NCBI GenBank assembly: GCA_963767735.1
Contig: CAVYES010000005.1
Location: forward strand, 224,001 to 288,000
Source: Candidatus Bathyarchaeota archaeon
GTDB lineage: Archaea > Thermoproteota > Bathyarchaeia > Bathyarchaeales > Bathycorpusculaceae
DNA: 64,000 nucleotides
Direction of reading: 5' to 3'
Part shown: in pieces, positions 1 through 64,000 of the stretch
Position numbering within the stretch: the first letter of the stretch is position 1
How the letters are laid out: each line of letters opens with the position of its first letter
Position numbers and translations under genes: made by a program
Notes under the pieces: generated by a model
Seen by the model: the letters and a program-made list of their open reading frames with translations, nothing else
What the model was told of the DNA's origin: nothing
Databases searched by the model: none

Positions 1-564
1 GTTTTCTACGACAAAAAACGTCAAACGGAACTCAACAAAGTTGCCGGCCAAATAAAAGAGTCAATTCTAAATAATTTCTACGATAACAAACTGAAAAGAT
101 TCATAAAAGGGTTCTACTCAAACGGTCAGCGCGACACCACTGTGGACAGCAGTTTGAGTTTCATTTTTTTGTCGGAAACTTTGGAGCCTGAAGATAAACG
201 AGTCTTAGAAACCATGAGAACTTTAGAAGAGAAACTTTGGATCAACGAGGTTGTCGGTGGGATGGCTAGGTACGAAAATGATGAATATTTCCGTGTTTCA
301 AAAAATATTCAAGGCAATCCTTGGATCATCTGTACACTTTGGCTTGCAAGATGGTACATTGCCAAGGCAACCTCAAAAAATGATTTAAGTAAAGCTTTAG
401 ATTTACTTGGTTGGGCGGTAAAACATGCTTCGCCATCAGGTATATTGGCGGAGCAAATAGATCCTTTTAACGGGAATTTAATTTCAGTATCGCCGCTTAG
501 TTGGAGTCACGCGGAATTCGTCATAACCGCAAGTGAATATGTTGAAAAGTTCAAGAAAATGTGA
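1..564 (+). CDS. Glycoside hydrolase family 15 (glucoamylase/trehalase-like), 5' truncated by window edge
   Basis: Frame open from base 1; motifs GGMARYENDEY, NPWIICTLWLA and GILAEQIDP...SPLSWSHAEF are typical of the GH15 C-terminus. Confidence 0.85.
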   Translation, partial: VFYDKKRQTELNKVAGQIKESILNNFYDNKLKRFIKGFYSNGQRDTTVDSSLSFIFLSETLEPEDKRVLETMRTLEEKLWINEVVGGMARYENDEYFRVSKNIQGNPWIICTLWLARWYIAKATSKNDLSKALDLLGWAVKHASPSGILAEQIDPFNGNLISVSPLSWSHAEFVITASEYVEKFKKM

Positions 565-594
565 TTTAGATGCGTCAGCAAGGAGGGTAAAGAT

Positions 595-906
595 GTGGGT
601 CTGCTAAAAGTATGTGATCTTGAAGTTGCGCCTTTACCAGGAAGCCTAAAAGAGTTCAAAGTGGGAGCCATAGAAATTTTAGTTACCAATATAGACGGCA
701 AATTTTTCTGCACAAGTGCGAGATGCCCACATGCAGGAGGAGCACCATTGTCCGAGGGTACTTTAGAGGGAATTGTGTTAACTTGCCCTTGGCATGAGGC
801 GCAATTCAGAGTGACTGACGGGCAGCTGTTAAGGGGGCCAGCCAAAGATAATTTGCGCGTGTTTGAAAATAAAGTAAAAGACAATCAAATTTTTATTGAA
901 GCATGA
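595..906 (+). CDS. Rieske (2Fe-2S) ferredoxin
   Basis: CPHAG...CPWHEAQF Rieske ligand motifs; GGAGG RBS upstream. Confidence 0.9.
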   Translation: MGLLKVCDLEVAPLPGSLKEFKVGAIEILVTNIDGKFFCTSARCPHAGGAPLSEGTLEGIVLTCPWHEAQFRVTDGQLLRGPAKDNLRVFENKVKDNQIFIEA

Positions 907-1007
907 AATTACTCTTCCAAAACCGGCGCATTAGACTAAGTCGCAAGCGAAACGAGAAAAAGGTTTCTTAAAAAATAGCGCGTGCGCCAATTTTAAGTAA
1001 AAGGGAT

Positions 1008-1481
1008 TTATGGAAAGCCACTTATTAAGTCGTACAAGTAGGCATCCCATTCGGAGGATTCCTTCTTCAGAATCTCCAGCAAATCTGATAGGACTCTATG
1101 ATGTTTTTTCTCATCTTCCAAAATGTTTAGAACAAGTTGCTTAATCTTTTTGTCTTTTACAACTTCACTGATGTCCTTTGCCTGCTTCAACATGGTAGCT
1201 TCTTCTGCGATGTGACTTTTTATCTCTTTTTCTCCAATATCTTTGCTTTCCTTGCCCATGACCGCACTCGAATTCAAGTCGATAAGCATTTGATAAGTGT
1301 CTGAGTGCTTCATGGTGTCTAAGATTATGCTGTGAAGAAACAGTTTAATGATGGGGTTTTGCGCTGATTCATACAACGGGGTGAGTTTTTTAGCTGTCTG
1401 ATCTTCAAAATCTTTCTGTTTCTTAATTTTGCTAAGTGCATCTTCATCTAATATTTCCCAAGACAAATGAATATACCTCAC
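1008..1481 (-). CDS. Ferritin-like/rubrerythrin-like di-iron protein
   Basis: Repeated helix pairs with DTMKH and EDEKKHH (ExxH-type) motifs. Confidence 0.75.
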   Translation of the reverse strand: MRYIHLSWEILDEDALSKIKKQKDFEDQTAKKLTPLYESAQNPIIKLFLHSIILDTMKHSDTYQMLIDLNSSAVMGKESKDIGEKEIKSHIAEEATMLKQAKDISEVVKDKKIKQLVLNILEDEKKHHRVLSDLLEILKKESSEWDAYLYDLISGFP

Positions 1482-1885
1482 TATTTTGTCATAACTATTA
1501 CCTTATTAACTTTTAATCAAACTCTCAAAACCTAACAGCGGCAGCTTTGGAGTTAAGTCGCAAGCTATATCTACAGAATGTCAAATAAAAAATTGTCTAA
1601 CAAGAACCTCAATTATTAATTATGTCAAAATTGAGACGTCACATCTCTTTGCAGCAGCTAAGATTTTCTTCAAACTTAGAAAATACACCAGTTAGTTTCT
1701 GTTGTATCCTTCAGATAATTGTGTAAGTCGACACATTAAACCCGTTAAATGTGTTATTTGCAAGGAAACAATACACGCAAATCGAGTGTTTCTGCCCTTC
1801 AGATTTTAAGCGCGCTCGACCAGTAAAGCAACCGACATACTATTATTTGGTGAGAAAGTATACAATAATTAGATAGGGAGAGGCG

Positions 1886-2275
1886 TTGGTCTTGGAAGTA
1901 GAAAACGTGTTCAAAATAGCGATGACCTGTTCTAGAGTTCGCAAGTTCCTGACAAGCAAGAGTTGGGAATTCCAAGGAAAGGATGAAGAAATGGAGATGG
2001 ACCTGTTCAGAAACAAAAAGACCGGGAAGAAGATGTTCGTCGAGGACATTTCGGAGGACTTTCCAGTGACTTTTCTTATGGGCGAGCTTAGCGTGGCGGA
2101 GTTCAGTATCATTGCTAGTGAATTGGCGCCGGAAATCCAGTTACTGGAAGTTGACAGTAGTTGGGAAGGTAAACCGACGACCATCGTGGTTGCGATGACA
2201 GAAGAGCAAGTTAGGAACATGTTCGGCAGAAGAACGAAGATGAGAAAGCTTGCGGTTCGCCGCGCGAGCGCTTAA
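1886..2275 (+). CDS. Hypothetical protein
   Basis: 129-aa ORF with GGAGAGG RBS; no recognised motif. Confidence 0.55.
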   Translation: MVLEVENVFKIAMTCSRVRKFLTSKSWEFQGKDEEMEMDLFRNKKTGKKMFVEDISEDFPVTFLMGELSVAEFSIIASELAPEIQLLEVDSSWEGKPTTIVVAMTEEQVRNMFGRRTKMRKLAVRRASA

Positions 2276-2439
2276 ACAGCTTTTTCCATTTTAAAGGTTC
2301 CTCTTTCTCGAAGATTTTCATCCTTCAAACTCGGTGAATATTCCACTCTTGCCTTAACTAGAACGCAGATTTCTTTTCCCGTTTTGGTAACTAAATAGCC
2401 ACAGATTTGGGAATTAATGCTTTATTTGGGTTTTCGATT

Positions 2440-2856
2440 CTAAGATAATAACATGGCTACGTTCTGAACTTCGACCTGTTTTTCAGCTTTGGTCTTTAAT
2501 GCCTTGTCTTCCGTTACTAAAACAAGCCCTTTTTCTTTTGCAGCGAAAAGATAGCTTGAATCATAAAATGAGAGTTTTTCGCTCTCTGAGATATCTAATA
2601 TTTTCTGAAAGTTACTTGCTTCGCTGAGTATCTTATCGGTTCTTGCAAGAACCGTTTGAACTCTATTTCGTAGAACTTCTGACTCGTTTTTTGTTAGAAA
2701 CTTCGTTAGGCAGGTTTCTTTCCAGATTGCATTTCCCGCCTCATAAAAAGTTAGGTCAAGGAGGAAAGATGTTCGCAGAAGGTCTAACTCAGTTTGAATA
2801 TTTGCTGTTTTCATTAAAAGCATTAACGAACTTATATCTATAATAAGGCGTTTCAT
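2440..2856 (-). CDS. vapC: VapC PIN-domain toxin
   Basis: IIDISS, FYEAGNAIWK, LSFYDSSYL and LVTEDKAL PIN motifs; ATGA overlap with the upstream antitoxin. Confidence 0.9.
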   Translation of the reverse strand: MKRLIIDISSLMLLMKTANIQTELDLLRTSFLLDLTFYEAGNAIWKETCLTKFLTKNESEVLRNRVQTVLARTDKILSEASNFQKILDISESEKLSFYDSSYLFAAKEKGLVLVTEDKALKTKAEKQVEVQNVAMLLS

Positions 2857-3077
2857 CTTTGGTCTCTTGATTCCCTTATGGCTTTCACGATTTCCTCATC
2901 AGGAATCTTTTGCAGAATAGTCTTTATGTCGCTGAGAGCTTGAGATAATTCTTCTTCTTCACGTTTCCTGATTTCATCTTCTAGAGCCGCTCTCACAGTT
3001 TTGCTGATGTCTACCTTATATTTTCGTGCCTTCTCTTTCAAGGATTTTTTGACCCTGACCGTAACTATTTCTGTCAT
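2853..3077 (-). CDS. vapB: VapB/CcdA-like RHH antitoxin
   Basis: VTVRVKKSLKEKARKYKVDISKTVRAALEDEI RHH fold; ends in IRESRDQR; directly upstream of the PIN toxin. Confidence 0.85.
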   Translation of the reverse strand: MTEIVTVRVKKSLKEKARKYKVDISKTVRAALEDEIRKREEEELSQALSDIKTILQKIPDEEIVKAIRESRDQR

Positions 3078-3247
3078 ACAAATAACGTATTACATTATTG
3101 TATATAAGATTAGCGAAAGAAATACCGCGAATAATGAAACATGGACGTAACGGTGATTGACTTTAGGAACTTTACGGAATAGGCCCACCAAACGTCGAAG
3201 CATAATCAGCAAAGCATTTGGCGTAGAGAATAAAGACTCTTCTTTGA

Positions 3248-3430
3248 GACATAAGCCTCTTCGACGGGGAAATCACCGTAACTGAAAAACAAACCGCGAA
3301 GGGTCCAGAAAAAATTCTGCGAGTCAGAAAACTCGTCGGCCAAAAATACCTTGAGAGCTGCGCCATCAACAAAAGTAGGGTCCTATTTCTTGAGAACACT
3401 TGCCCTACGATCGACCAACCAAATTCGTAA
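3248..3430 (+). pseudogene. Gene remnant resembling the C-terminus of a KaiC/RAD55-like ATPase-domain protein
   Basis: Start-less frame reads DISLFDGEITVTEKQTAKGPEKILRVRKLVGQKYLES; in-frame stops upstream. Confidence 0.45.
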
Positions 3431-3788
3431 ATTGTTATTTTAGGGCATCGTAAATTTAGTATTGCTATACGGATAAAGAGAAGCTGGAAGACCCCCCTCC
3501 GGGGTCTGTCTCTGTCTGTCTATGAGACACACCTCTCAAAGCTTCCTGTTCAACTCGGCGGGTTTACTTTCGAAAAGGTTTTGTTAAACTATTATGTTTG
3601 ATGCGATTGTTCCTACGCGTTAAATTTAGACGTGAGTTTAAATCTAACCCTCTGCACCATTTTCCGAATTCAGACAAACCAGCTAGCTGGAGCAGTCATT
3701 CTATGTTTAACTACTCTTCAAGTTGTTAGTCCTAACTCGCATTTGCGCAGGTTTTAATAGGTAGAATAATGCCATATCATACAATAGA

Positions 3789-4109
3789 GTGAAAGATTTG
3801 CCGACCATTGTAAAAGTTGACGTGGCGGATTTGGACGAAGAGAAAGAGAACCTTGCGAATTTCCTGCATAGCCAATTCGGTTTAAATTCGTCAATAACTC
3901 ATGAGGGCTTGGAACTAAATATGGAAGATGCGTCGACTTACGCTTTGGCAAGAATGGTAACTAAGTTTGTTTATCGCAAAAATCTAAACGGCACGCATTG
4001 GGTTGATGTGAAAAATAACGTGGTCAAAATTAACAGGTTCACACACCAAAAGACAGCTAAGAAAAACAAGCACCCGACTACCGCCTCGACGATCAAACAC
4101 GGGTGGTAA
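3789..4109 (+). CDS. Small basic protein, possible divergent eL22-like ribosomal protein homolog
   Basis: Pattern VDVADL..LANFL..LARMVTKFVYRKNL..WV resembles L22e (LTKKYLKKNNLRDWLRV); recognition from memory only. Confidence 0.5.
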   Translation: MKDLPTIVKVDVADLDEEKENLANFLHSQFGLNSSITHEGLELNMEDASTYALARMVTKFVYRKNLNGTHWVDVKNNVVKINRFTHQKTAKKNKHPTTASTIKHGW

Positions 4110-4199
4110 AAAAAGCAGCTAACAACAAGCCTCAAGTTTTCCCATGGAAAAGCCCTCGTTTCAACAACCATTATAATTGGTTTCGAAAACTTGCGGAAA

Positions 4200-4751
4200 T
4201 TAGGGTTCTTCAAGGTTCACGTCTATGTTTTTTATTAGCTTGTCCAAAACTTCAGTGCTCATCCACTCCGTCTTAAGGTACTGGCGAATTCTTGCAGCAC
4301 TTAGCCCAATGCGCTTGGCTTCCTGCACCGCGTAACGGTATGCTTCGACTTCTGTTGGTCTATCCACGTAATCGTAACGTGGGTCAAAGAGGTCTCGGCC
4401 TTCCATGTGCTGCTTTACGTGGCAGAGTTCATGAACGACGTCAAGATAAATATCTTCTCTGCTTCCGCTGTTCAAGTAACGCTTATTCACCAGCAAATGC
4501 CCATCCTTGTCGCTGACACCCATATAACCAAACCAGATGAAATCCACTTTCAGGTTCCTCAAAACTTCTTCAGTATCTTCCCCGAAGATTCCGCGAACAG
4601 CAGCATTTTTCTCAAAACCCTTAAAATAATCCAAAAATGTACCTCTTTCCGCAGCCAAACGCATAAGACTAATAAACGGCAACCTAGGCAGTAGGCGGAA
4701 AAATCGCCCCGCAACTTTCTCTATCCCGCTCTGAGCAGACACAGCAAACAA
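4200..4751 (-). CDS. Zincin-like metalloprotein (HExxH)
   Basis: VHELCHVKQ plus downstream YVDRPTEVEAY; start uncertain. Confidence 0.7.
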   Translation of the reverse strand: MFAVSAQSGIEKVAGRFFRLLPRLPFISLMRLAAERGTFLDYFKGFEKNAAVRGIFGEDTEEVLRNLKVDFIWFGYMGVSDKDGHLLVNKRYLNSGSREDIYLDVVHELCHVKQHMEGRDLFDPRYDYVDRPTEVEAYRYAVQEAKRIGLSAARIRQYLKTEWMSTEVLDKLIKNIDVNLEEP

Positions 4752-4907
4752 CCTACCTTATTCTGAAAGAGACTCACTCTTCATAAGCATTCAGCCCTTT
4801 GCATCAGCCGCTGCGTCTAAGTACAAGTGAGTTAAGTTAAAATGCTTTCGTCAACCGAAAAAATAATGCATCAAAATTATCGGCGCGCGAAATTCTGAAC
4901 TTGCTTT

Positions 4908-5642
4908 TTAGTTTGCACGCTTTAATTTGCTTGCGGCTATTTGGTAACAGACGATGCCTGCGTAGAAGCCGTATGAAAGAATAAGTATGGGGCGGTGAAC
5001 GGCGTATTTGAGGTCGCTGACCATCAGCTCTACGTGCTTTCTGGTTGTCCAAACTTCCTCCGGTCGATAATGGATGCAATAGGGTTCATAGACGCCTAAG
5101 ACTTTGTAGCCTTTTTTGCCAATCCAATCTTTGATGTATCCGTCCTCGTAAGTATGCAGCTGATACGGTATTTTGATGTCATCAACCGTTTTTCGTCGAA
5201 TTAACGTGTCGTGGGTGCCGCCTCTTTTTTCGAATATTTTTATGGTAACCCGCTCAAACAGCCTCAGTAATTTGCTGTCCCTTAGCACCGACCAAATTTC
5301 GATTCCCCAGACAGCGCCCACGTCGTCTTTCACTAGTTTTTCCGCCTCGGCAAACCAGTTCTTTGACAAGATAACGTCGCTGTCCACAAACATGAACCAG
5401 TCACTTTTGACTAGTCGAATCGCTGTCTGCCTAGCGCTGGCTCTTGTTCCTTTTTCTTGAATGAAGCTAACGTTCCCGTATTTTTCTTGGAACTCCTTCA
5501 CAATTTCTGCTGTAGTATCGGTGGAGAAGCCGTCAACAATAATGAGGTTTTTAACGGGTATGTTCCGGTAAACAGAATTAATACAATCCCTCAACATTCG
5601 TTCGCTGTTCATTGTGAGAATTGCAACGTCAATCGACTCCAT
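4908..5642 (-). CDS. Glycosyltransferase family 2
   Basis: IIVDGFSTDTT and FVDSD (DxD) motifs. Confidence 0.9.
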   Translation of the reverse strand: MESIDVAILTMNSERMLRDCINSVYRNIPVKNLIIVDGFSTDTTAEIVKEFQEKYGNVSFIQEKGTRASARQTAIRLVKSDWFMFVDSDVILSKNWFAEAEKLVKDDVGAVWGIEIWSVLRDSKLLRLFERVTIKIFEKRGGTHDTLIRRKTVDDIKIPYQLHTYEDGYIKDWIGKKGYKVLGVYEPYCIHYRPEEVWTTRKHVELMVSDLKYAVHRPILILSYGFYAGIVCYQIAASKLKRAN

Positions 5643-5785
5643 AGCAAATCAACCTATTTTGCTTTAATTCTGTAGCTTTGGTTAAATAGAAAAGTTTTGG
5701 TTGCTCCCTGTTGCAATCTTATGTTAGCAGAACTGGTAATTGTTGCTTCTTTCAAAAAGTTTTCTTCTCCTTTGCAAAAGCATTT

Positions 5786-6955
5786 TTAATATCCCATCAA
5801 GCCGCAGCATCGGGAGCATATTGGAAAAACTCCGTTGTCGCAGCTTCTTAGGGCTCGTCTGAATTTGCGGTGTTTTTCATTATTGTATATTTCGAGGATA
5901 CTTGATTCCTTAATGTTTCCTGTAACAAAGTCTGGAAAGTCTCTACATGTAACGGTATCTCCATTTGGCATTACGTCTAACTGGAACCACGGTGAAACAC
6001 ATTTTTTGTATCCGAAGAAATTTTCAGGTTCAGTATAGTACGTTCGGATCTCCTCTGGTTTGAGGTCAGGCACAAACAGAATAGGCATTTTGGTTTTTCC
6101 AGATTTTATCTGTTGTACTTGCTCAGCAATTTTGCCTATGTTCAATTTTGTTGTGTCGCGAACGTAGCCTTTCCATGCAAAAGGTGTTATGCCTAACTTT
6201 TCTTCCGCTATTTTTGTGTGTTTTTGTCCTATCCACTCTTTTGTGAACCATGAGTAGTAAATCGTCATGCCGTCGGGGCTTAGTTTTTCTGCTTCTTTCA
6301 CTGTGTCAAGTAATGTGGATTCGTTGTTTTTGGAGATTGTTGTGATAATGAAGATGCCTGGTTTTGTCTTTTTTTTCTGTTTCTTTATCTTTTGGATCGC
6401 CAATATTCCTTTTTTGGCCGTATCTAATGCGCCTGGAACGCCTCGGCATTTGTCGTGAATTTCTCTCGGACCATCGAAGGAGACGCAAATCATATCCCAC
6501 CCGTTTTCAACTATGGTTTCAGCATTTCTCTCTAATCCGACCCCGTTTGTTACTACTTGAACGGTTAGTCCTTTTTGTTTCATGTAGTTAACTAGGGGGA
6601 CCAGTGGTTCGTAGAGGAAAGGTTCTCCGCCTGTTATGTAAACGTGAACTTTTTTTGGAGCAACTTCGTCTATTACTTTTTTGTAAATTTCAACTGGGAC
6701 TTCGCCGGTGACTTTTGGTGTATCGTCTCGTGCATTGTATCCGGCTTGTCCCCATTGTGCACAAATTGCGCATCTATGATTACAGCGATGCGTAATTCTT
6801 AAGCTCAGCAACCCAAGGGAAGAGCTGCTTCCATCCTCATTTCGGTAATCTAGTCTTGATTTAACAAGCCCCCTGTATGAAACTCTAGCGAAGCTCAATA
6901 AGAGCTCAGGGTTTCTGCACACCGGAGTAACAAACTGTGTTGGAATCCGTCTCAT
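5786..6955 (-). CDS. Radical SAM protein with SPASM/twitch domain
   Basis: CNHRCAIC (CxxxCxxC), TGGEP, TNG; C-terminal CVSPW...GDTVTC...GNI...CSRCC. Confidence 0.9.
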   Translation of the reverse strand: MRRIPTQFVTPVCRNPELLLSFARVSYRGLVKSRLDYRNEDGSSSSLGLLSLRITHRCNHRCAICAQWGQAGYNARDDTPKVTGEVPVEIYKKVIDEVAPKKVHVYITGGEPFLYEPLVPLVNYMKQKGLTVQVVTNGVGLERNAETIVENGWDMICVSFDGPREIHDKCRGVPGALDTAKKGILAIQKIKKQKKKTKPGIFIITTISKNNESTLLDTVKEAEKLSPDGMTIYYSWFTKEWIGQKHTKIAEEKLGITPFAWKGYVRDTTKLNIGKIAEQVQQIKSGKTKMPILFVPDLKPEEIRTYYTEPENFFGYKKCVSPWFQLDVMPNGDTVTCRDFPDFVTGNIKESSILEIYNNEKHRKFRRALRSCDNGVFPICSRCCGLMGY

Positions 6956-7352
6956 GAATACTACTCGTTTGCTCTATGCCTTAGACATATATATAATTTA
7001 AGTTTGCCGCATGTCCATCATTTTTGCCAGTTGTCCAGACGCAGAACAATGGTGCTTAGAAATCTCATAGCAATGCTGGCCCGATTTTCATGACCCCAGT
7101 GATTCAAAAAATTAAAGCCGCCTCCTTCAAATGTTCCAAAAGAAGAGACAGAGCGAAACAATGTGTTAAAATTTGTGCTTTCGCAAATTCAATAATTTGT
7201 GGAAACATAATTTCTGCGAATTTATCGAACGTTTTTTGGACAAATGTAATTTACGGCTGCCTTTTTTTAATGTTATACATAATTTTATTAACGATTGACA
7301 ACAGATAGGAAGTTGAGTTGTTAGATTACTCTTAAACAAGAAGGTATCTTGC

Positions 7353-7733
7353 TTGGATAATGAGAATGAAATATTGGAAGAGTTAAAGAAAATTAGAGAA
7401 GCTGTTGAAAAAGCCCCCACACCCGCACCGCCAAAAGGCATGTGGAACGAGTTCAAAGACTTTCTATCATCATACAAAGTTCTTGGCTTGGCTGTTGCTT
7501 TCGTCTTAGGTTTGTATCTTGGCGCCTTGGTTAAGGCGCTTGTAGCAGACTTCGTTATGCCGCTCTTAGGCTTAGCGATTCCAGGTTTGTCAAACTTAGC
7601 TACATATGCAGTTGCGGTTTCGAAGCAGTCGTTTGGCATCGGCGACTTCTTAATAGCTCTAATTACCTTCATCTTTGTGGCACTTGTCGTGTTCCTCATA
7701 GTGAAGGTAGCCAAAAGATGGAAAATAAACTAA
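7353..7733 (+). CDS. mscL: Large-conductance mechanosensitive channel
   Basis: MWNEFKDFL...VLGLAVAFVLG...LVADFVMP...GDFLIALITF. Confidence 0.9.
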   Translation: MDNENEILEELKKIREAVEKAPTPAPPKGMWNEFKDFLSSYKVLGLAVAFVLGLYLGALVKALVADFVMPLLGLAIPGLSNLATYAVAVSKQSFGIGDFLIALITFIFVALVVFLIVKVAKRWKIN

Positions 7734-7744
7734 ACCTTCCCTCC

Positions 7745-7778
7745 TTTCTTTTTTTAAGAAATTTTTTTTTAAAAAAAA
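7745..7778 (+). terminator. T-rich terminator tract after mscL
   Basis: T7 and T9 runs followed by A8 just after the stop codon. Confidence 0.5.
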
Positions 7779-7956
7779 TAATAAGCTAAGTAACATTTTT
7801 ATCAAATAAAAAGATCAAAAAACACGTTTAGGTTATAGGTTGAGACGGCAAAATATATATTCTCAGAAACAAACGAAGACAGTAACTGAAGCAACCGAAA
7901 ATTCATTTAAAACAGAAAATAGAAAAACAAACGTCTCTCTTATTTGATGGTCTACG

Positions 7957-8514
7957 GTGATTGGTTTGGCGTTGGATTGTTTTCTTCCTGGAAAAACGAT
8001 TTTGATAGATGCTTCAGGTTGGGGCGATCTTTTGTTAGGCGTGGTGGTGGGCGCGCTGAAACCTCCGCACCCAATGGTGATGGAACGCCGAATTCCCACA
8101 TCTTCTTTTCAACCGCCGAACTTCAAGAACAAAAAATATTTAGACGATGCCGTAAAAATCGCCAACGAAATCGTTGAAGTAATGCAGCCCGACGCTGAAA
8201 CCTGTTTTAAAGTTTGTTCAGAATACGTCCTTTCCAACGTTTCTGTGTACTTACTAAGCTTAGGGTTCAAAGTTCAAAGGGTCGAATCCACCGGTGAACT
8301 TAAACAGTTGGTTGAAAGAGGCTATGTTAGATGGTGTATCGAAAAAGGGGTGCCTGAAGAAATGCTTAAAGACAAAAGGCGCTTCTGGAAATTTCTGGAC
8401 TGGGTCGCTGAAAAACCTCACTTGCGAGAAAGCCTGGTAAAGACAGGCTGGGCTAGCTGGGAACAAAAGTGGCGAGAAGAAATATTCAAAAAAACCTTAA
8501 ATCAACATAACTAA
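7957..8514 (+). CDS. Hypothetical protein with RNase HII-like N-terminal motif
   Basis: ILIDASGWGDLLLGVVVGA resembles RNase HII IDEAGRGPVIGPMVVA. Confidence 0.6.
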   Translation: MIGLALDCFLPGKTILIDASGWGDLLLGVVVGALKPPHPMVMERRIPTSSFQPPNFKNKKYLDDAVKIANEIVEVMQPDAETCFKVCSEYVLSNVSVYLLSLGFKVQRVESTGELKQLVERGYVRWCIEKGVPEEMLKDKRRFWKFLDWVAEKPHLRESLVKTGWASWEQKWREEIFKKTLNQHN

Positions 8515-9018
8515 ACTAATTTACCCAATTCTCTATAGCGTCAAAAATTTTAACACACATGCAGAATTAATTCGTGGGCGGCTTTAACTTTTTTATGGAT
8601 TAAAAAGAGCATGGCCTTCTTGAGTTAAGTTATTAAGAAGAACAGGTTGGGTCTGAGCCTTAAACATGTTCGCGGTCCATTGAGGCGATGTCTTTGTCGC
8701 TTCATGGTCTTTCACCGTTTTGACCACGCCGCTCATCTCCTCGCTGCAACAGTGCATGTCCAGCCCATCGAAGCAAAGTCTTTGACGCGCATCAATTTTC
8801 CGCTGTTTTAATTGATGCGCTCCCTGCCTCGACACATTGCGTCTAAAGCGTGCTCCCCGACCTGCAATAACTAATAGGCTGAGGTTTGATTTAACCTGTC
8901 TTGAACAAAAGCGCGGCAATAGCACAATTTTTTAAGCTGATAAAGACCTCCTTTCTATCTAAATTCTATTTCATCAACCGAAAACCGTCTTCAAGAGCCT
9001 GGGCGACCAGATTACATT

Positions 9019-9056
9019 TTTGACATAAACTACGCAATTTGACATGAACAACGCAA
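9019..9056. repeat. Tandem 19-bp direct repeat (17/19 identical)
   Basis: TTTGACATAAACTACGCAA / TTTGACATGAACAACGCAA. Confidence 0.75.
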
Positions 9057-9299
9057 TTTTTCTGAAACCTGAAAGCTCACACGATACTTCCAAACTGGGC
9101 GGTTTTGTTACAACCGTATCGCTTAGGAAGGGGGCCTAAATGCACGGCTGTTTTGATGTTGCAGCTTCCTCTGCTTTGAGTTTGCAAAAGTTAGAAGCCC
9201 GCCGAAAATGGCATTTTCAGTTGCATATGTTATGCGAAAACCGTTGACTTTGATTGATAAACTATTTATGGCACACCAGACACACTGGGTAAAACTTTA

Positions 9300-10988
9300 G
9301 TGAAAAAAATGGTTGAGTACAAGTGGGTTGCGCTTTCTAACACTACTCTTGGCACTTTGATGGCTTCTATAGACAGCACCATAGTCTTGATTGCGCTGCC
9401 CGCTATCTTTCGTGGAATCAACATCAATCCTTTCACATCTTTTCAGTATATGCTGTGGATACTGTTCGGATACAGCATCGTTACCGCTACGTTGCTTGTC
9501 ACTTTTGGCAGACTTTCAGACATGTTTGGGCGAGTAAGGCTCTACAACCTTGGGTTCCTAATCTTCACAGTTGGCTCAATACTGCTTTCAATAACCCCAA
9601 GCCAGGGCGACGCAGGTGCAATCGAGATTATAGTTTTCAGGGTAGTTCAAGGAATTGGCGGCGCGTTCTTGTTTGCAAACAGCGCTGCGATAATAACTGA
9701 CGCATTTCCCAGCAATGAACGGGGAAAAGCACTTGGGATTAACCAGATAGCTTTCCTCGCGGGCTCTATAATCGGCCTGATTATGGGAGGAATTCTGGCG
9801 ATTTATGACTGGAGACTAGTGTTTCTAGTGAGCGTTCCAGTTGGGGTAATAGGCACGGTTTGGTCGTACTTGAAGCTGAAAGAACGCGGAACCATTAGAA
9901 AAAACCAAAAATTGGATATCTGGGGAAACATCGCTTTTGGTGGGGGCTTAACATTGATTTTAGCGGGCGTTATCTATGGTTTGATACCGTATGGTGCCTC
10001 GGCTATGGGTTGGGGTAATCCATGGGTCATCGCCTCCCTCGCCGCCGGGGCGGGTCTTCTTGTTGCTTTTCCGTTTATCGAAAGCCACGTTGCTGATCCA
10101 ATGTTTAGGCTTGAATTGTTTAAGATAAAGGCGTTTAGAGCAGGTAACTTTGCTTCGCTTTTCAGTTCAATGTCAAGAGGCGGAGTTTTGATTATGCTTA
10201 TCATATTGCTTCAGGGCATTTGGCTTCCTCTCCACGGGTACAGCTTTGATTCCACGCCATTCTGGGCTGGCATGTTCATGATACCGATGTCCATAGGCTT
10301 TGTCTTAACAGGACCAATCAGCGGCTGGCTATCAGACCAACGTGGCGCAAGACTACTCGCCACTCTTGGGATGGTAATTTCAGCAGGTGCTTTCATAGGG
10401 TTCGTTTTGCTCCCAGTCAATTTTATCTACATAGCCTTTGCAGTTGTGCTTTTCATAATGGGCGTCGGAGGCGGCATCTTCGCTTCTCCCAACATGGCTT
10501 CCGTTATGAACTCAGTACCCGCAGAGCATAGAGGTGCGGCATCTGGAATGAGAGCAACCATACAGAATACTGCAATGACGATCAGTCAGGCTGTGTTTTT
10601 TACAATTATCATAGTTTCACTTAGCGCGAGTCTTCCTGGTGCATTATCGGCTGCAGTTACGAGTGCTGGCGCCACTTCGCAGCTTGCACATATCTTCAGT
10701 TCCACGCCTGCCTCAGGTGCTCTTTTCGCCTCATTTCTAGGTTACAACCCAGTTCTAACAATACTTCATACTCTACCTCAATCCTTAGTAAGCACCATAC
10801 CAAGCACAACAATGACTTATCTTACGGGATCAACCTTCTTCCCAAATGCAATTTCAGGTCCGTTCATGACTGCTCTTAGAGAGGCGTTCATAATCGGTGC
10901 TATAATGTGTGTTGTAGCTGCGATTTGCTCCGCGCTAAGAGGCGAAAAATACGTGCTCGAACAAAATAATCCCACAGAAAAAGCTTAA
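9300..10988 (+). CDS. MFS drug-efflux transporter (DHA2/EmrB-like)
   Basis: [30 protein letters not shown] and ERGKALG motifs; many TM segments. Confidence 0.93.
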
Positions 10989-11123
10989 ATCTTTCAAACT
11001 CAAAATTTTTTTCTGAAGTTTTACTTATAAATTAAGAAGCCGTGGATCTATCAAAGCGTTTAACTGAGTTATAAAAACTGGTTCCATAAATGTTTTTTAG
11101 GTGCTTTTTTCTTCAAAGAGTTT

Positions 11124-11552
11124 ATGCCAGCAGTAAAAGATATCATGACGAAGAATGTCGTTTCAGTCTGTGTTGAAAATAGCGTTTTTGAAGCGGCGGA
11201 GTTGATGAGTTCAAAACAGGTGAGTTGCTTGGTAATTATGGATGGGGAAATGCCTATTGGAATAGTTACTGAAAGGGATATCGTCAGAAGGGTTGTTGCG
11301 AAAAAAATGGCGCTAGAAACCAAGGTCTCTGAGATTATGTCCAAGTCTCTTATTACAGTTGATGCTGATGCTTCGCTTAAGGAGGCCGCTAGGCTAATGT
11401 CAAGCAACAAAATAAGAAGACTACCCGTATTGAAGCAGAACAGATTAGTTGGGATAGTTGTCGCTGCCGATTTTGTGCGAAATCTCGGAAAAAAATCGGC
11501 CTCTGAAGAAATACTGGAAGCCATGGGTCGCTACCCCTCAACTTTTCCATAA
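11124..11552 (+). CDS. CBS-pair domain protein
   Basis: VKDIMTK, GIVTERDI, VSEIMS and IRRLPV motifs. Confidence 0.93.
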   Translation: MPAVKDIMTKNVVSVCVENSVFEAAELMSSKQVSCLVIMDGEMPIGIVTERDIVRRVVAKKMALETKVSEIMSKSLITVDADASLKEAARLMSSNKIRRLPVLKQNRLVGIVVAADFVRNLGKKSASEEILEAMGRYPSTFP

Positions 11553-11720
11553 AGATAGGGCAAATTAGAGCAAGAAAATCTGCGTTTTTGAATTCAACTG
11601 CATAAATTTTGCAGGTTACATGAAAGCAAACAAATGCCTTGCTTGTTTGGGGTAAGCATTGGGGAAAAACGTGGTTCCCTTCTGGGTCTAAGTCCAAATG
11701 TACAAAACATTTATAGATAG

Positions 11721-12557
11721 TCAGGTGGCGAGTGTTTCAGGCATGGTTTCAGGAGGATTTGTGGGGTTAGGCGTTTGGCGCATGTCGATTTTTTTAGGAA
11801 GGTAAATTACTGCAAATCCTATGCCCACAATTATCATCACGAATTGGGCAGCTTGGCCAATTTGTGTTGTTGTGGCTACTCCCAAGAAATCTGTAGCGTC
11901 GTATAAACCGTGAATGAGCGCGAGTACCAGTATGTTTCCTCCTGACCAATAGTAGGCGATGGACATGGCTAAACCGAAAGTTATTAAATCTATAAACGGC
12001 AGAACGCTGGCGACGCCGTATGTTGTGGCGTAATAAGCGTGGACAGAGGCAAACATTACACTTGAAACAGCCGCCAGAAGAATCCAGTATTTCCCTTTGG
12101 AGATGCTGAGTAGTCCCCCGTAGATGAAGCCGCGGAACAAGTACTCTTCAGCCGGACCCACCACAAGTATGGAGACGGGAATCATTAGCCACGCAACGTT
12201 AGACGGAACGTTGAGCACAGGATTCGGCTTGTTTAGCAGGTTTGCCGCGTGCGGGTCAAAATGCGTTATTACTGCTAAAGCAATGATAGAAAGAAAAAGG
12301 CCGATTACGGTTAAGACGCCGAATAGTCCTAAGCCGAATTTAGCGGCTTCCTTATTGTTTTTGCCAGCTCGATGAAGCAGTTGCTTGCCAAAGAGGAGGC
12401 TTACAACAAGAACGGGAATTCCGTAGACGACAAGATACCCTGTTATTGACCCATAACGTATGAAGTATTGCGAGTAGACGCATAGGAAGATAACTACTAC
12501 GCCTATGAAGTAGAATTTTTTGGGTAGAGAGTTTGTGGGCGACATCTTTGCATACAC
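11721..12557 (-). CDS. CPBP/Abi (CAAX-type) intramembrane metalloprotease
   Basis: GPAEEYLFRG, FASVH and IHGLYD motifs. Confidence 0.9.
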   Translation of the reverse strand: MYAKMSPTNSLPKKFYFIGVVVIFLCVYSQYFIRYGSITGYLVVYGIPVLVVSLLFGKQLLHRAGKNNKEAAKFGLGLFGVLTVIGLFLSIIALAVITHFDPHAANLLNKPNPVLNVPSNVAWLMIPVSILVVGPAEEYLFRGFIYGGLLSISKGKYWILLAAVSSVMFASVHAYYATTYGVASVLPFIDLITFGLAMSIAYYWSGGNILVLALIHGLYDATDFLGVATTTQIGQAAQFVMIIVGIGFAVIYLPKKIDMRQTPNPTNPPETMPETLAT

Positions 12558-12882
12558 GCTAATACTAAATCAGAGGAGGGTTGCCAAATGTGGGTTTTGT
12601 CCTCTTTGTAAACCTTGCGTTTTTAGACTAAAAATCCAAGAGATCAAAAACTGATCTTTTAAGTTACAGCTTGAGAATCACGCGTAAAATGCTTCATCAA
12701 ATTAAACATTTTAATTCAAGTTTCATGAGAAACAGAGAAAAGTTTAGTTATCAAGAATGAAAAAACGGTGAAAAGCCAACCTTTAAACAAACTGATAGTT
12801 ATAGTTCTTCAAATTTAGGGACGAGGTTACCTCTAAACTAAGATGTATTTTTCTAGCTTTTCATTGTTTAAAGCAGCTATTC

Positions 12883-13005
12883 TTATTTCTTTCCTTTAGG
12901 AGGAAGCTGTTGTCGCATCTGTTTCTTTTTTGCATCCTTTTCTCGCTGAGCTTTCTTCTGCTGCTCAAGCTGCGTATTCTTCTTTTTCCTTTTCATCACA
13001 CTCAT
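12883..13005 (-). CDS. Unannotated 40-aa highly basic small protein
   Basis: MSVMKRKKKNTQLEQQKKAQREKDAKKKQMRQQLPPKGKK; GGGGTGA RBS just upstream of the ATG. Confidence 0.6.
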   Translation of the reverse strand: MSVMKRKKKNTQLEQQKKAQREKDAKKKQMRQQLPPKGKK

Positions 13006-13316
13006 ATTGTCACCCCTAGCCAAGCAATCAAACGCATGCCGCATTCTAAAACATTCCCTTTCTGTAAGAGAATTAGGAAACTACGATTGAATCTTATTGA
13101 ATGACACAAGAACAACTAGACCCTTTTTCAGTCTAAAAGATTTTCTACAAGTAAACAATCAAAGAAAGTTACTTAACCCTCTTTGGATATTCCTTAGCTC
13201 AATTGGATTCTTAGAACTAAAACAGAAGAGAAAAAAATAGACACTTTTTTCATAAAAAATTATGTTTATAAAATCTGAATCTCGGACATTAAAACGAGAG
13301 AAATCGTTATGAGGTA

Positions 13317-13526
13317 TTGATGACTTATACACTGGTGTACTTGGGGTTCCCTGAAGGATGGGAAATCTTGACGATTAAAACTTTGATTTGCGGATGCGTT
13401 TATGAAGAAAACGGTTGGATGCTGGTAAGAATAAAAGAATGCGAAAAGCATCATAAGCAGCGAACCAGAAAAAGAGAATACCGGCCAAAATCGGAATGTT
13501 GCAGAAACGATACGAGAGGTGAGTAA
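13317..13526 (+). CDS. Small Cys/His-containing hypothetical protein
   Basis: CGC...CEKHH possible metal site; start uncertain. Confidence 0.35.
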   Translation: MMTYTLVYLGFPEGWEILTIKTLICGCVYEENGWMLVRIKECEKHHKQRTRKREYRPKSECCRNDTRGE

Positions 13527-13665
13527 ACCTAAGCAGTGACTCGTGAATGAACTTACCTGTAGTTCACTATTATATTGACTTAGCTATTATTATTTCACTG
13601 ATTCTACTGTTTAGCAATTAATAGTGTTTAATAGTGTTACTGACATGTATATAGTGTGAACACAT

Positions 13666-13968
13666 ATGTCTAAACTAGAAAAAAGTAGAAATAAACAAAT
13701 AGTGGCAAAAGCAACCCCAGTCAAAGAAATTCCTGAAGGAAGAAAAATCGCCAAGATCCCCGAGTATGATGCGGTTTTCAAGCAGATTATAGAGAGTCCT
13801 GAGAAGATGTTTAAGGTTGAGGTTGAGGGTAAAACGGTAAGATCACTCTACGCGCCGTTCTCATTCAGAGTTAAGTCCTACAACAAGATAACAGACAGAA
13901 AATTCAATGCCGCACTCAGAGTTCGCAACAAAGAAATTTATATTGTTAAATTGGACAAAAAAGAATAA
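13666..13968 (+). CDS. Basic hypothetical protein, possibly DNA-binding
   Basis: 100-aa Lys-rich ORF preceded by phased ATAGTGT repeats. Confidence 0.6.
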   Translation: MSKLEKSRNKQIVAKATPVKEIPEGRKIAKIPEYDAVFKQIIESPEKMFKVEVEGKTVRSLYAPFSFRVKSYNKITDRKFNAALRVRNKEIYIVKLDKKE

Positions 13969-14018
13969 AGCACTCAACAACATTCTTTCTTTTCTGCAAG
14001 TTAGAGCAGATGTAACCT

Positions 14019-14810
14019 ATGTCTGAACATAAATCTGAATGGCCCGAATCTGGAGATCTCGTAATCGCCACCATGGAGAGCGTGATGGATTATGGAGCGT
14101 ACGCTAACCTAGATGAATACAATAAACGCGGGTTCCTTCATATCTCCGAAATTTCCAGCGCCAGAATAAGAAACGTCCACGACTATGTTCGTGAAAAACA
14201 AAAAATGGTTCTAAAAGTTCTCCATGTAAACCTTGAAAAAGGCCACATTGACTTATCCCTCAGACGCGTCACAAAACGCGAAAGAATTGAGAAAATCAAA
14301 GCTTGGAAACGAGACCGAAAAGGCGAAGTTCTTCTGCGTGCAGTCGCGGAAAAAGTAGGTTTGCCCGTACATGAAGTCTACCAGCAAGCAGGCGTTATTC
14401 TGGAAGAAAACGTTGGTTTATATGAAGGCTTCGAAAAAGCTCTCAAAGAAGGTGCAGAATCCCTAACTAAACTTGGAATCTCTGAAGATATCGCCAAAGC
14501 CTTCGTCCAAGTTGCGGAAGAACGTATCCATATCAAACTGGTTAAAGTTAGAGGTACGCTTGAAATTCGCTGCATGAAACCCAACGGCGTTAAATGCATC
14601 CAAGACGCAATCATCAACGCCAAGAAAGCACAAAAAGCTAAAGACGCTAAAATCGAATTTTGCGTCATCGCTGCTCCCAGATATAGTGTAGAAGTCTCTG
14701 CTGATAACTGGAAACGTGCCGAAGAGGTTCTCGACGAAGTAAGCCAAAGCGTAGTTACAAACATCACTAAAGCAGGCGGACATGGCTCCTTTAAACGGGA
14801 GAAGCAGTAG
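14019..14810 (+). CDS. eif2a: Translation initiation factor 2 subunit alpha (aIF2-alpha)
   Basis: PESGDLVIAT, LHISEIS, KGHIDLSLRRV and IAAPRY motifs. Confidence 0.95.
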   Translation: MSEHKSEWPESGDLVIATMESVMDYGAYANLDEYNKRGFLHISEISSARIRNVHDYVREKQKMVLKVLHVNLEKGHIDLSLRRVTKRERIEKIKAWKRDRKGEVLLRAVAEKVGLPVHEVYQQAGVILEENVGLYEGFEKALKEGAESLTKLGISEDIAKAFVQVAEERIHIKLVKVRGTLEIRCMKPNGVKCIQDAIINAKKAQKAKDAKIEFCVIAAPRYSVEVSADNWKRAEEVLDEVSQSVVTNITKAGGHGSFKREKQ

Positions 14811-14818
14811 GTGAATAA

Positions 14819-15157
14819 ATGAGAGAACCAATTGACAAAGTAATTTGGGGTCACGTAGAAAAACTTGGCAAAGGCACCCGAGCAAACTATGAACCTGACA
14901 AAAAAACCATTACCTTCTGCTTCAAGAGAGGCGAAGAGACTTCAAGTGAGCAACTAAGAAAATTACGTGAGCAACTTATGGGTGAACTAAAACAGCTAGG
15001 CTACGCCAGCCACATGAAATACAACGGAGAAGTAATTGCAGAAAACATAGACGAACAGGATGTAGTTTTAACTAGAAAAAACCACCAGCTCTCAATTCAC
15101 CTAAACAAGAAGGGTTCTGGAGAGAAAGAAAAGGACGTTTCAGAGCAGCCGACTTAA
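14819..15157 (+). CDS. Hypothetical protein
   Basis: 112-aa ORF 8 nt after aIF2-alpha with GGTGA RBS. Confidence 0.6.
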   Translation: MREPIDKVIWGHVEKLGKGTRANYEPDKKTITFCFKRGEETSSEQLRKLREQLMGELKQLGYASHMKYNGEVIAENIDEQDVVLTRKNHQLSIHLNKKGSGEKEKDVSEQPT

Positions 15158-15242
15158 CTTTTCAAGCCTACGCATGCTTAATATGCAGCTTATTGTTTGG
15201 CTAAATGTAAGTTTAGACAAGAGTTTTCATTAACTGCAACCG

Positions 15243-16259
15243 GTGAACCATCTGTTAACCATAACTCAGTTGAGAAAGCACGAGGAAGGAAGATGGCAGT
15301 CCGATACTTTGGAGTCTCTTCCAGACAAGATCCGTGAAGATTCCGTGCTGTGGGTTGATGTGGAGGATCCCACGGATGATGAAGTTGACGCGATACAGAA
15401 GAATTTCAAGTTAGATGAACTGTGTCTGAAGGAATTAATGGCGGAAGGGCAGCGTTCAAATATTGAGGAACAAGAGAACCACTTAGTCTGCGTTCTTAAT
15501 TTTCCTAAAAGGGACGGCTTCGTTTCCGATGGAAAAATGGAAAGTCTCGCGCTGCTAGTGGGAAAAAAATGGATTATAACGGTCCACAAGGGTTACTCAG
15601 ATATCACATGCGCAGTTTACAAAAAAATCAGTACACACGGCTACTTCGCGCTCTCACTTTCGCCTTCAACAGACATTCTCTTGTACATATTCTTAGATTT
15701 AACCACAAATGAGTATTTTTTGATTTCCGATTCAATACACGAACGATTGCAGAATTTGACTAAAAAGGCGGGGGCACTCTTTAGGGAAAGGCCAAGACAG
15801 TTGGATACGAGCTTCGGATCAGAAATCTCCAAGTCAAGAGACCGAGTGTTGACCCTGAGGCAGTCCATAGGCCCAATGCGTGAAATAATGGGGAAAATAA
15901 CTAGAGGCGAGTTTGCCCTAGTTTCCAGCAATTCAATGTCCCGCTTTGAGGACCTATATGATAGGACAATCTCGCTGATTGAAGTGGTAGACAACCATCG
16001 TGAAGAAATTAGAGACATAACCGATACCCTGATCAACGTTCAAACCTTAACCACCAACAACATAGTCAGAGTCCTCACCATTATATCAGCGATTTTTCTT
16101 CCCTTAGCCTTGATTGCTGAAATATACGGAACCAACTTTGGAAAAGGTTTCCTTGTGCCTGGCAGCAGCAGCTCATATGGCTTCTACATTATGGTCACGA
16201 TAATGATAGGCGTAGCAGTAGCACTCATAGTGATTTTCAGGAGAAGAGGATGGCTATAA
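15243..16259 (+). CDS. corA: CorA-family divalent cation transporter
   Basis: WVDVEDP; VLTIISAIFLP...YGTNF (GMN variant GTN); ends FRRRGWL. Confidence 0.9.
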   Translation: MNHLLTITQLRKHEEGRWQSDTLESLPDKIREDSVLWVDVEDPTDDEVDAIQKNFKLDELCLKELMAEGQRSNIEEQENHLVCVLNFPKRDGFVSDGKMESLALLVGKKWIITVHKGYSDITCAVYKKISTHGYFALSLSPSTDILLYIFLDLTTNEYFLISDSIHERLQNLTKKAGALFRERPRQLDTSFGSEISKSRDRVLTLRQSIGPMREIMGKITRGEFALVSSNSMSRFEDLYDRTISLIEVVDNHREEIRDITDTLINVQTLTTNNIVRVLTIISAIFLPLALIAEIYGTNFGKGFLVPGSSSSYGFYIMVTIMIGVAVALIVIFRRRGWL

Positions 16260-16398
16260 AAAGCACGCTAAGGCTCAACATCAAATAATCTAAGGTTTTA
16301 AGTTACATATTGCGTTAAACAAGAGAAAAATGGCCCAAATCCAAAATAGGTAAGGCTTTTAAAGCAAACAGCATTTTATTCCAAAAGAAGGCAAAGCT

Positions 16399-16812
16399 TT
16401 GCGAAAACTCAATGCGGTCATAGTGGCTGGTGGTGCAATAGCGCTCGTTTTCGCCTGGCTCAACAACGTCTCTGTCCAGGCTGAGCTTATTCCAACAATA
16501 GTCAACGGCGAAATCATCGCCACTTCCATCGCGATAATATTCACCGGTGTATTCTTCACAATAGGCTACTCTCACAAACTAGTGGAGCTTCAGAAAAAGA
16601 AAGACCACACGTACTTTATTCTCGCTATACCAGGTTTGGCCTCACTTTTTGTTGTAAGTACTTTTCTATGTTTAATGACCAACAATTTCGACATAGCATT
16701 AAAGCTGAGCTTCACAGGTCTAATACTTGCTATCGGAACTTTCATGAGTCTAATAGGATTGCTTATCCAGCAACTAACTCCACAAAACTCGGAGTCAGTC
16801 GACCAACAATAA
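16399..16812 (+). CDS. Hypothetical membrane protein (about 4 TM)
   Basis: Four hydrophobic segments. Confidence 0.6.
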   Translation: MRKLNAVIVAGGAIALVFAWLNNVSVQAELIPTIVNGEIIATSIAIIFTGVFFTIGYSHKLVELQKKKDHTYFILAIPGLASLFVVSTFLCLMTNNFDIALKLSFTGLILAIGTFMSLIGLLIQQLTPQNSESVDQQ

Positions 16813-16866
16813 AATCAGTTTAAGAAATAGTCAAAATGGATTAGTGCACATTTTCAAAGGGGCAAA

Positions 16867-16910
16867 TTTTATAAGCAAATATCGGTAATTCGATATCGGT
16901 AATTCGATAT
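16867..16910 (+). promoter_or_regulatory. TATA box plus tandem palindromic operator upstream of padR
   Basis: TTTTATAA followed by ATATCGGTAATTCG x2, forming two overlapping ATATCG-N6-CGATAT palindromes that reach the ATG. Confidence 0.75.
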
Positions 16911-17331
16911 GTGGTCTGATTGGACGAAATTCAAACGTCGCGGTCTTCACGCCTGGATTTTGTACGTTCTAGACATTTCGCCGAAAAACGGCGCCGAAAT
17001 AATGGACGCCATGGAAAGCATGAGTCAAGGATTGTGGAGGCCCTCGCCAGGCTCGGTATATCCTCTGCTTGACACAATGACCAAAGAGGGCTCAATAAAA
17101 AAAAGAGACGACAGCAAGTACGAGTTAACCGAGCAGGGAAAAGAGGAAATGGATTGGCCACCTGGAATGAGATCAAACCGCCCGCGAACGTTAGAAGAGG
17201 TCCTGAACGAAATGAACAGCTTCATCTCATACTTTGAAGACCTCGCAAAATCCGACCCCGCTAAACTTTCACCTTATCAAGAAAAAATCAAGGAAATCCA
17301 GTCAAGACTCTCCAAAATAACCAACGCATGA
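16909..17331 (+). CDS. PadR-family transcriptional regulator
   Basis: WRPSPGSVYPLL...YELTEQG. Confidence 0.92.
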   Translation: MWSDWTKFKRRGLHAWILYVLDISPKNGAEIMDAMESMSQGLWRPSPGSVYPLLDTMTKEGSIKKRDDSKYELTEQGKEEMDWPPGMRSNRPRTLEEVLNEMNSFISYFEDLAKSDPAKLSPYQEKIKEIQSRLSKITNA

Positions 17332-17367
17332 CAACCCGTTTAAAAAAAAGAATTAGGAGAAAACAAA

Positions 17368-18393
17368 ATGTCGACAAACAAAATTGATACGTCAACCCCG
17401 AACATAATTACAGTAGAAAACCTTTCAAAAACCTTCGGAAGCCTCAAGGCAGTTGATAACGTGAGCTTCGAGATCAAAGAAGGAGAAATCTTCGGTTTTC
17501 TTGGCCCCAATGGCGCCGGCAAAACCACAACCATCAATATGCTAACGACCCTCCTTAAGCCCACGTCGGGAAAAGCTGTGGTCTGCGGATTCAGCATTTT
17601 TAAAGACGCAAACGAAGTGCGAAGAAACGTGGGAGTCGTTCCACAGGAATACACGGCAGACGAAGACATGTCAGGAATCAACAACATCATTCTCTGCGCA
17701 GACCTTTACGGAATGGCCAGAAAGGATTCGAAGGCTCACGCAAAAGAGCTCCTAAAACTTGTTGAGCTTGAAGACGCAGCAAACAGGAAAGTCTCCACGT
17801 ATTCGGGGGGAATGCGAAGGCGCCTAGAACTCGCCTGCGGACTGATTAACTACCCGAAACTGCTTTTCCTCGACGAACCCACGCTGGGCCTTGACGTTCA
17901 GACGCGAACTGCAGTTTGGAAATACATCAAGACGCTAAAAGAAGAGTACCAAATGACCCTGTTTCTCACTACTCACTACCTTGAAGAAGCCGATTCTCTT
18001 TGCGACAGAATAGGCATAATAGATCATGGTCACTTAGTGAAGATCGGATCGCCCGAAGAGCTCAAGCAAAGCGTAGGCGGCGACGTCATCGTTGTCGACG
18101 TAAGAGAGAGCGAGCCAGACATATCATCAGACATAGCTAAGATCGAGCTTGTCAAGGAAGTTAAGAAGCAAGGCAACAATTACAGGATTAAGGTGAACGA
18201 TGGGGAAGAAGCATCTCCCCAGATAACCGACCTGATCCGATCTAAGGGACTGCACGTTACAAGAATCTCTCTGACTAAGCCCAGTTTAGACGAGGCATAC
18301 CTCGAATTAACAGGCCGTAACCTTAGAGAGGAAGAAGTCGATAAGATGCAGATGTTCCGTCAACGGGTAACTATGAGGAGAGCTAGGTCCTGA
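17368..18393 (+). CDS. ABC transporter ATP-binding protein (DrrA-like)
   Basis: GPNGAGKTT, YSGGMRRRL, LFLDEPT and TTHYLEEA motifs. Confidence 0.95.
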   Translation: MSTNKIDTSTPNIITVENLSKTFGSLKAVDNVSFEIKEGEIFGFLGPNGAGKTTTINMLTTLLKPTSGKAVVCGFSIFKDANEVRRNVGVVPQEYTADEDMSGINNIILCADLYGMARKDSKAHAKELLKLVELEDAANRKVSTYSGGMRRRLELACGLINYPKLLFLDEPTLGLDVQTRTAVWKYIKTLKEEYQMTLFLTTHYLEEADSLCDRIGIIDHGHLVKIGSPEELKQSVGGDVIVVDVRESEPDISSDIAKIELVKEVKKQGNNYRIKVNDGEEASPQITDLIRSKGLHVTRISLTKPSLDEAYLELTGRNLREEEVDKMQMFRQRVTMRRARS

Positions 18394-18394
18394 G

Positions 18395-19345
18395 GTGACA
18401 ATCATGGGCAAAGACACATCAGACTCCAAAATCGAAGCTTCAAAAGACCCAGAAGACCAAACCAAAACTTCCGAACAAGATTCAGCCCAGCAGGAACGAA
18501 GATTCAGGTCAGCTCCAAAGCTCAACAAGAGCCCCTTTCACGGTTTATGGGCGCTGACACTTAGAGATCTTCGAAAGTGGTACACCAACCCAATCCAACT
18601 CTTTGTGTCACTAATTCAACCAATTATCTGGCTTGGCTTATTCGGCAAAGCACTTAACTTTGGCTCCTTCATCGCCGGGTCGGGAGCCAGCATAGCGCAA
18701 CAGGACATAATTTTGAAGAACTTTTTCGGAACAACAAGCTACTTCTCATTCTTGTCATGCGGAATGCTTGCTTTCATCGTCCTCTTTACTTCCGCTTTCA
18801 GCGGAATGTCAGTAGTCTTCGACCGTAGATTCGGTTTCCTAAACAAAGCTTTGAGCACACCTGTTGCGCGTGGATCAATTGTGATGGGCAAAATCCTACA
18901 AAGTGTCGGCAGATCTCTGATACAAGCAGGCATAGTTCTAGTGGTTGCAGTAGCGCTTGGGATGGAGACGACACATTTCACTCCTCAAGGAATCGCTGGT
19001 GCATTCCTAATCATCTTCCTTATGGCCGTCGGGTTATCTGCGTTGTTCACGGTGCTCGCTCTAAGATCGGGTGACTGGCAAACACAAATGGCAATCATAA
19101 ACCTACTCAACCTCCCGCTACTATTCGCAAGTAACGCATTGTTCCCAGTAAAAATAATGCCAGCTTGGCTTCAAGACGTCGTAAAAGTTAACCCCGTAAG
19201 CTACGCAGTCGACGGAATAAGACAAATGTTGATAGGCGCGACAGGCATGAATAGTCTCTTGCTTGACTTCACGGTTGTGATAGGATTCGCAGTAATATTA
19301 TCCGCAATCGGAATAGTTCTCTCCTGGAAATATCTCTCTAAGTAA
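18395..19345 (+). CDS. ABC-2 type permease (DrrB-like)
   Basis: DRRFGFL, MPAWLQ...NPVSYAVDGIR. Confidence 0.92.
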   Translation: MTIMGKDTSDSKIEASKDPEDQTKTSEQDSAQQERRFRSAPKLNKSPFHGLWALTLRDLRKWYTNPIQLFVSLIQPIIWLGLFGKALNFGSFIAGSGASIAQQDIILKNFFGTTSYFSFLSCGMLAFIVLFTSAFSGMSVVFDRRFGFLNKALSTPVARGSIVMGKILQSVGRSLIQAGIVLVVAVALGMETTHFTPQGIAGAFLIIFLMAVGLSALFTVLALRSGDWQTQMAIINLLNLPLLFASNALFPVKIMPAWLQDVVKVNPVSYAVDGIRQMLIGATGMNSLLLDFTVVIGFAVILSAIGIVLSWKYLSK

Positions 19346-19684
19346 ACTCGCGACAAGCTAAACCAAGAAAACAGCCTCCAACAACCTTCACAACACCTTT
19401 TTCTTTTATTGAAAAGCAAGCCTTTTTCGAGAAGCCAGCTGAGCGCCCACTAACTTGCTGAAAAACATCGAATATGGAAAGGGAACGCCAGGTTTTTTCC
19501 AACATGTAGATGAAAAAGAGGGAAACAATGGCAAAAAATGCTCCGTTGGTGCTGACATCTCTGGCTGGAGGGTTCAAATCCTCTGGTTCACTTCAAAATA
19601 CTAGGCGCCAGCATCAAATTGTGTAAGATTTAAATGATTTCTCCGTGTTACTTGCTTTCATTAAATATTCCCTGAGAACTATTC

Positions 19685-20383
19685 ATGTCATTGATACCAA
19701 CAATATCCAATCCGTTTCTAGGAGCGTTCGCTGGCGGCTTACTGTATGGATTGGCTGTTTGCACAGCAGCGTGTGTGCCTTACATCGCAAGTTACATTGC
19801 AGGCATCGGTGCAGGGTTCCGCAAAGGGATTGCTGTAACAATGATTTTTAATTCCGGGCGGATAGCAGCTTACGCCTTAATCGGCTGTTTGGTCGGTTTA
19901 TTTAGCGGCTTGTTCAGGTTGGCTCTATCTAATACCGCCATTTCGCCATTTCAAATTTATTCCTCAATTACCTTCAGCATCGTGACTATGATTATTGGCG
20001 TTAGCGTTCTTCTAAAGTTAAGATCACCCTGCGAGTGCAACCTACCAAAGAGCAAAACCTCGGTTACTCAGGGAACAACAGGTAGGTTTGGGTTTGATTT
20101 TGGCGCTTTTTCGCTTGGTTTAAGCAGAGGACTAATCTTATGTCCACCGTTAGTGGCGCTTTTAATTTATTCGCTGCCTTTCTCAACTCCATTGGGCAGT
20201 GTGGGGTTAGCTGTCTTGTTTGGTTTAGGAACCGCATTGTCCCCGATGTTGCTGCTTGGAGGAGCTACCGGTTGGCTTCTTAACAAAGCCCCATTGTTGC
20301 GGAAATGGATTTCAATTGGGGGCGCGGGGATTCTAATAGCGCTTGGAATTGCCGAATTAATAAATGCCATAATCAAAATATAA
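19685..20383 (+). CDS. TauE/SafE-like / DsbD_2 membrane protein
   Basis: CTAACVP, FNSGRIAAY, GLILCPPL and FGLGT motifs. Confidence 0.8.
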   Translation: MSLIPTISNPFLGAFAGGLLYGLAVCTAACVPYIASYIAGIGAGFRKGIAVTMIFNSGRIAAYALIGCLVGLFSGLFRLALSNTAISPFQIYSSITFSIVTMIIGVSVLLKLRSPCECNLPKSKTSVTQGTTGRFGFDFGAFSLGLSRGLILCPPLVALLIYSLPFSTPLGSVGLAVLFGLGTALSPMLLLGGATGWLLNKAPLLRKWISIGGAGILIALGIAELINAIIKI

Positions 20384-20449
20384 TAAATAGTCAAAATGGT
20401 AAAAAAGAAATGGCTTATAATCAAGCAAGAAGTCATTAATTTTACGAAT

Positions 20450-21667
20450 TTATTGTTGTTCCAACCAGTTTCTTGATTTCATCATTGTTTTTTCTGCAAA
20501 CTTTATTTCCAATGCGCCTTCATAGGGGCATTCTTCAACACATCGCGCGCAGAGTATACATCTGGATTCAGTTACGTCGCCGCCTTTCTTCTCGTACACA
20601 TCTGTTGCTTGGGTTGGGCAAACACGTTTGCAAACTCCGCATTTGGTGCATTTTTGTTCGTTCTTCTGCAATTTTGTCACGGCGATTTGTTTGAAAGGGG
20701 TGAAAGAACTGAATAGTGCGGTTAATCCGCCTAACGGGCAGATTCTGCACCAGACTCGTCTATAGGCTAAAGCTAAAACGGTGATGGTGCTTAAGACGGC
20801 TAAATTTATGGATGTAATGTAAAATCCTGTCATCCAGAGGGGTCCATAGACTATTTTCGAGACGTATGACCACTTCATTTCGCCCAAAGCGCACTCGATT
20901 AATATGCAAAGAGGTCTCATTGGACAAACCAAACAGAAAGGCTCGTTGAGGTTACCCACGATGCCCGCTTCGGTTCCCTCTAGTCCACCCGGAGTGGTGC
21001 CTGGAATAAGGTGGACGCCGAAAATGGCGTATGAAGCAAAGATGACGCTGAGAATTAAAAAAATCGCGATTATAACGTATCGTGATTGTTTGAGTGCCGC
21101 ATTTGTTTTTTCGGAAAAGTGCAGATGCCGCAACCGTGTGGTTTTGCGGATTCGTGTTAACACGTCCATGTATAGGCCAAATGGGCATAGCCAACCGCAG
21201 AAGAACCTTCCCAAAATAATAGCCGCCACAGCCACTAAGCCTATGACTATTCCTATCTTTTCCAAACCTGAGGTAGAGTATAGTACGTCATAGCCTCTTG
21301 AATAATTCCAAAATGGAAAAATGTAAGCTTGAAGTTGCCAAAGTGGACATGTAACGGTTCGCCCATTAGGGTAATAACATGCTAAAACAGGAACAGATAA
21401 GCCGTCTGGAAACTGGTTTCCCAATATATTTGATCCAAGTAGCAGGCTGCGTGGCGAAGGTCCCAAAGGCAGGAATAATTGTTCATTAAAGGGACCCAAG
21501 ATAAGCCCCATGAATATTGCAACGGCAGCGTCTATTTGAATAAAAAGCCTCAGGGAACTGACTTTGCTAGTTTTGTCTTTAGCCAGCCTCAGGATAAGGT
21601 AGATTCCAACCAGTATTATTATTGCGAATACGGGCAATGCGATGTTACTGGGAATTTCCCACGGCAT
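20450..21667 (-). CDS. Membrane-bound 4Fe-4S protein (NapH/MauN-like)
   Basis: GRFFCGWLCPFG, WCRICPLG and two CxxCxxCxxxCP motifs. Confidence 0.9.
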   Translation of the reverse strand: MPWEIPSNIALPVFAIIILVGIYLILRLAKDKTSKVSSLRLFIQIDAAVAIFMGLILGPFNEQLFLPLGPSPRSLLLGSNILGNQFPDGLSVPVLACYYPNGRTVTCPLWQLQAYIFPFWNYSRGYDVLYSTSGLEKIGIVIGLVAVAAIILGRFFCGWLCPFGLYMDVLTRIRKTTRLRHLHFSEKTNAALKQSRYVIIAIFLILSVIFASYAIFGVHLIPGTTPGGLEGTEAGIVGNLNEPFCLVCPMRPLCILIECALGEMKWSYVSKIVYGPLWMTGFYITSINLAVLSTITVLALAYRRVWCRICPLGGLTALFSSFTPFKQIAVTKLQKNEQKCTKCGVCKRVCPTQATDVYEKKGGDVTESRCILCARCVEECPYEGALEIKFAEKTMMKSRNWLEQQ

Positions 21668-21710
21668 CTTTGCGCTCCCTGCTACTTACATGTGCTCAGC
21701 TTCATATTAG

Positions 21711-22415
21711 CTAAACACTTTTCACCAACTCATCTTTGCTCGAATGCTTTCTGTTCATCACTTTAATTACAACGGCGATGGTGACTGTGGCAATCACTCC
21801 TAACGCTGTTATGATTGCTATTGAATGTTGCTGGTAGAAGGGTAAATTTGAAGGCGCGATATTTCCAAAGTCAAAGCGGATTACGCTTATGTTGCCAGTT
21901 GCACCAGTAATAACTAATGTTCCATCATGCGAAATACTCCAACCATCACCCTCACTAATCACGGCGCCATTGAAACTAACAGTCCATTCATATCCTTCTC
22001 CTGCGGAGCCTGAGCCAAGACCAAGGTTTAGAATCTGAGTACCTTTGCCTTCAGCGATGTAACTTAACCGAACGTTTGGAAACGCCGCATTGTTGGTTGC
22101 TACATAAGAGAGAATTGTTACGTTTGAGTTTTGGGTTGAAATCTCAAAGTTTTCAAGAGGTTGCGATCCCGTTAGGCGCAAATTAGTGAAAGCCCAAGTG
22201 TTATTTTCAAATGTTGCGTTGGAGTAGGTTCCATTTACTGCAAAACCGATACTGCCATCATACGCAGGAACACTGAATTTGTCGGCAGGGTTAATGGCTG
22301 TGTTAGTTTGCGCTTGAATATTGGGGCAGATCATTAGAAAGGTAAATACGATGACAATTATGGCCATTACCGTTGAGCTTTTATTGTTATTAATTGCCAC
22401 AAAGCCACACGCCAT
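21711..22415 (-). CDS. Secreted/surface protein with C-terminal TM anchor
   Basis: Signal peptide, Asn/Thr-rich beta region, TM segment plus basic tail. Confidence 0.7.
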   Translation of the reverse strand: MACGFVAINNNKSSTVMAIIVIVFTFLMICPNIQAQTNTAINPADKFSVPAYDGSIGFAVNGTYSNATFENNTWAFTNLRLTGSQPLENFEISTQNSNVTILSYVATNNAAFPNVRLSYIAEGKGTQILNLGLGSGSAGEGYEWTVSFNGAVISEGDGWSISHDGTLVITGATGNISVIRFDFGNIAPSNLPFYQQHSIAIITALGVIATVTIAVVIKVMNRKHSSKDELVKSV

Positions 22416-22582
22416 GCTTAACTATGCACTTATCAAGTTTGGCTAATAATGCTTTAGGCATTAATTCTTTTTGTTACGTCCCGATCAAGCGTCAAGATTA
22501 GCTTGAAGTTGCATAACGAATAATTGCAAAACAAAGAGCTAATAATTCGGGCTCTTGTTGTTCTGATTTAAAGCATATATTC

Positions 22583-23197
22583 TTGAAGAAACAAGCTAGT
22601 TCCGACGAAAAAATCCGGGAGAATCGAAACATGTCTCATAAGAGAGAAGCATATTCAGCGTCAGGCGCCTTTTTTCTGGATAATCCGATAAGACGGTTGA
22701 TTCAGCCGCCTTCCGAACTAATAGAGAAACTTGCCATTAACCCAGACGATGTTGTAGTGGATTTCGGGTGTGGACCCGGCTATTATACCATAGAACTCGC
22801 AAAAAAAGCCAAAAGAGTGGTGGCGATTGACCTTTCGTCTGAGATGCTTAAGAAAGCCCAACACAAAGCTGAGAAAGCAGGAGTAAAGAACATTCAGTTT
22901 TTGCAAAGTAAGGGCATAAACATTCAACTAGAGGACAGCTCAGTCGACAAGGTTCTTCTTGTAACGGTTTACCATGAAGTAGGCGAAAGTGAAGCCGTTT
23001 TAAAAGAGTTCAACAAGATTCTAAAGCCTGACGGAAAGCTGATAATTGTTGAAGTCATAAAGAAAGGCATCTTTCCCGGCGCTCCAGTTCAAAATCCAGA
23101 AACGCTAAAAAAAGAAATCGAAGCAGGAAATTTCAAGCTTGAACAGATGTTGCCTCAAAAGGGTTACGGCATTTTCTTCTTCACCAAAAAAGCTTGA
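22583..23197 (+). CDS. Class I SAM-dependent methyltransferase
   Basis: VVDFGCGPG, AIDLSSEML and ILKPDG motifs; start may be ATG 22631. Confidence 0.9.
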   Translation: MKKQASSDEKIRENRNMSHKREAYSASGAFFLDNPIRRLIQPPSELIEKLAINPDDVVVDFGCGPGYYTIELAKKAKRVVAIDLSSEMLKKAQHKAEKAGVKNIQFLQSKGINIQLEDSSVDKVLLVTVYHEVGESEAVLKEFNKILKPDGKLIIVEVIKKGIFPGAPVQNPETLKKEIEAGNFKLEQMLPQKGYGIFFFTKKA

Positions 23198-23350
23198 TAG
23201 GTTGGTCTGGCCGCTCTTTCTTCTTTGCTTATGGTTAGGTTGGCTTTTCCTTTTTTTTCACCCTATTTACTTCAATGCAACCTCAAAAATAATGTATTTA
23301 TTAGCAGGTTAAAAAATGCGAGGTCGTAAGCGAATAAGCGCGCTGCCCTC

Positions 23351-24436
23351 TCAGAGGCCGAAACTGTTGATTATTCTGCCCGAGTTGGCATCTATGACAA
23401 GCACAATCTTGTTTCCATGATGGTCATACTTTGCGAACCATACCGGAGCATGAAGCAACTCCACGTCCCCAACATCCGAATCAGTATGCATCGACTGGAT
23501 CATGTGATATTTCGCGTGAGCCTTTTGTGATTGGAGCTGATCTACCAGAGTCTTTGCCTGCATTTTGGCAACGTCTTCGCTTATGTCTCCGTTGAGGATC
23601 TTAACGCCCTTGGGTAGCTTGGAAATGTCAAATAATGCTCTGCCCTCAAGATTAAATTGGTAGTCCTTAGGCTGATAATCCGTTAGAGCTTTCAGCGCAA
23701 TCACAGGAAAGTTATAGTTCTCATCCATTTGCTCGGTTTTTCTCATTCCGCCTCCCCCCATCCCCATGCCCATGCCAAAAGCCATTATTCTTATCCGCTT
23801 TAACCCGAGAATGCCTGTAAACAGGTTGCTTACTGCAAATTCTCTTTCAAAAGCGCGTCTGCCTCCCATTCCGCCGCCCCTTCTTCCTCCTCCGCCTCCT
23901 CCAAAGCCTCCGCCCATGCCGCCGAATATTACGCCCATCAACGCGGCAGTCGAAGCAGTCTGTGCAACTTGTGCGGTTTCATTTGTTGCGGTGATGCTTG
24001 TGCGTGCAGAGACGCTAACAATCCAGTAAGGCACGTAAGTGAGGCTCATTTCCTCTTGTGTGGAGTCTTCGTGAAGGTGCCTATGCAGAAGACCCTTGTC
24101 CATCATCGGGATAATTATTTTGTTTACGTCGTCAACAGTCGGGACCTTCAATAGAAGCATTGTCTGCTTCTGTATGTTAGTCCAACCTTGTGTTCCCAGA
24201 GTAACTGCGCTGCCACAGTACTCGCAGGTTATAACCATCTCTCCAAATTTGGGCGCGATAGGCGCTCCGCAACTTGGACATTTCAGTGATGCTACTCCAG
24301 AAGGCGCAATAACAGGTCCAGTAGAAGCCGAAGCTACAGCTGGTTTAGGTATAGCATTTACTGTTGTGCTTGCTCCGCACTTCGGACAGAATGCTGCATC
24401 GTCTGGAATTTGAGCGCCACAATTTTGACAAATCAA
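23351..24436 (-). CDS. Double zinc-ribbon protein with Gly/Met-rich low-complexity region
   Basis: CQNCG..CPKCG and CPSCG..CEYCG; GGMGGGFGGGGGGRRGGGMGG tract. Confidence 0.8.
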   Translation of the reverse strand: MICQNCGAQIPDDAAFCPKCGASTTVNAIPKPAVASASTGPVIAPSGVASLKCPSCGAPIAPKFGEMVITCEYCGSAVTLGTQGWTNIQKQTMLLLKVPTVDDVNKIIIPMMDKGLLHRHLHEDSTQEEMSLTYVPYWIVSVSARTSITATNETAQVAQTASTAALMGVIFGGMGGGFGGGGGGRRGGGMGGRRAFEREFAVSNLFTGILGLKRIRIMAFGMGMGMGGGGMRKTEQMDENYNFPVIALKALTDYQPKDYQFNLEGRALFDISKLPKGVKILNGDISEDVAKMQAKTLVDQLQSQKAHAKYHMIQSMHTDSDVGDVELLHAPVWFAKYDHHGNKIVLVIDANSGRIINSFGL

Positions 24437-24600
24437 ATTTTACACCGAATTACTTATTCAAAGTTCAATCTCTTAAATTTTCCTCAAATAACCTCGCTTG
24501 GGGGATTAATAATTTAATATTTCTGCAATTTATCCGAACTTGCTTTTGATAGACCTTTAGGGAAAAAAACTAAATACCCGAATCAGGAATCATACCCCTT

Positions 24601-25290
24601 ATGGCATTTAAAAAGAAAAATAATAACAAAGTCTACGCTGCCATCATCCTTGTAGCCATAATAGCTATTGCCGCAGCTGCGATAGTTTACGTAACCAACC
24701 AACCTGCCCCTTCCCCTAAGCTAATAGTGCCAGGCGTCCATGTAGGCGACACTTTCTATTACAATATAACTGGCTATTGTGATGCCAATCCAGACTCAGT
24801 GGACCCAAATTTCGGAATGTATAATGATACAGCATACTACGAAGTTGCCATAACAGGAGTCACCGGCTCTGTAGTCTATCTTACTTCCGATTGGAAATTA
24901 ACAAATGGAACATTAATTCAGAACTCAGACTGGATCAATTTGGAGAATGGTAACGTTAGTGGCGACTTCTGGGCTATTTACCCTCCAAACCTTACATTAA
25001 ATAACCTGCTTTACCCTCAGGAAGAGAATACTGCACTCATCGTTAACAGCACCACCACTCAAACGTTTGCTGGCTCTACCCGGCCAAGCAATTTCTGGTC
25101 AGGCGATGACGTGCTATATAACACCAACGATCCAACAGGTAGCACACAAGAGTATAACTACATACAAGTCAATTTCGATGCACAAACAGGAATAATGACG
25201 TCCTTAACCAACCTTCAAGAATACAACAACCCGCCATTGGATTTACAAATCACTTGGCAACTTACTAACTCATCACTTTGGGTTGTTTAG
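24601..25290 (+). CDS. Membrane-anchored secreted hypothetical protein
   Basis: Basic N-terminus plus TM segment; many N-x-S/T sequons. Confidence 0.75.
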   Translation: MAFKKKNNNKVYAAIILVAIIAIAAAAIVYVTNQPAPSPKLIVPGVHVGDTFYYNITGYCDANPDSVDPNFGMYNDTAYYEVAITGVTGSVVYLTSDWKLTNGTLIQNSDWINLENGNVSGDFWAIYPPNLTLNNLLYPQEENTALIVNSTTTQTFAGSTRPSNFWSGDDVLYNTNDPTGSTQEYNYIQVNFDAQTGIMTSLTNLQEYNNPPLDLQITWQLTNSSLWVV

Positions 25291-25442
25291 CACTCTCTTC
25301 TTTGTTAATGTCTCAACATATGATTTAACATAGAACTGCGACGTCTTCACTTTCAACATTGTTTTGAGTCTTTTGTACGTTGAAAGTATGCGAAAAAATG
25401 AAATAGACCAGCAATCAACAACATAAAGCAAGAGGCATAAAC

Positions 25443-26210
25443 TTGTCGTTTAAAGCAAAAATGCAAGAAGCAGCCAAAAGCAAGAATTCACCGATCGTTT
25501 TAGCGTTGGATCTTCCCTATGAAGCTCCAGAGAACCGCGGTAAAGTTTTGGTTAAAGCCCAAAAAATCCTCAAAGCAGTTCATCCCTACATTTGCGCTGT
25601 AAAGATAAATCATCATCTTACGCTTCCGCTGGGCACGTTTGATGGTGTGGCGCAGCTTGTGGAGCAAATTCGGGGGCAAGGGTTGCTGGCGATTATGGAT
25701 GCTAAAGTAAACGACATAGGCGCAACCAACCAAGTCATAGCTGACTATTATTACTCTGCGGGTTTTGACGCATTAATCGCAAACCCGTTTGTAGGCTGGG
25801 AAGAAGGCTTAAAGCCGCTCTTCGAAGTTTCACAGCGCCTAAACAAAGGCGTTATACTTCTCTGCTACATGAGCCACAAAGGAGCAAGCGAAGGCTACGG
25901 ACAAACAATAATAGATTCAGAAACAGGTGAAAAAACGTTGCAGTATGTTTCCTTTGCCAAAAAAGCGTTGAAATGGGGCGCTAACGGAGTAGTAGTTGGC
26001 GCTACTTATCCTCAAAAAATAACTGAAATAAAGAAGATTCTTGGGGGAAAAGTACCCATTTACTCGCCGGGTGTTGGTGCTCAGGGTGGAGCTGCGGAAA
26101 CGGCGGTTAAGGCTGGAGCTAGCTACCTTATTGTGGGGCGCGAAATCACTATGGCAGGTGACCCGGCTAAAGCGGCAAGTCAGCTTTGTGACTCAGTAAA
26201 AGGAATTTAG
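25443..26210 (+). CDS. pyrF: Orotidine-5'-phosphate decarboxylase
   Basis: DAKVNDIGAT, VVGAT, SPGVGAQGG and IVGREI motifs. Confidence 0.95.
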   Translation: MSFKAKMQEAAKSKNSPIVLALDLPYEAPENRGKVLVKAQKILKAVHPYICAVKINHHLTLPLGTFDGVAQLVEQIRGQGLLAIMDAKVNDIGATNQVIADYYYSAGFDALIANPFVGWEEGLKPLFEVSQRLNKGVILLCYMSHKGASEGYGQTIIDSETGEKTLQYVSFAKKALKWGANGVVVGATYPQKITEIKKILGGKVPIYSPGVGAQGGAAETAVKAGASYLIVGREITMAGDPAKAASQLCDSVKGI

Positions 26211-26216
26211 ACGGGT

Positions 26217-26372
26217 TTATCTTTGGCGTTTGTTTTCCCAGAGCTCTTTCTTCAGCAAATCACGGACAGAAGAGCGAATCACGCTGCTTCTACTCGGATA
26301 CATGTTAGCTCGGACTAATTCATCTAAACCTTCCAGATAAGCTTCTGGTAACAAAACCGTTACAAGTTTCAC
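26217..26372 (-). CDS. 51-aa ribbon-helix-helix regulator (CdrS/CopG-like), below ORF-track cutoff
   Basis: MKLVTVLLPEAYLEGLDELVRANMYPSRSSVIRSSVRDLLKKELWENKRQR; GTG start with GAGGAGG RBS. Confidence 0.88.
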   Translation of the reverse strand: MKLVTVLLPEAYLEGLDELVRANMYPSRSSVIRSSVRDLLKKELWENKRQR

Positions 26373-26452
26373 TTTGTTTATTCCTCCTCAACTATATCAT
26401 GCTTATAACATGCCCCAAATATAAGAGTTAACCAGCAAAAACCCCAGCTAAA

Positions 26453-27301
26453 TCATAGACTTCTAAGCTGATTTAACGTTCCCAGATATGTGCCATCCAA
26501 AAGGTAAAGCTCAGAATTATCAACATCGACGGCTTCCGAGCGCAACACTGGTCCAATCAATGCTTCGCTACCGATTTCTTTTCTGGGTCTTGTTTCGTTT
26601 ACTGGTCTGCCGCCGAGGAAATCGTTGAAGCTGGGCATTATGAAGATTTCCTTCACCTTCAACCTGATATTATAGTGCTTCTTGAGTGTTTCAGCTACTG
26701 TGCCTTTGATTTTTACGTTGTGCTTCTGCAGCAGAATCTTTGCCAGGGCTTCGGAGTTACAGTTTACCCTCATCCACACTTGTCTTGTAATTTTAAAGCC
26801 TATTGGGTCACGGAATACTACAACGGGGTGCAAATGCCCCATAACCAAAGTTTTGCAGCTAAGCAGGGTAGGCGAGGGCCATTTGTGACCATGAAAAACG
26901 CCTATGTCACCGATTACCGTTCCCGTTGCGGGCAGAAGCCGAACGTTTTCGGGCAATAAAGGTTCAATGTTAGCGTCATGGTTACCCCGTACAATAGCTA
27001 TGTCACCAACGTAGCTTTGCAATTTAGCAAAAAAATCGGGAATATCATGCCACTCACCCATTTCGCTGGAAATAACAGTGTATTTTACGTCACCAAGAAT
27101 AACCAGTTGCTGCGGCTTATATTTGGTGATAATCGCCGTTAGCTTGTTAAGGATTTTTGGCGTTTGGCTTGGAACATGAATGCCTTTTTCTTGAAGCGAG
27201 GTTTCCCAACCGAGGTGCGGGTCAGCGATGAGAAGAGTTATAGTTTTTCCATTTTTTATCAATGCCGCTGGGTGAGGCCAAAGCAAACTCAACATGGACA
27301 T
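26453..27301 (-). CDS. Calcineurin-like metallophosphoesterase
   Basis: ADPHLG, LGD, RGNHD, FHGH and GHLHP motifs. Confidence 0.92.
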   Translation of the reverse strand: MSMLSLLWPHPAALIKNGKTITLLIADPHLGWETSLQEKGIHVPSQTPKILNKLTAIITKYKPQQLVILGDVKYTVISSEMGEWHDIPDFFAKLQSYVGDIAIVRGNHDANIEPLLPENVRLLPATGTVIGDIGVFHGHKWPSPTLLSCKTLVMGHLHPVVVFRDPIGFKITRQVWMRVNCNSEALAKILLQKHNVKIKGTVAETLKKHYNIRLKVKEIFIMPSFNDFLGGRPVNETRPRKEIGSEALIGPVLRSEAVDVDNSELYLLDGTYLGTLNQLRSL

Positions 27302-28125
27302 TTAACCAAGCTTAAGATTTTTTCATGAATCTGCATGTTGCCTGAAGCTATGAAACTTAAAGTTTGTTTGGGATCCAACTCAATGTTTAATGCTTGATTC
27401 TCTGGCGATGTTACTATTCCGCCTGCCTCCTTTATAATGAGAAAGCCTGCCGCTACGTCTGTGGTTCGGAGTTTTCCACGTATGTCAACAAACGCATCCG
27501 TCAACCCATTTGCCACATAGCAGAGTTCAAGTGCGTTGGCGCCGAAATGGCGGATATGTTTTGTTTTGGCGATAAGTTCGGTCAGTTTTGGCGCAATTTC
27601 CTTGACTTTGTAAGTGTTTAAGTCTAAGCCTATCATTGCATCGTCCAACGTGGCCGTTTTTGAAGTCTGTATTTTTTCACCATCCCGATAAGCCCCTTCA
27701 CCCTTAAAGGCGGTGTAAGTTACCTTGTGGTATAGGTCAGAAACCATGCCTGCATAAACGTTTGCAAGCATGCGTTTGTCAGAAACTGCGATTGAGCAAG
27801 CATAGAAGGGTAAACCATGCATAAAATTTGTGCTTCCATCAATAGGATCAACCGTAACAAAGCATTCCTCTGCCGAAGCGCCGAACTTTTTTACCCCTGA
27901 CTCCTCGCTAATCAGCGTAAACGAAACGTGATGCTGCTTTAAGGTTTCAACGATTGCTGTTTCAGCCGCCAAATCCATCGGCTTCATAACGTCTCCACCG
28001 GCGCCCATGCCCAAGTTAGGTTGAGGCTCCCGGATTGTGGCTAAGCATGGCTGAATGCTGGCTCGTACATTGCTCTGGCATTCAAGCAGAATTTTTTGCC
28101 AGCCGTTTGGTTTTTGCGTTTTCAA
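27289..28125 (-). CDS. suhB: Inositol monophosphatase / FBPase (SuhB-like)
   Basis: ISEESG, DPIDGSTNF and DVAAGFLIIKEAGG motifs. Confidence 0.9.
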   Translation of the reverse strand: MKTQKPNGWQKILLECQSNVRASIQPCLATIREPQPNLGMGAGGDVMKPMDLAAETAIVETLKQHHVSFTLISEESGVKKFGASAEECFVTVDPIDGSTNFMHGLPFYACSIAVSDKRMLANVYAGMVSDLYHKVTYTAFKGEGAYRDGEKIQTSKTATLDDAMIGLDLNTYKVKEIAPKLTELIAKTKHIRHFGANALELCYVANGLTDAFVDIRGKLRTTDVAAGFLIIKEAGGIVTSPENQALNIELDPKQTLSFIASGNMQIHEKILSLVKCPC

Positions 28126-28264
28126 TGGAACACCTTCGCGTGTTTTCTAATATGCTGACAAGTTGATAAATGCTATACTTTGTATTTTTATGGGAAGGAC
28201 AAATATGCAGTTAGCCTCAGAAACATTTGACGTGAAAGCAAAGCAGATTATTTGAGCCTAACTC

Positions 28265-28280
28265 CCGAAACGCTTATATT
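28265..28280 (+). promoter_or_regulatory. BRE-TATA promoter of the aromatic operon leader
   Basis: CCGAAACG-CTTATATT about 40 nt upstream of the leader ATG. Confidence 0.65.
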
Positions 28281-28319
28281 TTCTGGATAACGTCCTATTG
28301 AGCAAGGTTCGAAGCTACC

Positions 28320-28403
28320 ATGTCCAATTGCAAAAGCAACAAAGAAAACAACACATCACAGTCACCTAGCTTCGACTACTATTTTTACGGTTATTTTTCT
28401 TAA
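28320..28403 (+). CDS. Putative Phe/Tyr-sensing leader peptide (27 aa)
   Basis: MSNCKSNKENNTSQSPSFDYYFYGYFS; 7 of the last 10 codons are Phe/Tyr; lies between the promoter and the Phe/Tyr operon. Confidence 0.8.
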   Translation: MSNCKSNKENNTSQSPSFDYYFYGYFS

Positions 28404-28441
28404 GCCCAGAACTGAAAAGTTTTTTGAGCAAAGTTCTGGGC
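28404..28441 (+). promoter_or_regulatory. Attenuator-like hairpin directly after the leader stop codon
   Basis: Perfect 10-bp stem GCCCAGAACT/AGTTCTGGGC with an 18-nt loop containing T6. Confidence 0.7.
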
Positions 28442-28459
28442 AAGGCATGGGTGTAAGAG

Positions 28460-29707
28460 ATGGCAAAAAATAATTCTTGCAGAAGAATTGTTGTTAAATT
28501 CGGTGGTTCTAGCTTAGCTGATCATGAGCGTCTCTTAAAAGCGGCGCTTGCGGTTGTAAACGAAGCAAAGGAAGGCACGCAGGTGGCTGTTGTAGTTTCT
28601 GCTATGGGTAAAACCACCGATGCCCTTATGGCGACAGCGAAAAACGCTTCCAATGGGAAACTGGAGAAAAAAGACTTAGACGATATTCTCTCGATGGGTG
28701 AGCGAACCAGCATAAGAATATTTGCTGCTGCGCTAAAGACCAACGGTGCAGAATCCTGCTATTTTGACCCGATAGACAATAACTGGCCAATAATAACTGA
28801 TTCTGCATTCCAAAACGCCAATCCAATCCTGAAAGATTGCGAAAAAAACATACGTGAATGCATACTGCCCATTTTGGAAAAAGGCGTCATACCTGTAGTG
28901 GCAGGGTTTCTTGGCAAAACTAAAGACGGCAAAATCACTACTCTCGGAAGAGGCGGCAGCGATACAACGGCGTTTATTTTAGCTGAAGCATTGAACGCTG
29001 ACGAAATCGTCTTAGTCACCGATGCAGACGGCATAATGTCAGGTGACCCAAAAATCGTCTCCAACCCAGAACGCCTAGAAGAAATCGATGTTAACACAAT
29101 AGTTGGACTTGCCGACTCAGGTGCTAAATTTATTCACAGTAAGGCCTTAAAGTACAAACCAAAAAATATCAACGTTAGAGTAATCAATCATGCACACGGC
29201 AACTTAACTAACGAGGGAACAGTAATCACGGGAGCGTTAGCAAGTGAACTTGACGCGGAAATAGCCCATCCTTTTCCAGTTGCTGAAATAACGGTGGTCG
29301 GAAACGGAATCTCCGCTAATCCGCAAATTATTCAAGAAATGGTGGAAAAAACAAAACAGCACTCCCTGCTTTTGGGCATGTCGATGAATACAAACTCAAT
29401 CTTACTTTACGCTTCTCAAGAAAAGAACTTAGACACTCTCTTCAACGATATTCACGATATCACAAAGCGCAACAAAGAAACCATCGCGATGGCGGTCAAA
29501 AAAGACCTGGTCTTCATAAAAACAAGCGGCGTCGGCTTAGAAGAAACCCACGGCATTATCGGTAAAATCAGCGAAGACCTCAGACTGAACGGCATAAACA
29601 TTTCTGGCATACTAACCATAACATCAAGCATCCTGCTTTTTGTAGATTGGGCTGAACGTGAAAAAGCTCTTAAGCTAATTAAAAACTCATTAAGGACTTC
29701 TAAATAA
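28460..29707 (+). CDS. lysC: Aspartate kinase with ACT domains
   Basis: VVKFGGSSL, VVSAMGKTTD and TTLGRGGSDTTA motifs. Confidence 0.92.
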   Translation: MAKNNSCRRIVVKFGGSSLADHERLLKAALAVVNEAKEGTQVAVVVSAMGKTTDALMATAKNASNGKLEKKDLDDILSMGERTSIRIFAAALKTNGAESCYFDPIDNNWPIITDSAFQNANPILKDCEKNIRECILPILEKGVIPVVAGFLGKTKDGKITTLGRGGSDTTAFILAEALNADEIVLVTDADGIMSGDPKIVSNPERLEEIDVNTIVGLADSGAKFIHSKALKYKPKNINVRVINHAHGNLTNEGTVITGALASELDAEIAHPFPVAEITVVGNGISANPQIIQEMVEKTKQHSLLLGMSMNTNSILLYASQEKNLDTLFNDIHDITKRNKETIAMAVKKDLVFIKTSGVGLEETHGIIGKISEDLRLNGINISGILTITSSILLFVDWAEREKALKLIKNSLRTSK

Positions 29708-29723
29708 CAAAAGGTGACAAAAC

Positions 29724-30515
29724 ATGAATCAAGGCAAAAAACGGCGATTAAAAAGAATCATGCGCGAAGACAACCGCACGGTAATCGTGCCCATGGATCA
29801 CGGCGTAACAATCGGACCAATCCAAGGAATAACCAACATGCAAGAAATAATCAATCAGCTCCTAAAAGGAGGCGTTGACGCTGTGCTGGTCCACAAAGGC
29901 ATAGCCAAGCTGGTAGATGTTGAAAACGCGGGTTTAATAGTGCAGTTGTCAGGCATGTCAAACCTTAGCCCGAACATAAACGGTAAAGTCCAAGTGTGCA
30001 GTGTTCAAGAAGCCATACGCTTAGGCGCAGACGCGGTCTCCGTGCACGTGAATGTTGGTTCACAAGATGAGGACAAAATGCTAAGCAACCTAGGCAAAGT
30101 ATCTGACGAATGCGACATATACGGTATCCCGCTGCTTGCCATGATGTACGCTCGAGGACCAAAAATACAAAATGAACATGCGCCAGAGGTGGTAGCTCAC
30201 GCTGCAAGAATCGGCGCTGAACTAGGTGCAGACATAATCAAAGCAAACTTCACAGGAGATATCGACACGTTCAAAACAGTCATCGAAAGCTGTCCAGTTC
30301 CAGTTGTAATTGCTGGAGGACCAAAATGCAAAACATCCCAAGAAATCCTTCAAACCACGCATGATTCAATAACGGCGGGGGCTGTAGGGCTCTCCATTGG
30401 ACGAAACGTGTTTCAACATGAGAACCCAACTTTAATTGTTAAGGCGCTCTCAGCAATCGTTCATGATGGGGTTAGCGTGGAGCAAGCGCTTAAAATTCTC
30501 GGTGAAAAAGCTTGA
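29724..30515 (+). CDS. aroA': 2-amino-3,7-dideoxy-D-threo-hept-6-ulosonate (ADH) synthase, DhnA family
   Basis: PMDHGVT, AARIGAELGADIIK and GRNVFQH motifs; adjacent to DHQ synthase II. Confidence 0.88.
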   Translation: MNQGKKRRLKRIMREDNRTVIVPMDHGVTIGPIQGITNMQEIINQLLKGGVDAVLVHKGIAKLVDVENAGLIVQLSGMSNLSPNINGKVQVCSVQEAIRLGADAVSVHVNVGSQDEDKMLSNLGKVSDECDIYGIPLLAMMYARGPKIQNEHAPEVVAHAARIGAELGADIIKANFTGDIDTFKTVIESCPVPVVIAGGPKCKTSQEILQTTHDSITAGAVGLSIGRNVFQHENPTLIVKALSAIVHDGVSVEQALKILGEKA

Positions 30516-31540
30516 AGGAACTTTGGATAGAAACATCGCTGGAAAAAAAACAAGCTTTAGAGCCGCTTGTCAGTCAGTTTAGCGATTGGGTGGTTGAAGA
30601 AGATAAAGCCACCTTTCTGGTAAACAAAAAAAACATAACCCTCGATATCTTTTCTCCCAAAAAAGCAGAGAAGCTCGAAAAAATTAATGTCTACAAGAAA
30701 ATTGTACGGATTTGTATCAGTGATAAGGAAACCGAAAACCAAATTGTTGAAGCATCTGAGCTTGGAGCAACCTACTTAATTATAAGTTGCGCAAACTGGC
30801 GTGTTATTCCGCTAGAAAACCTAATCGCGCGCATAAAGGGCAAAAGCAAATTAATCGCCGAAGTAACCAATGCCGAAGAGGCAAAGGTGGCACTTGAAAC
30901 CCTTGAATTAGGAACCGACGGCGTTTTGCTGAAAACTTCTAACCTTGAAGAAGTTCGCAAAACGGTTGCCATCGTTAAGCCAGAGGCTTTGAATCTTGAA
31001 ATGGCGGTCGGAAAAATAGTTTCCACAAAGCCTATCAGCACTGGTGCTCGGGTTTGTGTGGACACTTGTGAGTTGATGACACAGGGCGAAGGCATGCTCG
31101 TCGGCAGCCAAAGCGCAGGCTTATTCTTGGTGGAAGCAGAAGTCAACGAGAACCCTTATGTCGCGTCCCGACCATTTAGGGTTAATGCGGGGTCAGTATC
31201 CATGTACACATTAGGTACCCTGCAAACCACCCGTTATCTCCAAGAATTCAAAGCAGGAGATGAAGTTATAATTGTAAACCGCGAAGGCAAAACACGTAAA
31301 ACCAACGTGGGACGCATAAAAATCGAAATCAGACCGCTCATTCTCGTAGAGGCGCAGGTTGAAGGCAAAATCATAAAAACCATTCTGCAAAACGCCGAAA
31401 CCATCCGCCTAGTCACCCCAAAAGACTCAAAGCCAATAACCGAACTCAAACCCAACGACGATGTCATAGTGCACTTAGCTGCGAAGGGGGGCCGGCACTT
31501 CGGCGTATCCGTGCCTGAAGAAACGGTGATAGAGAAGTGA
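30512..31540 (+). CDS. aroB': 3-dehydroquinate synthase II
   Basis: WRVIPLENLIA, RVCVDTC, RPFRVNAG, LQNAETIRL and GRHFG motifs. Confidence 0.95.
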   Translation: MKELWIETSLEKKQALEPLVSQFSDWVVEEDKATFLVNKKNITLDIFSPKKAEKLEKINVYKKIVRICISDKETENQIVEASELGATYLIISCANWRVIPLENLIARIKGKSKLIAEVTNAEEAKVALETLELGTDGVLLKTSNLEEVRKTVAIVKPEALNLEMAVGKIVSTKPISTGARVCVDTCELMTQGEGMLVGSQSAGLFLVEAEVNENPYVASRPFRVNAGSVSMYTLGTLQTTRYLQEFKAGDEVIIVNREGKTRKTNVGRIKIEIRPLILVEAQVEGKIIKTILQNAETIRLVTPKDSKPITELKPNDDVIVHLAAKGGRHFGVSVPEETVIEK

Positions 31541-32220
31541 CAGCGAGAATCTGCGTTTCGATTCTCCCAAAAAACAATCTTGAAGCGTTAAGTCTCATCG
31601 AGACGGCAGAGAAAGCAAAGGCAAACCTCATAGAAGTTAGGCTAGACTGCCTTGAGTCACATAGAAACCTGTCAGATCTTGTTAAAGGCACCAAAATTCC
31701 CCTAATCGCCACGAACAAGCTAACAATTGAAAAAGGATTTTTTGCCGGAACTGAAACGGAGCGGCAGCAAACATTACTATCAGCTGCCAAGAACGGTTTC
31801 GAATATGTCGATGTTGACTTATTAAGCCTAAAACTTAATGAAACAATCGGCAAACTCAAGCCATTAGGCGCTAAACTAATCGTTTCTTTCCACAAATTCG
31901 ACGGCGTCTTAAGTGTTTCTGAAATGGAGCAGATTCTGAAGCAAGAAATGGCTTGTGGTGCTACCGTCTGTAAGATTGTGACAACAGCAGAGAAAATCGA
32001 AGACAACCTTGCAGTGCTAAATTTCGTTTCTGCCAATTCAGGAAAGTCCAAGATTGTCTGTTTCTGCATGGGTGAACAAGGCAAGGTTTCCAGGCTTCTT
32101 TCGCCGTTGTTTGGTGCCTTCTTCACTTTCGCTTCGCTTGAGCAAGGCAGCGAAACTGCTTCTGGGCAAATCTCTATTCAAGAACTGAGGGCAACTTTCA
32201 AGTTTTTGGAGAACAAGTAA
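31537..32220 (+). CDS. aroD: Type I 3-dehydroquinate dehydratase
   Basis: EVRLD, IVSFH, CKIV and CMGEQGKVSRL motifs. Confidence 0.92.
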   Translation: MTARICVSILPKNNLEALSLIETAEKAKANLIEVRLDCLESHRNLSDLVKGTKIPLIATNKLTIEKGFFAGTETERQQTLLSAAKNGFEYVDVDLLSLKLNETIGKLKPLGAKLIVSFHKFDGVLSVSEMEQILKQEMACGATVCKIVTTAEKIEDNLAVLNFVSANSGKSKIVCFCMGEQGKVSRLLSPLFGAFFTFASLEQGSETASGQISIQELRATFKFLENK

Positions 32221-32221
32221 G

Positions 32222-33079
32222 ATGGAAATTTCGGGAAAAACGCGCGTTTGCGGAGTAATCGGCGACCCAATAGAGTACACTCTTAGCCCAATTATGCATA
32301 ATGCAGCGTTTGAGGCTTTGGAAATAGACTACTTTTATTTAGCCTTTAAAGTAAAGTCCGCAGAAGTAGAAGACGCAATAAGAGGTATTCGGGCGCTGAG
32401 CATTCTTGGCTTAAACGTAACCATGCCCCACAAACACGCGGTCACCAAATATTTAGATGAGATAGACCCAACTGGCAAAGCCACAGGTTCCGTCAACACC
32501 ATCTTAAACAAGGATGGAAGATTGCTCGGCTTTAACACTGACGGCGTCGGAGCACTAAATGCGCTCGAACAGAACGGCGTGGAACTGAGAGGCAAAAAAG
32601 TGCTGGTGCTTGGAGCAGGCGGCGCTGCAAAAGCCATAGCATACACTCTCTCGCAAGCAGCGGACGAACTAGTGATTTTGAATCGTATACCTAAACCAGC
32701 AGCAGAGATAGCTGACCTCTTAAAACAAAAGTTCAACAAAAAAATCATCGCAGACCAACTCTCGCCAAGCACAATCAAAGAAAACCTTGCTGAATCTGAT
32801 GTGCTTATTAACGCCACTTCAGTCGGAATGAACCCAAACGCCAACCAAACCCCAGTGGCACTCGAGTGGCTCAAACCTGACTTGACAGTAATGGACATAG
32901 TTTACAATCCAATTGAAACAAAACTCGCAAAGGACGCTAAAGCCGTGGGAGCCAAGGTGGTAAGTGGGGTTGAAATGTTAATTTATCAGGGCGCTGCCTC
33001 GTTTGAAATTTGGACTGCCTGCAAGGCGCCAGTTGCGGTTATGAGGAAGGCAGCGCTTAATCACTTGCGGACGGTGTAG
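32222..33079 (+). CDS. aroE: Shikimate dehydrogenase
   Basis: LSPIMHN, NVTMPHK, NTDG, GAGGAA and MLIYQG motifs. Confidence 0.96.
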   Translation: MEISGKTRVCGVIGDPIEYTLSPIMHNAAFEALEIDYFYLAFKVKSAEVEDAIRGIRALSILGLNVTMPHKHAVTKYLDEIDPTGKATGSVNTILNKDGRLLGFNTDGVGALNALEQNGVELRGKKVLVLGAGGAAKAIAYTLSQAADELVILNRIPKPAAEIADLLKQKFNKKIIADQLSPSTIKENLAESDVLINATSVGMNPNANQTPVALEWLKPDLTVMDIVYNPIETKLAKDAKAVGAKVVSGVEMLIYQGAASFEIWTACKAPVAVMRKAALNHLRTV

Positions 33080-33083
33080 AAGA

Positions 33084-33953
33084 TTGACTGGAAAAGCTAC
33101 GGCTATCGCTCATGGCGCGGCAACAATCGTTAACGCAATGGCGCTCGGCAAAGGCGCAGCATTCGGAGTTGACCTGTGGACTAAGGCAGAAGTCAAATTA
33201 ACGGATGAGCCTCACGTTATCCAAGCAGAAATAACCTCTGACCCAAAAGAAAATACCGCCTTAATGGAGAAAACAGCAGCGCGGGTTCTCCAGAGGTTCA
33301 GTCTGGATAATAGTTTTGGAGCTAAAGTAAAAACTTGGTCAAACATTCCAATCGCTAAAGGATTAAAAAGCAGCAGCGCAGCAGCAAACGCAGTCGCCAT
33401 AGCAACGGTAGCTGCGTTGGATAAAACGCTTGACGACTTAGAAATCATAAAGTTAGGCGTAGACGCTGCCTTCGACGCAAAAGTGACTGTAACAGGCGCT
33501 TTCGATGACGCTTGCGCTTCATACTTCGGCGGCGCAGTTATCACAAACAATTTTAAACAAGAAATAGTTAAGCAGTTTCCGTTAATTGAAGATTCAGTAG
33601 TGCTTTTCCATATACCGCCTGAAAAGGCGTACTCAGCCGATTCAAACGTGCAGAGGCTACAAACGGTGAAAACGCTCGTTGAAGTCGCATATAAGGAAGC
33701 CTTAGAAGGCAAGGTTTGGGAAGCATTGACGCTTAACGGCTTGATTTACTCTTCAGCCTCAGGATACAACCCTTCAATCGCGATTGATGCGTTAGCTGCT
33801 GGAGCAATGGCAGCTGGGCTTTGCGGCAAGGGACCAGCAGTAACAGCAGTTACACCGAAGAATAAAATTGAAGAAGTAAAAACTGTCTTACAAAAGTACA
33901 GCGGCGAAATCTTACAGGCTAACATCAATCGTGAAAAAGCTAAGGTGCTATAG
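33084..33953 (+). CDS. aroK: Archaeal (GHMP-family) shikimate kinase
   Basis: IPIAKGLKSSSAAANA and TGAFDDACASYFGG motifs. Confidence 0.95.
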   Translation: MTGKATAIAHGAATIVNAMALGKGAAFGVDLWTKAEVKLTDEPHVIQAEITSDPKENTALMEKTAARVLQRFSLDNSFGAKVKTWSNIPIAKGLKSSSAAANAVAIATVAALDKTLDDLEIIKLGVDAAFDAKVTVTGAFDDACASYFGGAVITNNFKQEIVKQFPLIEDSVVLFHIPPEKAYSADSNVQRLQTVKTLVEVAYKEALEGKVWEALTLNGLIYSSASGYNPSIAIDALAAGAMAAGLCGKGPAVTAVTPKNKIEEVKTVLQKYSGEILQANINREKAKVL

Positions 33954-33956
33954 CAA

Positions 33957-35285
33957 ATGACGGACATAATAATTAAGAAAACTGAACGGTTAAACGGCGA
34001 GGTTTGTGCTCCTCCATCAAAATCTTACACACAGAGAATAGTCATAACGGCTGCTTTATCTGAAGGGGTTTCCAAAGTGTCAAATCCGCTTTTATCGGAA
34101 GACACCCAAGCAACCGTGCGCGCTATCACCGCTTTAGGTGCAAACATGGCAAGAAGTGAAGGCTGCTGGACCATCACGGGAGCAAACCCGCTTATAAATG
34201 CTAAAGCGCCTGTTGACTGCGGTGAATCCGGCGCCACGTTACGTTTCATGATGCCTGTGGCAGCTCTAGCACCTGACCCATCAACCCTGATTTTTAATGG
34301 TTCTCTTGATCGCAGACCCATCGAGCCTTTGCTTAAAAGCCTTGATGAACTCGGAGCCAAAGCTTGCACCAAAAAAATTCGCGTCCAAGAAAACGGAAAA
34401 GAAAAAACGAAAGATGCCGTTTTAGTTGAAGGCGGAGGCATCTTGGGCGGGGAGACCTCTATTGCTGGAGATGTTAGTTCTCAGTTCATTTCTGGATTAA
34501 TGTTCGCGTGCCCAATGGCAAAAGTGGATACAGAAGTCACTATAACAACTCCGCTTGAGTCCTCGGATTACGTTAAAATGACTTGGGATGTACTTGCAAA
34601 GCATGAAATTCAACTTGAAGTTCATGATAACTTTAAACGCATAAAGATTCCAGCTAATCAAACGTATAAGCCCCAAGACTTACGGGTGCCCGGAGATTTT
34701 TCTTCAGCTGCCTTTCTCCTCTCTGCCGCGGCAATAACCAGCTCTAAGGTTCAGATAAACAATCTTGAATACAAAACTGTTCAAGGTGACAAGGCAATTC
34801 TGGGAATCCTCAAGCAAATGGGAATTGAGGGAAAAGTATGCCAAAGCAGCGTTGAAATAAACGGAACCGGATGTCCGCTTGAACCTCTCAATGTTGATGC
34901 AAGAAATATTCCAGACCTAGTTCCCGCCTGTGCCGCCTTAGCATGTTACGCTAAGGGCACATCCAAAATCACTGGTGCCCAAAGGCTCAAACTTAAAGAG
35001 TCAGATAGGTTGAACTCGCTTTATCTTGAGCTGAGAAAGATGGGTGCAAAAATAAAGGTAGATGCAACCAGCTTAACCATAGATGGCCCCTGCGCCCTGC
35101 ATGGCGCCGTGATTAATCCACACAACGATCACCGAATCGCGATGGCTTGTGCGGTTGCAGCTTTAGGCGCAGAAGGGCAAACTACTATTCAAAATGCCGA
35201 GTGCGTTAGAAAGTCTTATCCGCAGTTCTTCACTCATTTAAAGCAAATAGGAGCTGAAATTGTTGGCGGGAAATTCGATTGGTAA
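33957..35285 (+). CDS. aroA: EPSP synthase
   Basis: PPSKSYTQR, GESGATLRF, SSQFISGL, KESDR and DHRIAM motifs. Confidence 0.96.
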   Translation: MTDIIIKKTERLNGEVCAPPSKSYTQRIVITAALSEGVSKVSNPLLSEDTQATVRAITALGANMARSEGCWTITGANPLINAKAPVDCGESGATLRFMMPVAALAPDPSTLIFNGSLDRRPIEPLLKSLDELGAKACTKKIRVQENGKEKTKDAVLVEGGGILGGETSIAGDVSSQFISGLMFACPMAKVDTEVTITTPLESSDYVKMTWDVLAKHEIQLEVHDNFKRIKIPANQTYKPQDLRVPGDFSSAAFLLSAAAITSSKVQINNLEYKTVQGDKAILGILKQMGIEGKVCQSSVEINGTGCPLEPLNVDARNIPDLVPACAALACYAKGTSKITGAQRLKLKESDRLNSLYLELRKMGAKIKVDATSLTIDGPCALHGAVINPHNDHRIAMACAVAALGAEGQTTIQNAECVRKSYPQFFTHLKQIGAEIVGGKFDW

Positions 35286-36369
35286 AGAGTTCATAGTAAC
35301 CACTTTCGGCGAAAGCCACGGCAAAATCGTTGGCGTAGTATTGGACGGTTGTCCCGCGGGATTGCCTCTTTCTGAAGCGGACATTCAAGTGGAATTGGAT
35401 AGGCGTATTCCTGCAGAGCCGAAAATTGTTTCGGGAAGAATCGAAAAAGACATCGTCAACATTCTTTCGGGCGTTTTTAACGGTTTTACAACTGGTGCTC
35501 CAATCGCTTTGATGGTTGAGAATAAAGAGGTTGACTCAAGCGATTATGAAGCAATCAAGGATCTGCCAAGACCAGGACACGCCGATTACCCCGCCCAAGT
35601 AAAGTATGGCGGCTTCAACGATTACCGAGGCGGCGGACGCTTCTCAGGCAGAGTCACAGTCGCACTCATCATGGCTGGGGCAATAGCCAAAAAATTGCTA
35701 AGCAAATTCGACGTTGACGTTTTAGCTTACACCCGAGCAGTTGGCAAAGTAAAAAGTGATAAAAAGTTTAGTGCCGAGGAGATCCGAAAGAATAGGTACG
35801 TAGCGGTTACTCGTTGTCCAGACTTCGCCTGTGCAGAGAGAATGGAGGAAGCTATAGTTACTGCGAAAAAAGACGGTGATAGTGTCGGCGGGGTAGTTGA
35901 ATGCATTGCCCTAAACGTTCCAGTGGGAGTTGGCGAGCCACTGTTTGATTCACTTGATGCCGATTTAGCAAAAGCATTGTTTGATATTCCCGCCGTAAAA
36001 GGCGTAGAGTTCGGCTTGGGGTTTAGAGTTGCAGAGTTAAAGGGTTCAGAAAGCAACGACCCCTACCTTATGCAAAGCGGAAAAGTTGCAACAGCAACAA
36101 ATAACGCAGGCGGAATCTTAGGCGGAATATCCAACGGTATGCCAATCATGATGCAGGTAGCGATAAAACCAACACCTTCTGTCGGCAAAGAACAGAAAAC
36201 CGTTAACCTCTCTACGATGGAAGACATGAGTCTTCGCATAAAGGGTAGGCATGACCCCTGTGTTGTCCCAAAAGCCGTTCCCGCCGTAGAATCTGCAGTT
36301 GCTATAACCTTAGCTGACCATATGATTCGCGCGGGCTTTATACCGAAAGTTTTGGAGAGAAAGAAATGA
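35260..36369 (+). CDS. aroC: Chorismate synthase
   Basis: TFGESHG, PRPGHAD, RGGGRFSGR and GRHDPC motifs. Confidence 0.97.
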   Translation: MLAGNSIGKEFIVTTFGESHGKIVGVVLDGCPAGLPLSEADIQVELDRRIPAEPKIVSGRIEKDIVNILSGVFNGFTTGAPIALMVENKEVDSSDYEAIKDLPRPGHADYPAQVKYGGFNDYRGGGRFSGRVTVALIMAGAIAKKLLSKFDVDVLAYTRAVGKVKSDKKFSAEEIRKNRYVAVTRCPDFACAERMEEAIVTAKKDGDSVGGVVECIALNVPVGVGEPLFDSLDADLAKALFDIPAVKGVEFGLGFRVAELKGSESNDPYLMQSGKVATATNNAGGILGGISNGMPIMMQVAIKPTPSVGKEQKTVNLSTMEDMSLRIKGRHDPCVVPKAVPAVESAVAITLADHMIRAGFIPKVLERKK

Positions 36370-36629
36370 TGAACGAAATCAAACAGCTAAGAGAAAAAAT
36401 AGACCAAATTGACGAGCAAATCCTAAATGCCCTCAGCGAAAGAGCCAAAATATGCAGTGCTATTGGTTTGGTTAAGAAAAAAAATGGCGTGCAAATAAGA
36501 GATACTTCCAGAGAAAATGAGGTTTATCTGCGCGTCAAGGAAAAAGCTGTTGAATTTCGCTTGGACCCCATTAAAGTTGAGGCAGTTTACCGCGAAATAG
36601 TTAATATGTGCAGTGCTGTTCAAGAGTAG
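36366..36629 (+). CDS. aroQ: Chorismate mutase (AroQ type)
   Basis: LREKIDQIDEQILNALSER...RDTSRE. Confidence 0.92.
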   Translation: MMNEIKQLREKIDQIDEQILNALSERAKICSAIGLVKKKNGVQIRDTSRENEVYLRVKEKAVEFRLDPIKVEAVYREIVNMCSAVQE

Positions 36630-36658
36630 AAAATACCTCTCGAAGGAGAGTTAAACCT

Positions 36659-37738
36659 GTGCTCTACGAGATAAACGAGAAAGCCATAAGGCTCGAAAAT
36701 CAAGGAAAAAAGATAATACGCCTAAACCTAGGGGACCCAGACTTAGCTACGCCTAACGAGATAATTGAAGCAGCATACGCAGCGATGAAGGCGGGCAAAA
36801 CAAAGTATTCTTCCTCTTACGGCGAGACTAAACTTCGTGAAAAGCTCGCTAAGTTCCACGGTGTTAAAGCTGAAAACGTAGTTATTACGCCCGGTTCGAA
36901 ATGGGGCATATTCGCCACCATGTATCTTATGTTGAAAGCTGGGGGGAACGTTGTTATCCCGACGCCTTACTGGACAGCTTACGATTTAATTGCTAAAAGT
37001 CTTGGTGTTCAAACTAAACTGTTGCGGACAGAGATGGAAGACGGCTGGAAAATAGATTTGGATAAACTGGAAGCCATGATTGACAAGAACACACGCATGA
37101 TAATACTCAACAATCCAAACAATCCCACAAGCAAAGTCATGGATGCAAAAACACTTGACGGCATAGTAGAAATTGCAAACAGGAAAAACGTTACCATTCT
37201 CTCAGACGAAGTATATGGAACAATCAGCTTTGTTAAAACAAAAAGCATCCTGGAATATGACAACGATCACACTCACATTCTTACCACTGGCTTCTCCAAA
37301 ACATTTAGTATGACAGGATGGAGAATCGGCTATATTATAGCAAACAAAAAGCTTGTTGACAACATTACAAAACTCAATCAAATAACCATCAACAACGTCC
37401 CAGTATTCATTCAAGAAGCCGCATTAAAAGGGCTGGAAATGCAAAAGCAACTTGCCACAAAAATAAAGGAAGAATACAAAGAGCGAGCGATTATGGCAAG
37501 CAAAACCTTAGAGAAGGCAGGATTCTCATTCACAAAACCCGAAGCGCCATTCTACGTTTTTCCCAAACGCAAAGGCATAAACTCTGAAAAATTCACCTTA
37601 GACCTTCTTGACAAAGGCGTAGCAGTAGCTCCAGGAACAGCGTTCGGCGATTACCCAGAGCACTTCCGCATCTCGTTAACTGCGCCCAGAGCTGAAATAA
37701 AGACAGCGTTAGACATCATAAGCGAGGCGCTTGGATGA
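36659..37738 (+). CDS. Class I/II PLP-dependent (aromatic/aspartate) aminotransferase
   Basis: NNPNNPT, SDEVY and FSKTFSMTGWRIGY motifs; GTG start with AAGGAG RBS. Confidence 0.93.
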   Translation: MLYEINEKAIRLENQGKKIIRLNLGDPDLATPNEIIEAAYAAMKAGKTKYSSSYGETKLREKLAKFHGVKAENVVITPGSKWGIFATMYLMLKAGGNVVIPTPYWTAYDLIAKSLGVQTKLLRTEMEDGWKIDLDKLEAMIDKNTRMIILNNPNNPTSKVMDAKTLDGIVEIANRKNVTILSDEVYGTISFVKTKSILEYDNDHTHILTTGFSKTFSMTGWRIGYIIANKKLVDNITKLNQITINNVPVFIQEAALKGLEMQKQLATKIKEEYKERAIMASKTLEKAGFSFTKPEAPFYVFPKRKGINSEKFTLDLLDKGVAVAPGTAFGDYPEHFRISLTAPRAEIKTALDIISEALG

Positions 37739-38613
37739 GAATCGCCATAATTGGCGCGGGAAAAATGGGTGTTTGGTTCGCAAAATTTTTCAATTCAAAA
37801 GATTACTCTGTGACATTGGCAGACCGCAAGAAAGAGAAAATAGCTAATTTAAAAAAGGAATTGCCTGTTAGGCTGACTACTGATTTTAAGGAAGCCGTTG
37901 CTGATGCCGACCAAGTTTTACTCTGCGTATCCATAAACGCTTTAGAAGAAGTAGCAAAAACTATTAGTCCTGCACTTCACCGAGGGCAAGTCGTCATGGA
38001 TATATGCTCAATTAAAGAAGCTCCTGTCCAAGTTATGCATGAGAACATAAAAGGCGCCTTGGTTCTGGGAACTCATCCAGTTTTCGGTCCGGGAAGCAAT
38101 GGTGTCAAACACAAAGCGTACGTTCTAACTCCAACCAACGCTGAAGAGGAAAAATTTGCTGCCGAATTCAAGACGTGGCTAGAACAAGAAGAAGCGCGTG
38201 TCTTTGTCATGTCTCCGAAAAAGCATGATGAACTTATGTCAGTTGTTTTGGGTTTACCGCATTTTCTGGGCTTAGTTGCCTGCGAAACGCTTCTGGAACA
38301 AAAAGATTTTCCCGAAACAAAAGAGGTTGCGGGCACTACATATCGGATGCTATTCACTTTGGCTGAAGCAACCGCGCTTGAAACACCTGACCTTTATGCA
38401 AGCCTACAAACAAATCTGCCTGAACTGGGCGAAATCGAAGACTTGTTTATGGCTAAAGCAAAAGAATGGCTCAACCTAATAAAAAACAATGATACAGAAG
38501 CAATCGTTAAAAGAATGGCGCAATTGAAAGCGAAACTGACTGAAGTAGACCCAGACTTCGCTAAGTCTTATGAAGCAATGTATAAAATGCTGGAATCAAC
38601 GGAAAAATCATAG
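37735..38613 (+). CDS. tyrA: Prephenate dehydrogenase
   Basis: GAGKMG, DICSIK, HPVFGP and HDELMSVVLGLPH motifs. Confidence 0.94.
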   Translation: MRIAIIGAGKMGVWFAKFFNSKDYSVTLADRKKEKIANLKKELPVRLTTDFKEAVADADQVLLCVSINALEEVAKTISPALHRGQVVMDICSIKEAPVQVMHENIKGALVLGTHPVFGPGSNGVKHKAYVLTPTNAEEEKFAAEFKTWLEQEEARVFVMSPKKHDELMSVVLGLPHFLGLVACETLLEQKDFPETKEVAGTTYRMLFTLAEATALETPDLYASLQTNLPELGEIEDLFMAKAKEWLNLIKNNDTEAIVKRMAQLKAKLTEVDPDFAKSYEAMYKMLESTEKS

Positions 38614-38614
38614 C

Positions 38615-39427
38615 TTAAGCCGCTTTCGGGTAAGAACCCAATATCCTAACGAATATCGCATATTTCTCTAATGCTTTCAACGCTTCTGCACATTGAGGTT
38701 CGGTTCGATGTCCCTCAAAATCAAGGTAAAAATTGTATTCCCACGCCGTCTTCTTTGTGGGTCTTGATTCAATTTTGGTCAAGTTAATGTTTCGCTTAGC
38801 AAATTCTCCGAGTGCATGGTAGAGTGAGCCTGGCTCGTGTTTTGCTGAGAAAATTATAGATGTTTTGTCTTTTCCTGTAGGAGGAGAATCTTCAGTTGAT
38901 AACACAAAGAAGCGGGTATAGTTCTCAGGGTTGTCCGCGATGTCTTCTGCGAGAATGCTCATGCCGTAGAGGTCGGCTGCTCTTTCGCTTGCAATCGCCG
39001 CAGCATTCTTTAAGCTTTTTTCTTTGAGCATCTTGACGCTGCCAGCCGTGTCATAGGTGGGTATGAGTTCGCGTCCAAACTCCTCCAAGAAACTTCGGCA
39101 CTGCGCCAGCGCCTGCGGATGGGAGTAAACAACCTTGATGTCTGCTAAGGCGGTGCCTGGGTTTGCGATGAGGCAATGCTCGATTTTCACGATGACTTCC
39201 CCGCACACTTTCAAATCGTACTTCAGGAAGAGGTCGTAGTTTTGGGTTACGCTGCCTTCTAAGCTGTTTTCAACGGGGACGACGCCGAACCTGGACTCCT
39301 GTGTGCAGACCCTGTCGAAAACGTCTTTGAAGTCCTTGCAGGGGTTAACTTCTGTTTTGGCTCCAAAGAATTGAAAGACTGCGCTTTCGCTGTAAGCGCC
39401 CCGTTCGCCTTGGAAGGCTACTTTCAC
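38615..39427 (-). CDS. pheA: Prephenate dehydratase with ACT domain
   Basis: QGERGAYSE, PVENSLEGSV, SHPQALAQC, NYTRF and LTKIESRP motifs. Confidence 0.96.
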   Translation of the reverse strand: MKVAFQGERGAYSESAVFQFFGAKTEVNPCKDFKDVFDRVCTQESRFGVVPVENSLEGSVTQNYDLFLKYDLKVCGEVIVKIEHCLIANPGTALADIKVVYSHPQALAQCRSFLEEFGRELIPTYDTAGSVKMLKEKSLKNAAAIASERAADLYGMSILAEDIADNPENYTRFFVLSTEDSPPTGKDKTSIIFSAKHEPGSLYHALGEFAKRNINLTKIESRPTKKTAWEYNFYLDFEGHRTEPQCAEALKALEKYAIFVRILGSYPKAA

Positions 39428-40941
39428 TTTTTGTTCCCTCGATTCTTAATCAAGAGTTTGTTTATACCATTTATCATTGCTTCAACACTAGCCATAACGA
39501 TATCTTCTCTTGCTGCGCGTGCGGAAACGATGTTGCCTTTTTCATCCTCAACTTTAATGACAACTTCTGCCACGGCGTTTGAGCCGCCCGTTATTGCTTC
39601 AAGCCGGTACTCTCTGAGCCGTATGTTTTCTAGATTATTGGTTATTTTTTGGATGGCTTTCAGTACGGCGTCAACTGGGCCTACGCCTGTTTCTGCTGCA
39701 ACGTATTCTTTTCCATCTAAAACGAGCCTTACTGAAGCGGTTGGAATAACTTTTATGCCCGTTATAACGGCTAAGTCACTTAAGTCAACGATTTTTTCTT
39801 CCCCTATCACTTCACCCATAACTGCTGAAGTTAACGCAAATAAATCAGCGTCAGTCACCATCTTACCCTTATCACCTAACTCTTTGACACGTTGAACAAT
39901 TTCCTGCAGCTGCTGTTCAGTTGGGTGGATGCCTATCTCTTCCAGTTCAGCTTTTACGCCGCGCGTACCAGCTAGTTTTCCTGCAACTAATTTTCTTGTG
40001 CGTCCCACTAACTCCGGATTTATCGGCTCGAAGGTTAATGGTTTCTCCGTTACTCCCCTCGTGTGAATGCCTGATTCATGGGCAAAAGCGTTTTCTCCTA
40101 CAATGGCCTTGTTAGCTTGCACATTTATACCGGTCAACGATGAAACCAATCTGGAAGTGCCGTATAATAACCGTGAGTTTACACCTGTCTTGTACTTGTA
40201 AATCAGATGTAAAGCCATAACTACTTCTTCAAGTGAAGCGTTCCCAGCGCGCTCACCTAACCCGTTGACAGCAACGTGCACCTGATCGGCGCCAGCTTCG
40301 ACTGCGGCTAAGGAGTTTGCAACGGCTAAACCGAAATCGTCATGGCAATGCGTGCTAATGGGAACGTTAACTACAGTTTTTAGTTCTTCAATGAGTTTGA
40401 TTGTTGTTTTCGGAATCATTATGCCTACGGTGTCAGGAACGTTTAGTATGTCCATTCCTGCTTTCTCTGCTGCTTGGCAAACTTGCTTTAAAAAGGGCAT
40501 TTCTGAGCGCGTGGCGTCCATTGGTGAAAACTCGCATTTGAAACCATGCTTCTTAACATACTCAACAGATTCCACGGTTGAAGACAACACCTGTTCAGGC
40601 GTTAAGTTCACGGCGTACCTCATCTGCACAAGCGAAGTTGGAATAAAAACGTGAATTAAGTCAACGTCGCAGTCAATTGCAGCGTCAATATCGCCTTTTG
40701 TTGCACGCGTCAAAGCGCAGATTTCTGGTTCTAACCCAGCTTTAGCAATCTCCTTGACAACTTTTTTTTCGCCCTCAGAAGAGCTTGGAAAACCGGCTTC
40801 GATAACGTCGACGCCTAGCTTGCTTAATTGACTTGCAATCTCAATCTTATCGTCTGCAGTTAAAGTAACGCCGGGTGTTTGCTCGCCATCTCTTAGTGTA
40901 GTGTCAAAAATACGGATACGTTTTGAAGTTTTATCGTTCAT
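39424..40941 (-). CDS. leuA: 2-isopropylmalate / citramalate synthase
   Basis: DTTLRDGEQ, HCHDDFG, GERAGN and AHESGIH motifs; C-terminal regulatory GVGPVDA. LeuA versus CimA not resolvable here. Confidence 0.85.
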   Translation of the reverse strand: MNDKTSKRIRIFDTTLRDGEQTPGVTLTADDKIEIASQLSKLGVDVIEAGFPSSSEGEKKVVKEIAKAGLEPEICALTRATKGDIDAAIDCDVDLIHVFIPTSLVQMRYAVNLTPEQVLSSTVESVEYVKKHGFKCEFSPMDATRSEMPFLKQVCQAAEKAGMDILNVPDTVGIMIPKTTIKLIEELKTVVNVPISTHCHDDFGLAVANSLAAVEAGADQVHVAVNGLGERAGNASLEEVVMALHLIYKYKTGVNSRLLYGTSRLVSSLTGINVQANKAIVGENAFAHESGIHTRGVTEKPLTFEPINPELVGRTRKLVAGKLAGTRGVKAELEEIGIHPTEQQLQEIVQRVKELGDKGKMVTDADLFALTSAVMGEVIGEEKIVDLSDLAVITGIKVIPTASVRLVLDGKEYVAAETGVGPVDAVLKAIQKITNNLENIRLREYRLEAITGGSNAVAEVVIKVEDEKGNIVSARAAREDIVMASVEAMINGINKLLIKNRGNKK

Positions 40942-40945
40942 TTTT

Positions 40946-41983
40946 TCAACCAGTTTTCACTGTTAAGGCTGCAGCAATGGCTTCTGCCATCCCCACGGTC
41001 GTGGCGTTGCCGCCGCAGTCTGGAACAGTTTGACCGTTACGTAACGCGTATACTACCCCATTCTCTATTGCAGCGCCTGCTTTGATGCATTTTTTGTCGC
41101 TGTATTTTTCGCCGAGCCACTCCAGCATCATCTTCGCGGAAAGTATCATGGAGATTGGGTTTGCGGTGTGTTTTCCTGCTCTGTTTGGTGCTGAACCGTG
41201 GATAGGTTCGAAGAGTGCAAAGTTGTCGCCTATGTTTGCGCCTGGCGCCATACCCAACCCGCCGATAAGTTGGGCTGCTTCGTCTGAGAGGATGTCGCCG
41301 AACATGTTGCAGGTGCAGAAGACATCGAATTCTTGGGGCTCTTTTATCAAACGCATAGATGCTGCGTCAACGTATAACTCGTTGAAGGCGATGTCTGGGT
41401 ACTGTTTTGCCGTTTCGCGGCATATGCTGGCGAATAAACCGTCGGTTACGCGCATAACGTTGGCTTTGTGTATGGCGGTTACTTTCTTTTTGCCATTTCG
41501 CAGACGTGCGATTTCGAAGGCTTTCTTGGCTATGCGCTCACAATTTGCTCTTGTGATGATTCTCATGCATATGGTTGTGTCGTTGCCTACGGTGAATTCT
41601 AAGCCCTTGTAAACATCCTCAGTGTTCTCTCTAACAAACATCATATCTATGTCAGGTCGAGCCACAGGAACGTTAGGATAAGCTTTCAACGGACGCAAAT
41701 TGGCGTACAAATCGAACATCAGTCTGAGTTTAACTATGACGTCGGCTGCGGTTTCGCCTACGGGTCCCTTTAGGCAAGCGTGGGATTCTTTGATTTTTTG
41801 CACTGTGTCTTCGGGTAATGCGGCGCCTCTTTTAGCTAAGGTTGCGTCGCCCGCTTCAGCCTCAATAATTTTGAGGTTTAATCCGAATTTTTTCTGTGCT
41901 GAGTCTAGAACTTTTAGGGTAGCTTCGGTTAATTCTGGTCCGATGCCGTCGCCTGGGATTAGGGATATTTTGTATTCTGTCAT
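40946..41983 (-). CDS. leuB: 3-isopropylmalate dehydrogenase family
   Basis: PGDGIGPE, RENTE, NMFGDILSD and EPIHGSAP motifs. Confidence 0.9.
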   Translation of the reverse strand: MTEYKISLIPGDGIGPELTEATLKVLDSAQKKFGLNLKIIEAEAGDATLAKRGAALPEDTVQKIKESHACLKGPVGETAADVIVKLRLMFDLYANLRPLKAYPNVPVARPDIDMMFVRENTEDVYKGLEFTVGNDTTICMRIITRANCERIAKKAFEIARLRNGKKKVTAIHKANVMRVTDGLFASICRETAKQYPDIAFNELYVDAASMRLIKEPQEFDVFCTCNMFGDILSDEAAQLIGGLGMAPGANIGDNFALFEPIHGSAPNRAGKHTANPISMILSAKMMLEWLGEKYSDKKCIKAGAAIENGVVYALRNGQTVPDCGGNATTVGMAEAIAAALTVKTG

Positions 41984-42484
41984 TTTTTGTTTAGTCTCCT
42001 TCTCAGGTTTTCGATTAATCCGCCATCTGCTAATATTTCAATTATGAATGGTGGTAGCTTGTCTACTTGAAAGCTTTTTGCCTTTTGAAATGTTTTCTAT
42101 CTTGCCAGCTTCAACATCCACGGCTATTTCGTCACCTGTTTCAACAGCAGCCGATATGCCTTCGCATTCGATTACTGGTAAACCGATGTTAATCGCGTTT
42201 CGGAAGAAAATCCGAGCGAAAGATTCTGCTAACACGCATTTTACGCCTGCGTACTTTAGGGCTAGTGGCGCTTGTTCTCGGCTTGAGCCGCATCCGAAGT
42301 TTTTGCCGCCTACTACGATTACGCCTTTTTTTGCTTTTTCAGGAAAAGCTGGGTCTAAGCTTTCCAGGGCATGTTTTGCTAACTCGTAAGGGTCAACTAA
42401 TACCAGGTATTTTCCAGGCAGAATAACGTCTGTGTCAATGTTGTTTCCGAATTTTATCGCTGGACCTTTAATTTTCATATTCAT
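41980..42484 (-). CDS. leuD: 3-isopropylmalate dehydratase small subunit, frameshifted near 42075-42079
   Basis: NIDTD, NFGCGSSREQA and SFARIF motifs; conserved tail LPPFIIEILADGGLI lies in another frame after an A5 run. Confidence 0.9.
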
Positions 42485-43749
42485 GCTTTTGCCTCCAGTT
42501 TTCTGGGGTCAGTGATTTTGCCTGTGACTGCTGAAGCAGCTACCGTTGCTGGAGAAGCTAAGTATACGCTGGCTTGGGTGCTGCCCATTCTTCCAATAAA
42601 GTTCCTGTTTGAAGTGCTTACGCAAACTTCGTCTGCTGCTAATAATCCTATGTGACCGCCTAAGCATGGACCGCATGCCGAACCGCAAACTATTGCGCCT
42701 GCATCAGTGAAGATTTCCAATAAGCCTTCGTTTAACGCTTGCTTGTAAACTTCTTGGGAAGCTGGAATCACAAGTGCCCTAACATTGTCTTTTACGCGTT
42801 TGCCCTTTAGGATTTGAGCGGCTAAGCGTAAATCTTCGATTCTGCCGTTGGTGCATGAACCAATAAACGCCTGCTCGATTGGAACGTTGCCTGCTTCTGA
42901 AATTGGCTTAACATTGTCAACCGATGATGGGCATGCTATTTGCGGCTCCATCTTTGAGACGTCAAATTCCACTGTCCGCTCGTAAACTGCGTCTTTGTCG
43001 CTTTTCAACGATTCAAAGTTGGGTAATGCTTTGACTCTGCCTTCTAGGAACTTGCGGGTTGTTTCGTCAGGTTCGATGATGCCGTTTTTGGCGCCCATTT
43101 CCACAGCCATATTGCACAGCGTCATTCTTCCCGCTATGCTCATGCTTTTTATTGTTGGACCCGTGAATTCAGTGCTTTTGTATGTTGCGCCGTCAACGCC
43201 CATTCGTCCGATTATTGATAAGATTAGGTCTTTTGGTGTAACGTACTTTTGAAATTGCCCAGTCACGTTTATTTTAATCGCTTCCGGCACTTTTAGCCAA
43301 ATTTTTCCAGTAGCAAAGACTGCTGCTGCTTCGGTTGAGCCTATTCCTGTTGCGAAAGCGCCGAAGGCTCCGTACGTGCAAGTATGTGAATCAGCGCCTA
43401 CGATTACTGTTCCAGGAACTACATGCCCTTTCTCCGGCATAACTTGGTGGCAGATTCCGCCTCTGCCTATGTCATATATGCGTATTTTTTGGTCTTTGGC
43501 GAATTGACGCATGGTCTTGTGCAGTTCTGCCGCTTTAACGGACTCAGCCGGCACCTGATGGTCCAGAATCACCACTGCTTTTTGGTTATCCCAAACTTTT
43601 TGTACGCCTATTTTTTTGAAGGCTTCAACGGCTAAAGGTCCAGTTAAATCATGCACCATTATCATGTCTACGTTTGCATCCACGATTTCTCCTGGGTGCA
43701 CAACTTTTTTTCCTGAAGCTTTAGCCAAGATTTTTTCTGTAATGTTCAT
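42481..43749 (-). CDS. leuC: 3-isopropylmalate dehydratase large subunit
   Basis: GICHQV, DSHTCTYGA, IGSCTNGR, CGPCLG and STSNRNF motifs. Confidence 0.95.
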   Translation of the reverse strand: MNITEKILAKASGKKVVHPGEIVDANVDMIMVHDLTGPLAVEAFKKIGVQKVWDNQKAVVILDHQVPAESVKAAELHKTMRQFAKDQKIRIYDIGRGGICHQVMPEKGHVVPGTVIVGADSHTCTYGAFGAFATGIGSTEAAAVFATGKIWLKVPEAIKINVTGQFQKYVTPKDLILSIIGRMGVDGATYKSTEFTGPTIKSMSIAGRMTLCNMAVEMGAKNGIIEPDETTRKFLEGRVKALPNFESLKSDKDAVYERTVEFDVSKMEPQIACPSSVDNVKPISEAGNVPIEQAFIGSCTNGRIEDLRLAAQILKGKRVKDNVRALVIPASQEVYKQALNEGLLEIFTDAGAIVCGSACGPCLGGHIGLLAADEVCVSTSNRNFIGRMGSTQASVYLASPATVAASAVTGKITDPRKLEAKA

Positions 43750-43857
43750 GTTTTTTTCTCTTCTTTTACAATTAACTGTTATTTTTGATTAATCTGCCGA
43801 GGCGGTTTCTCATTTTTGAGAAACGGAAAGTTAAGGGTTTCCGTTCGGAAAGACGAT

Positions 43858-44370
43858 TTATTCGTCTATTCTTACCGATTTTGCTCCTCTTGCCAATGCT
43901 GTTATGCCTGTTCTTGCAAGTTCAATGACGCCCGTTGCTTTCATCAAGTTTAGGAACGCATCAAGCTTATCAGGTGTTCCTGTGATTTCCACGGTTAAAC
44001 TGTCAGTGGAAACGTCAATGATTCGTCCTCGGAAGACTTCTACGCAGTTGATAATGTCAGAGCGATCTTTCGCTGTTGGAGAGTTAACTTTTATCAAAGC
44101 CAGCTCACGCATTACATAATTTCCCGGCTCCAGTTCCTCGACTTTAAGCACATCGATAAGTTTTGCGACTTGCTTGACGACTTGGATGATTGTTTTTTCA
44201 TCCTCGTTGACTGTTATTGTCATGCGCGCGATGTCTTTCCTTTCGCTCGGGCCGACAGTGATGCTTTCAATGTTAAAGTTTCTACGTCGGAACAGGTTTG
44301 AAACGCCGAAGAGCACACCTGGCTTGTTTTCGACAAGTACCGAAATTATTTTGGTTCTTCCAGCTTCCAT
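43858..44370 (-). CDS. ilvN: Acetolactate synthase small (regulatory) subunit
   Basis: VENKPGVL...RRRNFNIESITVG and ELARTG motifs. Confidence 0.95.
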   Translation of the reverse strand: MEAGRTKIISVLVENKPGVLFGVSNLFRRRNFNIESITVGPSERKDIARMTITVNEDEKTIIQVVKQVAKLIDVLKVEELEPGNYVMRELALIKVNSPTAKDRSDIINCVEVFRGRIIDVSTDSLTVEITGTPDKLDAFLNLMKATGVIELARTGITALARGAKSVRIDE

Positions 44371-46076
44371 TAGTAGTCACCTCTCTGCTGTGGTAAACCG
44401 CAACCTGGCGGCACAAAGGGGACAACATCATGCTCCGAGCCTATAGGCACATCGATCACCGTTGTAACCTTACTGTTCAGTGCTGTCTTAACTGCTTTTT
44501 GGAATTCCTCCATTGATGTCGCTCGCAATCCCTGCGCCCCGTAAGCTTCTGCCAGCTTGACGAAATCTGGTGTTTTACCCAAGTGAACTGCCATGTAACG
44601 TCGTTTGTAGAGCATTCTTTGCCACTGAGCAACCATGCCCAGCACCGAATTGTTCAGCACTATAACGGTGACGGGAATCTTTTCCGTAACGGAGCATGCA
44701 AGTTCCTGCTCGCTCATTATGAAACTGCCGTCGCCTGCTATGTCAACGACTGGTCTATCTGGGCATGCGACTTTTGCTCCGATTGCAGCTGGAAAGCCAA
44801 AACCCATGGTTCCTAAGCCTCCTGAACTGATGAAGGATCGAGGCTTCAGAGCTTGGAAATAAAGCGCTGACCACATCTGGTTTTGCCCAACTTCCGTAGT
44901 TACTATCGCGTTTTCAGGCAGCAGCTTCCTTAACTCCATCAGCAACGCTTTCGGAACTATGTCTCTGGGTCTATCCTTCAGCAGGGGACTCAGCTGTTCT
45001 TTTGCTTCTTTAACCCGCTTTGCCCAAGCATTGCCTTCACTCTTATGCAGTTTATCGCTTAAGGCGGCAAGCAAAAGCTTCAAGGCTGCTTTGGCGTCGC
45101 CGACTATGGGCACATCAACCTCAATGTTCTTGCCGATTTCTGCTTCATCAATGTCTATGTGGATTTTTTTAGCTTCCCTCGCAAAAGTGTCCAAATTTGC
45201 TGTTGCGCGGTCAGAGAATCTTGTTCCCACGGCCAGTAGCACATCGGCTTCGCCTAGCAATTTGTTCGCCGCCGGGTTTCCATGCATTCCTATGCTTCCT
45301 ACCGACAGGGGATGCCCTTCGGGGAACGAGCCTTTGCCCATGAATGTTGTGGCGACTGGCGCCATCAACAGGTCAGACATCTGCATGATTTCGTCTGAAG
45401 CACTCGAGATTATGACTCCTCCGCCTGAAAGAATCAGCGGGCTCTCCGCTTTCGCAAGCAAACTGGCGGCTTCACTTATCTTAGTTAAGTCTATCTCGAT
45501 CATAGATTTGTAGCCTCTAGCTTCGATCTTATCAGTTACCTCCACTTCGCCAATATCTGACTGTACATTTTTGGGTAAGTCAATCAGAACTGGCCCTGGC
45601 CTGCCAGTGGACGCTATGTAGAACGCTGTATTGACGATTGTTGGAATTTCAGCAACTGTCCTGGGCTGAAAATTGTATTTGGTGATTGGGGTTGTAATGC
45701 CAATTATGTCGGCTTCTTGGAAAGCGTCCTTGCCGATAAAGTATGACGTGTTAATACCTGAGGACGGAACCTGCCCCGTCAATGCTATTATAGGTGAAGA
45801 ATCCATGTACGCGTTCGCTATGCCTGTTACCAAGTTTGTAGCTCCAGGTCCTGAGGTTGCCATACAGACTCCTACCCGACCGCTGGCTCTGGCATAGCCT
45901 TCGGCTTCATGCGCTGCGCATTGCTCATGCCTAGCGAGGATGTGCCTGATTTTCTTATTGCCGCATAATGCATCGTACACAGGCAATATTGCTCCACCTA
46001 AGATGCCGAATATAACATCCACGTTTTGTTGTTCAAGGGATTCTAAGAGTGCTTTTGCACCAGACATTTTGGTCAT
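44370..46076 (-). CDS. ilvB: Acetolactate synthase large subunit
   Basis: RHEQCAAH, TSGPGATN, SSGGLGTMGFG and GDGSF motifs; ATG 46076 with GGAG RBS preferred over TTG 46097. Confidence 0.96.
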   Translation of the reverse strand: MTKMSGAKALLESLEQQNVDVIFGILGGAILPVYDALCGNKKIRHILARHEQCAAHEAEGYARASGRVGVCMATSGPGATNLVTGIANAYMDSSPIIALTGQVPSSGINTSYFIGKDAFQEADIIGITTPITKYNFQPRTVAEIPTIVNTAFYIASTGRPGPVLIDLPKNVQSDIGEVEVTDKIEARGYKSMIEIDLTKISEAASLLAKAESPLILSGGGVIISSASDEIMQMSDLLMAPVATTFMGKGSFPEGHPLSVGSIGMHGNPAANKLLGEADVLLAVGTRFSDRATANLDTFAREAKKIHIDIDEAEIGKNIEVDVPIVGDAKAALKLLLAALSDKLHKSEGNAWAKRVKEAKEQLSPLLKDRPRDIVPKALLMELRKLLPENAIVTTEVGQNQMWSALYFQALKPRSFISSGGLGTMGFGFPAAIGAKVACPDRPVVDIAGDGSFIMSEQELACSVTEKIPVTVIVLNNSVLGMVAQWQRMLYKRRYMAVHLGKTPDFVKLAEAYGAQGLRATSMEEFQKAVKTALNSKVTTVIDVPIGSEHDVVPFVPPGCGLPQQRGDY

Positions 46077-46171
46077 TTCATTGCTTCTCCAATACAATTA
46101 ATAGACTCTCGTCTAAAAAGAAATTGTTTGAAAACTTTTCGATGGCTGTTTCAAAGGGTTCCCTATAAAAA

Positions 46172-46222
46172 TCAAAGAACAAGTACCCGAAGATTCCAGC
46201 TATTGAGGTGACGATCCCTCAT
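46172..46222 (-). CDS. Putative Leu/Val-sensing leader peptide (16 aa)
   Basis: MRDRHLNSWNLRVLVL; 5 of the last 6 codons are Leu/Val; GAGG RBS; U5 run right after the stop; upstream of ilvB. Confidence 0.75.
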   Translation of the reverse strand: MRDRHLNSWNLRVLVL

Positions 46223-46270
46223 CTTAATTCCTCTTGAAACTCTACGTTCCTTAAATTATCTCATTGAACA

Positions 46271-46286
46271 AATAAAAAGTTTACGG
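46271..46286 (-). promoter_or_regulatory. BRE-TATA promoter of the ilv-leu operon leader
   Basis: Minus strand reads CCGTAAAC-TTTTTATT about 50 nt upstream of the leader ATG. Confidence 0.55.
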
Positions 46287-46292
46287 TGTTAC

Positions 46293-47723
46293 CAGTAGAT
46301 GGAAAAGTAGTTTATGATTCTGATGCTTCATTCACATCGTAATCATAACAATTCCTCGATCGGAGCGTTCTAAGCAAGCTTTTTCATTGAACAGTTTTAT
46401 ATCCTGAAGGCTTGAATAGTTGAGAAAGTGGCGGAGTTTAGGGTCTGATCTACGCGATCGAGTCCCTCGAACTGCATCTGAGAATGCTTACCGTCGAGGT
46501 GGCCCTAACCCGCCAATAACAAAGCCTTCAAAATGCACAGCCAACCGCGTCAACGTCAAAACTGGCCTATCAAACGCCTTCTTCAAAGCCCTGCAGAGCA
46601 GAAAGTTAGCGTAATGCCAAACATTGTAGAGCAGCACAGAAGCCATCTGGTAGAGCAGCCTAAGCTTGTAGTTGGTGCTTGTAGTTTTAGCCTGAGCATT
46701 ATCCTGCACACGATAACCAGTCTCAATACCCCACCTCCGCCTGTACTCAGAAGGAATAGACGACGGCAACGCAAGAGCCAAAGACCTTGGAAGATTCGTT
46801 GCAAAACCAAAATAGAGATCACAAACAGTAAGCTTCTTCTTTTTCGGCAACTGCCCTGCTGGTCGTTTATAGATGTAGAGAGTGAAGCTGACGCTTTTTC
46901 TTTTATTGCCCAAAGTGAAACGTTTGGCTCGCTGCTTCTGGTCATAGTTCATCATTGCTTCTTTGACTGTGCCATTCTTAACCGCTGGAATGATGAAATA
47001 GACGCCTAAACTCTTGAGCATAGTAATGACGTCTACTGTGAAGAATGCGCGGTCAAGCAGCACTATACTGATGTGTACCCCTCTTGCCTTTGCTTCAAAG
47101 AGTAGTTTCTCTACAACCTGTGCTTTCTCGCTGAACTGGTTTACGGTAATAGAGTAGATTGCTAATCGTCTTCCGGCTTCAACAATATCCATGCTGGCAT
47201 ACGTGTAGCCCCAATTTGTTCCTCTCTCCTGTTTGCCGCCTATCACATTCTTAGCGTCTGGGTTTCCGTAGAACGGTTGCCTGGTATAATCAATTGCAAC
47301 CACTGCTTTGCGTCTGAAGATGCTATAGCATCGTAGGATGAGTAGAACCTGATCGTTTGCTTCTATAAGTGAGTCTCGAATCTGCTTCTCAGCTAAACGC
47401 TCTATTCTTCCTCTGAAGGTTCTTCCCGTGGGAACCTTGTTTGGCATAGCGCATTTTTCTGAGAGGTCTAATAAGCCGCCTTCAGCGTAGCTTTGGGAGA
47501 GCGAGAGTTGGATTAGACATTGGTTGATATGACTGCTGGTGTAGAGGCTGTTTTTGGCTGCTGGAAACTGCAGGTAGTTGTTGAGCAGGTTGGCTGTGAA
47601 CTTGAAGACTTTGCTTGAAACTTTTCGTTCTTTTGATTTACGCTTTATCGTCTGAGCGCAAGATCTCAATTGTTTGCACTAAAATACTAATATCAAACCC
47701 TTAAGCTACTTTTCCATCTACTG
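46293..47723 (-). mobile_element. Complete insertion sequence, ISH3-like (1431 bp)
   Basis: Perfect 18-bp terminal IRs CAGTAGATGGAAAAGTAG (46293-46310 / 47706-47723); 5-bp target duplication GTTAC (46288-46292, 47724-47728). Confidence 0.93.
46488..47669 (-). CDS. DDE transposase (ISH3/IS4 superfamily)
   Basis: AIDYT, LLDRAF and YRRRWGIETGYR motifs. Confidence 0.93.
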   Translation of the reverse strand: MRSCAQTIKRKSKERKVSSKVFKFTANLLNNYLQFPAAKNSLYTSSHINQCLIQLSLSQSYAEGGLLDLSEKCAMPNKVPTGRTFRGRIERLAEKQIRDSLIEANDQVLLILRCYSIFRRKAVVAIDYTRQPFYGNPDAKNVIGGKQERGTNWGYTYASMDIVEAGRRLAIYSITVNQFSEKAQVVEKLLFEAKARGVHISIVLLDRAFFTVDVITMLKSLGVYFIIPAVKNGTVKEAMMNYDQKQRAKRFTLGNKRKSVSFTLYIYKRPAGQLPKKKKLTVCDLYFGFATNLPRSLALALPSSIPSEYRRRWGIETGYRVQDNAQAKTTSTNYKLRLLYQMASVLLYNVWHYANFLLCRALKKAFDRPVLTLTRLAVHFEGFVIGGLGPPRR

Positions 47724-47904
47724 GTTACTCTCATTTGTTTACAACTTTTTGTTAAAAATTACCTCGCCAAAGCCAACCTACAACTTGATTTCCAAGAAGG
47801 AGAAATAATGACGACTACGAACATTGTTTTTCTCTGACTATCATTGGGTAGTTGATAAAAGCACTTATAACCTGCATTCTCTTTTTCCTTATCTGTGAAG
47901 AAGT

Positions 47905-48090
47905 ATGTGTGAATTTAACATAATCCTCAACGGACAAGTGCAATTCAAAGACGTTATTTACGTTAAGGTTGAAGGAGATAACGTGACAGTTAAGAATATT
48001 TTGGGTGAAGCTAAAGAATTTAAAAATTGCAAGATTATTGAGGTTGACGTTAACTCTACCAGGCTAGTTCTTGCTTCATTGAAACCTTAA
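47905..48090 (+). CDS. cooT: CooT-family nickel-binding protein
   Basis: MCE N-terminus; DVIYVKVEG..VKNILGE..IIEVD pattern. Confidence 0.8.
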   Translation: MCEFNIILNGQVQFKDVIYVKVEGDNVTVKNILGEAKEFKNCKIIEVDVNSTRLVLASLKP

Positions 48091-48187
48091 AACAGTCAGA
48101 CTCGAATGCGCGCCTACATTTTCACATTTTTTCCAATACAACTCACAACTCACTATAGCAAAAGAGAACATAAAAAAAGGAAGAAGA

Positions 48188-48964
48188 TTACTGTTTTCTT
48201 CTATTATATGCATATACTCCAGATACTACCAAGACTGCGATTAGGGCTACTGTCACGATCATTTCGGCTGCGTTTGAAAATTCGGGTACTGTTGGAGTCG
48301 GTGATGTGGTGGTGCTGATTAGAGAGAATACTGGCTGGTAGCTGTATGTGTATCCGTATCCGTGGTCTACGTCGTAGGGGTTGTTTGTGGGTGTGTCTGT
48401 GAATGCGTATGCTCCGTGTGTTAGAGGATATCCGCCGATTACCCAGTTGTCGAATTTCCAGCCGCTTGCAGCAGTGGCTGTTAGACTGAAGGCTGAGGCG
48501 TTGGATAGGTCGTAGGTTCCTGGGCCTGGTGCTGTGGTTCCTCCCACTGCGGATAAAACTACGACAATTGCGTCAGTGGTTGTTGGTGGGGATGCTACGG
48601 TGATGGGTATTGTAAAGTTTAGTTCTGTATAAACTGGTTCTATAGTGTAGGTTGTTGCGGTGAATGTGGTTGTCAGTGGGTTTGATATGGATGATGTTGC
48701 TCCCGAAAGACTGCTGGAGATAATCCAGTAGCTGAATACGTAGTAGCTAGATGCTGGGGTTGCGGTAAAGGTGTACGATGATCCGGCAGTGTCGGTGTAG
48801 GTTCCTGCGGCTGGACTAGTTGTTCCGCCTATTGCCCCTAAAACAGTTACAGTGGCGTTTCCTTGTGCACTCACGGTTGAAACGCTTAAACATATGGCTA
48901 GTAATAGAAGTGCGGTTATCGAAGTTAAAACCAGAGTTTTTAATTTTTTTGAAGATTTTAACAT
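48188..48964 (-). CDS. Surface protein with two InlB-B/Flg_new-like repeats and PEF-CTERM sorting signal
   Basis: Signal peptide; GGTTSPAAGTY / GGTTAPGPGTY repeats; VPEF plus TM plus RRK tail. Confidence 0.8.
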   Translation of the reverse strand: MLKSSKKLKTLVLTSITALLLLAICLSVSTVSAQGNATVTVLGAIGGTTSPAAGTYTDTAGSSYTFTATPASSYYVFSYWIISSSLSGATSSISNPLTTTFTATTYTIEPVYTELNFTIPITVASPPTTTDAIVVVLSAVGGTTAPGPGTYDLSNASAFSLTATAASGWKFDNWVIGGYPLTHGAYAFTDTPTNNPYDVDHGYGYTYSYQPVFSLISTTTSPTPTVPEFSNAAEMIVTVALIAVLVVSGVYAYNRRKQ

Positions 48965-49449
48965 TTTTATTCATGCTCGCAAAAACTATATGCGTTGTTC
49001 AAGGGAAACTGAATCAAATTTCACTATATTTAACTTTGTGACTGTATTATAGCAACAACAAAGGAAGCTAATAATGTTCCAGAAACAGCCTTTTCACATC
49101 CATTAATGTCTCATCAAGACCGTTAAACCGTGGCTCTCGCGCTCTGACTTGCCCCTTAATCATGTTGTAAAGCCTCGATCTTAAAAGAAACAGACACAAA
49201 CAATGCAAAACGTATAGAGGAGAATACTATACTAGCCGCTTCTACAAGTAAAAAGATAGCAAGTTGCGTCTAAGCATAAAGAAGCCAGCAAAATACCGCG
49301 AGCAGTTAATTAAGCCGAAAAGATTACCACTGTTGATACATCGTGAGAGGCTCGCTAAGCCAATTAGTTAATGCTGAGAACGTTTTTGCGACCAATTGGA
49401 GGCTTAACTTTTTCTGGATTTATATATTCTAAAATCAATAGGTTAATGG

Positions 49450-50160
49450 TTGCAAGACCAATTGGCAAGGAAACAACAGATGAGTAACAGGCAAAAGTTC
49501 GAGCAGGATTTAACCGTCCTATTATCAAGGTTAACAAAAGATTCCGATAAAAAAGCTGAAAACAAACTAAACATGCTAAAAGACTGGCTGGTAAAGCTGC
49601 AAAAAGAAAACATTTTAAAAATCAATCATTCCGTAATGGAGCTTGTTTGCGCCAAATATCTTATTCAAAAAGGCTACGAAGTTCAGCTTGAATATCCGTT
49701 AAACGAAATTTTAACCTGCGATTTATACGCCATAAAAGGTTATGGAAACCTAGTCGTTGAGGTAGAAACTGGTTATATTCCTCCTGAAAACGCTTTGGCT
49801 CCATTAACTTACACTTCTGCAAGGTTGGCAAGCAAAATAATACGGTACAGTAGTTTTGCAGGAAAATTCGCGTTAGGCGTACCACCACACTATATTCTGC
49901 CTTTTCCCCGTGCGCTTTCTAAACCTCCAAGAAACCGAACAGAACAAGAAATAACGCAAATAAAAAAGCTCTGTGATGCCTACTACCAGAAACCGCCTGT
50001 AACTCTTGAAGAAATACGCAATGCACGCATTCATGAAATCTACATAATTGATGTTGACCGGGCCAAAGTCCAAGAAATCGACCCTGAAGCTTACCTCAAA
50101 AGAGCAATGCAAAAAGGCATAGTATACGATTATCTTCCATCTGAAAATAGGGAACCATAA
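49450..50160 (+). CDS. Hypothetical protein, PD-(D/E)xK nuclease-like
   Basis: YEVQLEYPL...CDLYA...VVEVETG pattern. Confidence 0.6.
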   Translation: MQDQLARKQQMSNRQKFEQDLTVLLSRLTKDSDKKAENKLNMLKDWLVKLQKENILKINHSVMELVCAKYLIQKGYEVQLEYPLNEILTCDLYAIKGYGNLVVEVETGYIPPENALAPLTYTSARLASKIIRYSSFAGKFALGVPPHYILPFPRALSKPPRNRTEQEITQIKKLCDAYYQKPPVTLEEIRNARIHEIYIIDVDRAKVQEIDPEAYLKRAMQKGIVYDYLPSENREP

Positions 50161-50161
50161 A

Positions 50162-50431
50162 ATGCCATTTTACGTTTACATTTTACTTTGTTGCGATGGA
50201 AGTTTCTACACAGGCTACACCAAGAACTTAGATGTAAGAACAAAACTGCATCAAAACGGAAACGGCGCAAGGTACACAAAATTACACAAACCCCAAAGGA
50301 TTGCTTACGTTCAACTGTTTGATTTACGAAGCGAAGCCATGAAGCGCGAAAGGGAAATAAAAAAGCTGAGCCATCAACAAAAACTTGCCTTAGTAAGCTC
50401 ACAAAGCAAAAATAAACAAAAAACAGTTTAG
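50162..50431 (+). CDS. GIY-YIG nuclease (UPF0213)
   Basis: FYVYIL.C.DGSFYTGYT...GARYTK...AMKREREIK. Confidence 0.92.
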   Translation: MPFYVYILLCCDGSFYTGYTKNLDVRTKLHQNGNGARYTKLHKPQRIAYVQLFDLRSEAMKREREIKKLSHQQKLALVSSQSKNKQKTV

Positions 50432-50517
50432 TGCAAATTTTTTTTATGTTTTTTATCAATCAGAACACGCATTCTGCATTCAAAAGAGTGCAACTCAATT
50501 GTCCAAATCACAATAAT

Positions 50518-51651
50518 CTAGCTAGTCTGTTGTTTTCCATTTTTGTAATTGTGCAGTTCCGATAATCTGAGAAGCGTCTCCTTGTAAACAGCAATCGCAT
50601 CCAAATACTCGCTTATCTCAATATGCTCATCCAACGTGTGATCAAGATGTGAGTCACCTGGACCATAAGTTACAATTGGCAAATTCATGGATTTGCCGAG
50701 GATGTTCATATCCCCTGTTCCCGTTTTATGAAGAAGCATTGCCGGTTTGTTTAGTACCTTTCTAACAGAAGAAGAAAGTAGATGCACCAATGGTGAAGCC
50801 TTGTTAACTTCGAATGGCTCGACGGTATCTTGAACGGTTGCTTTTACAGAAACCTTTGGATTGGCAGCTTGGTACTTGGTAATGATCTTCTCTATCTGCT
50901 CAAAAACCTGAGCAGTGGAAAACTGTATCGGCACTCGGACGTCAAGGTTCATTTCCACCTCAAAAGGAACAACGGAGGTTGCTCTTCCCCCAACAACTTT
51001 GACTAAACAGGCAGTCACAGCATTGTATGGACTAGCTGAAGGATCAAGCGACGGATATGAAGAAGCGTTTTTGATTTGTTCCCAAAGCTCATACGCTTTC
51101 TCCAAGGCATTATCGTAAAGCCAAGGCGTAGACGAATGCCCCGTTTCAGTTTTGCAAACGATTTTGAGTTGGATTTGCCCTTTGTAGCCGATGGTTATGT
51201 TCTCAACGCCGCTGGGTTCGCCGAAAATGGCGTAGTCAGCTTTAATTCCCTGGGTTATCAAGTGCTTGACGCCTCTGCTGGTGGCTTCTTCTTCAACAAC
51301 GCAAGCAACCAAAATTTCACCCTTAAACCCAGGCTCCTTAGCAGCTGCAACCGTAGCTATGATCATTGCGGCAAGCGGGCCCTTCGCGTCTACAGCACCT
51401 CGAGCGTAGATTTTGCCTTCTTCAATCCGAAGCGGCAAATGCCCTGCTACAGTATCCATATGCCCGCACAGCAGGATAACGGGCTCGCCTTCACCTACGA
51501 CGCCGATTACATTTCCAATAGCGTCTTTGCCAACCTCGAAACCCATCCGCTTCATTTCATAGGCTAAGAAGTTAGCTGCGTCCTCTTCTTTTCCTGAAGG
51601 GCTATAAATGCCCAGAAGGTTAGTTAGAAACCGTACTGCTTGCTCGCTCAT
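50518..51651 (-). CDS. lysK: [LysW]-lysine/ornithine hydrolase (M20 family)
   Basis: GHMDTV, GRG-like ARGAVDAKGP, VEEE and YGPGDSHLDHT motifs. Confidence 0.92.
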   Translation of the reverse strand: MSEQAVRFLTNLLGIYSPSGKEEDAANFLAYEMKRMGFEVGKDAIGNVIGVVGEGEPVILLCGHMDTVAGHLPLRIEEGKIYARGAVDAKGPLAAMIIATVAAAKEPGFKGEILVACVVEEEATSRGVKHLITQGIKADYAIFGEPSGVENITIGYKGQIQLKIVCKTETGHSSTPWLYDNALEKAYELWEQIKNASSYPSLDPSASPYNAVTACLVKVVGGRATSVVPFEVEMNLDVRVPIQFSTAQVFEQIEKIITKYQAANPKVSVKATVQDTVEPFEVNKASPLVHLLSSSVRKVLNKPAMLLHKTGTGDMNILGKSMNLPIVTYGPGDSHLDHTLDEHIEISEYLDAIAVYKETLLRLSELHNYKNGKQQTS

Positions 51652-52831
51652 TTTCCTCTTCCCCAAAAACCTCATCTAAAACCAAGACTGCCCGATCAAT
51701 CTGTTCTTTCTCAATAACCAAAGGTGGCAAAAGCCGAACAACTGTTCTTCCAGCATCAAGGACCAAAACACCTTTTTCCACCGCTTTGAGAATTACGTTA
51801 TGGACGTCAAAGCGTAGTTCCATGCCAAGCATTAAGCCTAAGCCGCGAATTTCCTTGATTATTTTGTGTTTTGCCTGCAAATCTTCCAGTTGAGCTTTGA
51901 AATACTTGCCCAGAGTAGCTGCTCGGTCTGTGAGTTTTTCTTCTACAAGCGCATCTATGGCGGCGCATCCTGCGGCACAAACTAGTGGGCTTCCGCTGAA
52001 AGTGGTTGAGTGCTCACCGATTTTGAGCGCTGACATAATGTTTTCTTTTGCAACGGTTATTCCGATGGGCAAGCCGCCTGCAAACGGCTTCGCTAAACAC
52101 ATGATGTCGGGGGTGACACCCCAGTTCTGGCACCCGAACAGTTTGCCCGTGCGCCCAAAACTGGTTTGCACTTCATCAAAAATTAACAAAACATTCTTCT
52201 CATCACAGATTTGCCGCGCAGTCTGCAGGTAACCGTCAGGTGGAACACGAATGCCGCCCTCCCCGCGAATAGGCTCCATCAAAACCGCGGCTGTTTTCTC
52301 AGTTATCGCTTCACGAATTTTCTCGGGGTTATCAGGGGCTACATGCTTGAACTCGGGAACCAGAGGCATGAAAGGCTCGCGGTATTTCTTGTCCCATGTT
52401 GCCGATAGCGCACCCATGGTTTTGCCATGAAAAGCACCCATCAGAGCAATTATTTCTGGTTTGCCCGTGTATTTGCGGGCGAGTTTTATGGCACACTCGA
52501 CTGATTCGGCGCCGCTGTTTGAAAGGAACGCTTTATCCAAGCCGTTCGGCGTTATCTTTACAAGTTTTGTTATGAATTCGGCTCGTTTGTCGTTGTAGTA
52601 GCCGCTGTGACATGTAATAAGCTGCTCTGCTTGAGCTTGGATGGCTGCTACAACTTTTGGGTGGCAATGCCCCAGCAAAGCTACTCCGTAGCTGGTTGAG
52701 CAATCCAAGTATTCTTTGCCGTTTATATCCCAGACAAGCGCGCCTTTGCCTCTTGTAAGTACGATTGGTTTTTTGGAGAAAACATTCGCCATGAACCGAT
52801 TTTCAATATCCATGATTTCTTTGTCATTCAC
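51620..52831 (-). CDS. lysJ: [LysW]-semialdehyde aminotransferase (ArgD family)
   Basis: NSGAES, FHGKTMG, FDEVQT and LAKPFAGG motifs; lies in the lysW operon. Confidence 0.92.
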   Translation of the reverse strand: MNDKEIMDIENRFMANVFSKKPIVLTRGKGALVWDINGKEYLDCSTSYGVALLGHCHPKVVAAIQAQAEQLITCHSGYYNDKRAEFITKLVKITPNGLDKAFLSNSGAESVECAIKLARKYTGKPEIIALMGAFHGKTMGALSATWDKKYREPFMPLVPEFKHVAPDNPEKIREAITEKTAAVLMEPIRGEGGIRVPPDGYLQTARQICDEKNVLLIFDEVQTSFGRTGKLFGCQNWGVTPDIMCLAKPFAGGLPIGITVAKENIMSALKIGEHSTTFSGSPLVCAAGCAAIDALVEEKLTDRAATLGKYFKAQLEDLQAKHKIIKEIRGLGLMLGMELRFDVHNVILKAVEKGVLVLDAGRTVVRLLPPLVIEKEQIDRAVLVLDEVFGEEENERASSTVSN

Positions 52832-53642
52832 CAGTTATCACTGTCCCAACTTTATGATTCAACGCGCAACTAATAGGCTGATTTCCCGTGCCCGCCGTAA
52901 CTAAAACTTCCTTAACGCCCTGGTTCAAAGCGTCCAGCGCCGCGTGGACTTTGGTGCTCATCCCTTGCCCAATGCTTGACATGACCTCTTTAACCTCAGT
53001 TGCACTAATCTTTGGAACACACTCACCTTTGAGCATTAAGCCTGCCACGTCGGTGAGCAGTATTAAGCGGTCTGCTTTGAGGGCGCCTGCAATTATAGCG
53101 GCTGTTCGGTCGCCGTCCACATTGAGTGGTTCAGAATCTTGGCTAAGAGCTATAGGTGTCACAATTGGCACATAGCCTTTTTCAAGCAGAAGGTTTAGCA
53201 GTTCAGAGTTAACGTGGGTTATTTTTCCTGTGTAGCCGCCGTCGATAACTTTTTTTCTGCCCCGTTCATCAATGTGGATGAGTTTGGTTTTTCTTTCAGC
53301 TTTCAAAGTTGCCGCATCTAAGCCGGTTATGCCTACAGCTTGGATGCCTTGGCTTTGCAATGCTAATACAATTTGCTTGTTAATTTTGCCCGCCATAACC
53401 ATCGTGTAAATTTCAATTGTTTCTTTGTCGGTGTAGCGGCTTCTGAACCCTTCAGGTGAAATTATGAATTTTTGTTCTTTGCCAAGCTTAGACGCGATTT
53501 CGGTGACTTCAACGCCGCCGCCGTGCACAAGGATAACTTTGTTGGTTTTGGATACTTCTTTTAGGTCGGCAACTAAATCTTGGGATGCGCCTTCTTTGAG
53601 TATGCTTCCGCCCATCTTAATTACAAGCAGCATAGCTATCAC
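52824..53642 (-). CDS. lysZ: [LysW]-aminoadipate/glutamate kinase
   Basis: KMGGS, VHGGG, SRYTD and LNVDGDRTAA motifs. Confidence 0.93.
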   Translation of the reverse strand: MIAMLLVIKMGGSILKEGASQDLVADLKEVSKTNKVILVHGGGVEVTEIASKLGKEQKFIISPEGFRSRYTDKETIEIYTMVMAGKINKQIVLALQSQGIQAVGITGLDAATLKAERKTKLIHIDERGRKKVIDGGYTGKITHVNSELLNLLLEKGYVPIVTPIALSQDSEPLNVDGDRTAAIIAGALKADRLILLTDVAGLMLKGECVPKISATEVKEVMSSIGQGMSTKVHAALDALNQGVKEVLVTAGTGNQPISCALNHKVGTVITGE

Positions 53643-54693
53643 ATCGGATGGAAACCAGTACTCTTCAAGCCGGTGGTCTCATCAATGCCCATGAGAATAT
53701 TCATGCATTGTACGCCTTGACCTGAAGCGCCCTTGGTCATGTTATCGAGGGCTGAGAAAAGCAAAAGCCGATTCGCATGATCATCAATCTCAAAGCCGAC
53801 GTCACAGAAGTTTGTGCCCATCGTCACTTTCGGATCAGGCAACTGGTACGGTCCTTTCTGATACTTCACCAAACGCAAAAACGGTTCATTGCCATACATT
53901 CCGCGGAGAGCTTTCCAAATATCCTTGTTCTCTAACTTTTGTTTTGGAAAAGTGTGAATAGTTGCAAGGATTCCGCGTACCATGTTCACGGCGTGAGGAG
54001 TGAACGATATTTTTACTGGTTCATTCGTTAACGCGTTAAGTTCTTGCTCAACTTCGGCTATGTGGCGGTGCCCAACAACTTGTAGGGTCGCACTCCGCTA
54101 AAGCGTTCAGGATGATGCGAAGACGCGGTTGGTTTGCTGCCGCCGCCGGAAGAACCAACTTTTAGGTCAACCACAATCTTGTCTTTGTCAACCAGTCCAG
54201 CTTTCACTATAGGCGCTAAGCCCAAAATGGCGGATGTTGCCATGCAGCCTGGGCAAGCAACAAGTTTTGCGTTTTTTATTTCTTCCCGATGAAGCTCGGG
54301 CAAGCCGTACGCTGCTTCTTTGAGCATTTCTGGGTGGGCATGTTTCCAGCCATAGTAGGTTTCGTAGTCGGCTGGGTTTTTGAGGCGAAAATCAGCGCTC
54401 ATGTCGATTACTTTTAAGCCTGCCTCTAAAAGTTTAGGAACTAAGTTAACTGAGCCACCATGTGGGGTTGCTGTGAAGATCAAGTCGCAGTTTTTCTGCA
54501 ATTCAGCCATATCTTGGGGCACAAATTTTAGTTGGGTCAATCCTCGCAGGTTCGGGTGTACATTGAAGACGTATTCTCCTACGCTTTGGCGTGAAGTAAC
54601 CATAGTTACCTCTGCTTGCGGGTGAAGAAGAAGCAGCCGCAGAAGTTCGCTGCCAACGTATCCTGAACCGCCAATTATTCCAATTCTCAACAT
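53639..54693 (-). CDS. lysY: [LysW]-aminoadipyl/glutamyl-phosphate reductase, split by a 1-bp deletion near 54080
   Basis: GGSGYVG and ACPGC in the first frame; GHRHIAEVEQEL, FTPH..MVRGI and DNMTKGASGQ in the second. Confidence 0.9.
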
Positions 54694-54713
54694 GTTTTTT
54701 CCTCGTTACTTGA

Positions 54714-55899
54714 TTAATGGTCAATTAGGCTCTGCGCACCCTTCAAGAGTGGAATCGCTACATTGTAGCCTGTTGCAAGCCGAGTGTTCTCCCAGAACTC
54801 TGGGCAAGAATTCGACTCATGAAACACCAATGCGCTCTTATTTTTTTCTACGCTTTCTTCAATTATCTTTTTAATATTTTCGTAATGTTCACTGTTTGCG
54901 TAGCCTTTGAAGGCTTTTTCAAGTTTACTGTTCCATCCTTGGAAGTCAGTTAGGCGAGTTTCATCCTGCTTAACCTTTTGAACAGGCACAAACGCTTTTG
55001 CAGCTTTATCAAGTTCACCTTTAAGGTAAGCGTCATCAACCTGCTTGTTTTCTTTAACGTTCACCATGGCGTCTAAAGCGAAAATCCATGCTTCACTGCC
55101 TTTGCCAAGGGTTTTGCCACATTTCACCGCCAACTCCTGAATGCTTTTGGGTAGTTTGGCGCCGAAAACCAAGTTGCCCAAGAAAGTGTTTGTTCTAAAA
55201 TCCTTAAAGCCGGCTCTCGCCATTGCAATGTGGATAGCAAACGGGTTGTTTACCTTTTTCTTTGTGAACGATTATTCTTAAATCGTAAAACCACTTTTGA
55301 ATCAGTTCCTGGGCGACTACGCCGACTGGGTTGATTATTGAGGGTTTTGTTTCTTGGATGTTAGCGATGAGTTCTTCATTGTTTTTTGCAAGCATGATCA
55401 TTTTGCCATGTGTTCCAGCATCAGCTTTAATCACTATACCTTCTGATAGAGGAATTTCTTGTTGAAACAGTTCCGCAATGTCTTTTTCGTTGTGAATTAC
55501 TTGCCCATTCTTCAAAGTGTCAGTTGAGTCGCATGGAACGTAAACTGTTTTGGGAATCGGTATGCCTTCTTTCCAAAGGTGAAGTAATGTGCGTAGTTTG
55601 CTGTAGCAGATAAATTCGCTTTGCGAAGAGTTTAATGTTTTTTTGCCAAGCATTTCCATGATGTATGAGGCTTGGAGACGGCGATTTTTGCTTTGTGCAC
55701 GGTTAAGCACAACAGCGGTGTCATTGATTATGCTTGTGTAGTCTTTGCCTTTGGTTTTAGCGTTAAAGCCATCTTTGGAGATTGACAAAGCGATTTTTCG
55801 AAATGGCAGAAAAGTAAGGTCAATGCCTAATTGCTGTGCGGTTAGTTTTATGCCGTTTTCATCGTTTTCAGACCGCTCATACAAAAGTGCAATGCTCAT
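54714..55899 (-). CDS. lysX: LysX/ArgX-type ATP-grasp ligase (divergent, long), split by a 1-bp insertion near 55230
   Basis: LNRAQS, GIPIPKT, QELI...DLRIIV, then FRTNTFLG and HESNSCPEF in the next frame; directly after lysW. Confidence 0.8.
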
Positions 55900-55971
55900 C
55901 GCTTTCTGCTTCCACTAAAAAAATTATTCAAAAAACTGATTAAAATAATGAAGGCTGGTTAGGGATACTGT

Positions 55972-56157
55972 TTATTCGCCCCAGTCTTCTCCTTCAATAG
56001 TTAATTCTTGAAGGTCTACGCATCCGCCTTTTACTTGTTTAACTTCAAGTTCAAGTCCGCATCCGGGGCAACTTAGAATTTCTCCTTTTTCTGTGTCTGA
56101 TGGAACATCAAGATCTGCGTCACAGTCGGGGCATTTTGCCTTGGTCATAGCCTTCAT
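55972..56157 (-). CDS. lysW: Amino-group carrier protein LysW
   Basis: CPDC...CPGCG zinc finger and C-terminal EDWGE. Confidence 0.97.
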   Translation of the reverse strand: MKAMTKAKCPDCDADLDVPSDTEKGEILSCPGCGLELEVKQVKGGCVDLQELTIEGEDWGE

Positions 56158-56441
56158 TTCTGAGGGTTTGAATTTACTGGTTTAATCATTTTTATTCGTC
56201 ACTTTATTTATTTCGGAAATGTCTTTTTGATTAATTCGACTTTAATTTAAACATTGTGACTTATTTGTTACAACTTGAATTTTTAATGTTCCATTTGGTG
56301 CAGTAACCAGTATAAAAAGGACTTAAAAAACGAAAAAAGCGCAATAAACAAGTAAAGACAACGAAATCCGCAATGCTACTACAAAGCTTTAATGGGGAAA
56401 TCGTTAAATTTTTCTATCAACAATAACATTCGGCGACAAGA

Positions 56442-56853
56442 ATGGATGAAAAAGATAAAGAAATAATCAAACTTCTAAAAGATGACTCAAGAGCAGGCTA
56501 CGGCGAAATAGGCACAAAAGTAGGCTTATCCGAAGGTGCAGTGCGAAAAAGAATCAAAACATTAAGCGACCAAGGGGTCATACGAAAATTCACAGTAAAA
56601 ATCAGCCGTTGCAGAAGGCGCTCAAGCCATAACTTTGCTTGCAACCAACCCAGCCCACCCAACACAGGAAGTATCAAAAAAAATCCAAACAATCCCAAAC
56701 GTTGAAACAACCTATGAAGTCAGCGGCGAATACGACATCGTGGCAGTTATCAGCGGAATGAACATGACAGAAGTTAACGAGTGCATAGAAAAAATCCGCA
56801 TGGTAGAAGGCATAGTGAAAACCAACACAATGATCGTCCTACGCAGCTCCTAG
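56442..56853 (+). CDS. lysM: Lrp/AsnC regulator (LysM-like), split by a 1-bp insertion near 56606
   Basis: HTH LSEGAVRKRI..GVIRKFT in the first frame; RAM domain YEVSGEYDI in the second; divergent from lysW. Confidence 0.85.
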
Positions 56854-57092
56854 CCGTCTCTGCCAGATCAGCCCCAAAATTTTGAGAGAACAACAGTCTA
56901 ACCCATAAAAAACAAAGGGATTAATTCGAGCTTTTTGTTAAAATACCTCGCTTTAAGCTCTCTATTTGTTTGTTCGTATTAGAGTCTTGAAAGTTGTTGA
57001 ATCGTAGAGGTGTTGAACAGAGCGACCGGTGCCGAATTAAAGCAATAAGATTTATTAATACTTACGATACAGTTTTCATTTGGGCAAGAAAA

Positions 57093-57728
57093 ATGGTTGA
57101 AAAATTACAAGAAAGCGCGCAGACTTTAAAATGCTTAAACACTATAGAAATCGAAGCTTTTGGACTCTATGAAGTGTTATCCAAGAAAATGAATCCTCCG
57201 GAGAGCAGCTTTGTTTTATGTTTAGCATATGACAGCCTAAAATGCGCAAAGATAACACAGGGAATACTTGACTACATTGACCTACCTGAAACAGAAAACC
57301 TGAACTGCAAAAAAAACCTTGCAGAAATCGCGAACAACATTTCCAAATTTAACAGAAAACTATCCAAAACAAATAACCTAAATTACGAGCTTTCCTGCGA
57401 AATACTGAAAGAATTAACTACTCTAGAAGATCAACTCAGCGAAGTCTACACCAATTACCTGCAATCCCCCGCAATTAGAAATATAGCCGATGAATTTTCA
57501 AAACTGGCCTTAAATTTGAGCAATTTCAAGAAAATCTTTGAAACCATAATAGAGCAAAAACAAAAACACCGAGAAATCCTCATCGAAATAATATATTGCT
57601 TTGAAGCAAAAGAAGCAGAACGACTCCGAACCATGGCGCCAACATTCAAATATAAAAACCCCGACGAATGGATCCACGAATCCACACTTCACGCTTTCAC
57701 AGACACACAAGTCAAAGAAAACGTTTAA
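57093..57728 (+). CDS. Ferritin-like fold hypothetical protein
   Basis: Helical protein with IEIEAFGLY..AYDSLKC and LEDQLSEVY..QKHREIL pseudo-repeats. Confidence 0.55.
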   Translation: MVEKLQESAQTLKCLNTIEIEAFGLYEVLSKKMNPPESSFVLCLAYDSLKCAKITQGILDYIDLPETENLNCKKNLAEIANNISKFNRKLSKTNNLNYELSCEILKELTTLEDQLSEVYTNYLQSPAIRNIADEFSKLALNLSNFKKIFETIIEQKQKHREILIEIIYCFEAKEAERLRTMAPTFKYKNPDEWIHESTLHAFTDTQVKENV

Positions 57729-57775
57729 AATCCCTTTTTCTTATCCAAAAGCAGCATTTCCTTAGTTTATCATCG

Positions 57776-57862
57776 CGGCACTTCTATTAATGGACCTGTC
57801 ACGGCGGGCAAAGCCTTCTGAGCTGTCAAACCGAAAACGGCAAATACCAAAGCAATAACTGC
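57776..57862 (-). pseudogene. acr3: Remnant of an ACR3 arsenite exporter C-terminus
   Basis: Reads AVIALVFAVFGLTAQKALPAVTGPLIEVP, matching the ACR3 signature GPL(I/V)EVP; flanked by frameshifts and stops. Confidence 0.65.
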
Positions 57863-57983
57863 ATAAGGAGAACATTGCTAAAAACAAAATGGAGACAAAT
57901 GCAATCGCTAATGCATTCAAACTTCCTTCTCCTTATGAAGCAAGAAGTTACCGATTAATCGAAATTATCTTATAAGATTTTGC

Positions 57984-58697
57984 TTAAAACTTTATTTTCT
58001 TAATTCTCTCTACACCGCTAACGGCTCCAACGTAGGCGATATCGGTTAACCCGACAAAAAAACCAGTTTCCACAACGCCCGGAATCATCTTCAACTTTAC
58101 TTCCAACTCTGCTGGTTTAGCTACCTCACCAAAATAAGAATCAAAAATGGCGTTACCATTGTCAGTTATCACCGGACCAAGCTTTCCTTTGCCTTCACGC
58201 AAAACAGGCTGTCCATCTGCATCAATAATTTTTCGTTTTACCAGTGATAGGGCAAAAGGCAAAACCTCAATCGGCACAGACTGGTTATTTTCACCTAGCA
58301 CTTTCACTTTTTTCTTCTCATCAGCAATAATAATGTTAAGTTTAGAGGCGGCAGCAACAATCTTTTCCCTCGCCAAGGCTGCACCCATACCCTTGATCAA
58401 AAATAATTCAGGAGTCACTTGGTCTGCACCGTCGATGGTCACGTCTATTTGTGGATGTTCATCTAAAGTTGTGATGGGAATTCCACATTCGACACCTAAC
58501 AGGAAAGCTTGGTACGAAGTGGGAATACCCATGACACGCAATTTTTCGCGTTTTATTCTTGCGCCTAATGCTTCTATGGCAAACGCGGCGGTACTTCCGC
58601 TTCCTAAACCAACGATAAAGCCATCCTTGACGTGTTTAACCGCCTCTAAGGCCGCCCTCTGTTTTGCCTCTTGAACTGGGTCAAGGTTAACTTTCAA
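57984..58697 (-). CDS. rpiA: Ribose-5-phosphate isomerase A
   Basis: GLGSGST, DGAD, KGMGAALAREK and TDNGN motifs. Confidence 0.97.
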   Translation of the reverse strand: MKVNLDPVQEAKQRAALEAVKHVKDGFIVGLGSGSTAAFAIEALGARIKREKLRVMGIPTSYQAFLLGVECGIPITTLDEHPQIDVTIDGADQVTPELFLIKGMGAALAREKIVAAASKLNIIIADEKKKVKVLGENNQSVPIEVLPFALSLVKRKIIDADGQPVLREGKGKLGPVITDNGNAIFDSYFGEVAKPAELEVKLKMIPGVVETGFFVGLTDIAYVGAVSGVERIKKIKF

Positions 58698-59418
58698 TTT
58701 CCATCTGCCCCAGTTTATCTAAAACCTTCTCAACTTCACTTCTAATCGACTCAATCCTTTTCTCAGCCTCAGTTTTAGCGTCAGGCTTTTCCTCCGGAGG
58801 CTTGCGCTTCTTTTTCTGCTTTTCCTCCCCTGCCTCTTCTTCTTCCTCCTCATCACTTTTTTCTATCTGCGAAACGGGTGCTTGAGTCGGTAATTTTACA
58901 GGTATCTCTCTTATCGGTTTAACATCAATCTTCGTTCTTAGCTCTTCAACCTTTGAGGTTAATTCACCGAAACGTTCACTGAACAGCTTCATTAAATCTT
59001 CCTGCATGCCCTCAAGATCATGCAAAGCAACTATTGTTTCATCTTTCGAAATGGATTCTTTGATAGACATCATCCTAGCCTTGTAGCTTGCCGCAAGCTT
59101 TTCTCTCTCTGCCTCCGAGATTTTTCCTTCCGCTTGCGCTTCATATAAGCGCCGTAGTGCATCACTTAAAATCTCTCGTTCTAAATCGAGCATCCGCAGT
59201 TCATCTTTTGCGTTAGAAGCCGTTGTTGTTTGGACGCTTTTGGAGACTCTGAATGGCGAAGCTCCATATTCAAGGAGCGGATCATTATCTGTTTTTTGAG
59301 GTTTTTTCTGCTTGGGTTTATTGCCCAGTTTTCTCATGGAAAAAATCACTGTTCCGCAGGCGACGATTATCACTACCGCTACCGCAGTGACTATTACCGG
59401 GTCATCATACCAAGCCAT
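58687..59418 (-). CDS. Membrane-anchored coiled-coil hypothetical protein
   Basis: N-terminal TM, helical core, acidic/basic linker and C-terminal amphipathic helix; overlaps the rpiA start. Confidence 0.75.
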   Translation of the reverse strand: MAWYDDPVIVTAVAVVIIVACGTVIFSMRKLGNKPKQKKPQKTDNDPLLEYGASPFRVSKSVQTTTASNAKDELRMLDLEREILSDALRRLYEAQAEGKISEAEREKLAASYKARMMSIKESISKDETIVALHDLEGMQEDLMKLFSERFGELTSKVEELRTKIDVKPIREIPVKLPTQAPVSQIEKSDEEEEEEAGEEKQKKKRKPPEEKPDAKTEAEKRIESIRSEVEKVLDKLGQMEIES

Positions 59419-59670
59419 GCCAAGCTGTCCTCGATATCTTGATTGCGCACCATGTATATATAAATTAATACAAGCAGTCCACACGGTTTTCCAACTTTAA
59501 ATATTGAAAACCGCAGCATGCTGTTTTACTTTTTCACTCGCGCTTTTTCAAGACATCATAGCATGAAAACGAATGGCAGCCAGACAAAACAACTGAGAAC
59601 CATTGTAATTGATATAGAACTGGACCCTGAAAATTCATAAATGCGGAGAGAAAGGGTGCTGTTTTTCGGT

Positions 59671-60087
59671 TTAGCCTACGATCTGCGTTATTTTTTTGAT
59701 GATGCCTTTTTCTATCTCGCGAGTCCACAGCATCTCAGGCACGTCAACGACGAGAAACAGCATCTACGTTAAGAGTGCTTCGATTGCTGCCACTGCCAAG
59801 TTCTGGACCCATTTGCCTATGCCTACATGGATTGTAAAATCATTGGGCTGCCCCGCTATGAGGATAGTGAATGCTCTGTCCGCAGTAATGATATCCCGCA
59901 GAACCCCTGCCTTCTGCGCTTGAATAATTATTCCCAAAGGCACTGTTTTCGACTGTGTTTTGTAGCCTTCGGCTGATAGTTGTTGAACGATCTGCTGTGA
60001 TAACTGAGTCAGGTCTTTGTTTTTTCCTTGAAAATGCAATATTTTCTCAGACACTACTTGATCAGGTTCCAAACTAAACCTCAACAT
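59671..60087 (-). pseudogene. Hypothetical protein interrupted by an in-frame TAG at 59764-59766
   Basis: Frame continues MLFLVVDVPEMLWTREIEKGIIKKITQIVG after the amber codon. Confidence 0.6.
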
Positions 60088-60289
60088 TAAGTTGGAGTAG
60101 CGACGAATTAATAGTTTTTCAAGACCCTCAAGATGAGAATGCCATTGCTAATTATTCCGACGATTCCACCGATTATTATCAGCCCAAACAATTTAATGGC
60201 AGGCAATCTGCTCCAACAGGATAATTTATCTTTAGCAAGTTACCACTTTCTCTGTAGGCAAAACCCTGCATTTGTGAGTTTAGAGCGAA

Positions 60290-61525
60290 ATGGTTACTGA
60301 AGAGAACCCCAGGCTTGTTGTTTTCGACGTTGAAGGAGTGCTGATTCCGAAAAACCGCTTCTTTTTCGAAGTGGGAAAAACCTTAGGCTTCGTTAAGCTG
60401 GTCAGGATCCTTTTTTTCGGTTTACTCTATGAAGCAGGCATTTTAAAGTTACAGTCAGTGCTGAGGCACGTTTTTGAAGAATCAAAAGGGGTTGAGCTTG
60501 AAACTTTAACTTGCATTTTTGAAAAAATTCCTTCGACGCCCCTTTTAAAAAATATTTTTTCTCAAATAAAAATGAGAAACTGCAAAATTGCCTTGATTAG
60601 CTCAGGGTTGCCAACGGTTATTGTTAAAAAATTAGCTGACGAATTATGTGCAGATTACGCTTATGGCATTGAAGTTGAAACCAGAGATGGCAAGTTGACC
60701 GGTAAAATCTGGGGTGACGCCATTGAGCCAGAGGGGAAACTGAAAATTTTATCGCAAATTTTAACAGCCGAAAACTTACGGTTAAGCGATTGCATCGTTG
60801 TTGCTGATGACAGAAATAACCGGTGCATTTTTTTGCCTGGAATGTTAAAAATCGGTTTTAACCCCGATTTTGTTATAAGAGTTAAAGCTGACAGGGTAGT
60901 GAATGGCAAACTTTCTGCTATCTTGCCCATTATTGATGGGAAACCGCATAAACGTTCTTTTCCGTCAACAAACGACTTTCTCAGAGAAGATATTCATGCT
61001 TCCGGATTTTTTGTGCCAGTTATCGCCTCTTTAATCGGCGTGCCCACAGTTGGCATTTTAATTTTCGGGACAGCCTTGATATACACAGTATCGGAAATTT
61101 GGCGTTTAGAAGGAAGAGAATTATCATTCATTTCGGCGATTACACGCCACGCTGCCAATCAATCAGAATTACGCGGCTTCGCTGCAGCACCCCTTTACTT
61201 TGCTTTTGGCATTGTGTTTACTTTACTTGTGTTTCCTGCCCCGGCAAGTTACGCTGCTATCGCTATGTTTTGCTTAGGCGACAGCGTGGCCTCGCTTTTT
61301 GGCGGTCTTATTTCAACGTCGTTACCATTTAACAAGGGGAAAACCTGGGAAGGCTCCCTATCTGGTTTCTTTTTTGCGTTTTTAGCTGGCTCGTTTTTTG
61401 TTCATCCATTATTTGCTTTTATTGGTGCCGCGATTGCTATGACCGTGGAGGTTCTTCCTTTGCCAGTGAATGACAATGTGCTGGTGCCAATTATTACGGG
61501 AGCGGCGTTGACGCTGTTAAGATAA
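60290..61525 (+). CDS. Fusion of a HAD (SerB-like) phosphatase and a dolichol/phytol-kinase-like membrane domain
   Basis: N-terminal FDVEGVL, ISSG and ADD; C-terminal REDIH, LGDSVASLFG, KTWEGSL and VNDNVLVP. Confidence 0.85.
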   Translation: MVTEENPRLVVFDVEGVLIPKNRFFFEVGKTLGFVKLVRILFFGLLYEAGILKLQSVLRHVFEESKGVELETLTCIFEKIPSTPLLKNIFSQIKMRNCKIALISSGLPTVIVKKLADELCADYAYGIEVETRDGKLTGKIWGDAIEPEGKLKILSQILTAENLRLSDCIVVADDRNNRCIFLPGMLKIGFNPDFVIRVKADRVVNGKLSAILPIIDGKPHKRSFPSTNDFLREDIHASGFFVPVIASLIGVPTVGILIFGTALIYTVSEIWRLEGRELSFISAITRHAANQSELRGFAAAPLYFAFGIVFTLLVFPAPASYAAIAMFCLGDSVASLFGGLISTSLPFNKGKTWEGSLSGFFFAFLAGSFFVHPLFAFIGAAIAMTVEVLPLPVNDNVLVPIITGAALTLLR

Positions 61526-61747
61526 TGGCGGTGTTGCCTAAAGATAATTTTTCAACAAATTATTTCTTGCCTCTCTTATTAATCACAGGCTTTTGTGGTG
61601 CTCAAGCCTACTTAAAACAATCAAAAACGACGTATTCTATATGCCAAGTCTCAATCTATGTTTTGATTCTATAAGGTGGTTCTTGTGCAAAATACAAAAA
61701 AACAGAAATAGGAACTCTCGGTCCTAATTGATTACGAGTGGGGCTTA

Positions 61748-62948
61748 TTGAAAAACGATTACGATATAATCATTGTAGGAGCTGGACCCGCTGGATTATC
61801 TACTGCTAAAGCTGTATCTGAAAAGGGTTTGCGTTGTCTTGTTTTAGATAAGAGTAGGGAAATTGGTTTTCCCGTGCGAACCAGTGGAGGTTCATGGATA
61901 CAGGATATGCTTGACCTCAAAATTCCAGAAACCTGTTACAATCCCGTCTCAGAAGTTTCATTCGTGGCACCAACTGAAAAGGCAACGCTTAGTTTTGACA
62001 AGCCTGTCGCATGTATTCTTGACGTGACTGAACTTAATAGATTTCTTGCTTGCCGCGCAAAACACTTCGGAACAGAACTTTTGCTTGAAAGTCAAGTTAA
62101 TGATGTATTAATCGAAGAAGGATTCGTAACTGGAGTAGAGGCAAATATTGACGGCAGAGTTCAAAAAATCCGTTCCAGAATAGTTGTTGACGCCTCAGGT
62201 TTGAGTGCTACACTGGCCAAAAAAGTTGGCTTACTTAAATATTGGCCAAGAGTAGCACTTGGAGTACAATTTGACGTAGCGTCACCTAAAATTAACCCGG
62301 AAAAAGTTGTGTTATACGTTGGAAACAAAATTGCCCCAGCAGGTTACGGATGGGTCTTTCCTTGGAAGAACAACAGAGCCAGAATAGGCGTCGGTATAAT
62401 AAGGCCCGATTCTTTCGCCAACCCGCTTAGGTATGCGCAAGACTTGTTGAATAACGATCAGCTAGTTGGACTAAAAAATGATTTCAAGATCTTAGGCAAA
62501 GAAGCAGGGGTCTTTCCGTCATCAGGTCCTCTTGAAAAAACCATCGCAAACGGTTTTGTGGCAGTTGGAGATTCAGCGGGTCAAGGTTCTCCGTTACACG
62601 GGGAAGGAATCAGATATGCAATCTACTTTGGCATTATGGCTGGTACAACCATATGCGACGCTTTTCAGAAAAAAAATTTTTCGACAAAAACCCTGCAAAA
62701 GTACGAAAAGAGCTTGGAGACAAAAAGAGGGAAGGAACTTCAGAATTGGGCTTGCCATCCAAAAACGGATATCAAAGTATGATGACGCTCAATGGGATTC
62801 AAGCGTGAGATACCTGGGAAAAATCGGATTAAACGACCCCGAAACCGTTATTCAATTATTTAGAACAGACTTCTCATACAGAAATCTCTGGCGAACTTTC
62901 CAGCACTCACCAATTCAAGCTCTAAAAACTCTTCTAAGAGGCATGTAA
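61748..62948 (+). CDS. Geranylgeranyl reductase-family flavoprotein, split by a 1-bp insertion near 62706-62709
   Basis: VGAGPAG, PAGYGWVFP and VGDSAGQGSPLHGEGI motifs; YERAWRQKEG tail continues in the next frame. Confidence 0.85.
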
Positions 62949-63082
62949 AACATACATTCCTGACTATGATAAAAAAAAGGCAAGTTTTGAAGTTTCTCTG
63001 TTCTCTGTATTATGTGTGCTACCATTGATTCTGTATTTTAGGAAAATATAACTTCAAAGAAAAAGATTGAGCTTGGAACCTA

Positions 63083-64000
63083 TCAGGGAGCCGGTGGTGG
63101 AGGCGGTGGAGGCGGCAGAGGTGTCTTTTGGCGTCTTCTAAGTAACATCAGAACGGCGATGACAACAACAATAACGGCTACCACGACGGCTATAGTCAAT
63201 ATTGGCAATTGTGCGGTTGCTGTCGAGCCGGTGGGCGAAGGGGTCGGCTGAGGCGATGTGCCATTCGCCAAGGTCAAGGAATCAACCAATAATGAGTAGC
63301 TTGCTATTTCATCTGTTAATTGTGGTGTGTCATCTGTGGGTGATGCAAAAAAATGTAAAGCGTCAGTAGGGGCAAACGAGGGAGTTAGCTCATCTGTGAA
63401 GTTCAACCCTATCACTGTTCCGTTACTGTTATAAAATGTTGCAACTACCCATGGATGTTGATCCACTTGAGTTCCATTGTTCAGAATGGTTCCGTCAATA
63501 TAATATGTGCCGTTGCCGGGAATGTAGGGAGCGCTGCCTCCTGGATTCGGAATTATCACACCGGCATATTGTCTGTCCTTTGTATCAGTAACTGAAGTAA
63601 CTGTAACTTGGACGGTGCTGACTGAAGAGACCCAGCTTAGGTCGGGTGTGGAACTGCTCGCCGCATTAAAGTCTAGGTAGAACGGAGCCTTTTGCCCAGG
63701 AAGCGTATCGTAAACGAATGCTTGGGTGGCGGTTTGTGCCAGCTCCGTTTCGGTTGAGCTGAAAGCGGTGCCTTGGATAGTTACGTTTCCTATGATGTTT
63801 GAACCCACATTCTCTACTTCACCTACCACAATCAAGTCGCCAGGTTCCGATGCTAAAACAGTGTTTGAAGGGGCAACATACCGGCTGTATGAGAGAACGG
63901 TGGCTTCAGATGTGGACGCTTTCACACTTCGCGTAGACAATAGGCTAAACGCAGCTAAAACTAAAATTGCGATAATTACAATAGTTGTTATTTTTTTCAA
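63083..64000 (-). CDS. Secreted FxLYD-type (Ig-like) surface protein with TM anchor and poly-Pro tail; start at window edge
   Basis: VVGEVENVG, LPGQKAPF and ATFYNSNGTVIG motifs; TM followed by RRRQK and PPPPPPPP. Confidence 0.75.
   Translation of the reverse strand: MKKITTIVIIAILVLAAFSLLSTRSVKASTSEATVLSYSRYVAPSNTVLASEPGDLIVVGEVENVGSNIIGNVTIQGTAFSSTETELAQTATQAFVYDTLPGQKAPFYLDFNAASSSTPDLSWVSSVSTVQVTVTSVTDTKDRQYAGVIIPNPGGSAPYIPGNGTYYIDGTILNNGTQVDQHPWVVATFYNSNGTVIGLNFTDELTPSFAPTDALHFFASPTDDTPQLTDEIASYSLLVDSLTLANGTSPQPTPSPTGSTATAQLPILTIAVVVAVIVVVIAVLMLLRRRQKTPLPPPPPPPPAP

Follow-up and report, generated by a model that had tools for sequence, protein, structure and literature searches.

The window analysed here, i.e. 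the entire stretch of 64,000 nucleotides, harbours two biosynthetic operons that are each preceded by a short ORF, which raises the question if an archaeon senses the end products of these pathways through translated leaders. The aro operon comprises 11 genes (28460..38613, + strand): aspartate kinase (NF005159, 389 bits, cut-off 379), ADH synthase (TIGR01949, 348 bits, cut-off 299), DHQ synthase II, aroD, aroE, archaeal shikimate kinase, EPSP synthase, chorismate synthase, chorismate mutase, an aminotransferase and prephenate dehydrogenase. The opposite strand (38615..46076, -) carries ilvB, ilvN, leuC, leuD, leuB, leuA and, as closing gene, a prephenate dehydratase that was absent from the preliminary description of this locus; the ilvB start codon (ATG at 46076) was chosen by alignment with relatives. 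Otherwise, Pfam and NCBIfam matches agree with the gene content described before. The preliminary description had proposed leaders ending in cognate-amino-acid codons for both operons. Our analysis strongly supports its aro half, whereas the ilvB half did not hold, as the tail of that leader is not conserved. The lysW operon, named there as lacking such a leader, indeed lacks any ATG leader ORF of at least 20 aa, and its Lrp/AsnC gene is divergent.

The aro leader ORF (uORF1) is found in the ORF listing exactly where it had been placed (28320..28403, + strand); its 27 codons plus TAA encode MSNCKSNKENNTSQSPSFDYYFYGYFS, ending in …SFDYYFYGYFS. Seven of the last 12 residues are Phe or Tyr and none is Trp, again as described. 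Among the 3316 intergenic ATG small ORFs of the genome, uORF1 is the only one with at least seven F/Y/W in its last 12 residues, and also the only one with four Tyr there. Given this rarity and the conservation across relatives, the aromatic tail exceeds chance.

In 23/23 relatives where aspartate kinase precedes ADH synthase, a leader ORF is present in front of aspartate kinase (22 of the same genus and one of another family). By scanning 110 sequences (the window plus 109 loci) we identified at least 47 distinct aro leaders in the Bathyarchaeia; a further 14 aro leaders came from the remaining 40 loci in the pattern scan. It has to be considered that the relatives in these counts are kin, so that the numbers overstate the independent support. 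Nevertheless, the earlier claim of an archaeal aro operon whose leader ORF abounds in codons for the amino acids made by the pathway is borne out, and the ORF is conserved. The 47 leaders are 24-29 aa long, and the ATG is invariant in the aligned leaders. Their N-terminal part diverges yet keeps the frame: over 2004 nt of this variable region, stops number 17 and 39 in the two alternative frames, but none is in frame. The leaders terminate with TAA (37), TAG (8) or TGA (2).

The last 12 sense codons (28365..28400, + strand, in the window) form a Tyr/Phe block that ends no more than two codons before the stop in 47/47 leaders. All 47 have six to nine F/Y/W among these residues (mean 7.57), and of the 564 residues in total, 208 are Tyr (37%), 144 Phe (26%) and only 4 Trp (0.7%). 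The low Trp and high Tyr/Phe content fits an operon with prephenate dehydrogenase and without trp genes. The most frequent C-terminal motifs are SFDYYFY (14/47), SFDYGFY (11/47) and SFEYCFY (6/47). Synonymous choice within S-F-D-Y-x-F-Y is nearly fixed as well: the Ser-Phe codons AGC and TTC occur in 46/47 leaders, followed by TAC in 40/47, TTT in 41/47 and TAT in 44/47. These near-fixed codons point to extra constraints at the RNA or peptide level, which would lie outside the model proposed below.

The leader is built up as follows: promoter box, 5' UTR of about 15-20 nt, AUG, variable N-terminus, Ser-Phe-Asp/Glu, Tyr/Phe block, stop codon, a hairpin (P2) beginning with the next base, a Shine-Dalgarno-like site and aspartate kinase. 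The BRE/TATA-like box CCGAAACGCTTATATTTT (28265..28282, + strand), which from the archaeal consensus we take to be the promoter, is near-invariant in 22/24 aligned leaders; of the exceptions, one contig ends before this stretch (L045) and one sequence differs (L053). A/T-rich boxes, already noted in the preliminary description, are conserved upstream of both leaders, and from the aro box we infer a transcription start at about 28300-28305. The Shine-Dalgarno-like AGGU of the leader is, at 10-13 nt, far from the AUG. A contig from an RNA library (157 nt, 3 differences) covers 28314-28470, from the aro leader to the aspartate kinase start; this single short contig has no transcript ends and may be DNA carry-over.

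Two helices are predicted in the aro leader. P1 pairs UCGAAGCUA (28309..28317, + strand), located 2 nt upstream of the leader AUG, with UAGCUUCGA (28367..28375, + strand), which overlaps the Ser-Phe-Asp codons. It was predicted by both RNAalifold and the single-sequence fold, with per-sequence duplexes of -11 to -20.7 kcal/mol in 47/48 sequences. Across the 48 sequences, 93.0% of the P1 cells are paired, and where one side alone has changed, the result is nearly always G.U; other kinds of change are also seen at the base pair of P1. P2 (28404..28441, + strand) is a hairpin of 10 bp with the arms GCCCAGAACU (28404-28413) and AGUUCUGGGC (28432-28441) and a loop at 28414-28431 that in the window contains T6 (28420-28425). 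With -16.7 kcal/mol and a z of -3.76 in the window, it substantiates the hairpin with U-tract that had been noted after uORF1. P2 is near-invariant and represents the most conserved element of the aro leader; it is a single-copy element in the genome. In the 48 sequences, 95.8% of its cells are paired, one-sided changes lead to G.U and double changes occur at two pairs. For P1 and P2 together, 94.6% of 853 cells are paired versus at most 47% with the partners slid, and double changes are found at six pairs, which was reached by 0/500 shuffles. The arm changes preserve G.U pairing on the + strand only.

The gap between stop codon and P2 is 0 nt in 36/47 leaders (range -1 to 5). In genus g16, all six sequences have the stop directly against the hairpin or overlapping its first base (inspected by eye), and the T-run lies outside the hairpin loop; contact between stop and hairpin is thus common to two families that differ in other details. 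The loop measures 12-22 nt in the 47 leaders and its T-run is at least 5 nt in 34, 4 nt in eight and at most 3 nt in five; runs of at least 5 begin about 15-18 nt past the stop. Further downstream, most leaders have GGGTG(T) 7-9 nt after P2, in the window GGGUG (28449..28453, + strand), presumably the Shine-Dalgarno site of aspartate kinase given archaeal 16S 3' ends. From the end of P2 to the aspartate kinase start codon there are 9-25 nt, and in some lineages only 2-3 nt to the Shine-Dalgarno-like site.

A search for hairpin-plus-T-run terminators in 28000-28600 found none (shuffles: mean 0.9), in line with the earlier statement that a canonical terminator is absent. Of the 60-nt windows, those following stop codons contain a T-run of six or longer in 14.2%, those preceding start codons in 5.7% and those within genes in 2.0%; by this positional enrichment, T-runs behave as gene-end signals in this genome. 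No Rfam match was found, nor, in the aro leaders, an alternative pairing that is mutually exclusive with either P2 arm. Without such a pairing, the "switch" would depend on ribosome occupancy alone.

According to our proposal, which we hold to be somewhat better than an even bet on the sequence data at hand, the aro leader is a translated ORF that senses charged tRNA-Tyr and tRNA-Phe in cis and thereby sets the expression of the operon from aspartate kinase to prephenate dehydrogenase. We are slightly more confident of the broader statement that it regulates in cis through ribosomes and in response to Tyr/Phe, by whatever route. While a ribosome waits at any of the Tyr/Phe codons, it would stay clear of P2 and allow P2 to fold once transcribed, whereas a ribosome that decodes the whole block would arrive at the stop codon, sit on the P2 5' arm and keep P2 open. 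As the ribosome at the stop would be the sole one to cover this arm, P2 is proposed to mark the starved (ON) state and to correspond to helix 2:3 in the trp leader. If P2 is kept open, termination or cleavage of the poly(U)/FttA type would have access to the U-rich RNA that separates the leader from aspartate kinase (OFF). Termination at poly(U) and its enhancement by aCPSF1/FttA are treated in PMC8116511 (section 6). A 3:4 terminator hairpin would be unneeded because archaeal termination does not require one. P1, by pairing the 5' UTR at the AUG with the Ser-Phe-Asp codons, could close the start site behind the first ribosome.

The ribosome positions that cover P2 and the ON/OFF assignment are modelled on general ribosome footprints and the trp leader, and the specific output "P2 = ON" is tentative and rather doubtful. 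The polymerase would have passed the T-run before the P2 3' arm exists, so P2 should have no effect on intrinsic termination there and could act on later events only. The T-run of at most 3 nt in five of the 47 leaders and its place outside the loop in g16 speak against the model. Regulation of the opposite sign would be expected from simple coupling, where a ribosome that lags leaves RNA open to FttA, and this would count against "P2 = ON".

The mechanism originally put forward reads the same parts differently: a ribosome that stalls at the final Tyr/Phe codons would sterically shield the U-rich RNA behind RNA polymerase from aCPSF1/FttA, like Rho exclusion at tnaC, whereas one that terminates and leaves would allow FttA to end transcription. 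The proximity of the control codons to the stop in all 47 leaders, the nearby T-run of at least 5 nt in 34 of them and the enrichment of T-runs after genes would suit it, and the part of PMC8116511 dealing with termination (section 6) suggests that ribosome and aCPSF1 exclude each other. We nevertheless regard it as unlikely, since it gives no role to P1 or to P2, early stalls in the 12-codon block would leave at least 20 nt of free RNA, and the loop T-run is missing in the exceptions just mentioned.

Marginally less likely still is control of translation or mRNA stability of the ermC/cat type, with leader ribosomes altering half-life or access to the ribosome-binding site; P2 would adjoin the ribosome-binding site of aspartate kinase or be a 5' protective hairpin. 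The short distances from P2 to the Shine-Dalgarno-like site and start codon are compatible with this, and the minimum-free-energy fold of the window pairs the Tyr/Phe codons with the Shine-Dalgarno/AUG region. However, this lower stem is not selected: on average, stability is lower in natural sequences than after codon permutation (mean z +0.57; 9/45 below 0) or after shuffling of the ribosome-binding sites (mean z +0.48; 10/45 below 0), and no downstream partner for a freed P2 3' arm was found in 47 sequences (mean z -0.11). In its simplest form, with terminating ribosomes opening P2, it would also predict more expression when amino acids are plentiful.

We consider two other readings improbable, and equally so. 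One is a TnaC-like arrest peptide, SF(D/E)Y.FYY…(F/Y)P, with which free Tyr/Phe, instead of scarce tRNA, would make the ribosome stall close to or at the stop. The C-terminal motif is kept in order, not in composition alone, behind a variable N-terminus, and 25/47 leaders end in Pro-stop (hand count); a terminal Pro is likewise found in the TnaC and pheL peptides. On the other hand, the fixed order is partly due to P1 pairing (AGC TTC GA), and enrichment for exactly the end products of the operon is what codon sensing predicts. The other is that the "ORF" is untranslated and its blocks are protein-binding sites in DNA or RNA, e.g. an operator formed by the inverted repeat GCCCAGAAC…GTTCTGGGC around an A/T-rich internal promoter. 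Conservation does extend to synonymous sites, and the A/T-rich loop, some 35 nt ahead of the aspartate kinase start, would have a possible promoter geometry. Against this stand the variable spacer of 12-22 nt between the repeat arms, the strand-specific G.U pairing, the retention of frame, start and stop despite N-terminal divergence, and the RNA-library contig spanning leader and aspartate kinase start.

The ilvB leader is a different matter. Its ORF (uORF2, 46172..46222, - strand, 16 codons plus TGA) reads MRDRHLNSWNLRVLVL at the place given before and is kept in the window and 22 genus relatives. An AGAGG (46230..46234, - strand), Shine-Dalgarno-like, and a TATA-like box in the stretch ACCGTAAACTTTTTATTTG (46270..46278, - strand) are conserved in the genus alignment. 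In the RNAalifold prediction, AGAGG pairs with a CCUCU some 75 nt further downstream; compensatory changes are absent, and the region folds no better than shuffles (z -0.01). The conserved part is MRDRHLNSWDRRV, which holds two direct repeats GGGATCGTC; the three residues behind it vary. The block ATGAGGGATCGTCACCTCAATAGCTGGGATCGTCGGGTAC is preserved at the nucleotide level, and the stop (TGA, TAA or TAG) stays at a fixed column. The Leu at position 11 of the window peptide stems from a substitution found in the window alone. The 23 genus sequences end with one of the triplets LVL, LIL, QLF, QLL, QIS, QIL, HFY, LFC, PRN, FIL or LFL; in this triplet, 19 have at least one Ile/Leu/Val, and four (HFY in three, PRN in one) have none. 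Other families have MRDSRVRRNRFIHS-like peptides, and a related leader before hisG opens with the same ATGAGGGAT(C/T)G, with two direct repeats of a unit unlike that of ilvB and a single His codon. Judged by sequence, the ilvB leader is thus outside the aro system, a separate, nucleotide-conserved "MRD-type" leader common to the his operon, and the single cognate-codon layout claimed for both operons is not supported. That it is an Ile/Leu/Val-codon attenuator is very improbable: the LRVLVL ending of the window peptide, the 19 sequences with such residues and the conserved start, AGAGG and stop position would fit, but the tail is not conserved, conservation is at the nucleotide level and the type recurs before hisG.

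The aro leader resembles the attenuators by which bacteria sense amino acids, a type of control that archaea are not yet known to use: according to a 2021 paper, there is no known case of attenuation in this domain, and the literature searched yielded no archaeal precedent for such a leader. As in E. coli pheL-pheA and trpL-trpEDCBA, a short leader ORF with end-product codons near its 3' end precedes a biosynthetic operon, and its stop codon directly precedes an RNA arm that a terminating ribosome would cover. The pheL peptide ends in …TFP, like the Pro-stop aro leaders. Unlike pheL and trpL, the aro leader has no hairpin-plus-U terminator, alternative pairings of the 1:2, 2:3 and 3:4 kind were not found in it, its T-run is within a hairpin loop, its putative sensor codons are a mixture of Tyr and Phe, and the archaeal polymerase terminates at poly(U) with FttA, not through Rho or intrinsic hairpins. 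Attenuation by Phe- and Trp-charged tRNA is covered in section 7 of PMC11802643, where aroR of Corynebacterium glutamicum, located before the aroF operon, is also described: a Phe-Tyr-Phe leader peptide ahead of the common aromatic pathway, on which ribosome stalling raises operon transcription. This bacterial leader has three aromatic residues versus six to nine in 12, and responds, per that section, to Phe and not Tyr. At tnaC-tnaA, as is proposed here, a ribosome at the leader end gates the access of a factor (Rho) to the RNA by the stop, and the C-terminal peptide is conserved, often with Pro-stop (drawn in part from PMC8429421); tnaC, however, senses free Trp and induces a catabolic operon, whereas the aro operon is biosynthetic and its leader peptide rich in cognate codons. 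Finally, the polycysteine short ORFs of mycobacteria, although bacterial, leaderless and Cys-specific, resemble the aro leader in that, as described in bioRxiv 10.1101/834739, ORFs rich in one amino acid attenuate the downstream genes of their operon.

The preliminary description had assigned one layout, a leader ending in cognate codons, to two biosynthetic operons. This held for the aro operon, whereas the ilv/leu operon turned out to be preceded by another conserved type of leader. The aro operon (28460-38613, + strand) is headed by an aspartate kinase gene (NCBIfam NF005159, 389 bits versus a cut-off of 379), followed by ADH synthase (TIGR01949 match), DHQ synthase II, dehydroquinase, shikimate dehydrogenase, archaeal shikimate kinase and EPSP synthase; chorismate synthase, chorismate mutase, an aminotransferase and prephenate dehydrogenase come last. 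We take the encoded route to be the aspartate-semialdehyde-dependent archaeal pathway to aromatic amino acids, which is presumably why aspartate kinase stands at the operon head. Convergent with it lies the ilv/leu operon (46076 to 38615, - strand), consisting of ilvB, ilvN, leuC, leuD, leuB, leuA and prephenate dehydratase. Since the latter gene (38613-39427) ends the ilvBN-leuCDBA operon, the Phe branch is co-transcribed with branched-chain genes. Prephenate dehydratase and prephenate dehydrogenase, each the final gene of its operon, converge with their stop codons 1 nt apart. A DDE transposase gene (46488-47669, - strand) is located immediately upstream of the ilvB promoter.

The leader ORF claimed for the aro operon is present at 28320-28403 and encodes MSNCKSNKENNTSQSPSFDYYFYGYFS. 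From its AUG to the aspartate kinase start (28320-28460) the leader measures about 140 nt, or about 200 nt including the promoter box. Among 3316 intergenic ATG ORFs of this genome (10-60 codons, same-strand gene at most 350 nt away), it is the sole one with seven aromatic residues in the last 12, and also the sole one with four Tyr in this tail. The region upstream of ADH synthase was then taken from 29 loci of relatives, in 23 of which (22 from the same genus, one from another family) aspartate kinase precedes ADH synthase. All 23 loci with this gene order contain an ATG ORF of at least 23 codons (mostly 24-29), with a typical tail such as SFDYYFYYYHFP, and the ORF end lies 44-63 nt ahead of the position that aligns with the start of aspartate kinase in the window. 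A search of the species collection with a pattern for the hairpin that follows the ORF yielded at least 120 matching stretches. When the window, the 29 loci of relatives and the first 80 of these pattern loci were scanned, 52 leaders were obtained, among them 47 distinct ones, and a further 15 (14 new) came from the remaining 40 pattern loci; leaderless pattern loci bore bacterial names wherever titles were listed (80 of 120).

In the 47 distinct leaders, the ORF comprises 24-29 codons and ends with TAA (37 cases), TAG (8) or TGA (2); as this set was chosen for having an ORF, the figure free of circularity is that of 23 of 23 loci. The last 12 residues include 6-9 F/Y/W in every one of the 47 leaders (mean 7.57); both the leader ORF and its cluster of end-product codons are kept across relatives. 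The 564 tail residues contain 208 Tyr, 144 Phe and 4 Trp; that Tyr outnumbers Phe and that Trp is nearly lacking agrees with an operon that has the Tyr-branch enzyme and no trp genes. Across the variable N-terminal part (2004 nt in total), there are no in-frame stops versus 17 and 39 in the other frames.

For 24 leaders, RNAalifold predicted two helices, named here P1 and P2. In P1, UCGAAGCUA of the 5' UTR (28309-28317, ending 2 nt short of the AUG) is paired with UAGCUUCGA (28367-28375), which represents the Ser-Phe-Asp codons. P2 is a hairpin at 28404-28441, directly 3' of the TAA of the leader ORF (GCCCAGAACU-18 nt-AGUUCUGGGC, with T6 in the loop), for which an energy of -16.7 kcal/mol was calculated (z -3.76; 2 of 200 shuffles were as stable). 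When both helices were scored on 48 sequences, 94.6% of 853 cells were paired, versus at most 47% with the partners slid by 1-3 columns. Double changes occur in six pairs of P1/P2, a number reached by none of 500 shuffles, and the one-sided changes in P2, like nearly all of those in P1, lead to G.U on the + strand; changes of other types are also seen in the pair at the base of P1. This G.U pattern, together with a spacer between the P2 arms that varies from 12 to 22 nt in the 47 leaders, argues for an RNA element and against a DNA operator. The stop codon abuts P2 without any gap in 36 of the 47 leaders (range -1 to 5 nt). The T-run in the P2 loop has at least five residues in 34 leaders, four in 8 and three or fewer in 5; a T-run 3' of P2 was not seen in genus g1.

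P1 and P2 are the only two helices and are mutually independent: a search for mutually exclusive terminator/antiterminator helices revealed no alternative partner better than controls. As had been noted before, a canonical terminator is absent, with no terminator-like site (hairpin plus T-run) in 28000-28600. The scan for sigma-70 promoters and terminators gave two promoter-like matches versus a shuffle mean of 0.8, which is near shuffle level.

How could such a leader work? A ribosome covers about 12-15 nt 3' of its P site. With a Tyr or Phe codon in the A site, it would extend no further than 2-3 nt into P2; most of the P2 5' arm would be covered once the stop codon occupies the A site. Given this reach, P2 could fold while a ribosome is held in the block of aromatic codons, but not during ribosome termination, which is the relation to the ribosome that helix 2:3 has in the trp leader. 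We infer that P2 is the structure of the ON state, i.e. that it marks starvation with the operon being expressed, and that the unfolded U-rich leader RNA would be a substrate for premature termination or cleavage; P1 may re-close the leader start site behind the first ribosome. Such a scheme would give regulation the right sign for a biosynthetic operon and would make use of every conserved element. It has to face two objections, namely that RNA polymerase is past the T-run before P2 can form, and that the T-run is missing in some lineages.

T-runs are gene-end signals in this genome: the share of 60-nt windows with T6 or a longer run is 14.2% after stop codons, 5.7% before start codons and 2.0% inside genes. 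Archaeal polymerases terminate at poly(U), aided by aCPSF1/FttA, and this factor may compete with a coupled ribosome, as section 6 of a 2021 review puts it (PMC8116511). A 157-nt contig from a peat metatranscriptome spans 28314-28470 with three differences and so connects the leader and P2 to the start of aspartate kinase, with DNA carry-over being possible. These RNA data stem from small shares of three peat metatranscriptome runs, used as contigs only; they are uninformative on starts, ends and levels, and uncovered parts carry no meaning.

The aro leader leaves room for an arrest peptide of the TnaC/SecM kind, or for a component of RNA recognition. The motif SF(D/E)Y.FY is kept at the C-terminus of a peptide whose N-terminus varies, as would suit an arrest peptide, and the synonymous codons of S-F-D-Y-x-F-Y are almost fixed, indicating a constraint beyond the mechanism proposed here. 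On the other hand, the nucleotides of the motif are also constrained by P1, and its codons are cognate ones. As for translational attenuation of the ermC/cat type, a lower stem between the Tyr/Phe codons and the Shine-Dalgarno/AUG region of aspartate kinase is seen in the minimum-free-energy fold of the window, but failed the controls: over 45 leaders, the pairing was weaker than in permuted ones, with a mean z of +0.57 (codon-permuted) and +0.48 (ribosome-binding-site-shuffled), so that this pairing is not selected for and the sequestration of the aspartate kinase ribosome-binding site expected of such a system was not borne out. A downstream partner for the P2 3' arm was likewise rejected (mean z -0.11; the best duplexes fell on the conserved GGSSLAD codons of aspartate kinase). 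The direct repeat formed by the 5' UTR (TTGAGCAAGGTTC) and the P2 loop/arm (TTGAGCAAAGTTC) reflects composition rather than co-evolution, as identity was 0.312 within the same genome versus 0.304 for different genomes, and the same-genome value was reached in 494 of 2000 permutations. No cis-regulatory family of Rfam 15 matched the 64-kb window at gathering score, and at E up to 10 we obtained only chance-level matches in both leaders. With default settings, Aragorn listed 33 tRNAs in the genome, none of them for Tyr, Phe or Trp.

In a sample of 401 genomes from the class, 49 carry the exact hairpin. For the family, the figure is 38 of 103 genomes (g1, 30 of 40; g21, 7 of 12; g28, 1 of 1); the scattered matches outside the family have loops unrelated to one another and resemble chance occurrences. 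Where ADH synthase lacks an upstream aspartate kinase, in other families of the order (6 loci, 5 genomes), neither an aromatic leader ORF nor the hairpin was detected. A diverged leader, MNS…FYSF(S/G)Y(F/Y)FY(N/R), is encoded in all six genomes of g16, a genus of another family. According to inspection by eye of the six sequences, its stop codon abuts a GCCCAG…CUGGGC hairpin or overlaps the first base thereof; P1 is replaced by a copy of CUGGG(C/U) just upstream of the AUG, and a U-rich stretch follows 3' of the hairpin. In the loci concerned (L053 and L270-L274), 3-4 nt separate this copy from the AUG, and its sequence is complementary to that of the hairpin's 5' arm. Judging from this complementarity, a competition for the 5' arm resembling that of helices 1:2 and 2:3 would be possible in g16; the window's genus lacks this arrangement. 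The adjacency of stop codon and hairpin is common to g16 and the window's family and is therefore the deepest conserved feature. Altogether, the aro leader ranges over three genera of one Bathyarchaeia family, plus a diverged form in a second family, and this limited range makes it a lineage innovation rather than a universal archaeal trait.

The leader ORF of ilvB is present as well (46222-46172, - strand, encoding MRDRHLNSWNLRVLVL). The window shares it with each of its 22 genus relatives; an AGAGG resembling a Shine-Dalgarno site is kept too, the ATG is invariant and the stop codon (TGA, TAA or TAG) falls in a fixed column. What is conserved here, at the nucleotide level, is ATGAGGGATCGTCACCTCAATAGCTGGGATCGTCGGGTAC, including two direct repeats GGGATCGTC that are 21 nt apart. 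The claim that it acts as a cognate-codon attenuator could not be upheld: the last three residues are variable and in 4 of 23 leaders include no Ile, Leu or Val, and in six of seven loci from other families an MRD(S/N/T/R)R… ORF with GTG or ATG start encodes an Arg-rich peptide without Ile/Leu/Val runs. The window's own copy shows several substitutions at positions invariant in the 22 relatives, one of which creates an extra Leu. The RNAalifold consensus of the ilvB leader (15 pairs) showed no compensatory change, and the corresponding region of the window folds no better than shuffles.

A hisG leader outside the window (contig C5:184328-184412, - strand; MMRDCVHTRRLRSLKAIQTV) opens with ATGAGGGAT(C/T)G as the ilvB leader does; it has one His codon, and its two direct repeats, 19 nt apart, are built from another unit (GATTGCGTTCAT). 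It has matches in all 24 genus genomes (87-96% nucleotide identity, E 5.8e-13 or better). Of 15 ATGAGGGAT sites in the genome, three are intergenic, and two of these are the ilvB and hisG leaders. With neither a cognate-codon run nor an Rfam match, the MRD-type leader of ilvB and hisG is a second kind of leader and no cognate-codon attenuator.

Elsewhere in this genome, the regions upstream of trpE, ilvD and ilvC lack a leader ORF of the cognate-codon kind, and the top single-residue matches of a genome-wide scan precede PstS-like, NuoF-like and other non-biosynthetic genes (identified by eye from translations). The cognate-codon leader system is thus not general in this genome. The lysW operon, suggested as a leaderless control, indeed has no leader ORF that starts with ATG and reaches 20 aa, and an Lrp/AsnC gene is divergent from it. 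For this regulator, HTH_AsnC (56442-56705) and the ligand-binding domain (56635-56853, both + strand) are encoded in two overlapping frames, an apparent frameshift. Near the N-terminus, the TrpE frame (contig C4, ~180950-181000, outside the window) is devoid of ATG, GTG and TTG, and an ATG at ATGGGGAATC is shifted by one base relative to this frame; the cause may be an assembly indel in the G-run or a real frameshift. TGTACA is found just after the stop codon of the upstream gene, and no Trp leader ORF was detected at this locus.

Taken together, we consider the aro leader a strong candidate for the first archaeal leader-peptide attenuator. That no attenuation is established in Archaea, as previously assumed, agrees with section 15 of a 2021 paper, which says that none is known (Blombach et al., PMC8448881); in the 2021 review on archaeal transcription-translation coupling (PMC8116511), the words "attenuation" and "leader peptide" do not occur. 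Our search of the main texts of open-access papers and bioRxiv preprints, including work since 2021, found no archaeal leader-peptide attenuator. More specifically, we tentatively propose, as a possibility falling somewhat short of probable, that this is the first ribosome-mediated amino-acid attenuator in Archaea, in which a Tyr/Phe ORF of 24-29 codons is coupled to the fate of the aro transcript via a stop-adjacent antiterminator hairpin acting against poly(U)/FttA termination. If true, the logic of the trp attenuator would have been re-created for a eukaryote-like polymerase and with no terminator hairpin; with the MRD leaders of ilv/leu and his, Bathyarchaeia would control amino-acid biosynthesis largely after initiation by leader ORFs or RNAs. 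The aro leader is short and portable and makes clear mutational predictions, so that both the gene-specific use of archaeal coupling and the interplay of the ribosome with FttA/poly(U) termination become directly testable. A cognate-codon tail with a stop codon abutting a hairpin also provides a sequence handle for finding more such leaders.

The closest known systems come from bacteria, namely the pheL and trpL leaders of E. coli and the aroR leader of C. glutamicum; according to section 7 of PMC11802643, the latter contains Phe-Tyr-Phe and controls an aroF operon. With attenuators of the trp/phe/his type, the aro leader shares a conserved leader ORF and a cluster of cognate codons, but it lacks their alternative helices and their hairpin-plus-U terminator. 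Two defining features being present and two absent, we regard it as a candidate for attenuator-like working outside the canonical family.

Follow-up and report, generated by a model that had tools for sequence, protein, structure and literature searches.

In a soil archaeon of the class Bathyarchaeia, the aromatic amino-acid operon is directly preceded by a 27-codon open reading frame (ORF) that ends in a dense cluster of Phe and Tyr codons and is flanked by two putative RNA helices. This element is very probably a leader-peptide sensor of Phe and Tyr. The best explanation taken whole, namely that a ribosome-read Phe/Tyr leader-peptide sensor controls the operon led by aspartate kinase (AK) in Bathyarchaeia, is one that we would accept on balance. 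The features are collected in Table 1, where the positions are those of the window, i.e., the whole stretch of 64,000 nucleotides that was analysed.

Table 1. Features of the leader region and of the operon that follows it.
Feature	Position	Strand	Basis or remark
Candidate archaeal promoter: BRE-like CCGAAAC, then TATA box TTATATTTT	28265..28282	+	alignment, single occurrence
Predicted short leader 5' UTR	28304..28319	+	start put about 30 nt past the TATA start
SD-like AGGT	28305..28308	+	in the leader 5' UTR
Helix 1, 5' arm (A)	28309..28317	+	between the SD-like motif and the leader ATG
Leader ORF, 27 codons and TAA	28320..28403	+	sequence, conservation in relatives
Helix 1, 3' arm (B)	28367..28375	+	over the Ser17-Phe18-Asp19 codons
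Phe/Tyr codon cluster, F18 to F26, U-rich	28371..28397	+	
Helix 2 hairpin	28404..28441	+	D 28404-28413, loop 28414-28431, E 28432-28441
T6 tract in hairpin loop	28420..28425	+	candidate archaeal oligo-U pause, termination or aCPSF1 signal
AK Shine-Dalgarno (SD) sequence GGGTG	28449..28453	+	sequence
Eleven-gene operon	28460..38613	+	Pfam matches and gene spacing; order: aspartate kinase (AK), ADH synthase (DeoC family), dehydroquinate synthase II, aroD, aroE, GHMP-type shikimate kinase, EPSP synthase, chorismate synthase, chorismate mutase, aminotransferase, prephenate dehydrogenase

The eleven genes are close-set and follow directly downstream of the leader. The operon represents the archaeal aspartate-semialdehyde/DKFP and shikimate pathway with a dedicated AK as its first gene, and according to the Pfam matches the Phe/Tyr branch is encoded within it. 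The link between the leader and the aromatic pathway is kept despite altered gene order, as in the arrangements leader-AK-asd-ADH synthase-DHQS and leader-AK-DHQS-aroD. It had been proposed in the first-pass annotation of this DNA that a Phe/Tyr-rich leader stands at the head of an 11-gene aromatic operon, and this was borne out by the sequence, by the Pfam matches and by 99 of 117 relatives.

The leader ORF starts with ATG at 28320, ends with TAA at 28401-28403 and encodes the 27-residue peptide MSNCKSNKENNTSQSPSFDYYFYGYFS. As had been noted for it, codons 1-17 contain no aromatic residue, and the last 10 codons contain 3 Phe (TTC, TTT, TTT) and 4 Tyr (TAC, TAT, TAC, TAT). Within this genome alone, such a composition is rare but not unique: among 3,679 non-genic ATG ORFs of 20-35 codons, 17 had 6 or more aromatics among their last 12 residues, and three had at least 7, the number found in the leader. 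Two genome scans for a small biased ORF combined with a hairpin and a gene yielded this leader alone, and the best other leader-peptide candidates in the genome stood before unrelated genes. The hairpin, helix 1 and a promoter 15-mer were each single-copy in the genome. No Trp-rich leader was found at the trp operon (C4, near 181 kb) of the same genome, and no His-rich one at its his operon (C5, near 184 kb).

The decisive evidence came from relatives: judging from sequence, the leader ORF is not a product of chance because it is conserved among them. AK orthologs were sampled at 126 loci, of which 117 were unique, and at 99 of the unique loci, spread over 13 family labels of Bathyarchaeia, AK was preceded by a short ORF whose last 12 residues include 5 or more aromatic ones. 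In the first sample, all 27 AK orthologs were preceded by an ORF of 24-29 codons with at least 6 aromatics in the last 12; none of three paralogous AKs had an aromatic-rich upstream ORF. At the threshold of at least 5, the ORF was present at 59 of 60 named Bathyarchaeia loci, at all 5 further loci of the same order and at 17 of 34 usable loci of other orders. In families f26 and f35, the AK orthologs at all 15 loci lacked a Phe/Tyr-rich ORF. For AK relatives outside Bathyarchaeia (Hadarchaeales, Jordarchaeia and haloarchaea), the best upstream ORF contained at most 4 aromatics; this set of 20 loci (L090-L110 without L103) includes the archaeal loci L101 and L105 and also takes in L098 and L104, which are labelled Bathyarchaeota/Bathyarchaeia and have at most 42% identity. 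No such ORF was found upstream of the ADH synthase genes of families without an AK ortholog (nine loci, L132-L140), the flank being 1.5 kb in eight of them and about 225 nt in L134, where the contig ends. A single 13-aa match upstream of the ADH synthase gene of L135 was judged to be due to chance.

The peptide tails diverge widely between lineages and keep their aromatic composition. The aromatic fraction was 0.65 in the tails (last 12 residues), 0.09 in the heads of the same peptides and 0.053 in the operon proteins. U-ending codons were strongly favoured at three positions of the cluster, and the first Phe of the cluster was encoded by TTC in 58 of 59 sequences. Counted from the leader stop, the aromatic frequency was 0.90 at position -2, 0.84 at -3 and 0.94 at -5, and it was 0.18 at -1, a depletion that is mostly confined to the window's own group and family f7; several deep lineages end in Tyr. 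To judge from its conservation, the leader ORF is almost certainly translated.

The promoter role of the BRE-like and TATA elements upstream of the leader is proposed from general archaeal promoter architecture. In the alignment of 59 sequences, most positions of the promoter 15-mer were invariant or at least 90% conserved, and the distance from the TATA start to the leader ATG was 39-49 nt in 57 of them. Transcription would start near 28304, about 30 nt after the TATA start, and the SD-like motif in the resulting 5' UTR matches the anti-SD sequence at the 3' end of the 16S rRNA of the same genome. A contig of 157 nt from an RNA library spans 28314-28470 only, and the remaining part of AK had no cover in the same run. 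The start of this contig may be a weak hint of the predicted transcript start, and its restricted span a weak hint in favour of the sensor, the data being assembled library contigs, which cannot reveal transcript ends and whose uncovered parts carry no information.

Both stems described in the first-pass annotation are present. Helix 1 is a perfect 9-bp pairing, and its 3' arm overlies the first Phe codon (28371-28373). Helix 2 is a perfect 10-bp stem that begins one base past the leader stop and carries the T6 tract in its loop; its end lies 7 nt before the GGGTG motif, which in turn stands 6 nt before the AK ATG at 28460. The expectation that the ORF and the stems would be conserved in relatives was also confirmed. 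In 93 of the 99 unique leaders, a hairpin with a folding energy of -10 kcal/mol or better began between -3 and +5 nt relative to the stop; more than 30 different 5'-arm hexamers occurred among them, and RNAalifold recovered the same two helices unprompted. Relative to shuffles, z was -2.6 for the spacer hairpin and -1.9 for the whole 175-nt region, and 95.4% of the helix cells in the alignment were paired versus 26-46% in slid controls. The helix 1 core TCGAAGC/GCTTCGA was paired in 58-59 of 59 sequences, the changes being G-U wobbles, and of 76 sequences, 67 had a 5' UTR partner that overlapped the first aromatic codon. In L074 and L081, the role of helix 1 was filled by unrelated arm sequences, and the GAAGC/GCUUC core recurred in L077 and L083; in the f7 group, helix 1 was not significant (z of 0 or above).

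Where only one side of a pair had changed, in either helix, the result was almost always a G-U wobble (e.g., AU 49 / GU 10; CG 55 / UG 4), which points to pairing of the sense-strand RNA. Of the covariation that the annotation had suggested seeking in orthologous leaders, the conserved pairing with G-U wobbles was observed, but double changes were thin. They occurred in only 5 of 19 pairs, and most pairs never varied within the close group, in which covariation is to be compared with shuffles cautiously since relatedness by itself can make sequences outscore shuffles even where no structure exists. The alignments support both stems as conserved RNA helices, and a helix geometry tied to ribosome position is likewise supported.

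A model in which the position of the ribosome determines the RNA structure had been put forward from the beginning. Its ribosome-linked helix geometry stood, but its mutually exclusive alternative structure did not: folding with the ribosome constrained to four positions yielded no conserved mutually exclusive partner for either helix. The 12-mer at 28299-28310, which had been taken as a hint of alternative pairing, does recur at 28426-28437 with one change. However, relatives share only its GGTTC/RGTTC core, no partner complementary to it turned up, and the first bases of the upstream copy precede the predicted transcript start. Pairing of the freed 5' arm with the 5' arm of the hairpin was rejected as well, being at most 5 bp by eye and absent from the constrained folds. 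Likenesses of the hairpin loop and GGTTCGAA to a K-turn, a C/D-box or a tRNA T-loop, judged by eye, were dropped because the required pairs were absent.

The spacer between the leader stop and the first gene was 44-74 nt long. On sequence grounds only, the T6 tract of the window agrees with the oligo-U signal of archaeal termination and aCPSF1 (FttA), i.e., at least 5 U in the nascent RNA. Of 73 unique spacers between the leader stop and the AK start, 41 contained a T-run of at least 5, which in 34 of these 41 ended +21 to +25 from the stop. In several lineages, the U-tract lies downstream of the hairpin and not in its loop; the hairpin is followed directly by U4-U6 and then by the SD in L025, L074, L084-85, L151, L154, L156 and L159. 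A scan of 28100-28600 with a terminator consensus returned 0 terminator-like sites, and with no alternative helix partner either, a bacterial-type terminator or antiterminator is not supported. Sigma-70-like matches in a bacterial-type promoter scan were set aside as irrelevant to an archaeon. At the ends of genes in this genome, the mean MFE upstream of T-runs was -2.5 versus -1.9 in shuffles, and a hairpin of -8 kcal/mol or better was found at 3% versus 1%. Since the gene-end T-runs are without preceding hairpins, helix 2 is not a generic terminator. According to the available portion of PMC7515710, archaeal termination relies on U-rich tracts, does not require a hairpin and involves U-tracts that pause RNA polymerase for cleavage by aCPSF1; a preference of aCPSF1/FttA for U-rich RNA is described in the parts available of PMC13681488 and PMC7515710.

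As the output of the sensor, it is proposed tentatively that helix 2 shields the U-tract from archaeal termination or cleavage unless a terminating ribosome melts helix 2. A ribosome awaiting Phe- or Tyr-tRNA within the cluster would melt helix 1 and stop short of helix 2, which would be melted only by a ribosome arriving at the leader stop. The ribosome reach used for this geometry was that of bacterial ribosomes. The positions of the aromatic codons, with their low frequency at -1, fit stalls that must spare helix 2. When Phe and Tyr are plentiful, the first ribosome at the stop would cover the 5' arm of helix 2 while the 3' arm leaves RNA polymerase. The U-tract and the 3' arm would then remain single-stranded, and transcription would be ended ahead of AK expression through oligo-U and aCPSF1/FttA-type termination or cleavage; after release of the ribosome, helix 1 would close and block further translation of the leader. 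When Phe/Tyr-tRNA is scarce, a stall upstream would allow helix 2 to fold at once and to hide the U-tract and the cleavage site; with helix 2 folded, the operon would be transcribed and AK would be translated from a free SD. In contrast to classical attenuators, an untranslated leader would read as ON in this favoured model. The spacers with no T-run of 4 or more also speak against this output.

Under the classical polarity, helix 2, together with the U-tract where one follows it, would itself be a terminator or pause: a stall at the last aromatic codons, or a queue of ribosomes, would prevent the hairpin and give read-through in starvation, and in fed cells the ribosome would leave and the hairpin would stop transcription. 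This is unlikely, even though the stop adjoins the hairpin in most unique leaders, the aromatic codons extend to position -2 and helix 1 could serve equally well as a single-round lock. The lineages with a hairpin followed by U4-U6 and the SD have the shape of a bacterial intrinsic terminator and would suggest a polarity opposite to that of the favoured output. However, the window and most of its group have no U-tract after the hairpin, and no terminator-like site was detected in the scan. By bacterial geometry, stalls at -2 or upstream should miss the 5' arm, and -1 is seldom aromatic; in severe starvation, the stall would come at the first Phe, some 30 nt short of the hairpin, and would leave the operon off. 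The hairpin-independent termination described for archaea (PMC7515710, in the portion available) and the gene-end T-runs without hairpins in this genome also argue against this polarity. Control at the level of translation appears rather improbable. In that case, the mRNA would always be full-length, and the U-rich cluster, clamped near the AK site by helix 2 (in some lineages, the CU-rich 3' arm), would pair with the purine-rich SD-to-AUG region until a stalled ribosome freed it. In many naked-RNA ensembles, the AK SD was indeed predicted to pair with the cluster, with a probability of 0.6-0.9 where GGGUG was correctly located, and the mean unpaired probability of the SD-to-AUG region rose from 0.41 in naked RNA to 0.52 with a ribosome stalled five codons before the stop (n = 76). 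The hairpin of L078 holds an anti-SD paired to the SD, and a U-tract would be unnecessary, in keeping with the absence of a T-run of at least 4 from 14 of 73 unique spacers. Nevertheless, the effect is small, and a composition-matched control with a shuffled cluster gave a naked value of 0.39, indicating that the pairing is not specific; the Wilcoxon p-values for SD exposure overstate its significance since the sequences are related. The SD region was also unpaired in the spacer-only MFE folds of most of the window's group. So weak and nonspecific a change in exposure lends no support to a strong masking of the AK ribosome-binding site.

Action of the peptide itself, either by TnaC-like arrest of the nascent chain, with free Phe/Tyr sensed in the exit tunnel, or as a small functional protein, seems very improbable. 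The motif S-F-[DEG]-Y...F-Y-Y is well kept in the window's group, and 25 of 77 unique peptides end in Pro, a residue familiar from bacterial arrest peptides. However, deep lineages keep the aromatic composition only and no motif, pairing with the 5' UTR holds the Ser-Phe-Asp codons constant down to the nucleotide, and the ORF always stands immediately before the aromatic operon. A further reading, with the inverted repeats serving a transcription factor as DNA operators and the ORF there by accident, is hardly credible. Within the close group, both arms of each helix are conserved far beyond the needs of pairing, and the promoter 15-mer is nearly invariant, which speaks for operators; but neither in DNA nor on the opposite strand would the G-U wobble changes preserve a match, the hairpin is kept with unrelated sequences in distant lineages, and the ORF with its aromatic bias persists at most unique loci.

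The element resembles the bacterial attenuators of the pheA, trp, his, leu and thr leaders in that a short ORF rich in codons for the product precedes a biosynthetic operon and conserved helices are placed such that the position of the ribosome selects which one forms. As in the E. coli trp leader, one of the helices (helix 1 in the candidate) ties up the ribosome-binding region from which the leader is translated. The candidate differs from these attenuators in its archaeal host, in the lack of a hairpin-plus-U terminator in the window and in that no mutually exclusive antiterminator was found. Its two helices are independent and not overlapping, its regulatory codons reach the penultimate codon, and its hairpin abuts the stop. 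No match at the gathering score to the amino-acid leader families of Rfam (Phe, Trp, His, Leu, Thr) was obtained in the window, and the sole Rfam match at E up to 10 in 28200-28520 was unrelated and on the opposite strand.

In E. coli tnaC with Rho and in Salmonella mgtL, a ribosome at or near the leader stop governs the access of a termination factor to stop-adjacent RNA. The U-rich stretch by the stop of the candidate would serve aCPSF1/FttA in a similar way; the proposed factor is an archaeal beta-CASP nuclease and not Rho, and the spacer is mostly filled by a strong hairpin, unlike in those systems. In ermC and cat, a ribosome stalled on a short upstream ORF refolds the RNA that governs the ribosome-binding site of the next gene. 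An amino-acid-responsive upstream ORF before a biosynthetic operon is also represented by the mycobacterial poly-Cys ORFs, as described in the available part of bioRxiv 10.1101/834739. The candidate differs from these cases of translational attenuation in that the modelled change in exposure of its ribosome-binding site is small and not specific. The T6 tract matches the U-rich signal of archaeal oligo-T and aCPSF1-assisted terminators, so far as it is described in the accessible portions of the sources; unlike in those terminators, its place is the loop of a strong 5'-leader hairpin and not a gene end.

No leader-peptide attenuator of an archaeon was found in the literature, subscription journals and supplements aside. 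It is possible, though doubtful, that this is the first ribosome-mediated attenuation by a leader peptide in Archaea, old and widespread in Bathyarchaeia, in which the hairpin would be the ON element and the terminating ribosome would expose the terminator. With its codons, stop position and flanking helices conserved in about 100 Bathyarchaeia genomes, the leader is a concrete natural test object, and at about 180 nt the element is small enough to be transferred to a tractable archaeon or to an in vitro system. It bears on the question whether archaea regulate genes through the translating ribosome and on the interplay of the ribosome with oligo-U and FttA termination, as well as on the control of aromatic amino-acid synthesis in an abundant uncultured lineage of soils and sediments.

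Every sequence feature listed by the first-pass annotation around the leader ORF was found in place by direct reading of the sequence. No aromatic residue occurred among residues 1-17 of the encoded peptide, and three Phe and four Tyr residues were present in the last 10, with both synonymous codons used for each amino acid. Among 3,679 comparable non-genic ORFs of the window's genome, at least 6 aromatic residues were found in 17 and at least 7 in 3; within this genome alone, the composition is rare yet not unique.

Positions of the leader elements in the window and gene order of the downstream operon
Feature	Coordinates	Strand	Description
BRE/TATA-like 15-mer	28265-28279		near-invariant in the close group (59-sequence alignment around the element); single occurrence in the 3.04-Mb genome
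12-mer and its repeat	28299-28310 / 28426-28437		one change between copies
Helix 1	28309-28317 / 28367-28375	+	perfect 9 bp, 5' UTR arm with ORF arm; 3' arm spans first Phe codon
Leader ORF	28320-28403	+	27 residues, TAA stop
Helix 2	28404-28413 / 28432-28441	+	perfect 10 bp, first base directly after TAA
T6	28420-28425	+	inside helix 2 loop
GGGTG of aspartate kinase (AK)	28449-28453	+	6 nt 5' of AK ATG at 28460
Operon genes 1-4 (Pfam)			AK with ACT domains; DeoC-family aldolase (ADH synthase); dehydroquinate synthase II (DHQS-II); type I dehydroquinase
Operon genes 5-8 (Pfam)			shikimate dehydrogenase; GHMP-family kinase; EPSP synthase; chorismate synthase
Operon genes 9-11 (Pfam)			chorismate mutase; aminotransferase; prephenate dehydrogenase

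The eleven genes 3' of the leader (28460-38613) overlapped or lay no more than 16 nt apart. This operon represents the archaeal pathway that leads from aspartate semialdehyde to aromatic amino acids and finishes with the Phe/Tyr branch. The 16S rRNA of the genome fitted the archaeal model. The window operon carried no gene for aspartate-semialdehyde dehydrogenase (asd). On the minus strand, in 38615-41983, the gene for an ACT-domain prephenate dehydratase (pheA) lay outside the leader-controlled operon and convergent to it, 3' of genes similar to leuB and leuA on that strand.

Conservation of the leader was examined in three samples. In 41 genomes of the window's genus and order, all 27 AK orthologs were preceded by an ORF of 24-29 codons whose last 12 residues included 6-9 aromatic ones and whose stop lay 44-77 nt 5' of AK, and none of three paralogous AKs located after dapB-like genes had such an ORF. 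In named public records, at least 5 aromatic residues were found at 59 of 60 Bathyarchaeia orthologs (AK identity 48-94%; the exception was locus L080). The close relatives in these records were all Bathyarchaeia/Bathyarchaeota MAGs from soil, peat, sediment, hot springs and termite guts. The count did not exceed 4 at 20 other loci with AK identity of at most 42% (L090-L110 without L103), which were mostly from Hadarchaeales, Jordarchaeia and haloarchaea but also included two unnamed archaeal loci together with L098 and L104, which bear a Bathyarchaeota/Bathyarchaeia label. A class-wide sample of 200 genomes yielded 39 orthologs in other orders, of which 35 were fetched and 34 were usable, one being truncated at the edge of its contig. 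Among these 34, 17 had at least 5 aromatic residues (families f14, f16, f17, f19, f27, f30, f32, f34 and f37), two had 4, and 15 had no more than 3, namely all 7 loci of family f26 and all 8 of f35. The leader ORF was also present at all five additional loci that belong to the same order as the window.

The AK orthologs that lacked a Phe/Tyr-rich ORF were L141-L145, L147 and L149 (f26), L148, L152, L166, L167, L169, L171, L174 and L176 (f35), and L080. In its place, many of them had another conserved small upstream ORF, whose motif resembled G-D-x-x-F-G-D-G-V-Y in f26 and L080 but G-G-H-L-Y-W-H in f35; the AK open frame of f26 was also 50-90 codons longer. This alternative ORF may represent a leader of another type, or else an extension of the N-terminus.

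The aromatic fraction was 0.65 in the last 12 residues of the leader peptides, 0.09 in their remainder and 0.053 in the operon proteins. Because the peptide tails differed widely among lineages, the conserved trait is C-terminal Phe/Tyr richness. Over 77 unique peptides, aromatic frequencies counted back from the stop were 0.18 (position -1), 0.90, 0.84, 0.57, 0.94, 0.78 and 0.90 (-7), the low value at -1 coming chiefly from the window's group and family f7. The leader ORF kept its position at the pathway head where the gene order differed: leader-AK-asd-ADH synthase-DHQS at L081 (asd at 3733-4812 of that locus, by Pfam), probably the same in f7 (L122-L129), where the ORF layout alone places an ORF of about 346 aa in the asd position, and leader-AK-DHQS-aroD at L027. 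In family f5, DHQS-II directly followed leader-AK, and ADH synthase lay on another contig.

Codon choice in the cluster was also constrained. In the close group, the first Phe, whose codon pairs with the 5' UTR, was TTC in 58 of 59 sequences, and three later positions favoured U-ending codons (TTT 54/56, TAT 55/59 and TAT 41/46), creating a conserved U-rich run within the ORF (window 28382-28398). The operon's own genes used TTC in 54 of 100 and TAC in 36 of 59 cases; this difference in usage therefore points to nucleotide-level selection, for the U-rich run or for wobble-read codons. Slower decoding by wobble could underlie the preference, as could a signal in the RNA or the DNA.

RNAalifold returned exactly two helices from the 59-sequence alignment: a 7-bp pairing of the 5' UTR with the Ser-Phe-Asp codons, and a 9-bp hairpin just after the stop. 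The aromatic cluster was flanked by helices on both sides. The 19 pairs originally proposed were standard pairs in 95.4% of alignment cells, compared with 26-46% when partners were slid by 1-3 columns. Double changes, the covariation sought in orthologous leaders, occurred in 5 of the 19 pairs and exceeded 500 of 500 shuffles, but the weight of this is limited by the kinship of the sequences and the invariance of most pairs. One-sided changes were nearly all to G-U or U-G (AU 49/GU 10, UA 49/UG 9, CG 55/UG 4, AU 51/GU 8), which preserve pairs in the sense-strand RNA but are mismatches in DNA.

The deep lineages provided stronger structural evidence than the close group. In 93 of 99 unique leaders, a hairpin of -10 kcal/mol or lower was found whose first pair lay between -3 and +5 nt relative to the stop codon's last base; the 5' arms of these hairpins comprised more than 30 different hexamers. 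The best duplex between 5' UTR and ORF body overlapped the first aromatic codon in 67 of 76 sequences. Unrelated arms filled the helix 1 role in L074 (7 bp just 5' of Phe-Phe-Phe) and L081 (10 bp across Asp-Phe-Phe), and the GAAGC/GCUUC core was found again in both L077 and L083. Helix 1 was not significant in the f7 group. Both stems of the first-pass annotation were thus conserved, as was the ORF (99 of 117 unique loci, 126 examined). Its suggestion that the repeated 12-mer permits alternative pairing did not hold, since the repeat was not conserved beyond a 5-nt core, and folding with a ribosome placed at the first aromatic, mid-cluster, penultimate or stop codon revealed no conserved alternative partner for either helix.

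The distance from TATA start to ATG was 39-49 nt in 57 of 59 sequences; given the usual geometry of archaeal promoters, the 5' UTR would be expected to measure about 10-19 nt. This UTR begins with AGGT; both this motif and the GGGTG of AK match the anti-SD located at the 3' end of the 16S rRNA. Conservation of the BRE/TATA-like 15-mer exceeded the need of a generic promoter. A 157-nt contig from one peat RNA library covered 28314-28470 with 3 mismatches, taking in the leader, the hairpin and only the first 11 nt of AK; the rest of AK had no cover in that library. Other parts of the stretch were matched by contigs from DNA runs. The contig hints only weakly that a short leader RNA is abundant, because contigs cannot set transcript ends and DNA may contaminate RNA libraries.

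The reading that we favour is a ribosome-read Phe/Tyr sensor, with ribosome reach based on bacterial ribosome dimensions. A ribosome waiting at any aromatic codon would cover the 3' arm of helix 1, keeping the leader's own ribosome-binding region open, and would fall short of helix 2; with the stop codon in the A site, about half of helix 2 would have to unwind. Helix 1 would be closed after fast passage and open during stalling, and co-transcriptional folding of helix 2 would be blocked only if the ribosome reached the stop, so that fed and hungry states would differ in both helices. Helix 2 would then be a protective, permissive structure: with Phe/Tyr plentiful, the terminating ribosome would leave the 3' arm and the U-tract open to cleavage or termination, switching the operon off, and helix 1 would afterwards restrict the leader to a single translation round. 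This output step is offered tentatively, as a possibility. According to PMC7515710, archaeal termination uses U-rich tracts without requiring a hairpin, the tract pausing RNA polymerase for aCPSF1 cleavage, and PMC13681488 describes a preference of FttA for U-rich nascent RNA. Among 1,074 gene ends of the window's genome, a crude set based on ORFs of at least 200 codons, runs of at least 5 T within 80 nt were modestly enriched over A-runs (38% vs 33%) and were not preceded by hairpins.

In the classical reading, the hairpin itself would be the terminator, masked by a stalled ribosome. A U-tract lay 3' of the hairpin in some lineages, and no hairpin-plus-U terminator was found in the window; we consider this reading unlikely. 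Translational control appears rather improbable; modelled exposure of the AK ribosome-binding site rose only slightly, from 0.41 to 0.52, with a ribosome on the cluster and was 0.39 with a shuffled cluster. Among 73 unique spacers between leader stop and AK start, 41 had a run of at least 5 T, 18 had T4 and 14 had none; the U-tract is common, not universal. No single model cleanly explains the relatives with a U-tract after the hairpin or without one.

No other biosynthetic operon of the window's genome had a comparable leader, and no Trp-rich or His-rich leader ORF was found at its trp and his operons (contigs C4:180900-181100 and C5:184221-184500); within this genome, the device appears confined to the aromatic operon. 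The element works similarly to bacterial leader-peptide attenuators, but it lacked both of their defining structures, terminator and antiterminator, and matched neither their Rfam models nor any other; therefore, it was not filed in those families. According to PMC8448881, neither transcription attenuation nor antitermination is known from archaea. A full-text literature search returned no archaeal leader-peptide attenuator, and prior description is possible because subscription journals and supplementary files lay outside its reach. We rate the finding as an attenuator principle that is already known, here in a new domain and with a different architecture.

Follow-up and report, generated by a model that had tools for sequence, protein, structure and literature searches.

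The acetolactate synthase gene ilvB of the archaeon studied here is preceded by a conserved upstream open reading frame (uORF) of 16 codons, which retains branched-chain codons as a class and lies in RNA with the potential to close over its Shine-Dalgarno (SD) sequence and start codon. We consider it, with a probability of roughly 0.55, to be a translated, ribosome-sensed cis-regulatory leader of the ilvB-leu operon. All positions refer to the window, i.e. the whole 64,000-nt stretch of DNA that was analysed. Inspection of the sequence places the uORF (MRDRHLNSWNLRVLVL followed by TGA) at 46172..46222 on the minus strand, with the ATG at 46222-46220 and the TGA at 46174-46172; it opens with ATG AGG GAT CGT CAC CTC, continues through AAT AGC TGG AAT CTT CGG to GTA at codon 13, and ends in CTT GTT CTT TGA. 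An AAGAGG SD (46235-46230, minus) lies 7 nt ahead of the ATG. The initial annotation had proposed a 16-codon leader ORF with a ribosome-binding site at this position, together with a U5 run, a 7-bp stem, a U-rich tract and a GNRA hairpin; the ORF is confirmed, and all of these elements, with both T5 runs, are indeed present before ilvB. The locus shows the arrangement by which an attenuator is recognized, in which an amino-acid biosynthesis operon is preceded by a short ORF that has a ribosome-binding site of its own.

The host is an archaeon, as seen from its archaeal 16S and from the BRE/TATA promoter at the ilvB locus, and the relatives carrying the uORF motif are Bathyarchaeia. According to Pfam, ilvB (44370..46090 on the minus strand, including its own SD) codes for the acetolactate synthase large subunit with three TPP-enzyme domains, and is the first gene in the order ilvB, ilvN, leuC, leuD, leuB, leuA, pheA; its ATG is at 46076, behind a GGAGA SD at 46090-46086, and its orthologues within the genus are 78-93% identical. 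A BRE/TATA-type promoter, ACCGTAAACTTTTTATTTG (46269..46287, minus), is kept in the same-genus upstream regions. The distance from the TATA element to the start is roughly fixed in archaea and is used for start prediction, and transcription is accordingly predicted to begin near 46248. Metatranscriptome contigs span ilvB and the uORF, reaching 46236 and 46239 with none extending further upstream, which disagrees with a start downstream of 46222; these contigs were assembled from four runs of one study and are silent on transcript ends, strand, level and ribosomes. The DNA runs that contained words from the locus came from soil and peat metagenomes, none of which had a share of the words above 0.49.

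A lone 16-codon ORF is nothing unusual for a spacer of 400 nt, and it is conservation that places this one above chance. A 16-codon uORF occupies the equivalent place in 23/23 same-genus ilvB loci, while the exact 23-nt start motif is found as a single copy in each of 89 species genomes and is unique in the host genome, where it is present before ilvB only. Within the order, 66 sampled leaders have an SD and an (A/G)UGAGGGAU uORF ahead of ilvB, with AUG in 33 of them, GUG in the other 33 and no other alternative; AGAGG is nearly invariant among relatives, 7 nt before the ATG, and SD, start and in-frame stop were found in every leader sampled. Of 83 unique uORF copies, 53 end in TAA, 26 in TGA and 3 in TAG, and 77 are 16 codons long, so that the stop is held at codon 17 even though codons 14-16 vary. 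The uORF is thus real, conserved in relatives and far from chance.

Branched-chain codons are retained at the class level. Codon 6 specifies Leu (CUC, CUU) or Val (GUA) in all 66 leaders, and the MGYRFI-type uORFs found in other orders have Ile, Val or Leu at the equivalent codon in 12/12 cases; Val13 is kept in 82 of the 83 unique copies, i.e. in all that reach codon 13. The Leu/Val tail, named in the initial annotation, stands in part: codons 14-16 are 64.5% Leu, Ile or Val in frame (149/231), as opposed to 17% and 43% out of frame, and have T at the second position in 78% of cases, which amounts to 3-nt periodicity, but 10 of 77 tails contain none of the three (HFY, QFF, PRN and HFN, with one frameshifted “LF” row scored in the same way). 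In the host uORF itself, six Leu/Val in 16 codons are not significant against the proteome background of 23.4% Leu+Ile+Val; no more than one or two of the sensor codons are universal, and host-type uORFs have no branched-chain run. An alignment of related ilvB upstream regions, which the initial annotation had suggested as a check, shows the uORF conserved with its branched-chain codons kept as a class, and the case it had seen as damaging, in which the orthologues lack the uORF or its branched-chain codons, is not what was found.

The strongest conservation is at the nucleotide level and in codons 1-13, rather than in the tail. These codons are almost invariant in nucleotides, with AGG kept in 66/66 leaders and GAU in 64/66, and synonymous changes are not in excess; the replacements that do occur, R/C/H/S at codon 4 and W/R at codon 9, are non-conservative. 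We take this combination to mean that the constraint acts largely on the RNA and not on the peptide. In the conserved 5′ part, a hairpin closes the start codon, and the word GGGAUC recurs 5 nt ahead of a codon for Leu or Val. The underlying RGG-RAU-NNN-NNN-(L/V/I) unit is repeated and can appear in swapped order, as RDRHL plus WDRRV in the host type and as RDSRV plus RNRFL in other families.

Such constraint raises the question of whether the locus is an RNA-only element, a small structured RNA with a metabolite, a protein or the 16S tail as its ligand, in which the ORF-like features belong to the fold and play no part in translational sensing. The non-conservative replacements would be expected of it, as would the near-invariant third positions and loop bases (GAUCGUCA, AAUAG and twice GGGAUCGUC) over 81-89 species, the three-helix arrangement described below, and the presence of GAGGGAUCG, the best 16S-tail binding site of the leader at -11.5 kcal/mol, compared with -6.2 kcal/mol for the consensus upstream SD, whose copy in the window misses the -6.0 kcal/mol cut-off. 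Against it, codon 6 remains Leu, Val or Ile although five or six different codons are used there, codon periodicity is seen in the variable tail, the stop is fixed amid varying neighbours, AUG is exchanged with GUG only, and sister lineages have plain I/V/L-run ORFs at the equivalent place. Fold stability is ordinary, the whole leader folding no better than its shuffles (z -0.17). The Rfam library includes T-box, ilvB-OMG, ilvH, amino-acid leaders and ppGpp/ykkC riboswitches; a cmscan of 45500-47000 with E up to 10 gave only four chance-level matches (13.6-21 bits, with gathering scores of 36-100), the best of them having E values of 0.66-1.1. Likewise, when duplex energies of the core were computed against all 33 genomic tRNAs in search of T-box-like pairing, Leu, Val and Ile tRNAs were not singled out. 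On balance, the RNA-only explanation appears unlikely.

The two GGGATCGTC words, a direct repeat at two-turn spacing (21 bp apart) and invariant as DNA, could also be read as an operator bound by a transcription factor. They lie at about +25 to +65 relative to the predicted start, an uncommon site for a repressor in archaea, the window's second word is degenerate, and the modules swap order in other families while SD, start and frame are retained, all of which makes a DNA operator extremely improbable.

The RNA around the uORF can form several helices, and RNAalifold yields a three-helix arrangement of P1, H and V. In hairpin H (46204..46221, minus strand), UGAGG, made of the start-codon UG and AGG, pairs with CCUCA, made of Leu codon 6 and the following A; its four core pairs are formed in 28/28 unique variants, the changes being wobble only, so that covariation provides no proof of it. 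Hairpin V, also called P3 (46184..46202, minus), joins UAGCUGG to UCGGGUA, contains the second, degenerate GGAAUC word and ends in Val codon 13. Among 81 sequences 98.4% of its cells are paired, and all of its changes are one-sided, with 32 cells paired through G-U or C-G and 8 unpaired. A competing helix, ALT, uses CUGGA/CUGGG of codons 8-10 (46199-46195), and thus excludes V, to pair with a 3′ arm at 46163..46167 (minus), which reads UAUAG in the window, where four of the five pairs form, and CCCAG in relatives. ALT is 94.6% paired, with one pair represented by G-C 60, A-U 10 and G-U 9 times, although its 10 double changes may come from one clade. The long-range helix P1 joins the SD region GUUUCAAGAGG (46230..46240, minus) to an anti-SD, CCCUUUGAAAC (46148..46158, minus); the 5′ end of the anti-SD in the window is 14 nt past the first base of TGA. 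In 81 sequences the core pairs of P1 form at 93-100%, and other genera have GGAGG:CCUCC or UCACGG:CCGUGA at the equivalent place. The best SD duplex begins 15-16 nt after the stop in 23/63 leaders, for uORFs of 8, 13, 16 and 19 codons; SD-to-downstream duplexes are individually significant in only 14/63 leaders (mean z -0.8), and support for P1 comes from constant position and not from energy. Overall, P1 and H close SD and start, V and ALT share an arm and are 94-98% paired, and the helices are supported mostly by one-sided changes, compensatory change being sparse.

Between the uORF and ilvB we looked for elements that could serve as an output. The initial annotation had assumed an anatomy in the style of E. 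coli, in which the 7-bp stem or the GNRA hairpin, together with the U-tracts, would terminate transcription at about 46170 or 46118. Every element named exists in the window: the T5 run directly after the uORF stop (46171-46167), the stem TTTGAAA/TTTCAAA (46155-46149/46133-46127), the T-rich tract TTTCTTTTT (46115..46123) and the TAGAC-GAGA-GTCTA hairpin (46102..46115), all on the minus strand. In addition, the T-tract near -55 is conserved in position: the longest T-run lies 50-59 nt ahead of the ilvB ATG in 36/68 relatives, runs of at least 4 are found in 57/68 and of at least 5 in 31/68, and the mean is 4.4 versus 3.2 in shuffles. TTTCTTTTT is a possible archaeal oligo-T termination or pause site. 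The remaining elements fare poorly. The stem has a single G-C pair and is missing from most relatives, a four-region switch built on it is not conserved, U5 after the stop is limited to one subclade, and most relatives have AGACGA(G/C)AGUAUAG in place of the GNRA hairpin, so that its stem fails to close and we do not count it as a conserved part. A terminator scan revealed no hairpin-plus-U site on the minus strand. Given also the archaeal host, a bacterial-type attenuator as drawn in the initial annotation must be regarded as very unlikely. Masking of the ilvB SD by the leader was rejected as well: the fold of the window itself does pair this SD (P unpaired 0.05-0.08), but the masking is not conserved, with P(unpaired) 0.39 in 68 relatives versus 0.38 in shuffles, and a switch of the ilvB SD between leader states was seen in 1/56. 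No leader-to-RBS pairing was found (duplex z -0.1).

Comparison with other lineages shows that the host uORF belongs to a series. Other Bathyarchaeia orders have classical SD-led Ile/Val/Leu-run leader ORFs before ilvB, with runs ending 59-75 nt before the gene; stretches with at least 7 of 8 I/V/L codons occur in 10/39 upstream regions of these orders, versus 1/39 on the reverse strand, and each of 16 I/V/L-run leaders is directly followed by a hairpin (mean z -2.3). Still other orders have tandem MGYRFI units, and the MRDRxL type is that of the host's order. A similar leader theme is seen in 4/5 regions of one family of another class, and three MRD-type leaders and one MRVILVRQIL leader precede ilvB elsewhere in the phylum. 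The I/V/L-run leaders share with the host uORF the gene, the position, the SD and branched-chain codons adjoining the stop, and in two I/V/L-run families the start-codon region GACGAUGAG pairs, by eye, with CUCAUCGUC at the head of the run, as in hairpin H. They differ in their uninterrupted run of 5-9 I/V/L codons and in the strong hairpin that forms locally, directly after the stop; in the host uORF, sensor codons stand singly behind GGGAUC words and closure is long-range. A scan of the host genome for further amino-acid-run leader ORFs was too noisy to single any out, and the best Phe-rich leader match, at about 6342 in the window, lies inside a gene on the opposite strand.

These comparisons also bear on whether the uORF might be translated without any branched-chain sensing, acting constitutively through ribosome loading, mRNA protection or a fixed brake. 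Its conserved ORF features would suit that role, as would the shortest uORFs, of 6-8 codons with a single Leu (MRDRFL, MRDRYLI), and no output switch was found where we looked for one in the leader. Yet the motif stands before ilvB only in the host genome, codon 6 is branched-chain in all leaders, and related lineages have runs of the very amino acids that the operon produces, which leaves constitutive tuning quite unlikely.

A ribosome-sensed leader is favoured by the SD, start and stop in every leader, the fixed stop, the tail periodicity, the constant Leu/Val at codon 6, the swapped-order units, the I/V/L runs in relatives, the 93-100% pairing of P1, V and ALT with P1 diverse in sequence, the contigs joining uORF and ilvB, and the unique motif; it is disfavoured by the RNA-level constraint, the 10/77 tails without L/I/V, the small number of universal sensors, the lack of a terminator, of SD masking and of leader-RBS pairing, the fold z of -0.17 and the one-sided changes. 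Under this reading, Leu6, Val13 and the L/I/V-rich codons 14-16 would sense the supply of charged tRNA, stalling being the signal. The leader RNA could be closed at the start codon and Leu codon 6 by H, and at the SD by the anti-SD about 16 nt after the stop in P1, and codons 8-10 would choose between codons 11-13 (V) and, 7-11 nt past the stop, the 3′ arm of ALT. Slow progress of a ribosome through the sensor codons would keep the post-stop arms covered and the leader open; behind a ribosome that finishes fast, the leader would close and the spacer of roughly 100 nt would be free of ribosomes. We infer that the output is premature termination or transcript loss in this ribosome-free spacer, which would take place at the position-conserved T-tract or via the archaeal termination factor, rather than masking of the ilvB SD. 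More tentatively, and with odds somewhat short of even, leader-ORF amino-acid sensing may exist in Archaea as an ilvB-leader family over Bathyarchaeia and other classes of the phylum, of which the host would have a modular variant with SD-like words before the sensor codons: RGGRAUC words complementary to the 16S tail, 5 nt before a Leu/Val/Ile codon, would hold the ribosome there, and the segments closing the SD and start codon would sit at the footprint edge of a terminating ribosome.

Leader-peptide attenuation is a textbook bacterial mechanism, and the E. coli ilvBN leader is itself an ilvB leader uORF. In the open full text of PubMed Central and bioRxiv we found no description of archaeal leader-peptide attenuation or of any archaeal ilvB leader. 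The uORF looks like an archaeal version of the bacterial amino-acid-sensing leader peptides. The Corynebacterium ilvB-II, ilvB-OMG and Leptospira ilvB motifs are bacterial ilvB leader uORFs with variable peptides rich in branched-chain residues and with sensing proposed to occur through ribosome stalling (PMC10272879). The archaeal element resembles them in that it, too, is a small reading frame ahead of ilvB that has a start codon to itself and first came to light as a conserved RNA motif, in its variable peptides, with branched-chain codons kept as a class, and in the proposed mode of sensing. It differs from them in its archaeal host, its TATA/BRE promoter and its lack of a terminator hairpin and U-run, in having one or two universal sensor codons and a short tail rather than a run, and in that its own start codon and SD are paired and no Rfam model matches it.

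In the E. coli trp leader, the ribosome-binding site can be closed by a distal RNA segment. Here, too, the pairing partner of the SD is transcribed later than the ORF, so that translation would be restricted to early rounds; unlike in trp, several families have the anti-SD at a constant distance of 15-16 nt past the stop, and an extra helix closes the start codon. In the tnaC/Rho system, a ribosome held at the end of the leader ORF covers the site where a termination factor enters. The host leader is similar in that its sensor codons adjoin the stop, the accessibility of the RNA after the stop would change, and a long untranslated spacer follows; the signal would differ, being tRNA charging and not the binding of a free amino acid inside the ribosomal tunnel. 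The archaeal RNA polymerase resembles that of eukaryotes, and transcription ends at oligo-T tracts or with the help of aCPSF1/FttA, so that in such a host a ribosome-sensed leader would have to couple to a non-bacterial output. One preprint names aCPSF1/FttA as the archaeal termination factor (10.1101/843821). An unannotated conserved element in 89 species genomes gains an annotation, and the lineage series of I/V/L runs, MGYRFI tandem units and MRDRxL leaders makes the question of ribosome sensing in archaea testable, for which lineages outside Bathyarchaeia with a simpler leader may be easier to grow.

All elements of the ilvB leader lie on the minus strand, in the spacer that separates ilvB from a transposase gene (46488-47669), and every one listed in the initial annotation was found in the window sequence. 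A promoter of the BRE/TATA type, ACCGTAAACTTTTTATTTG (46287-46269), is followed by the SD sequence AAGAGG (46235-46230) and by the 16-codon uORF MRDRHLNSWNLRVLVL, which extends from the ATG at 46222 to the TGA at 46174-46172, with a T5 run directly after the stop (46171-46167). Farther along come CCCTTTGAAAC (46158-46148), which is the anti-SD and 3′ arm of the predicted helix P1, TTTCAAA (46133-46127), the T-rich tract TTTCTTTTT (46123-46115), TAGAC-GAGA-GTCTA (46115-46102), the ilvB SD GGAGA (46090-46086) and the ilvB start ATG at 46076. The latter is overlapped out of frame by a two-codon mini-ORF, ATG AAA TGA (46081-46073, minus strand), also present in the closest relatives. Pfam assigns the downstream gene string to ilvB, ilvN, leuC, leuD, leuB, leuA and pheA; this terminal prephenate dehydratase gene (38615-39427, minus strand) faces opposite to a plus-strand aromatic amino-acid cluster of aroA, aroC, an aminotransferase and tyrA. 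The transposase gene, of the DDE type, belongs to an insertion sequence (46288-47728) that is bounded by inverted repeats of 37 nt (46288-46324, 47692-47728) and has three genome copies at 100% identity; its end adjoins the BRE/TATA at 46287, leaving the promoter unbroken. In many relatives, a palindrome with a TATA-like loop (GTTC-TTTTTAAA-GAAC, GTAC...GTAC or TACC...GGTA), its arms co-varying between species, spans the predicted transcription start, at columns 12-28 of alignment A2 (81 leader sequences), or about 46262-46246 in the window.

Taken alone, the uORF in the window is no more than chance. Its six Leu/Val among 16 codons do not stand out from a proteome with 23.4% Leu+Ile+Val, the window leader is no more stably folded than its shuffles (z -0.17), no Rfam model matched the leader region, and a terminator scan of the minus strand found nothing. 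It is conservation in relatives that places the uORF beyond chance. Orthologues of ilvB are present in 34 of 41 related genomes, with (A/G)TGAGGGAT located 132-179 nt upstream in 29 of the 30 loci fetched, and the 16-codon uORF occurs in all 23 same-genus loci. Across the order, where 185 of 301 genomes contain ilvB, it was found in 34 of 40 further upstream regions; in the other six, ilvB sits directly behind the preceding gene, inside an operon. The exact 23-nt pattern is single-copy in each of 89 species genomes, as is the 23-nt motif in the window's own genome, and 77 of 83 unique uORF copies have 16 codons (stops TAA 53, TGA 26, TAG 3). The leader ORF noticed earlier before ilvB is real.

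Codons 1-13 are the most strongly conserved part, and at the nucleotide level: AGG is found in 66/66 leaders and GAU in 64/66, codon 6 is CUC in 49, GUA in 14 and CUU in three of the 66, and where amino acids are replaced, the change is non-conservative (R/C/H/S at codon 4, W/R at codon 9). From these two features, selection on the RNA is certain. Translation as well is argued for by the start and its SD, the stop and the tail, and codon 6. The start is AUG or GUG only (33 each), always 7-8 nt downstream of AGAGG or GGAGG, and the position of the stop is constant while the three preceding codons vary (LIL 28, QLF 12, QIL 6, FIL 6, HFY 5, others). Tail codons 14-16 are periodic, with T at position 2 in 78%, and encode Leu/Ile/Val in frame in 149/231 cases; when they are read in the two remaining frames, the shares are 17% and 43%. 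A branched-chain codon occupies position 6 in all 66 leaders of the window's type, and in 12/12 related MGYRFI-type uORFs from other orders codon 6 is likewise Ile/Val/Leu, by five or six different codons. The uORF contains a repeated five-codon unit, RGG-RAU-NNN-NNN-(L/V/I), represented in the window type by RDRHL and then WDRRV, 21 nt apart, and in swapped order in other families (RDSRV, then RNRFL). We regard the main rival, an element that acts as RNA only, as unlikely, and favor, at slightly better than even odds (about 0.55), a translated, ribosome-sensed leader of the ilvB-leu operon with branched-chain sensor codons.

RNAalifold applied to 23 genus leaders predicted three helices: P1 (AGAGG:CCUCU), H (start-codon G + AGG:CCUC) and V within codons 8-13 (UAGCUGG:UCGGGUA). 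When pairing was counted in A2, the P1 core was 93-100% paired per pair, V was 98.4% paired, all of its changes being one-sided (pairing kept in 32 cells and lost in 8), and the four core pairs of H were invariant. A helix alternative to V joins CUGGG to CCCAG, the latter lying 7-11 nt past the stop. Its pairing reaches 94.6%, and at one position the pair is G-C in 60, A-U in 10 and G-U in nine sequences, the ten double changes possibly representing one clade. Other genera form P1 from other sequences (GGAGG:CCUCC, UCACGG:CCGUGA), with duplex z of -2.5 to -3.75; one by one, only 14 of 63 SD duplexes are better than 95% of shuffles. In 23 of 63 leaders, with uORFs of 8, 13, 16 or 19 codons, the anti-SD duplex starts 15-16 nt past the stop, which would roughly be the 3′ edge of a ribosome on the stop codon.

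Of all sites in the leader, GAGGGAUCG binds the 16S tail best, with a duplex energy of -11.5 kcal/mol; the consensus upstream SD scores -6.2 and the SD of ilvB -6.4 kcal/mol, and the window's own upstream SD is weaker than the -6.0 listing cut-off. A second word, in the genus-typical sequence, reaches -7.7, and each SD-like word stops 5 nt short of a Leu or Val codon. By analogy with SD-like pausing in bacteria, itself disputed, these words would hold up the ribosome at the sensor codon.

Relatives of the region were represented by contigs in four peat metatranscriptome runs from one study, one of them covering 46028-46239 and another 45944-46236; the second shows 9 differences across its 293 nt. 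The two span the ilvB start and the entire uORF, and end 14-17 nt upstream of its ATG, within the TATA-predicted transcript; no contig in the four runs extends upstream of 46239. They hint that uORF and ilvB share one transcript, although contigs are blind to ends and strand and DNA carry-over is possible, and, reaching 46239 and 46236, they lean against a transcription start downstream of 46222, which would not fit the initial annotation.

As to the output, the ilvB SD is masked in the window's own predicted fold. Because this masking is not conserved in relatives, no leader-to-RBS pairing stands out, and the T-rich tract keeps its position (longest run 50-59 nt before ilvB in 36/68 relatives; a run of at least five in 31/68), the favored, putative output is that transcription ends prematurely or that the spacer, free of ribosomes, is lost. 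This might be intrinsic at the oligo-T or proceed via the archaeal termination factor aCPSF1. The host, with a genome of 3.04 Mb and 43% G+C, is an archaeon, since it combines an archaeal 16S gene (3′ end ...GGAUCACCUCCU) with a promoter of the BRE/TATA kind, and the records in which the leader motif occurs bear the titles Bathyarchaeia or Bathyarchaeota and, in some cases, Candidatus Bathycorpusculum. The reading proposed initially is supported in part: the leader ORF with branched-chain sensor codons is retained, in an archaeal host, and the bacterial terminator anatomy drawn for it is not. Its closest published relatives are bacterial ilvB uORF motifs (PMC10272879); full-text searches of open PubMed Central and bioRxiv papers yielded no description of an archaeal counterpart.

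In the class sample, ilvB was present in 151/201 genomes, and 39 of the 40 upstream regions fetched were long enough for analysis. They contain ORFs with I/V/L runs, e.g. ...LIVIVILI, ...LLIVVLVLLV, ...VVVIII and ...ILVLLIIILP; stretches with at least seven branched-chain residues in eight occur in 10/39 regions, versus 1/39 on the reverse strand. Such ORFs, seen in other orders of the class (L087, L088, L107, L108, L092, L093, L096, L099, L102, L081, L071), stop 59-75 nt upstream of ilvB, each with a strong hairpin immediately behind it; across 16 such leaders, the hairpin begins where the ORF stops (mean z -2.3). Two families also show, by eye, complementarity between the start region GACGAUGAG and CUCAUCGUC at the run head, following the same logic as H in the window. 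Another group has tandem uORF units of 42-45 nt, each with an SD and AUGGGGUAUCGCUUUAUU (MGYRFI and variants); these regions (L082-L085, L091, L097) show a closing helix GGGG...CCCC, and L097 carries MGYRFI and GDRFL units within a single ORF. In the phylum sample (ilvB in 198/251 genomes; 39 regions analyzed), ORFs of the ...SILLQVELVL type end 32-65 nt before ilvB in 4/5 regions from a single family that belongs to another class (L200, L201, L202, L237; e.g. MTKVDSTSISSILLQVELVL), with the stop within a small hairpin. Other families yielded three MRD-type leaders (MKRDQALQVH, MKRDQTLQVH, MRDGTLQV) and one MRVILVRQIL leader (together L222-L224, L233). From the class and phylum samples, leader ORFs that contain branched-chain codons are thus widespread upstream of ilvB in this archaeal phylum, the type found in the window being one variant.
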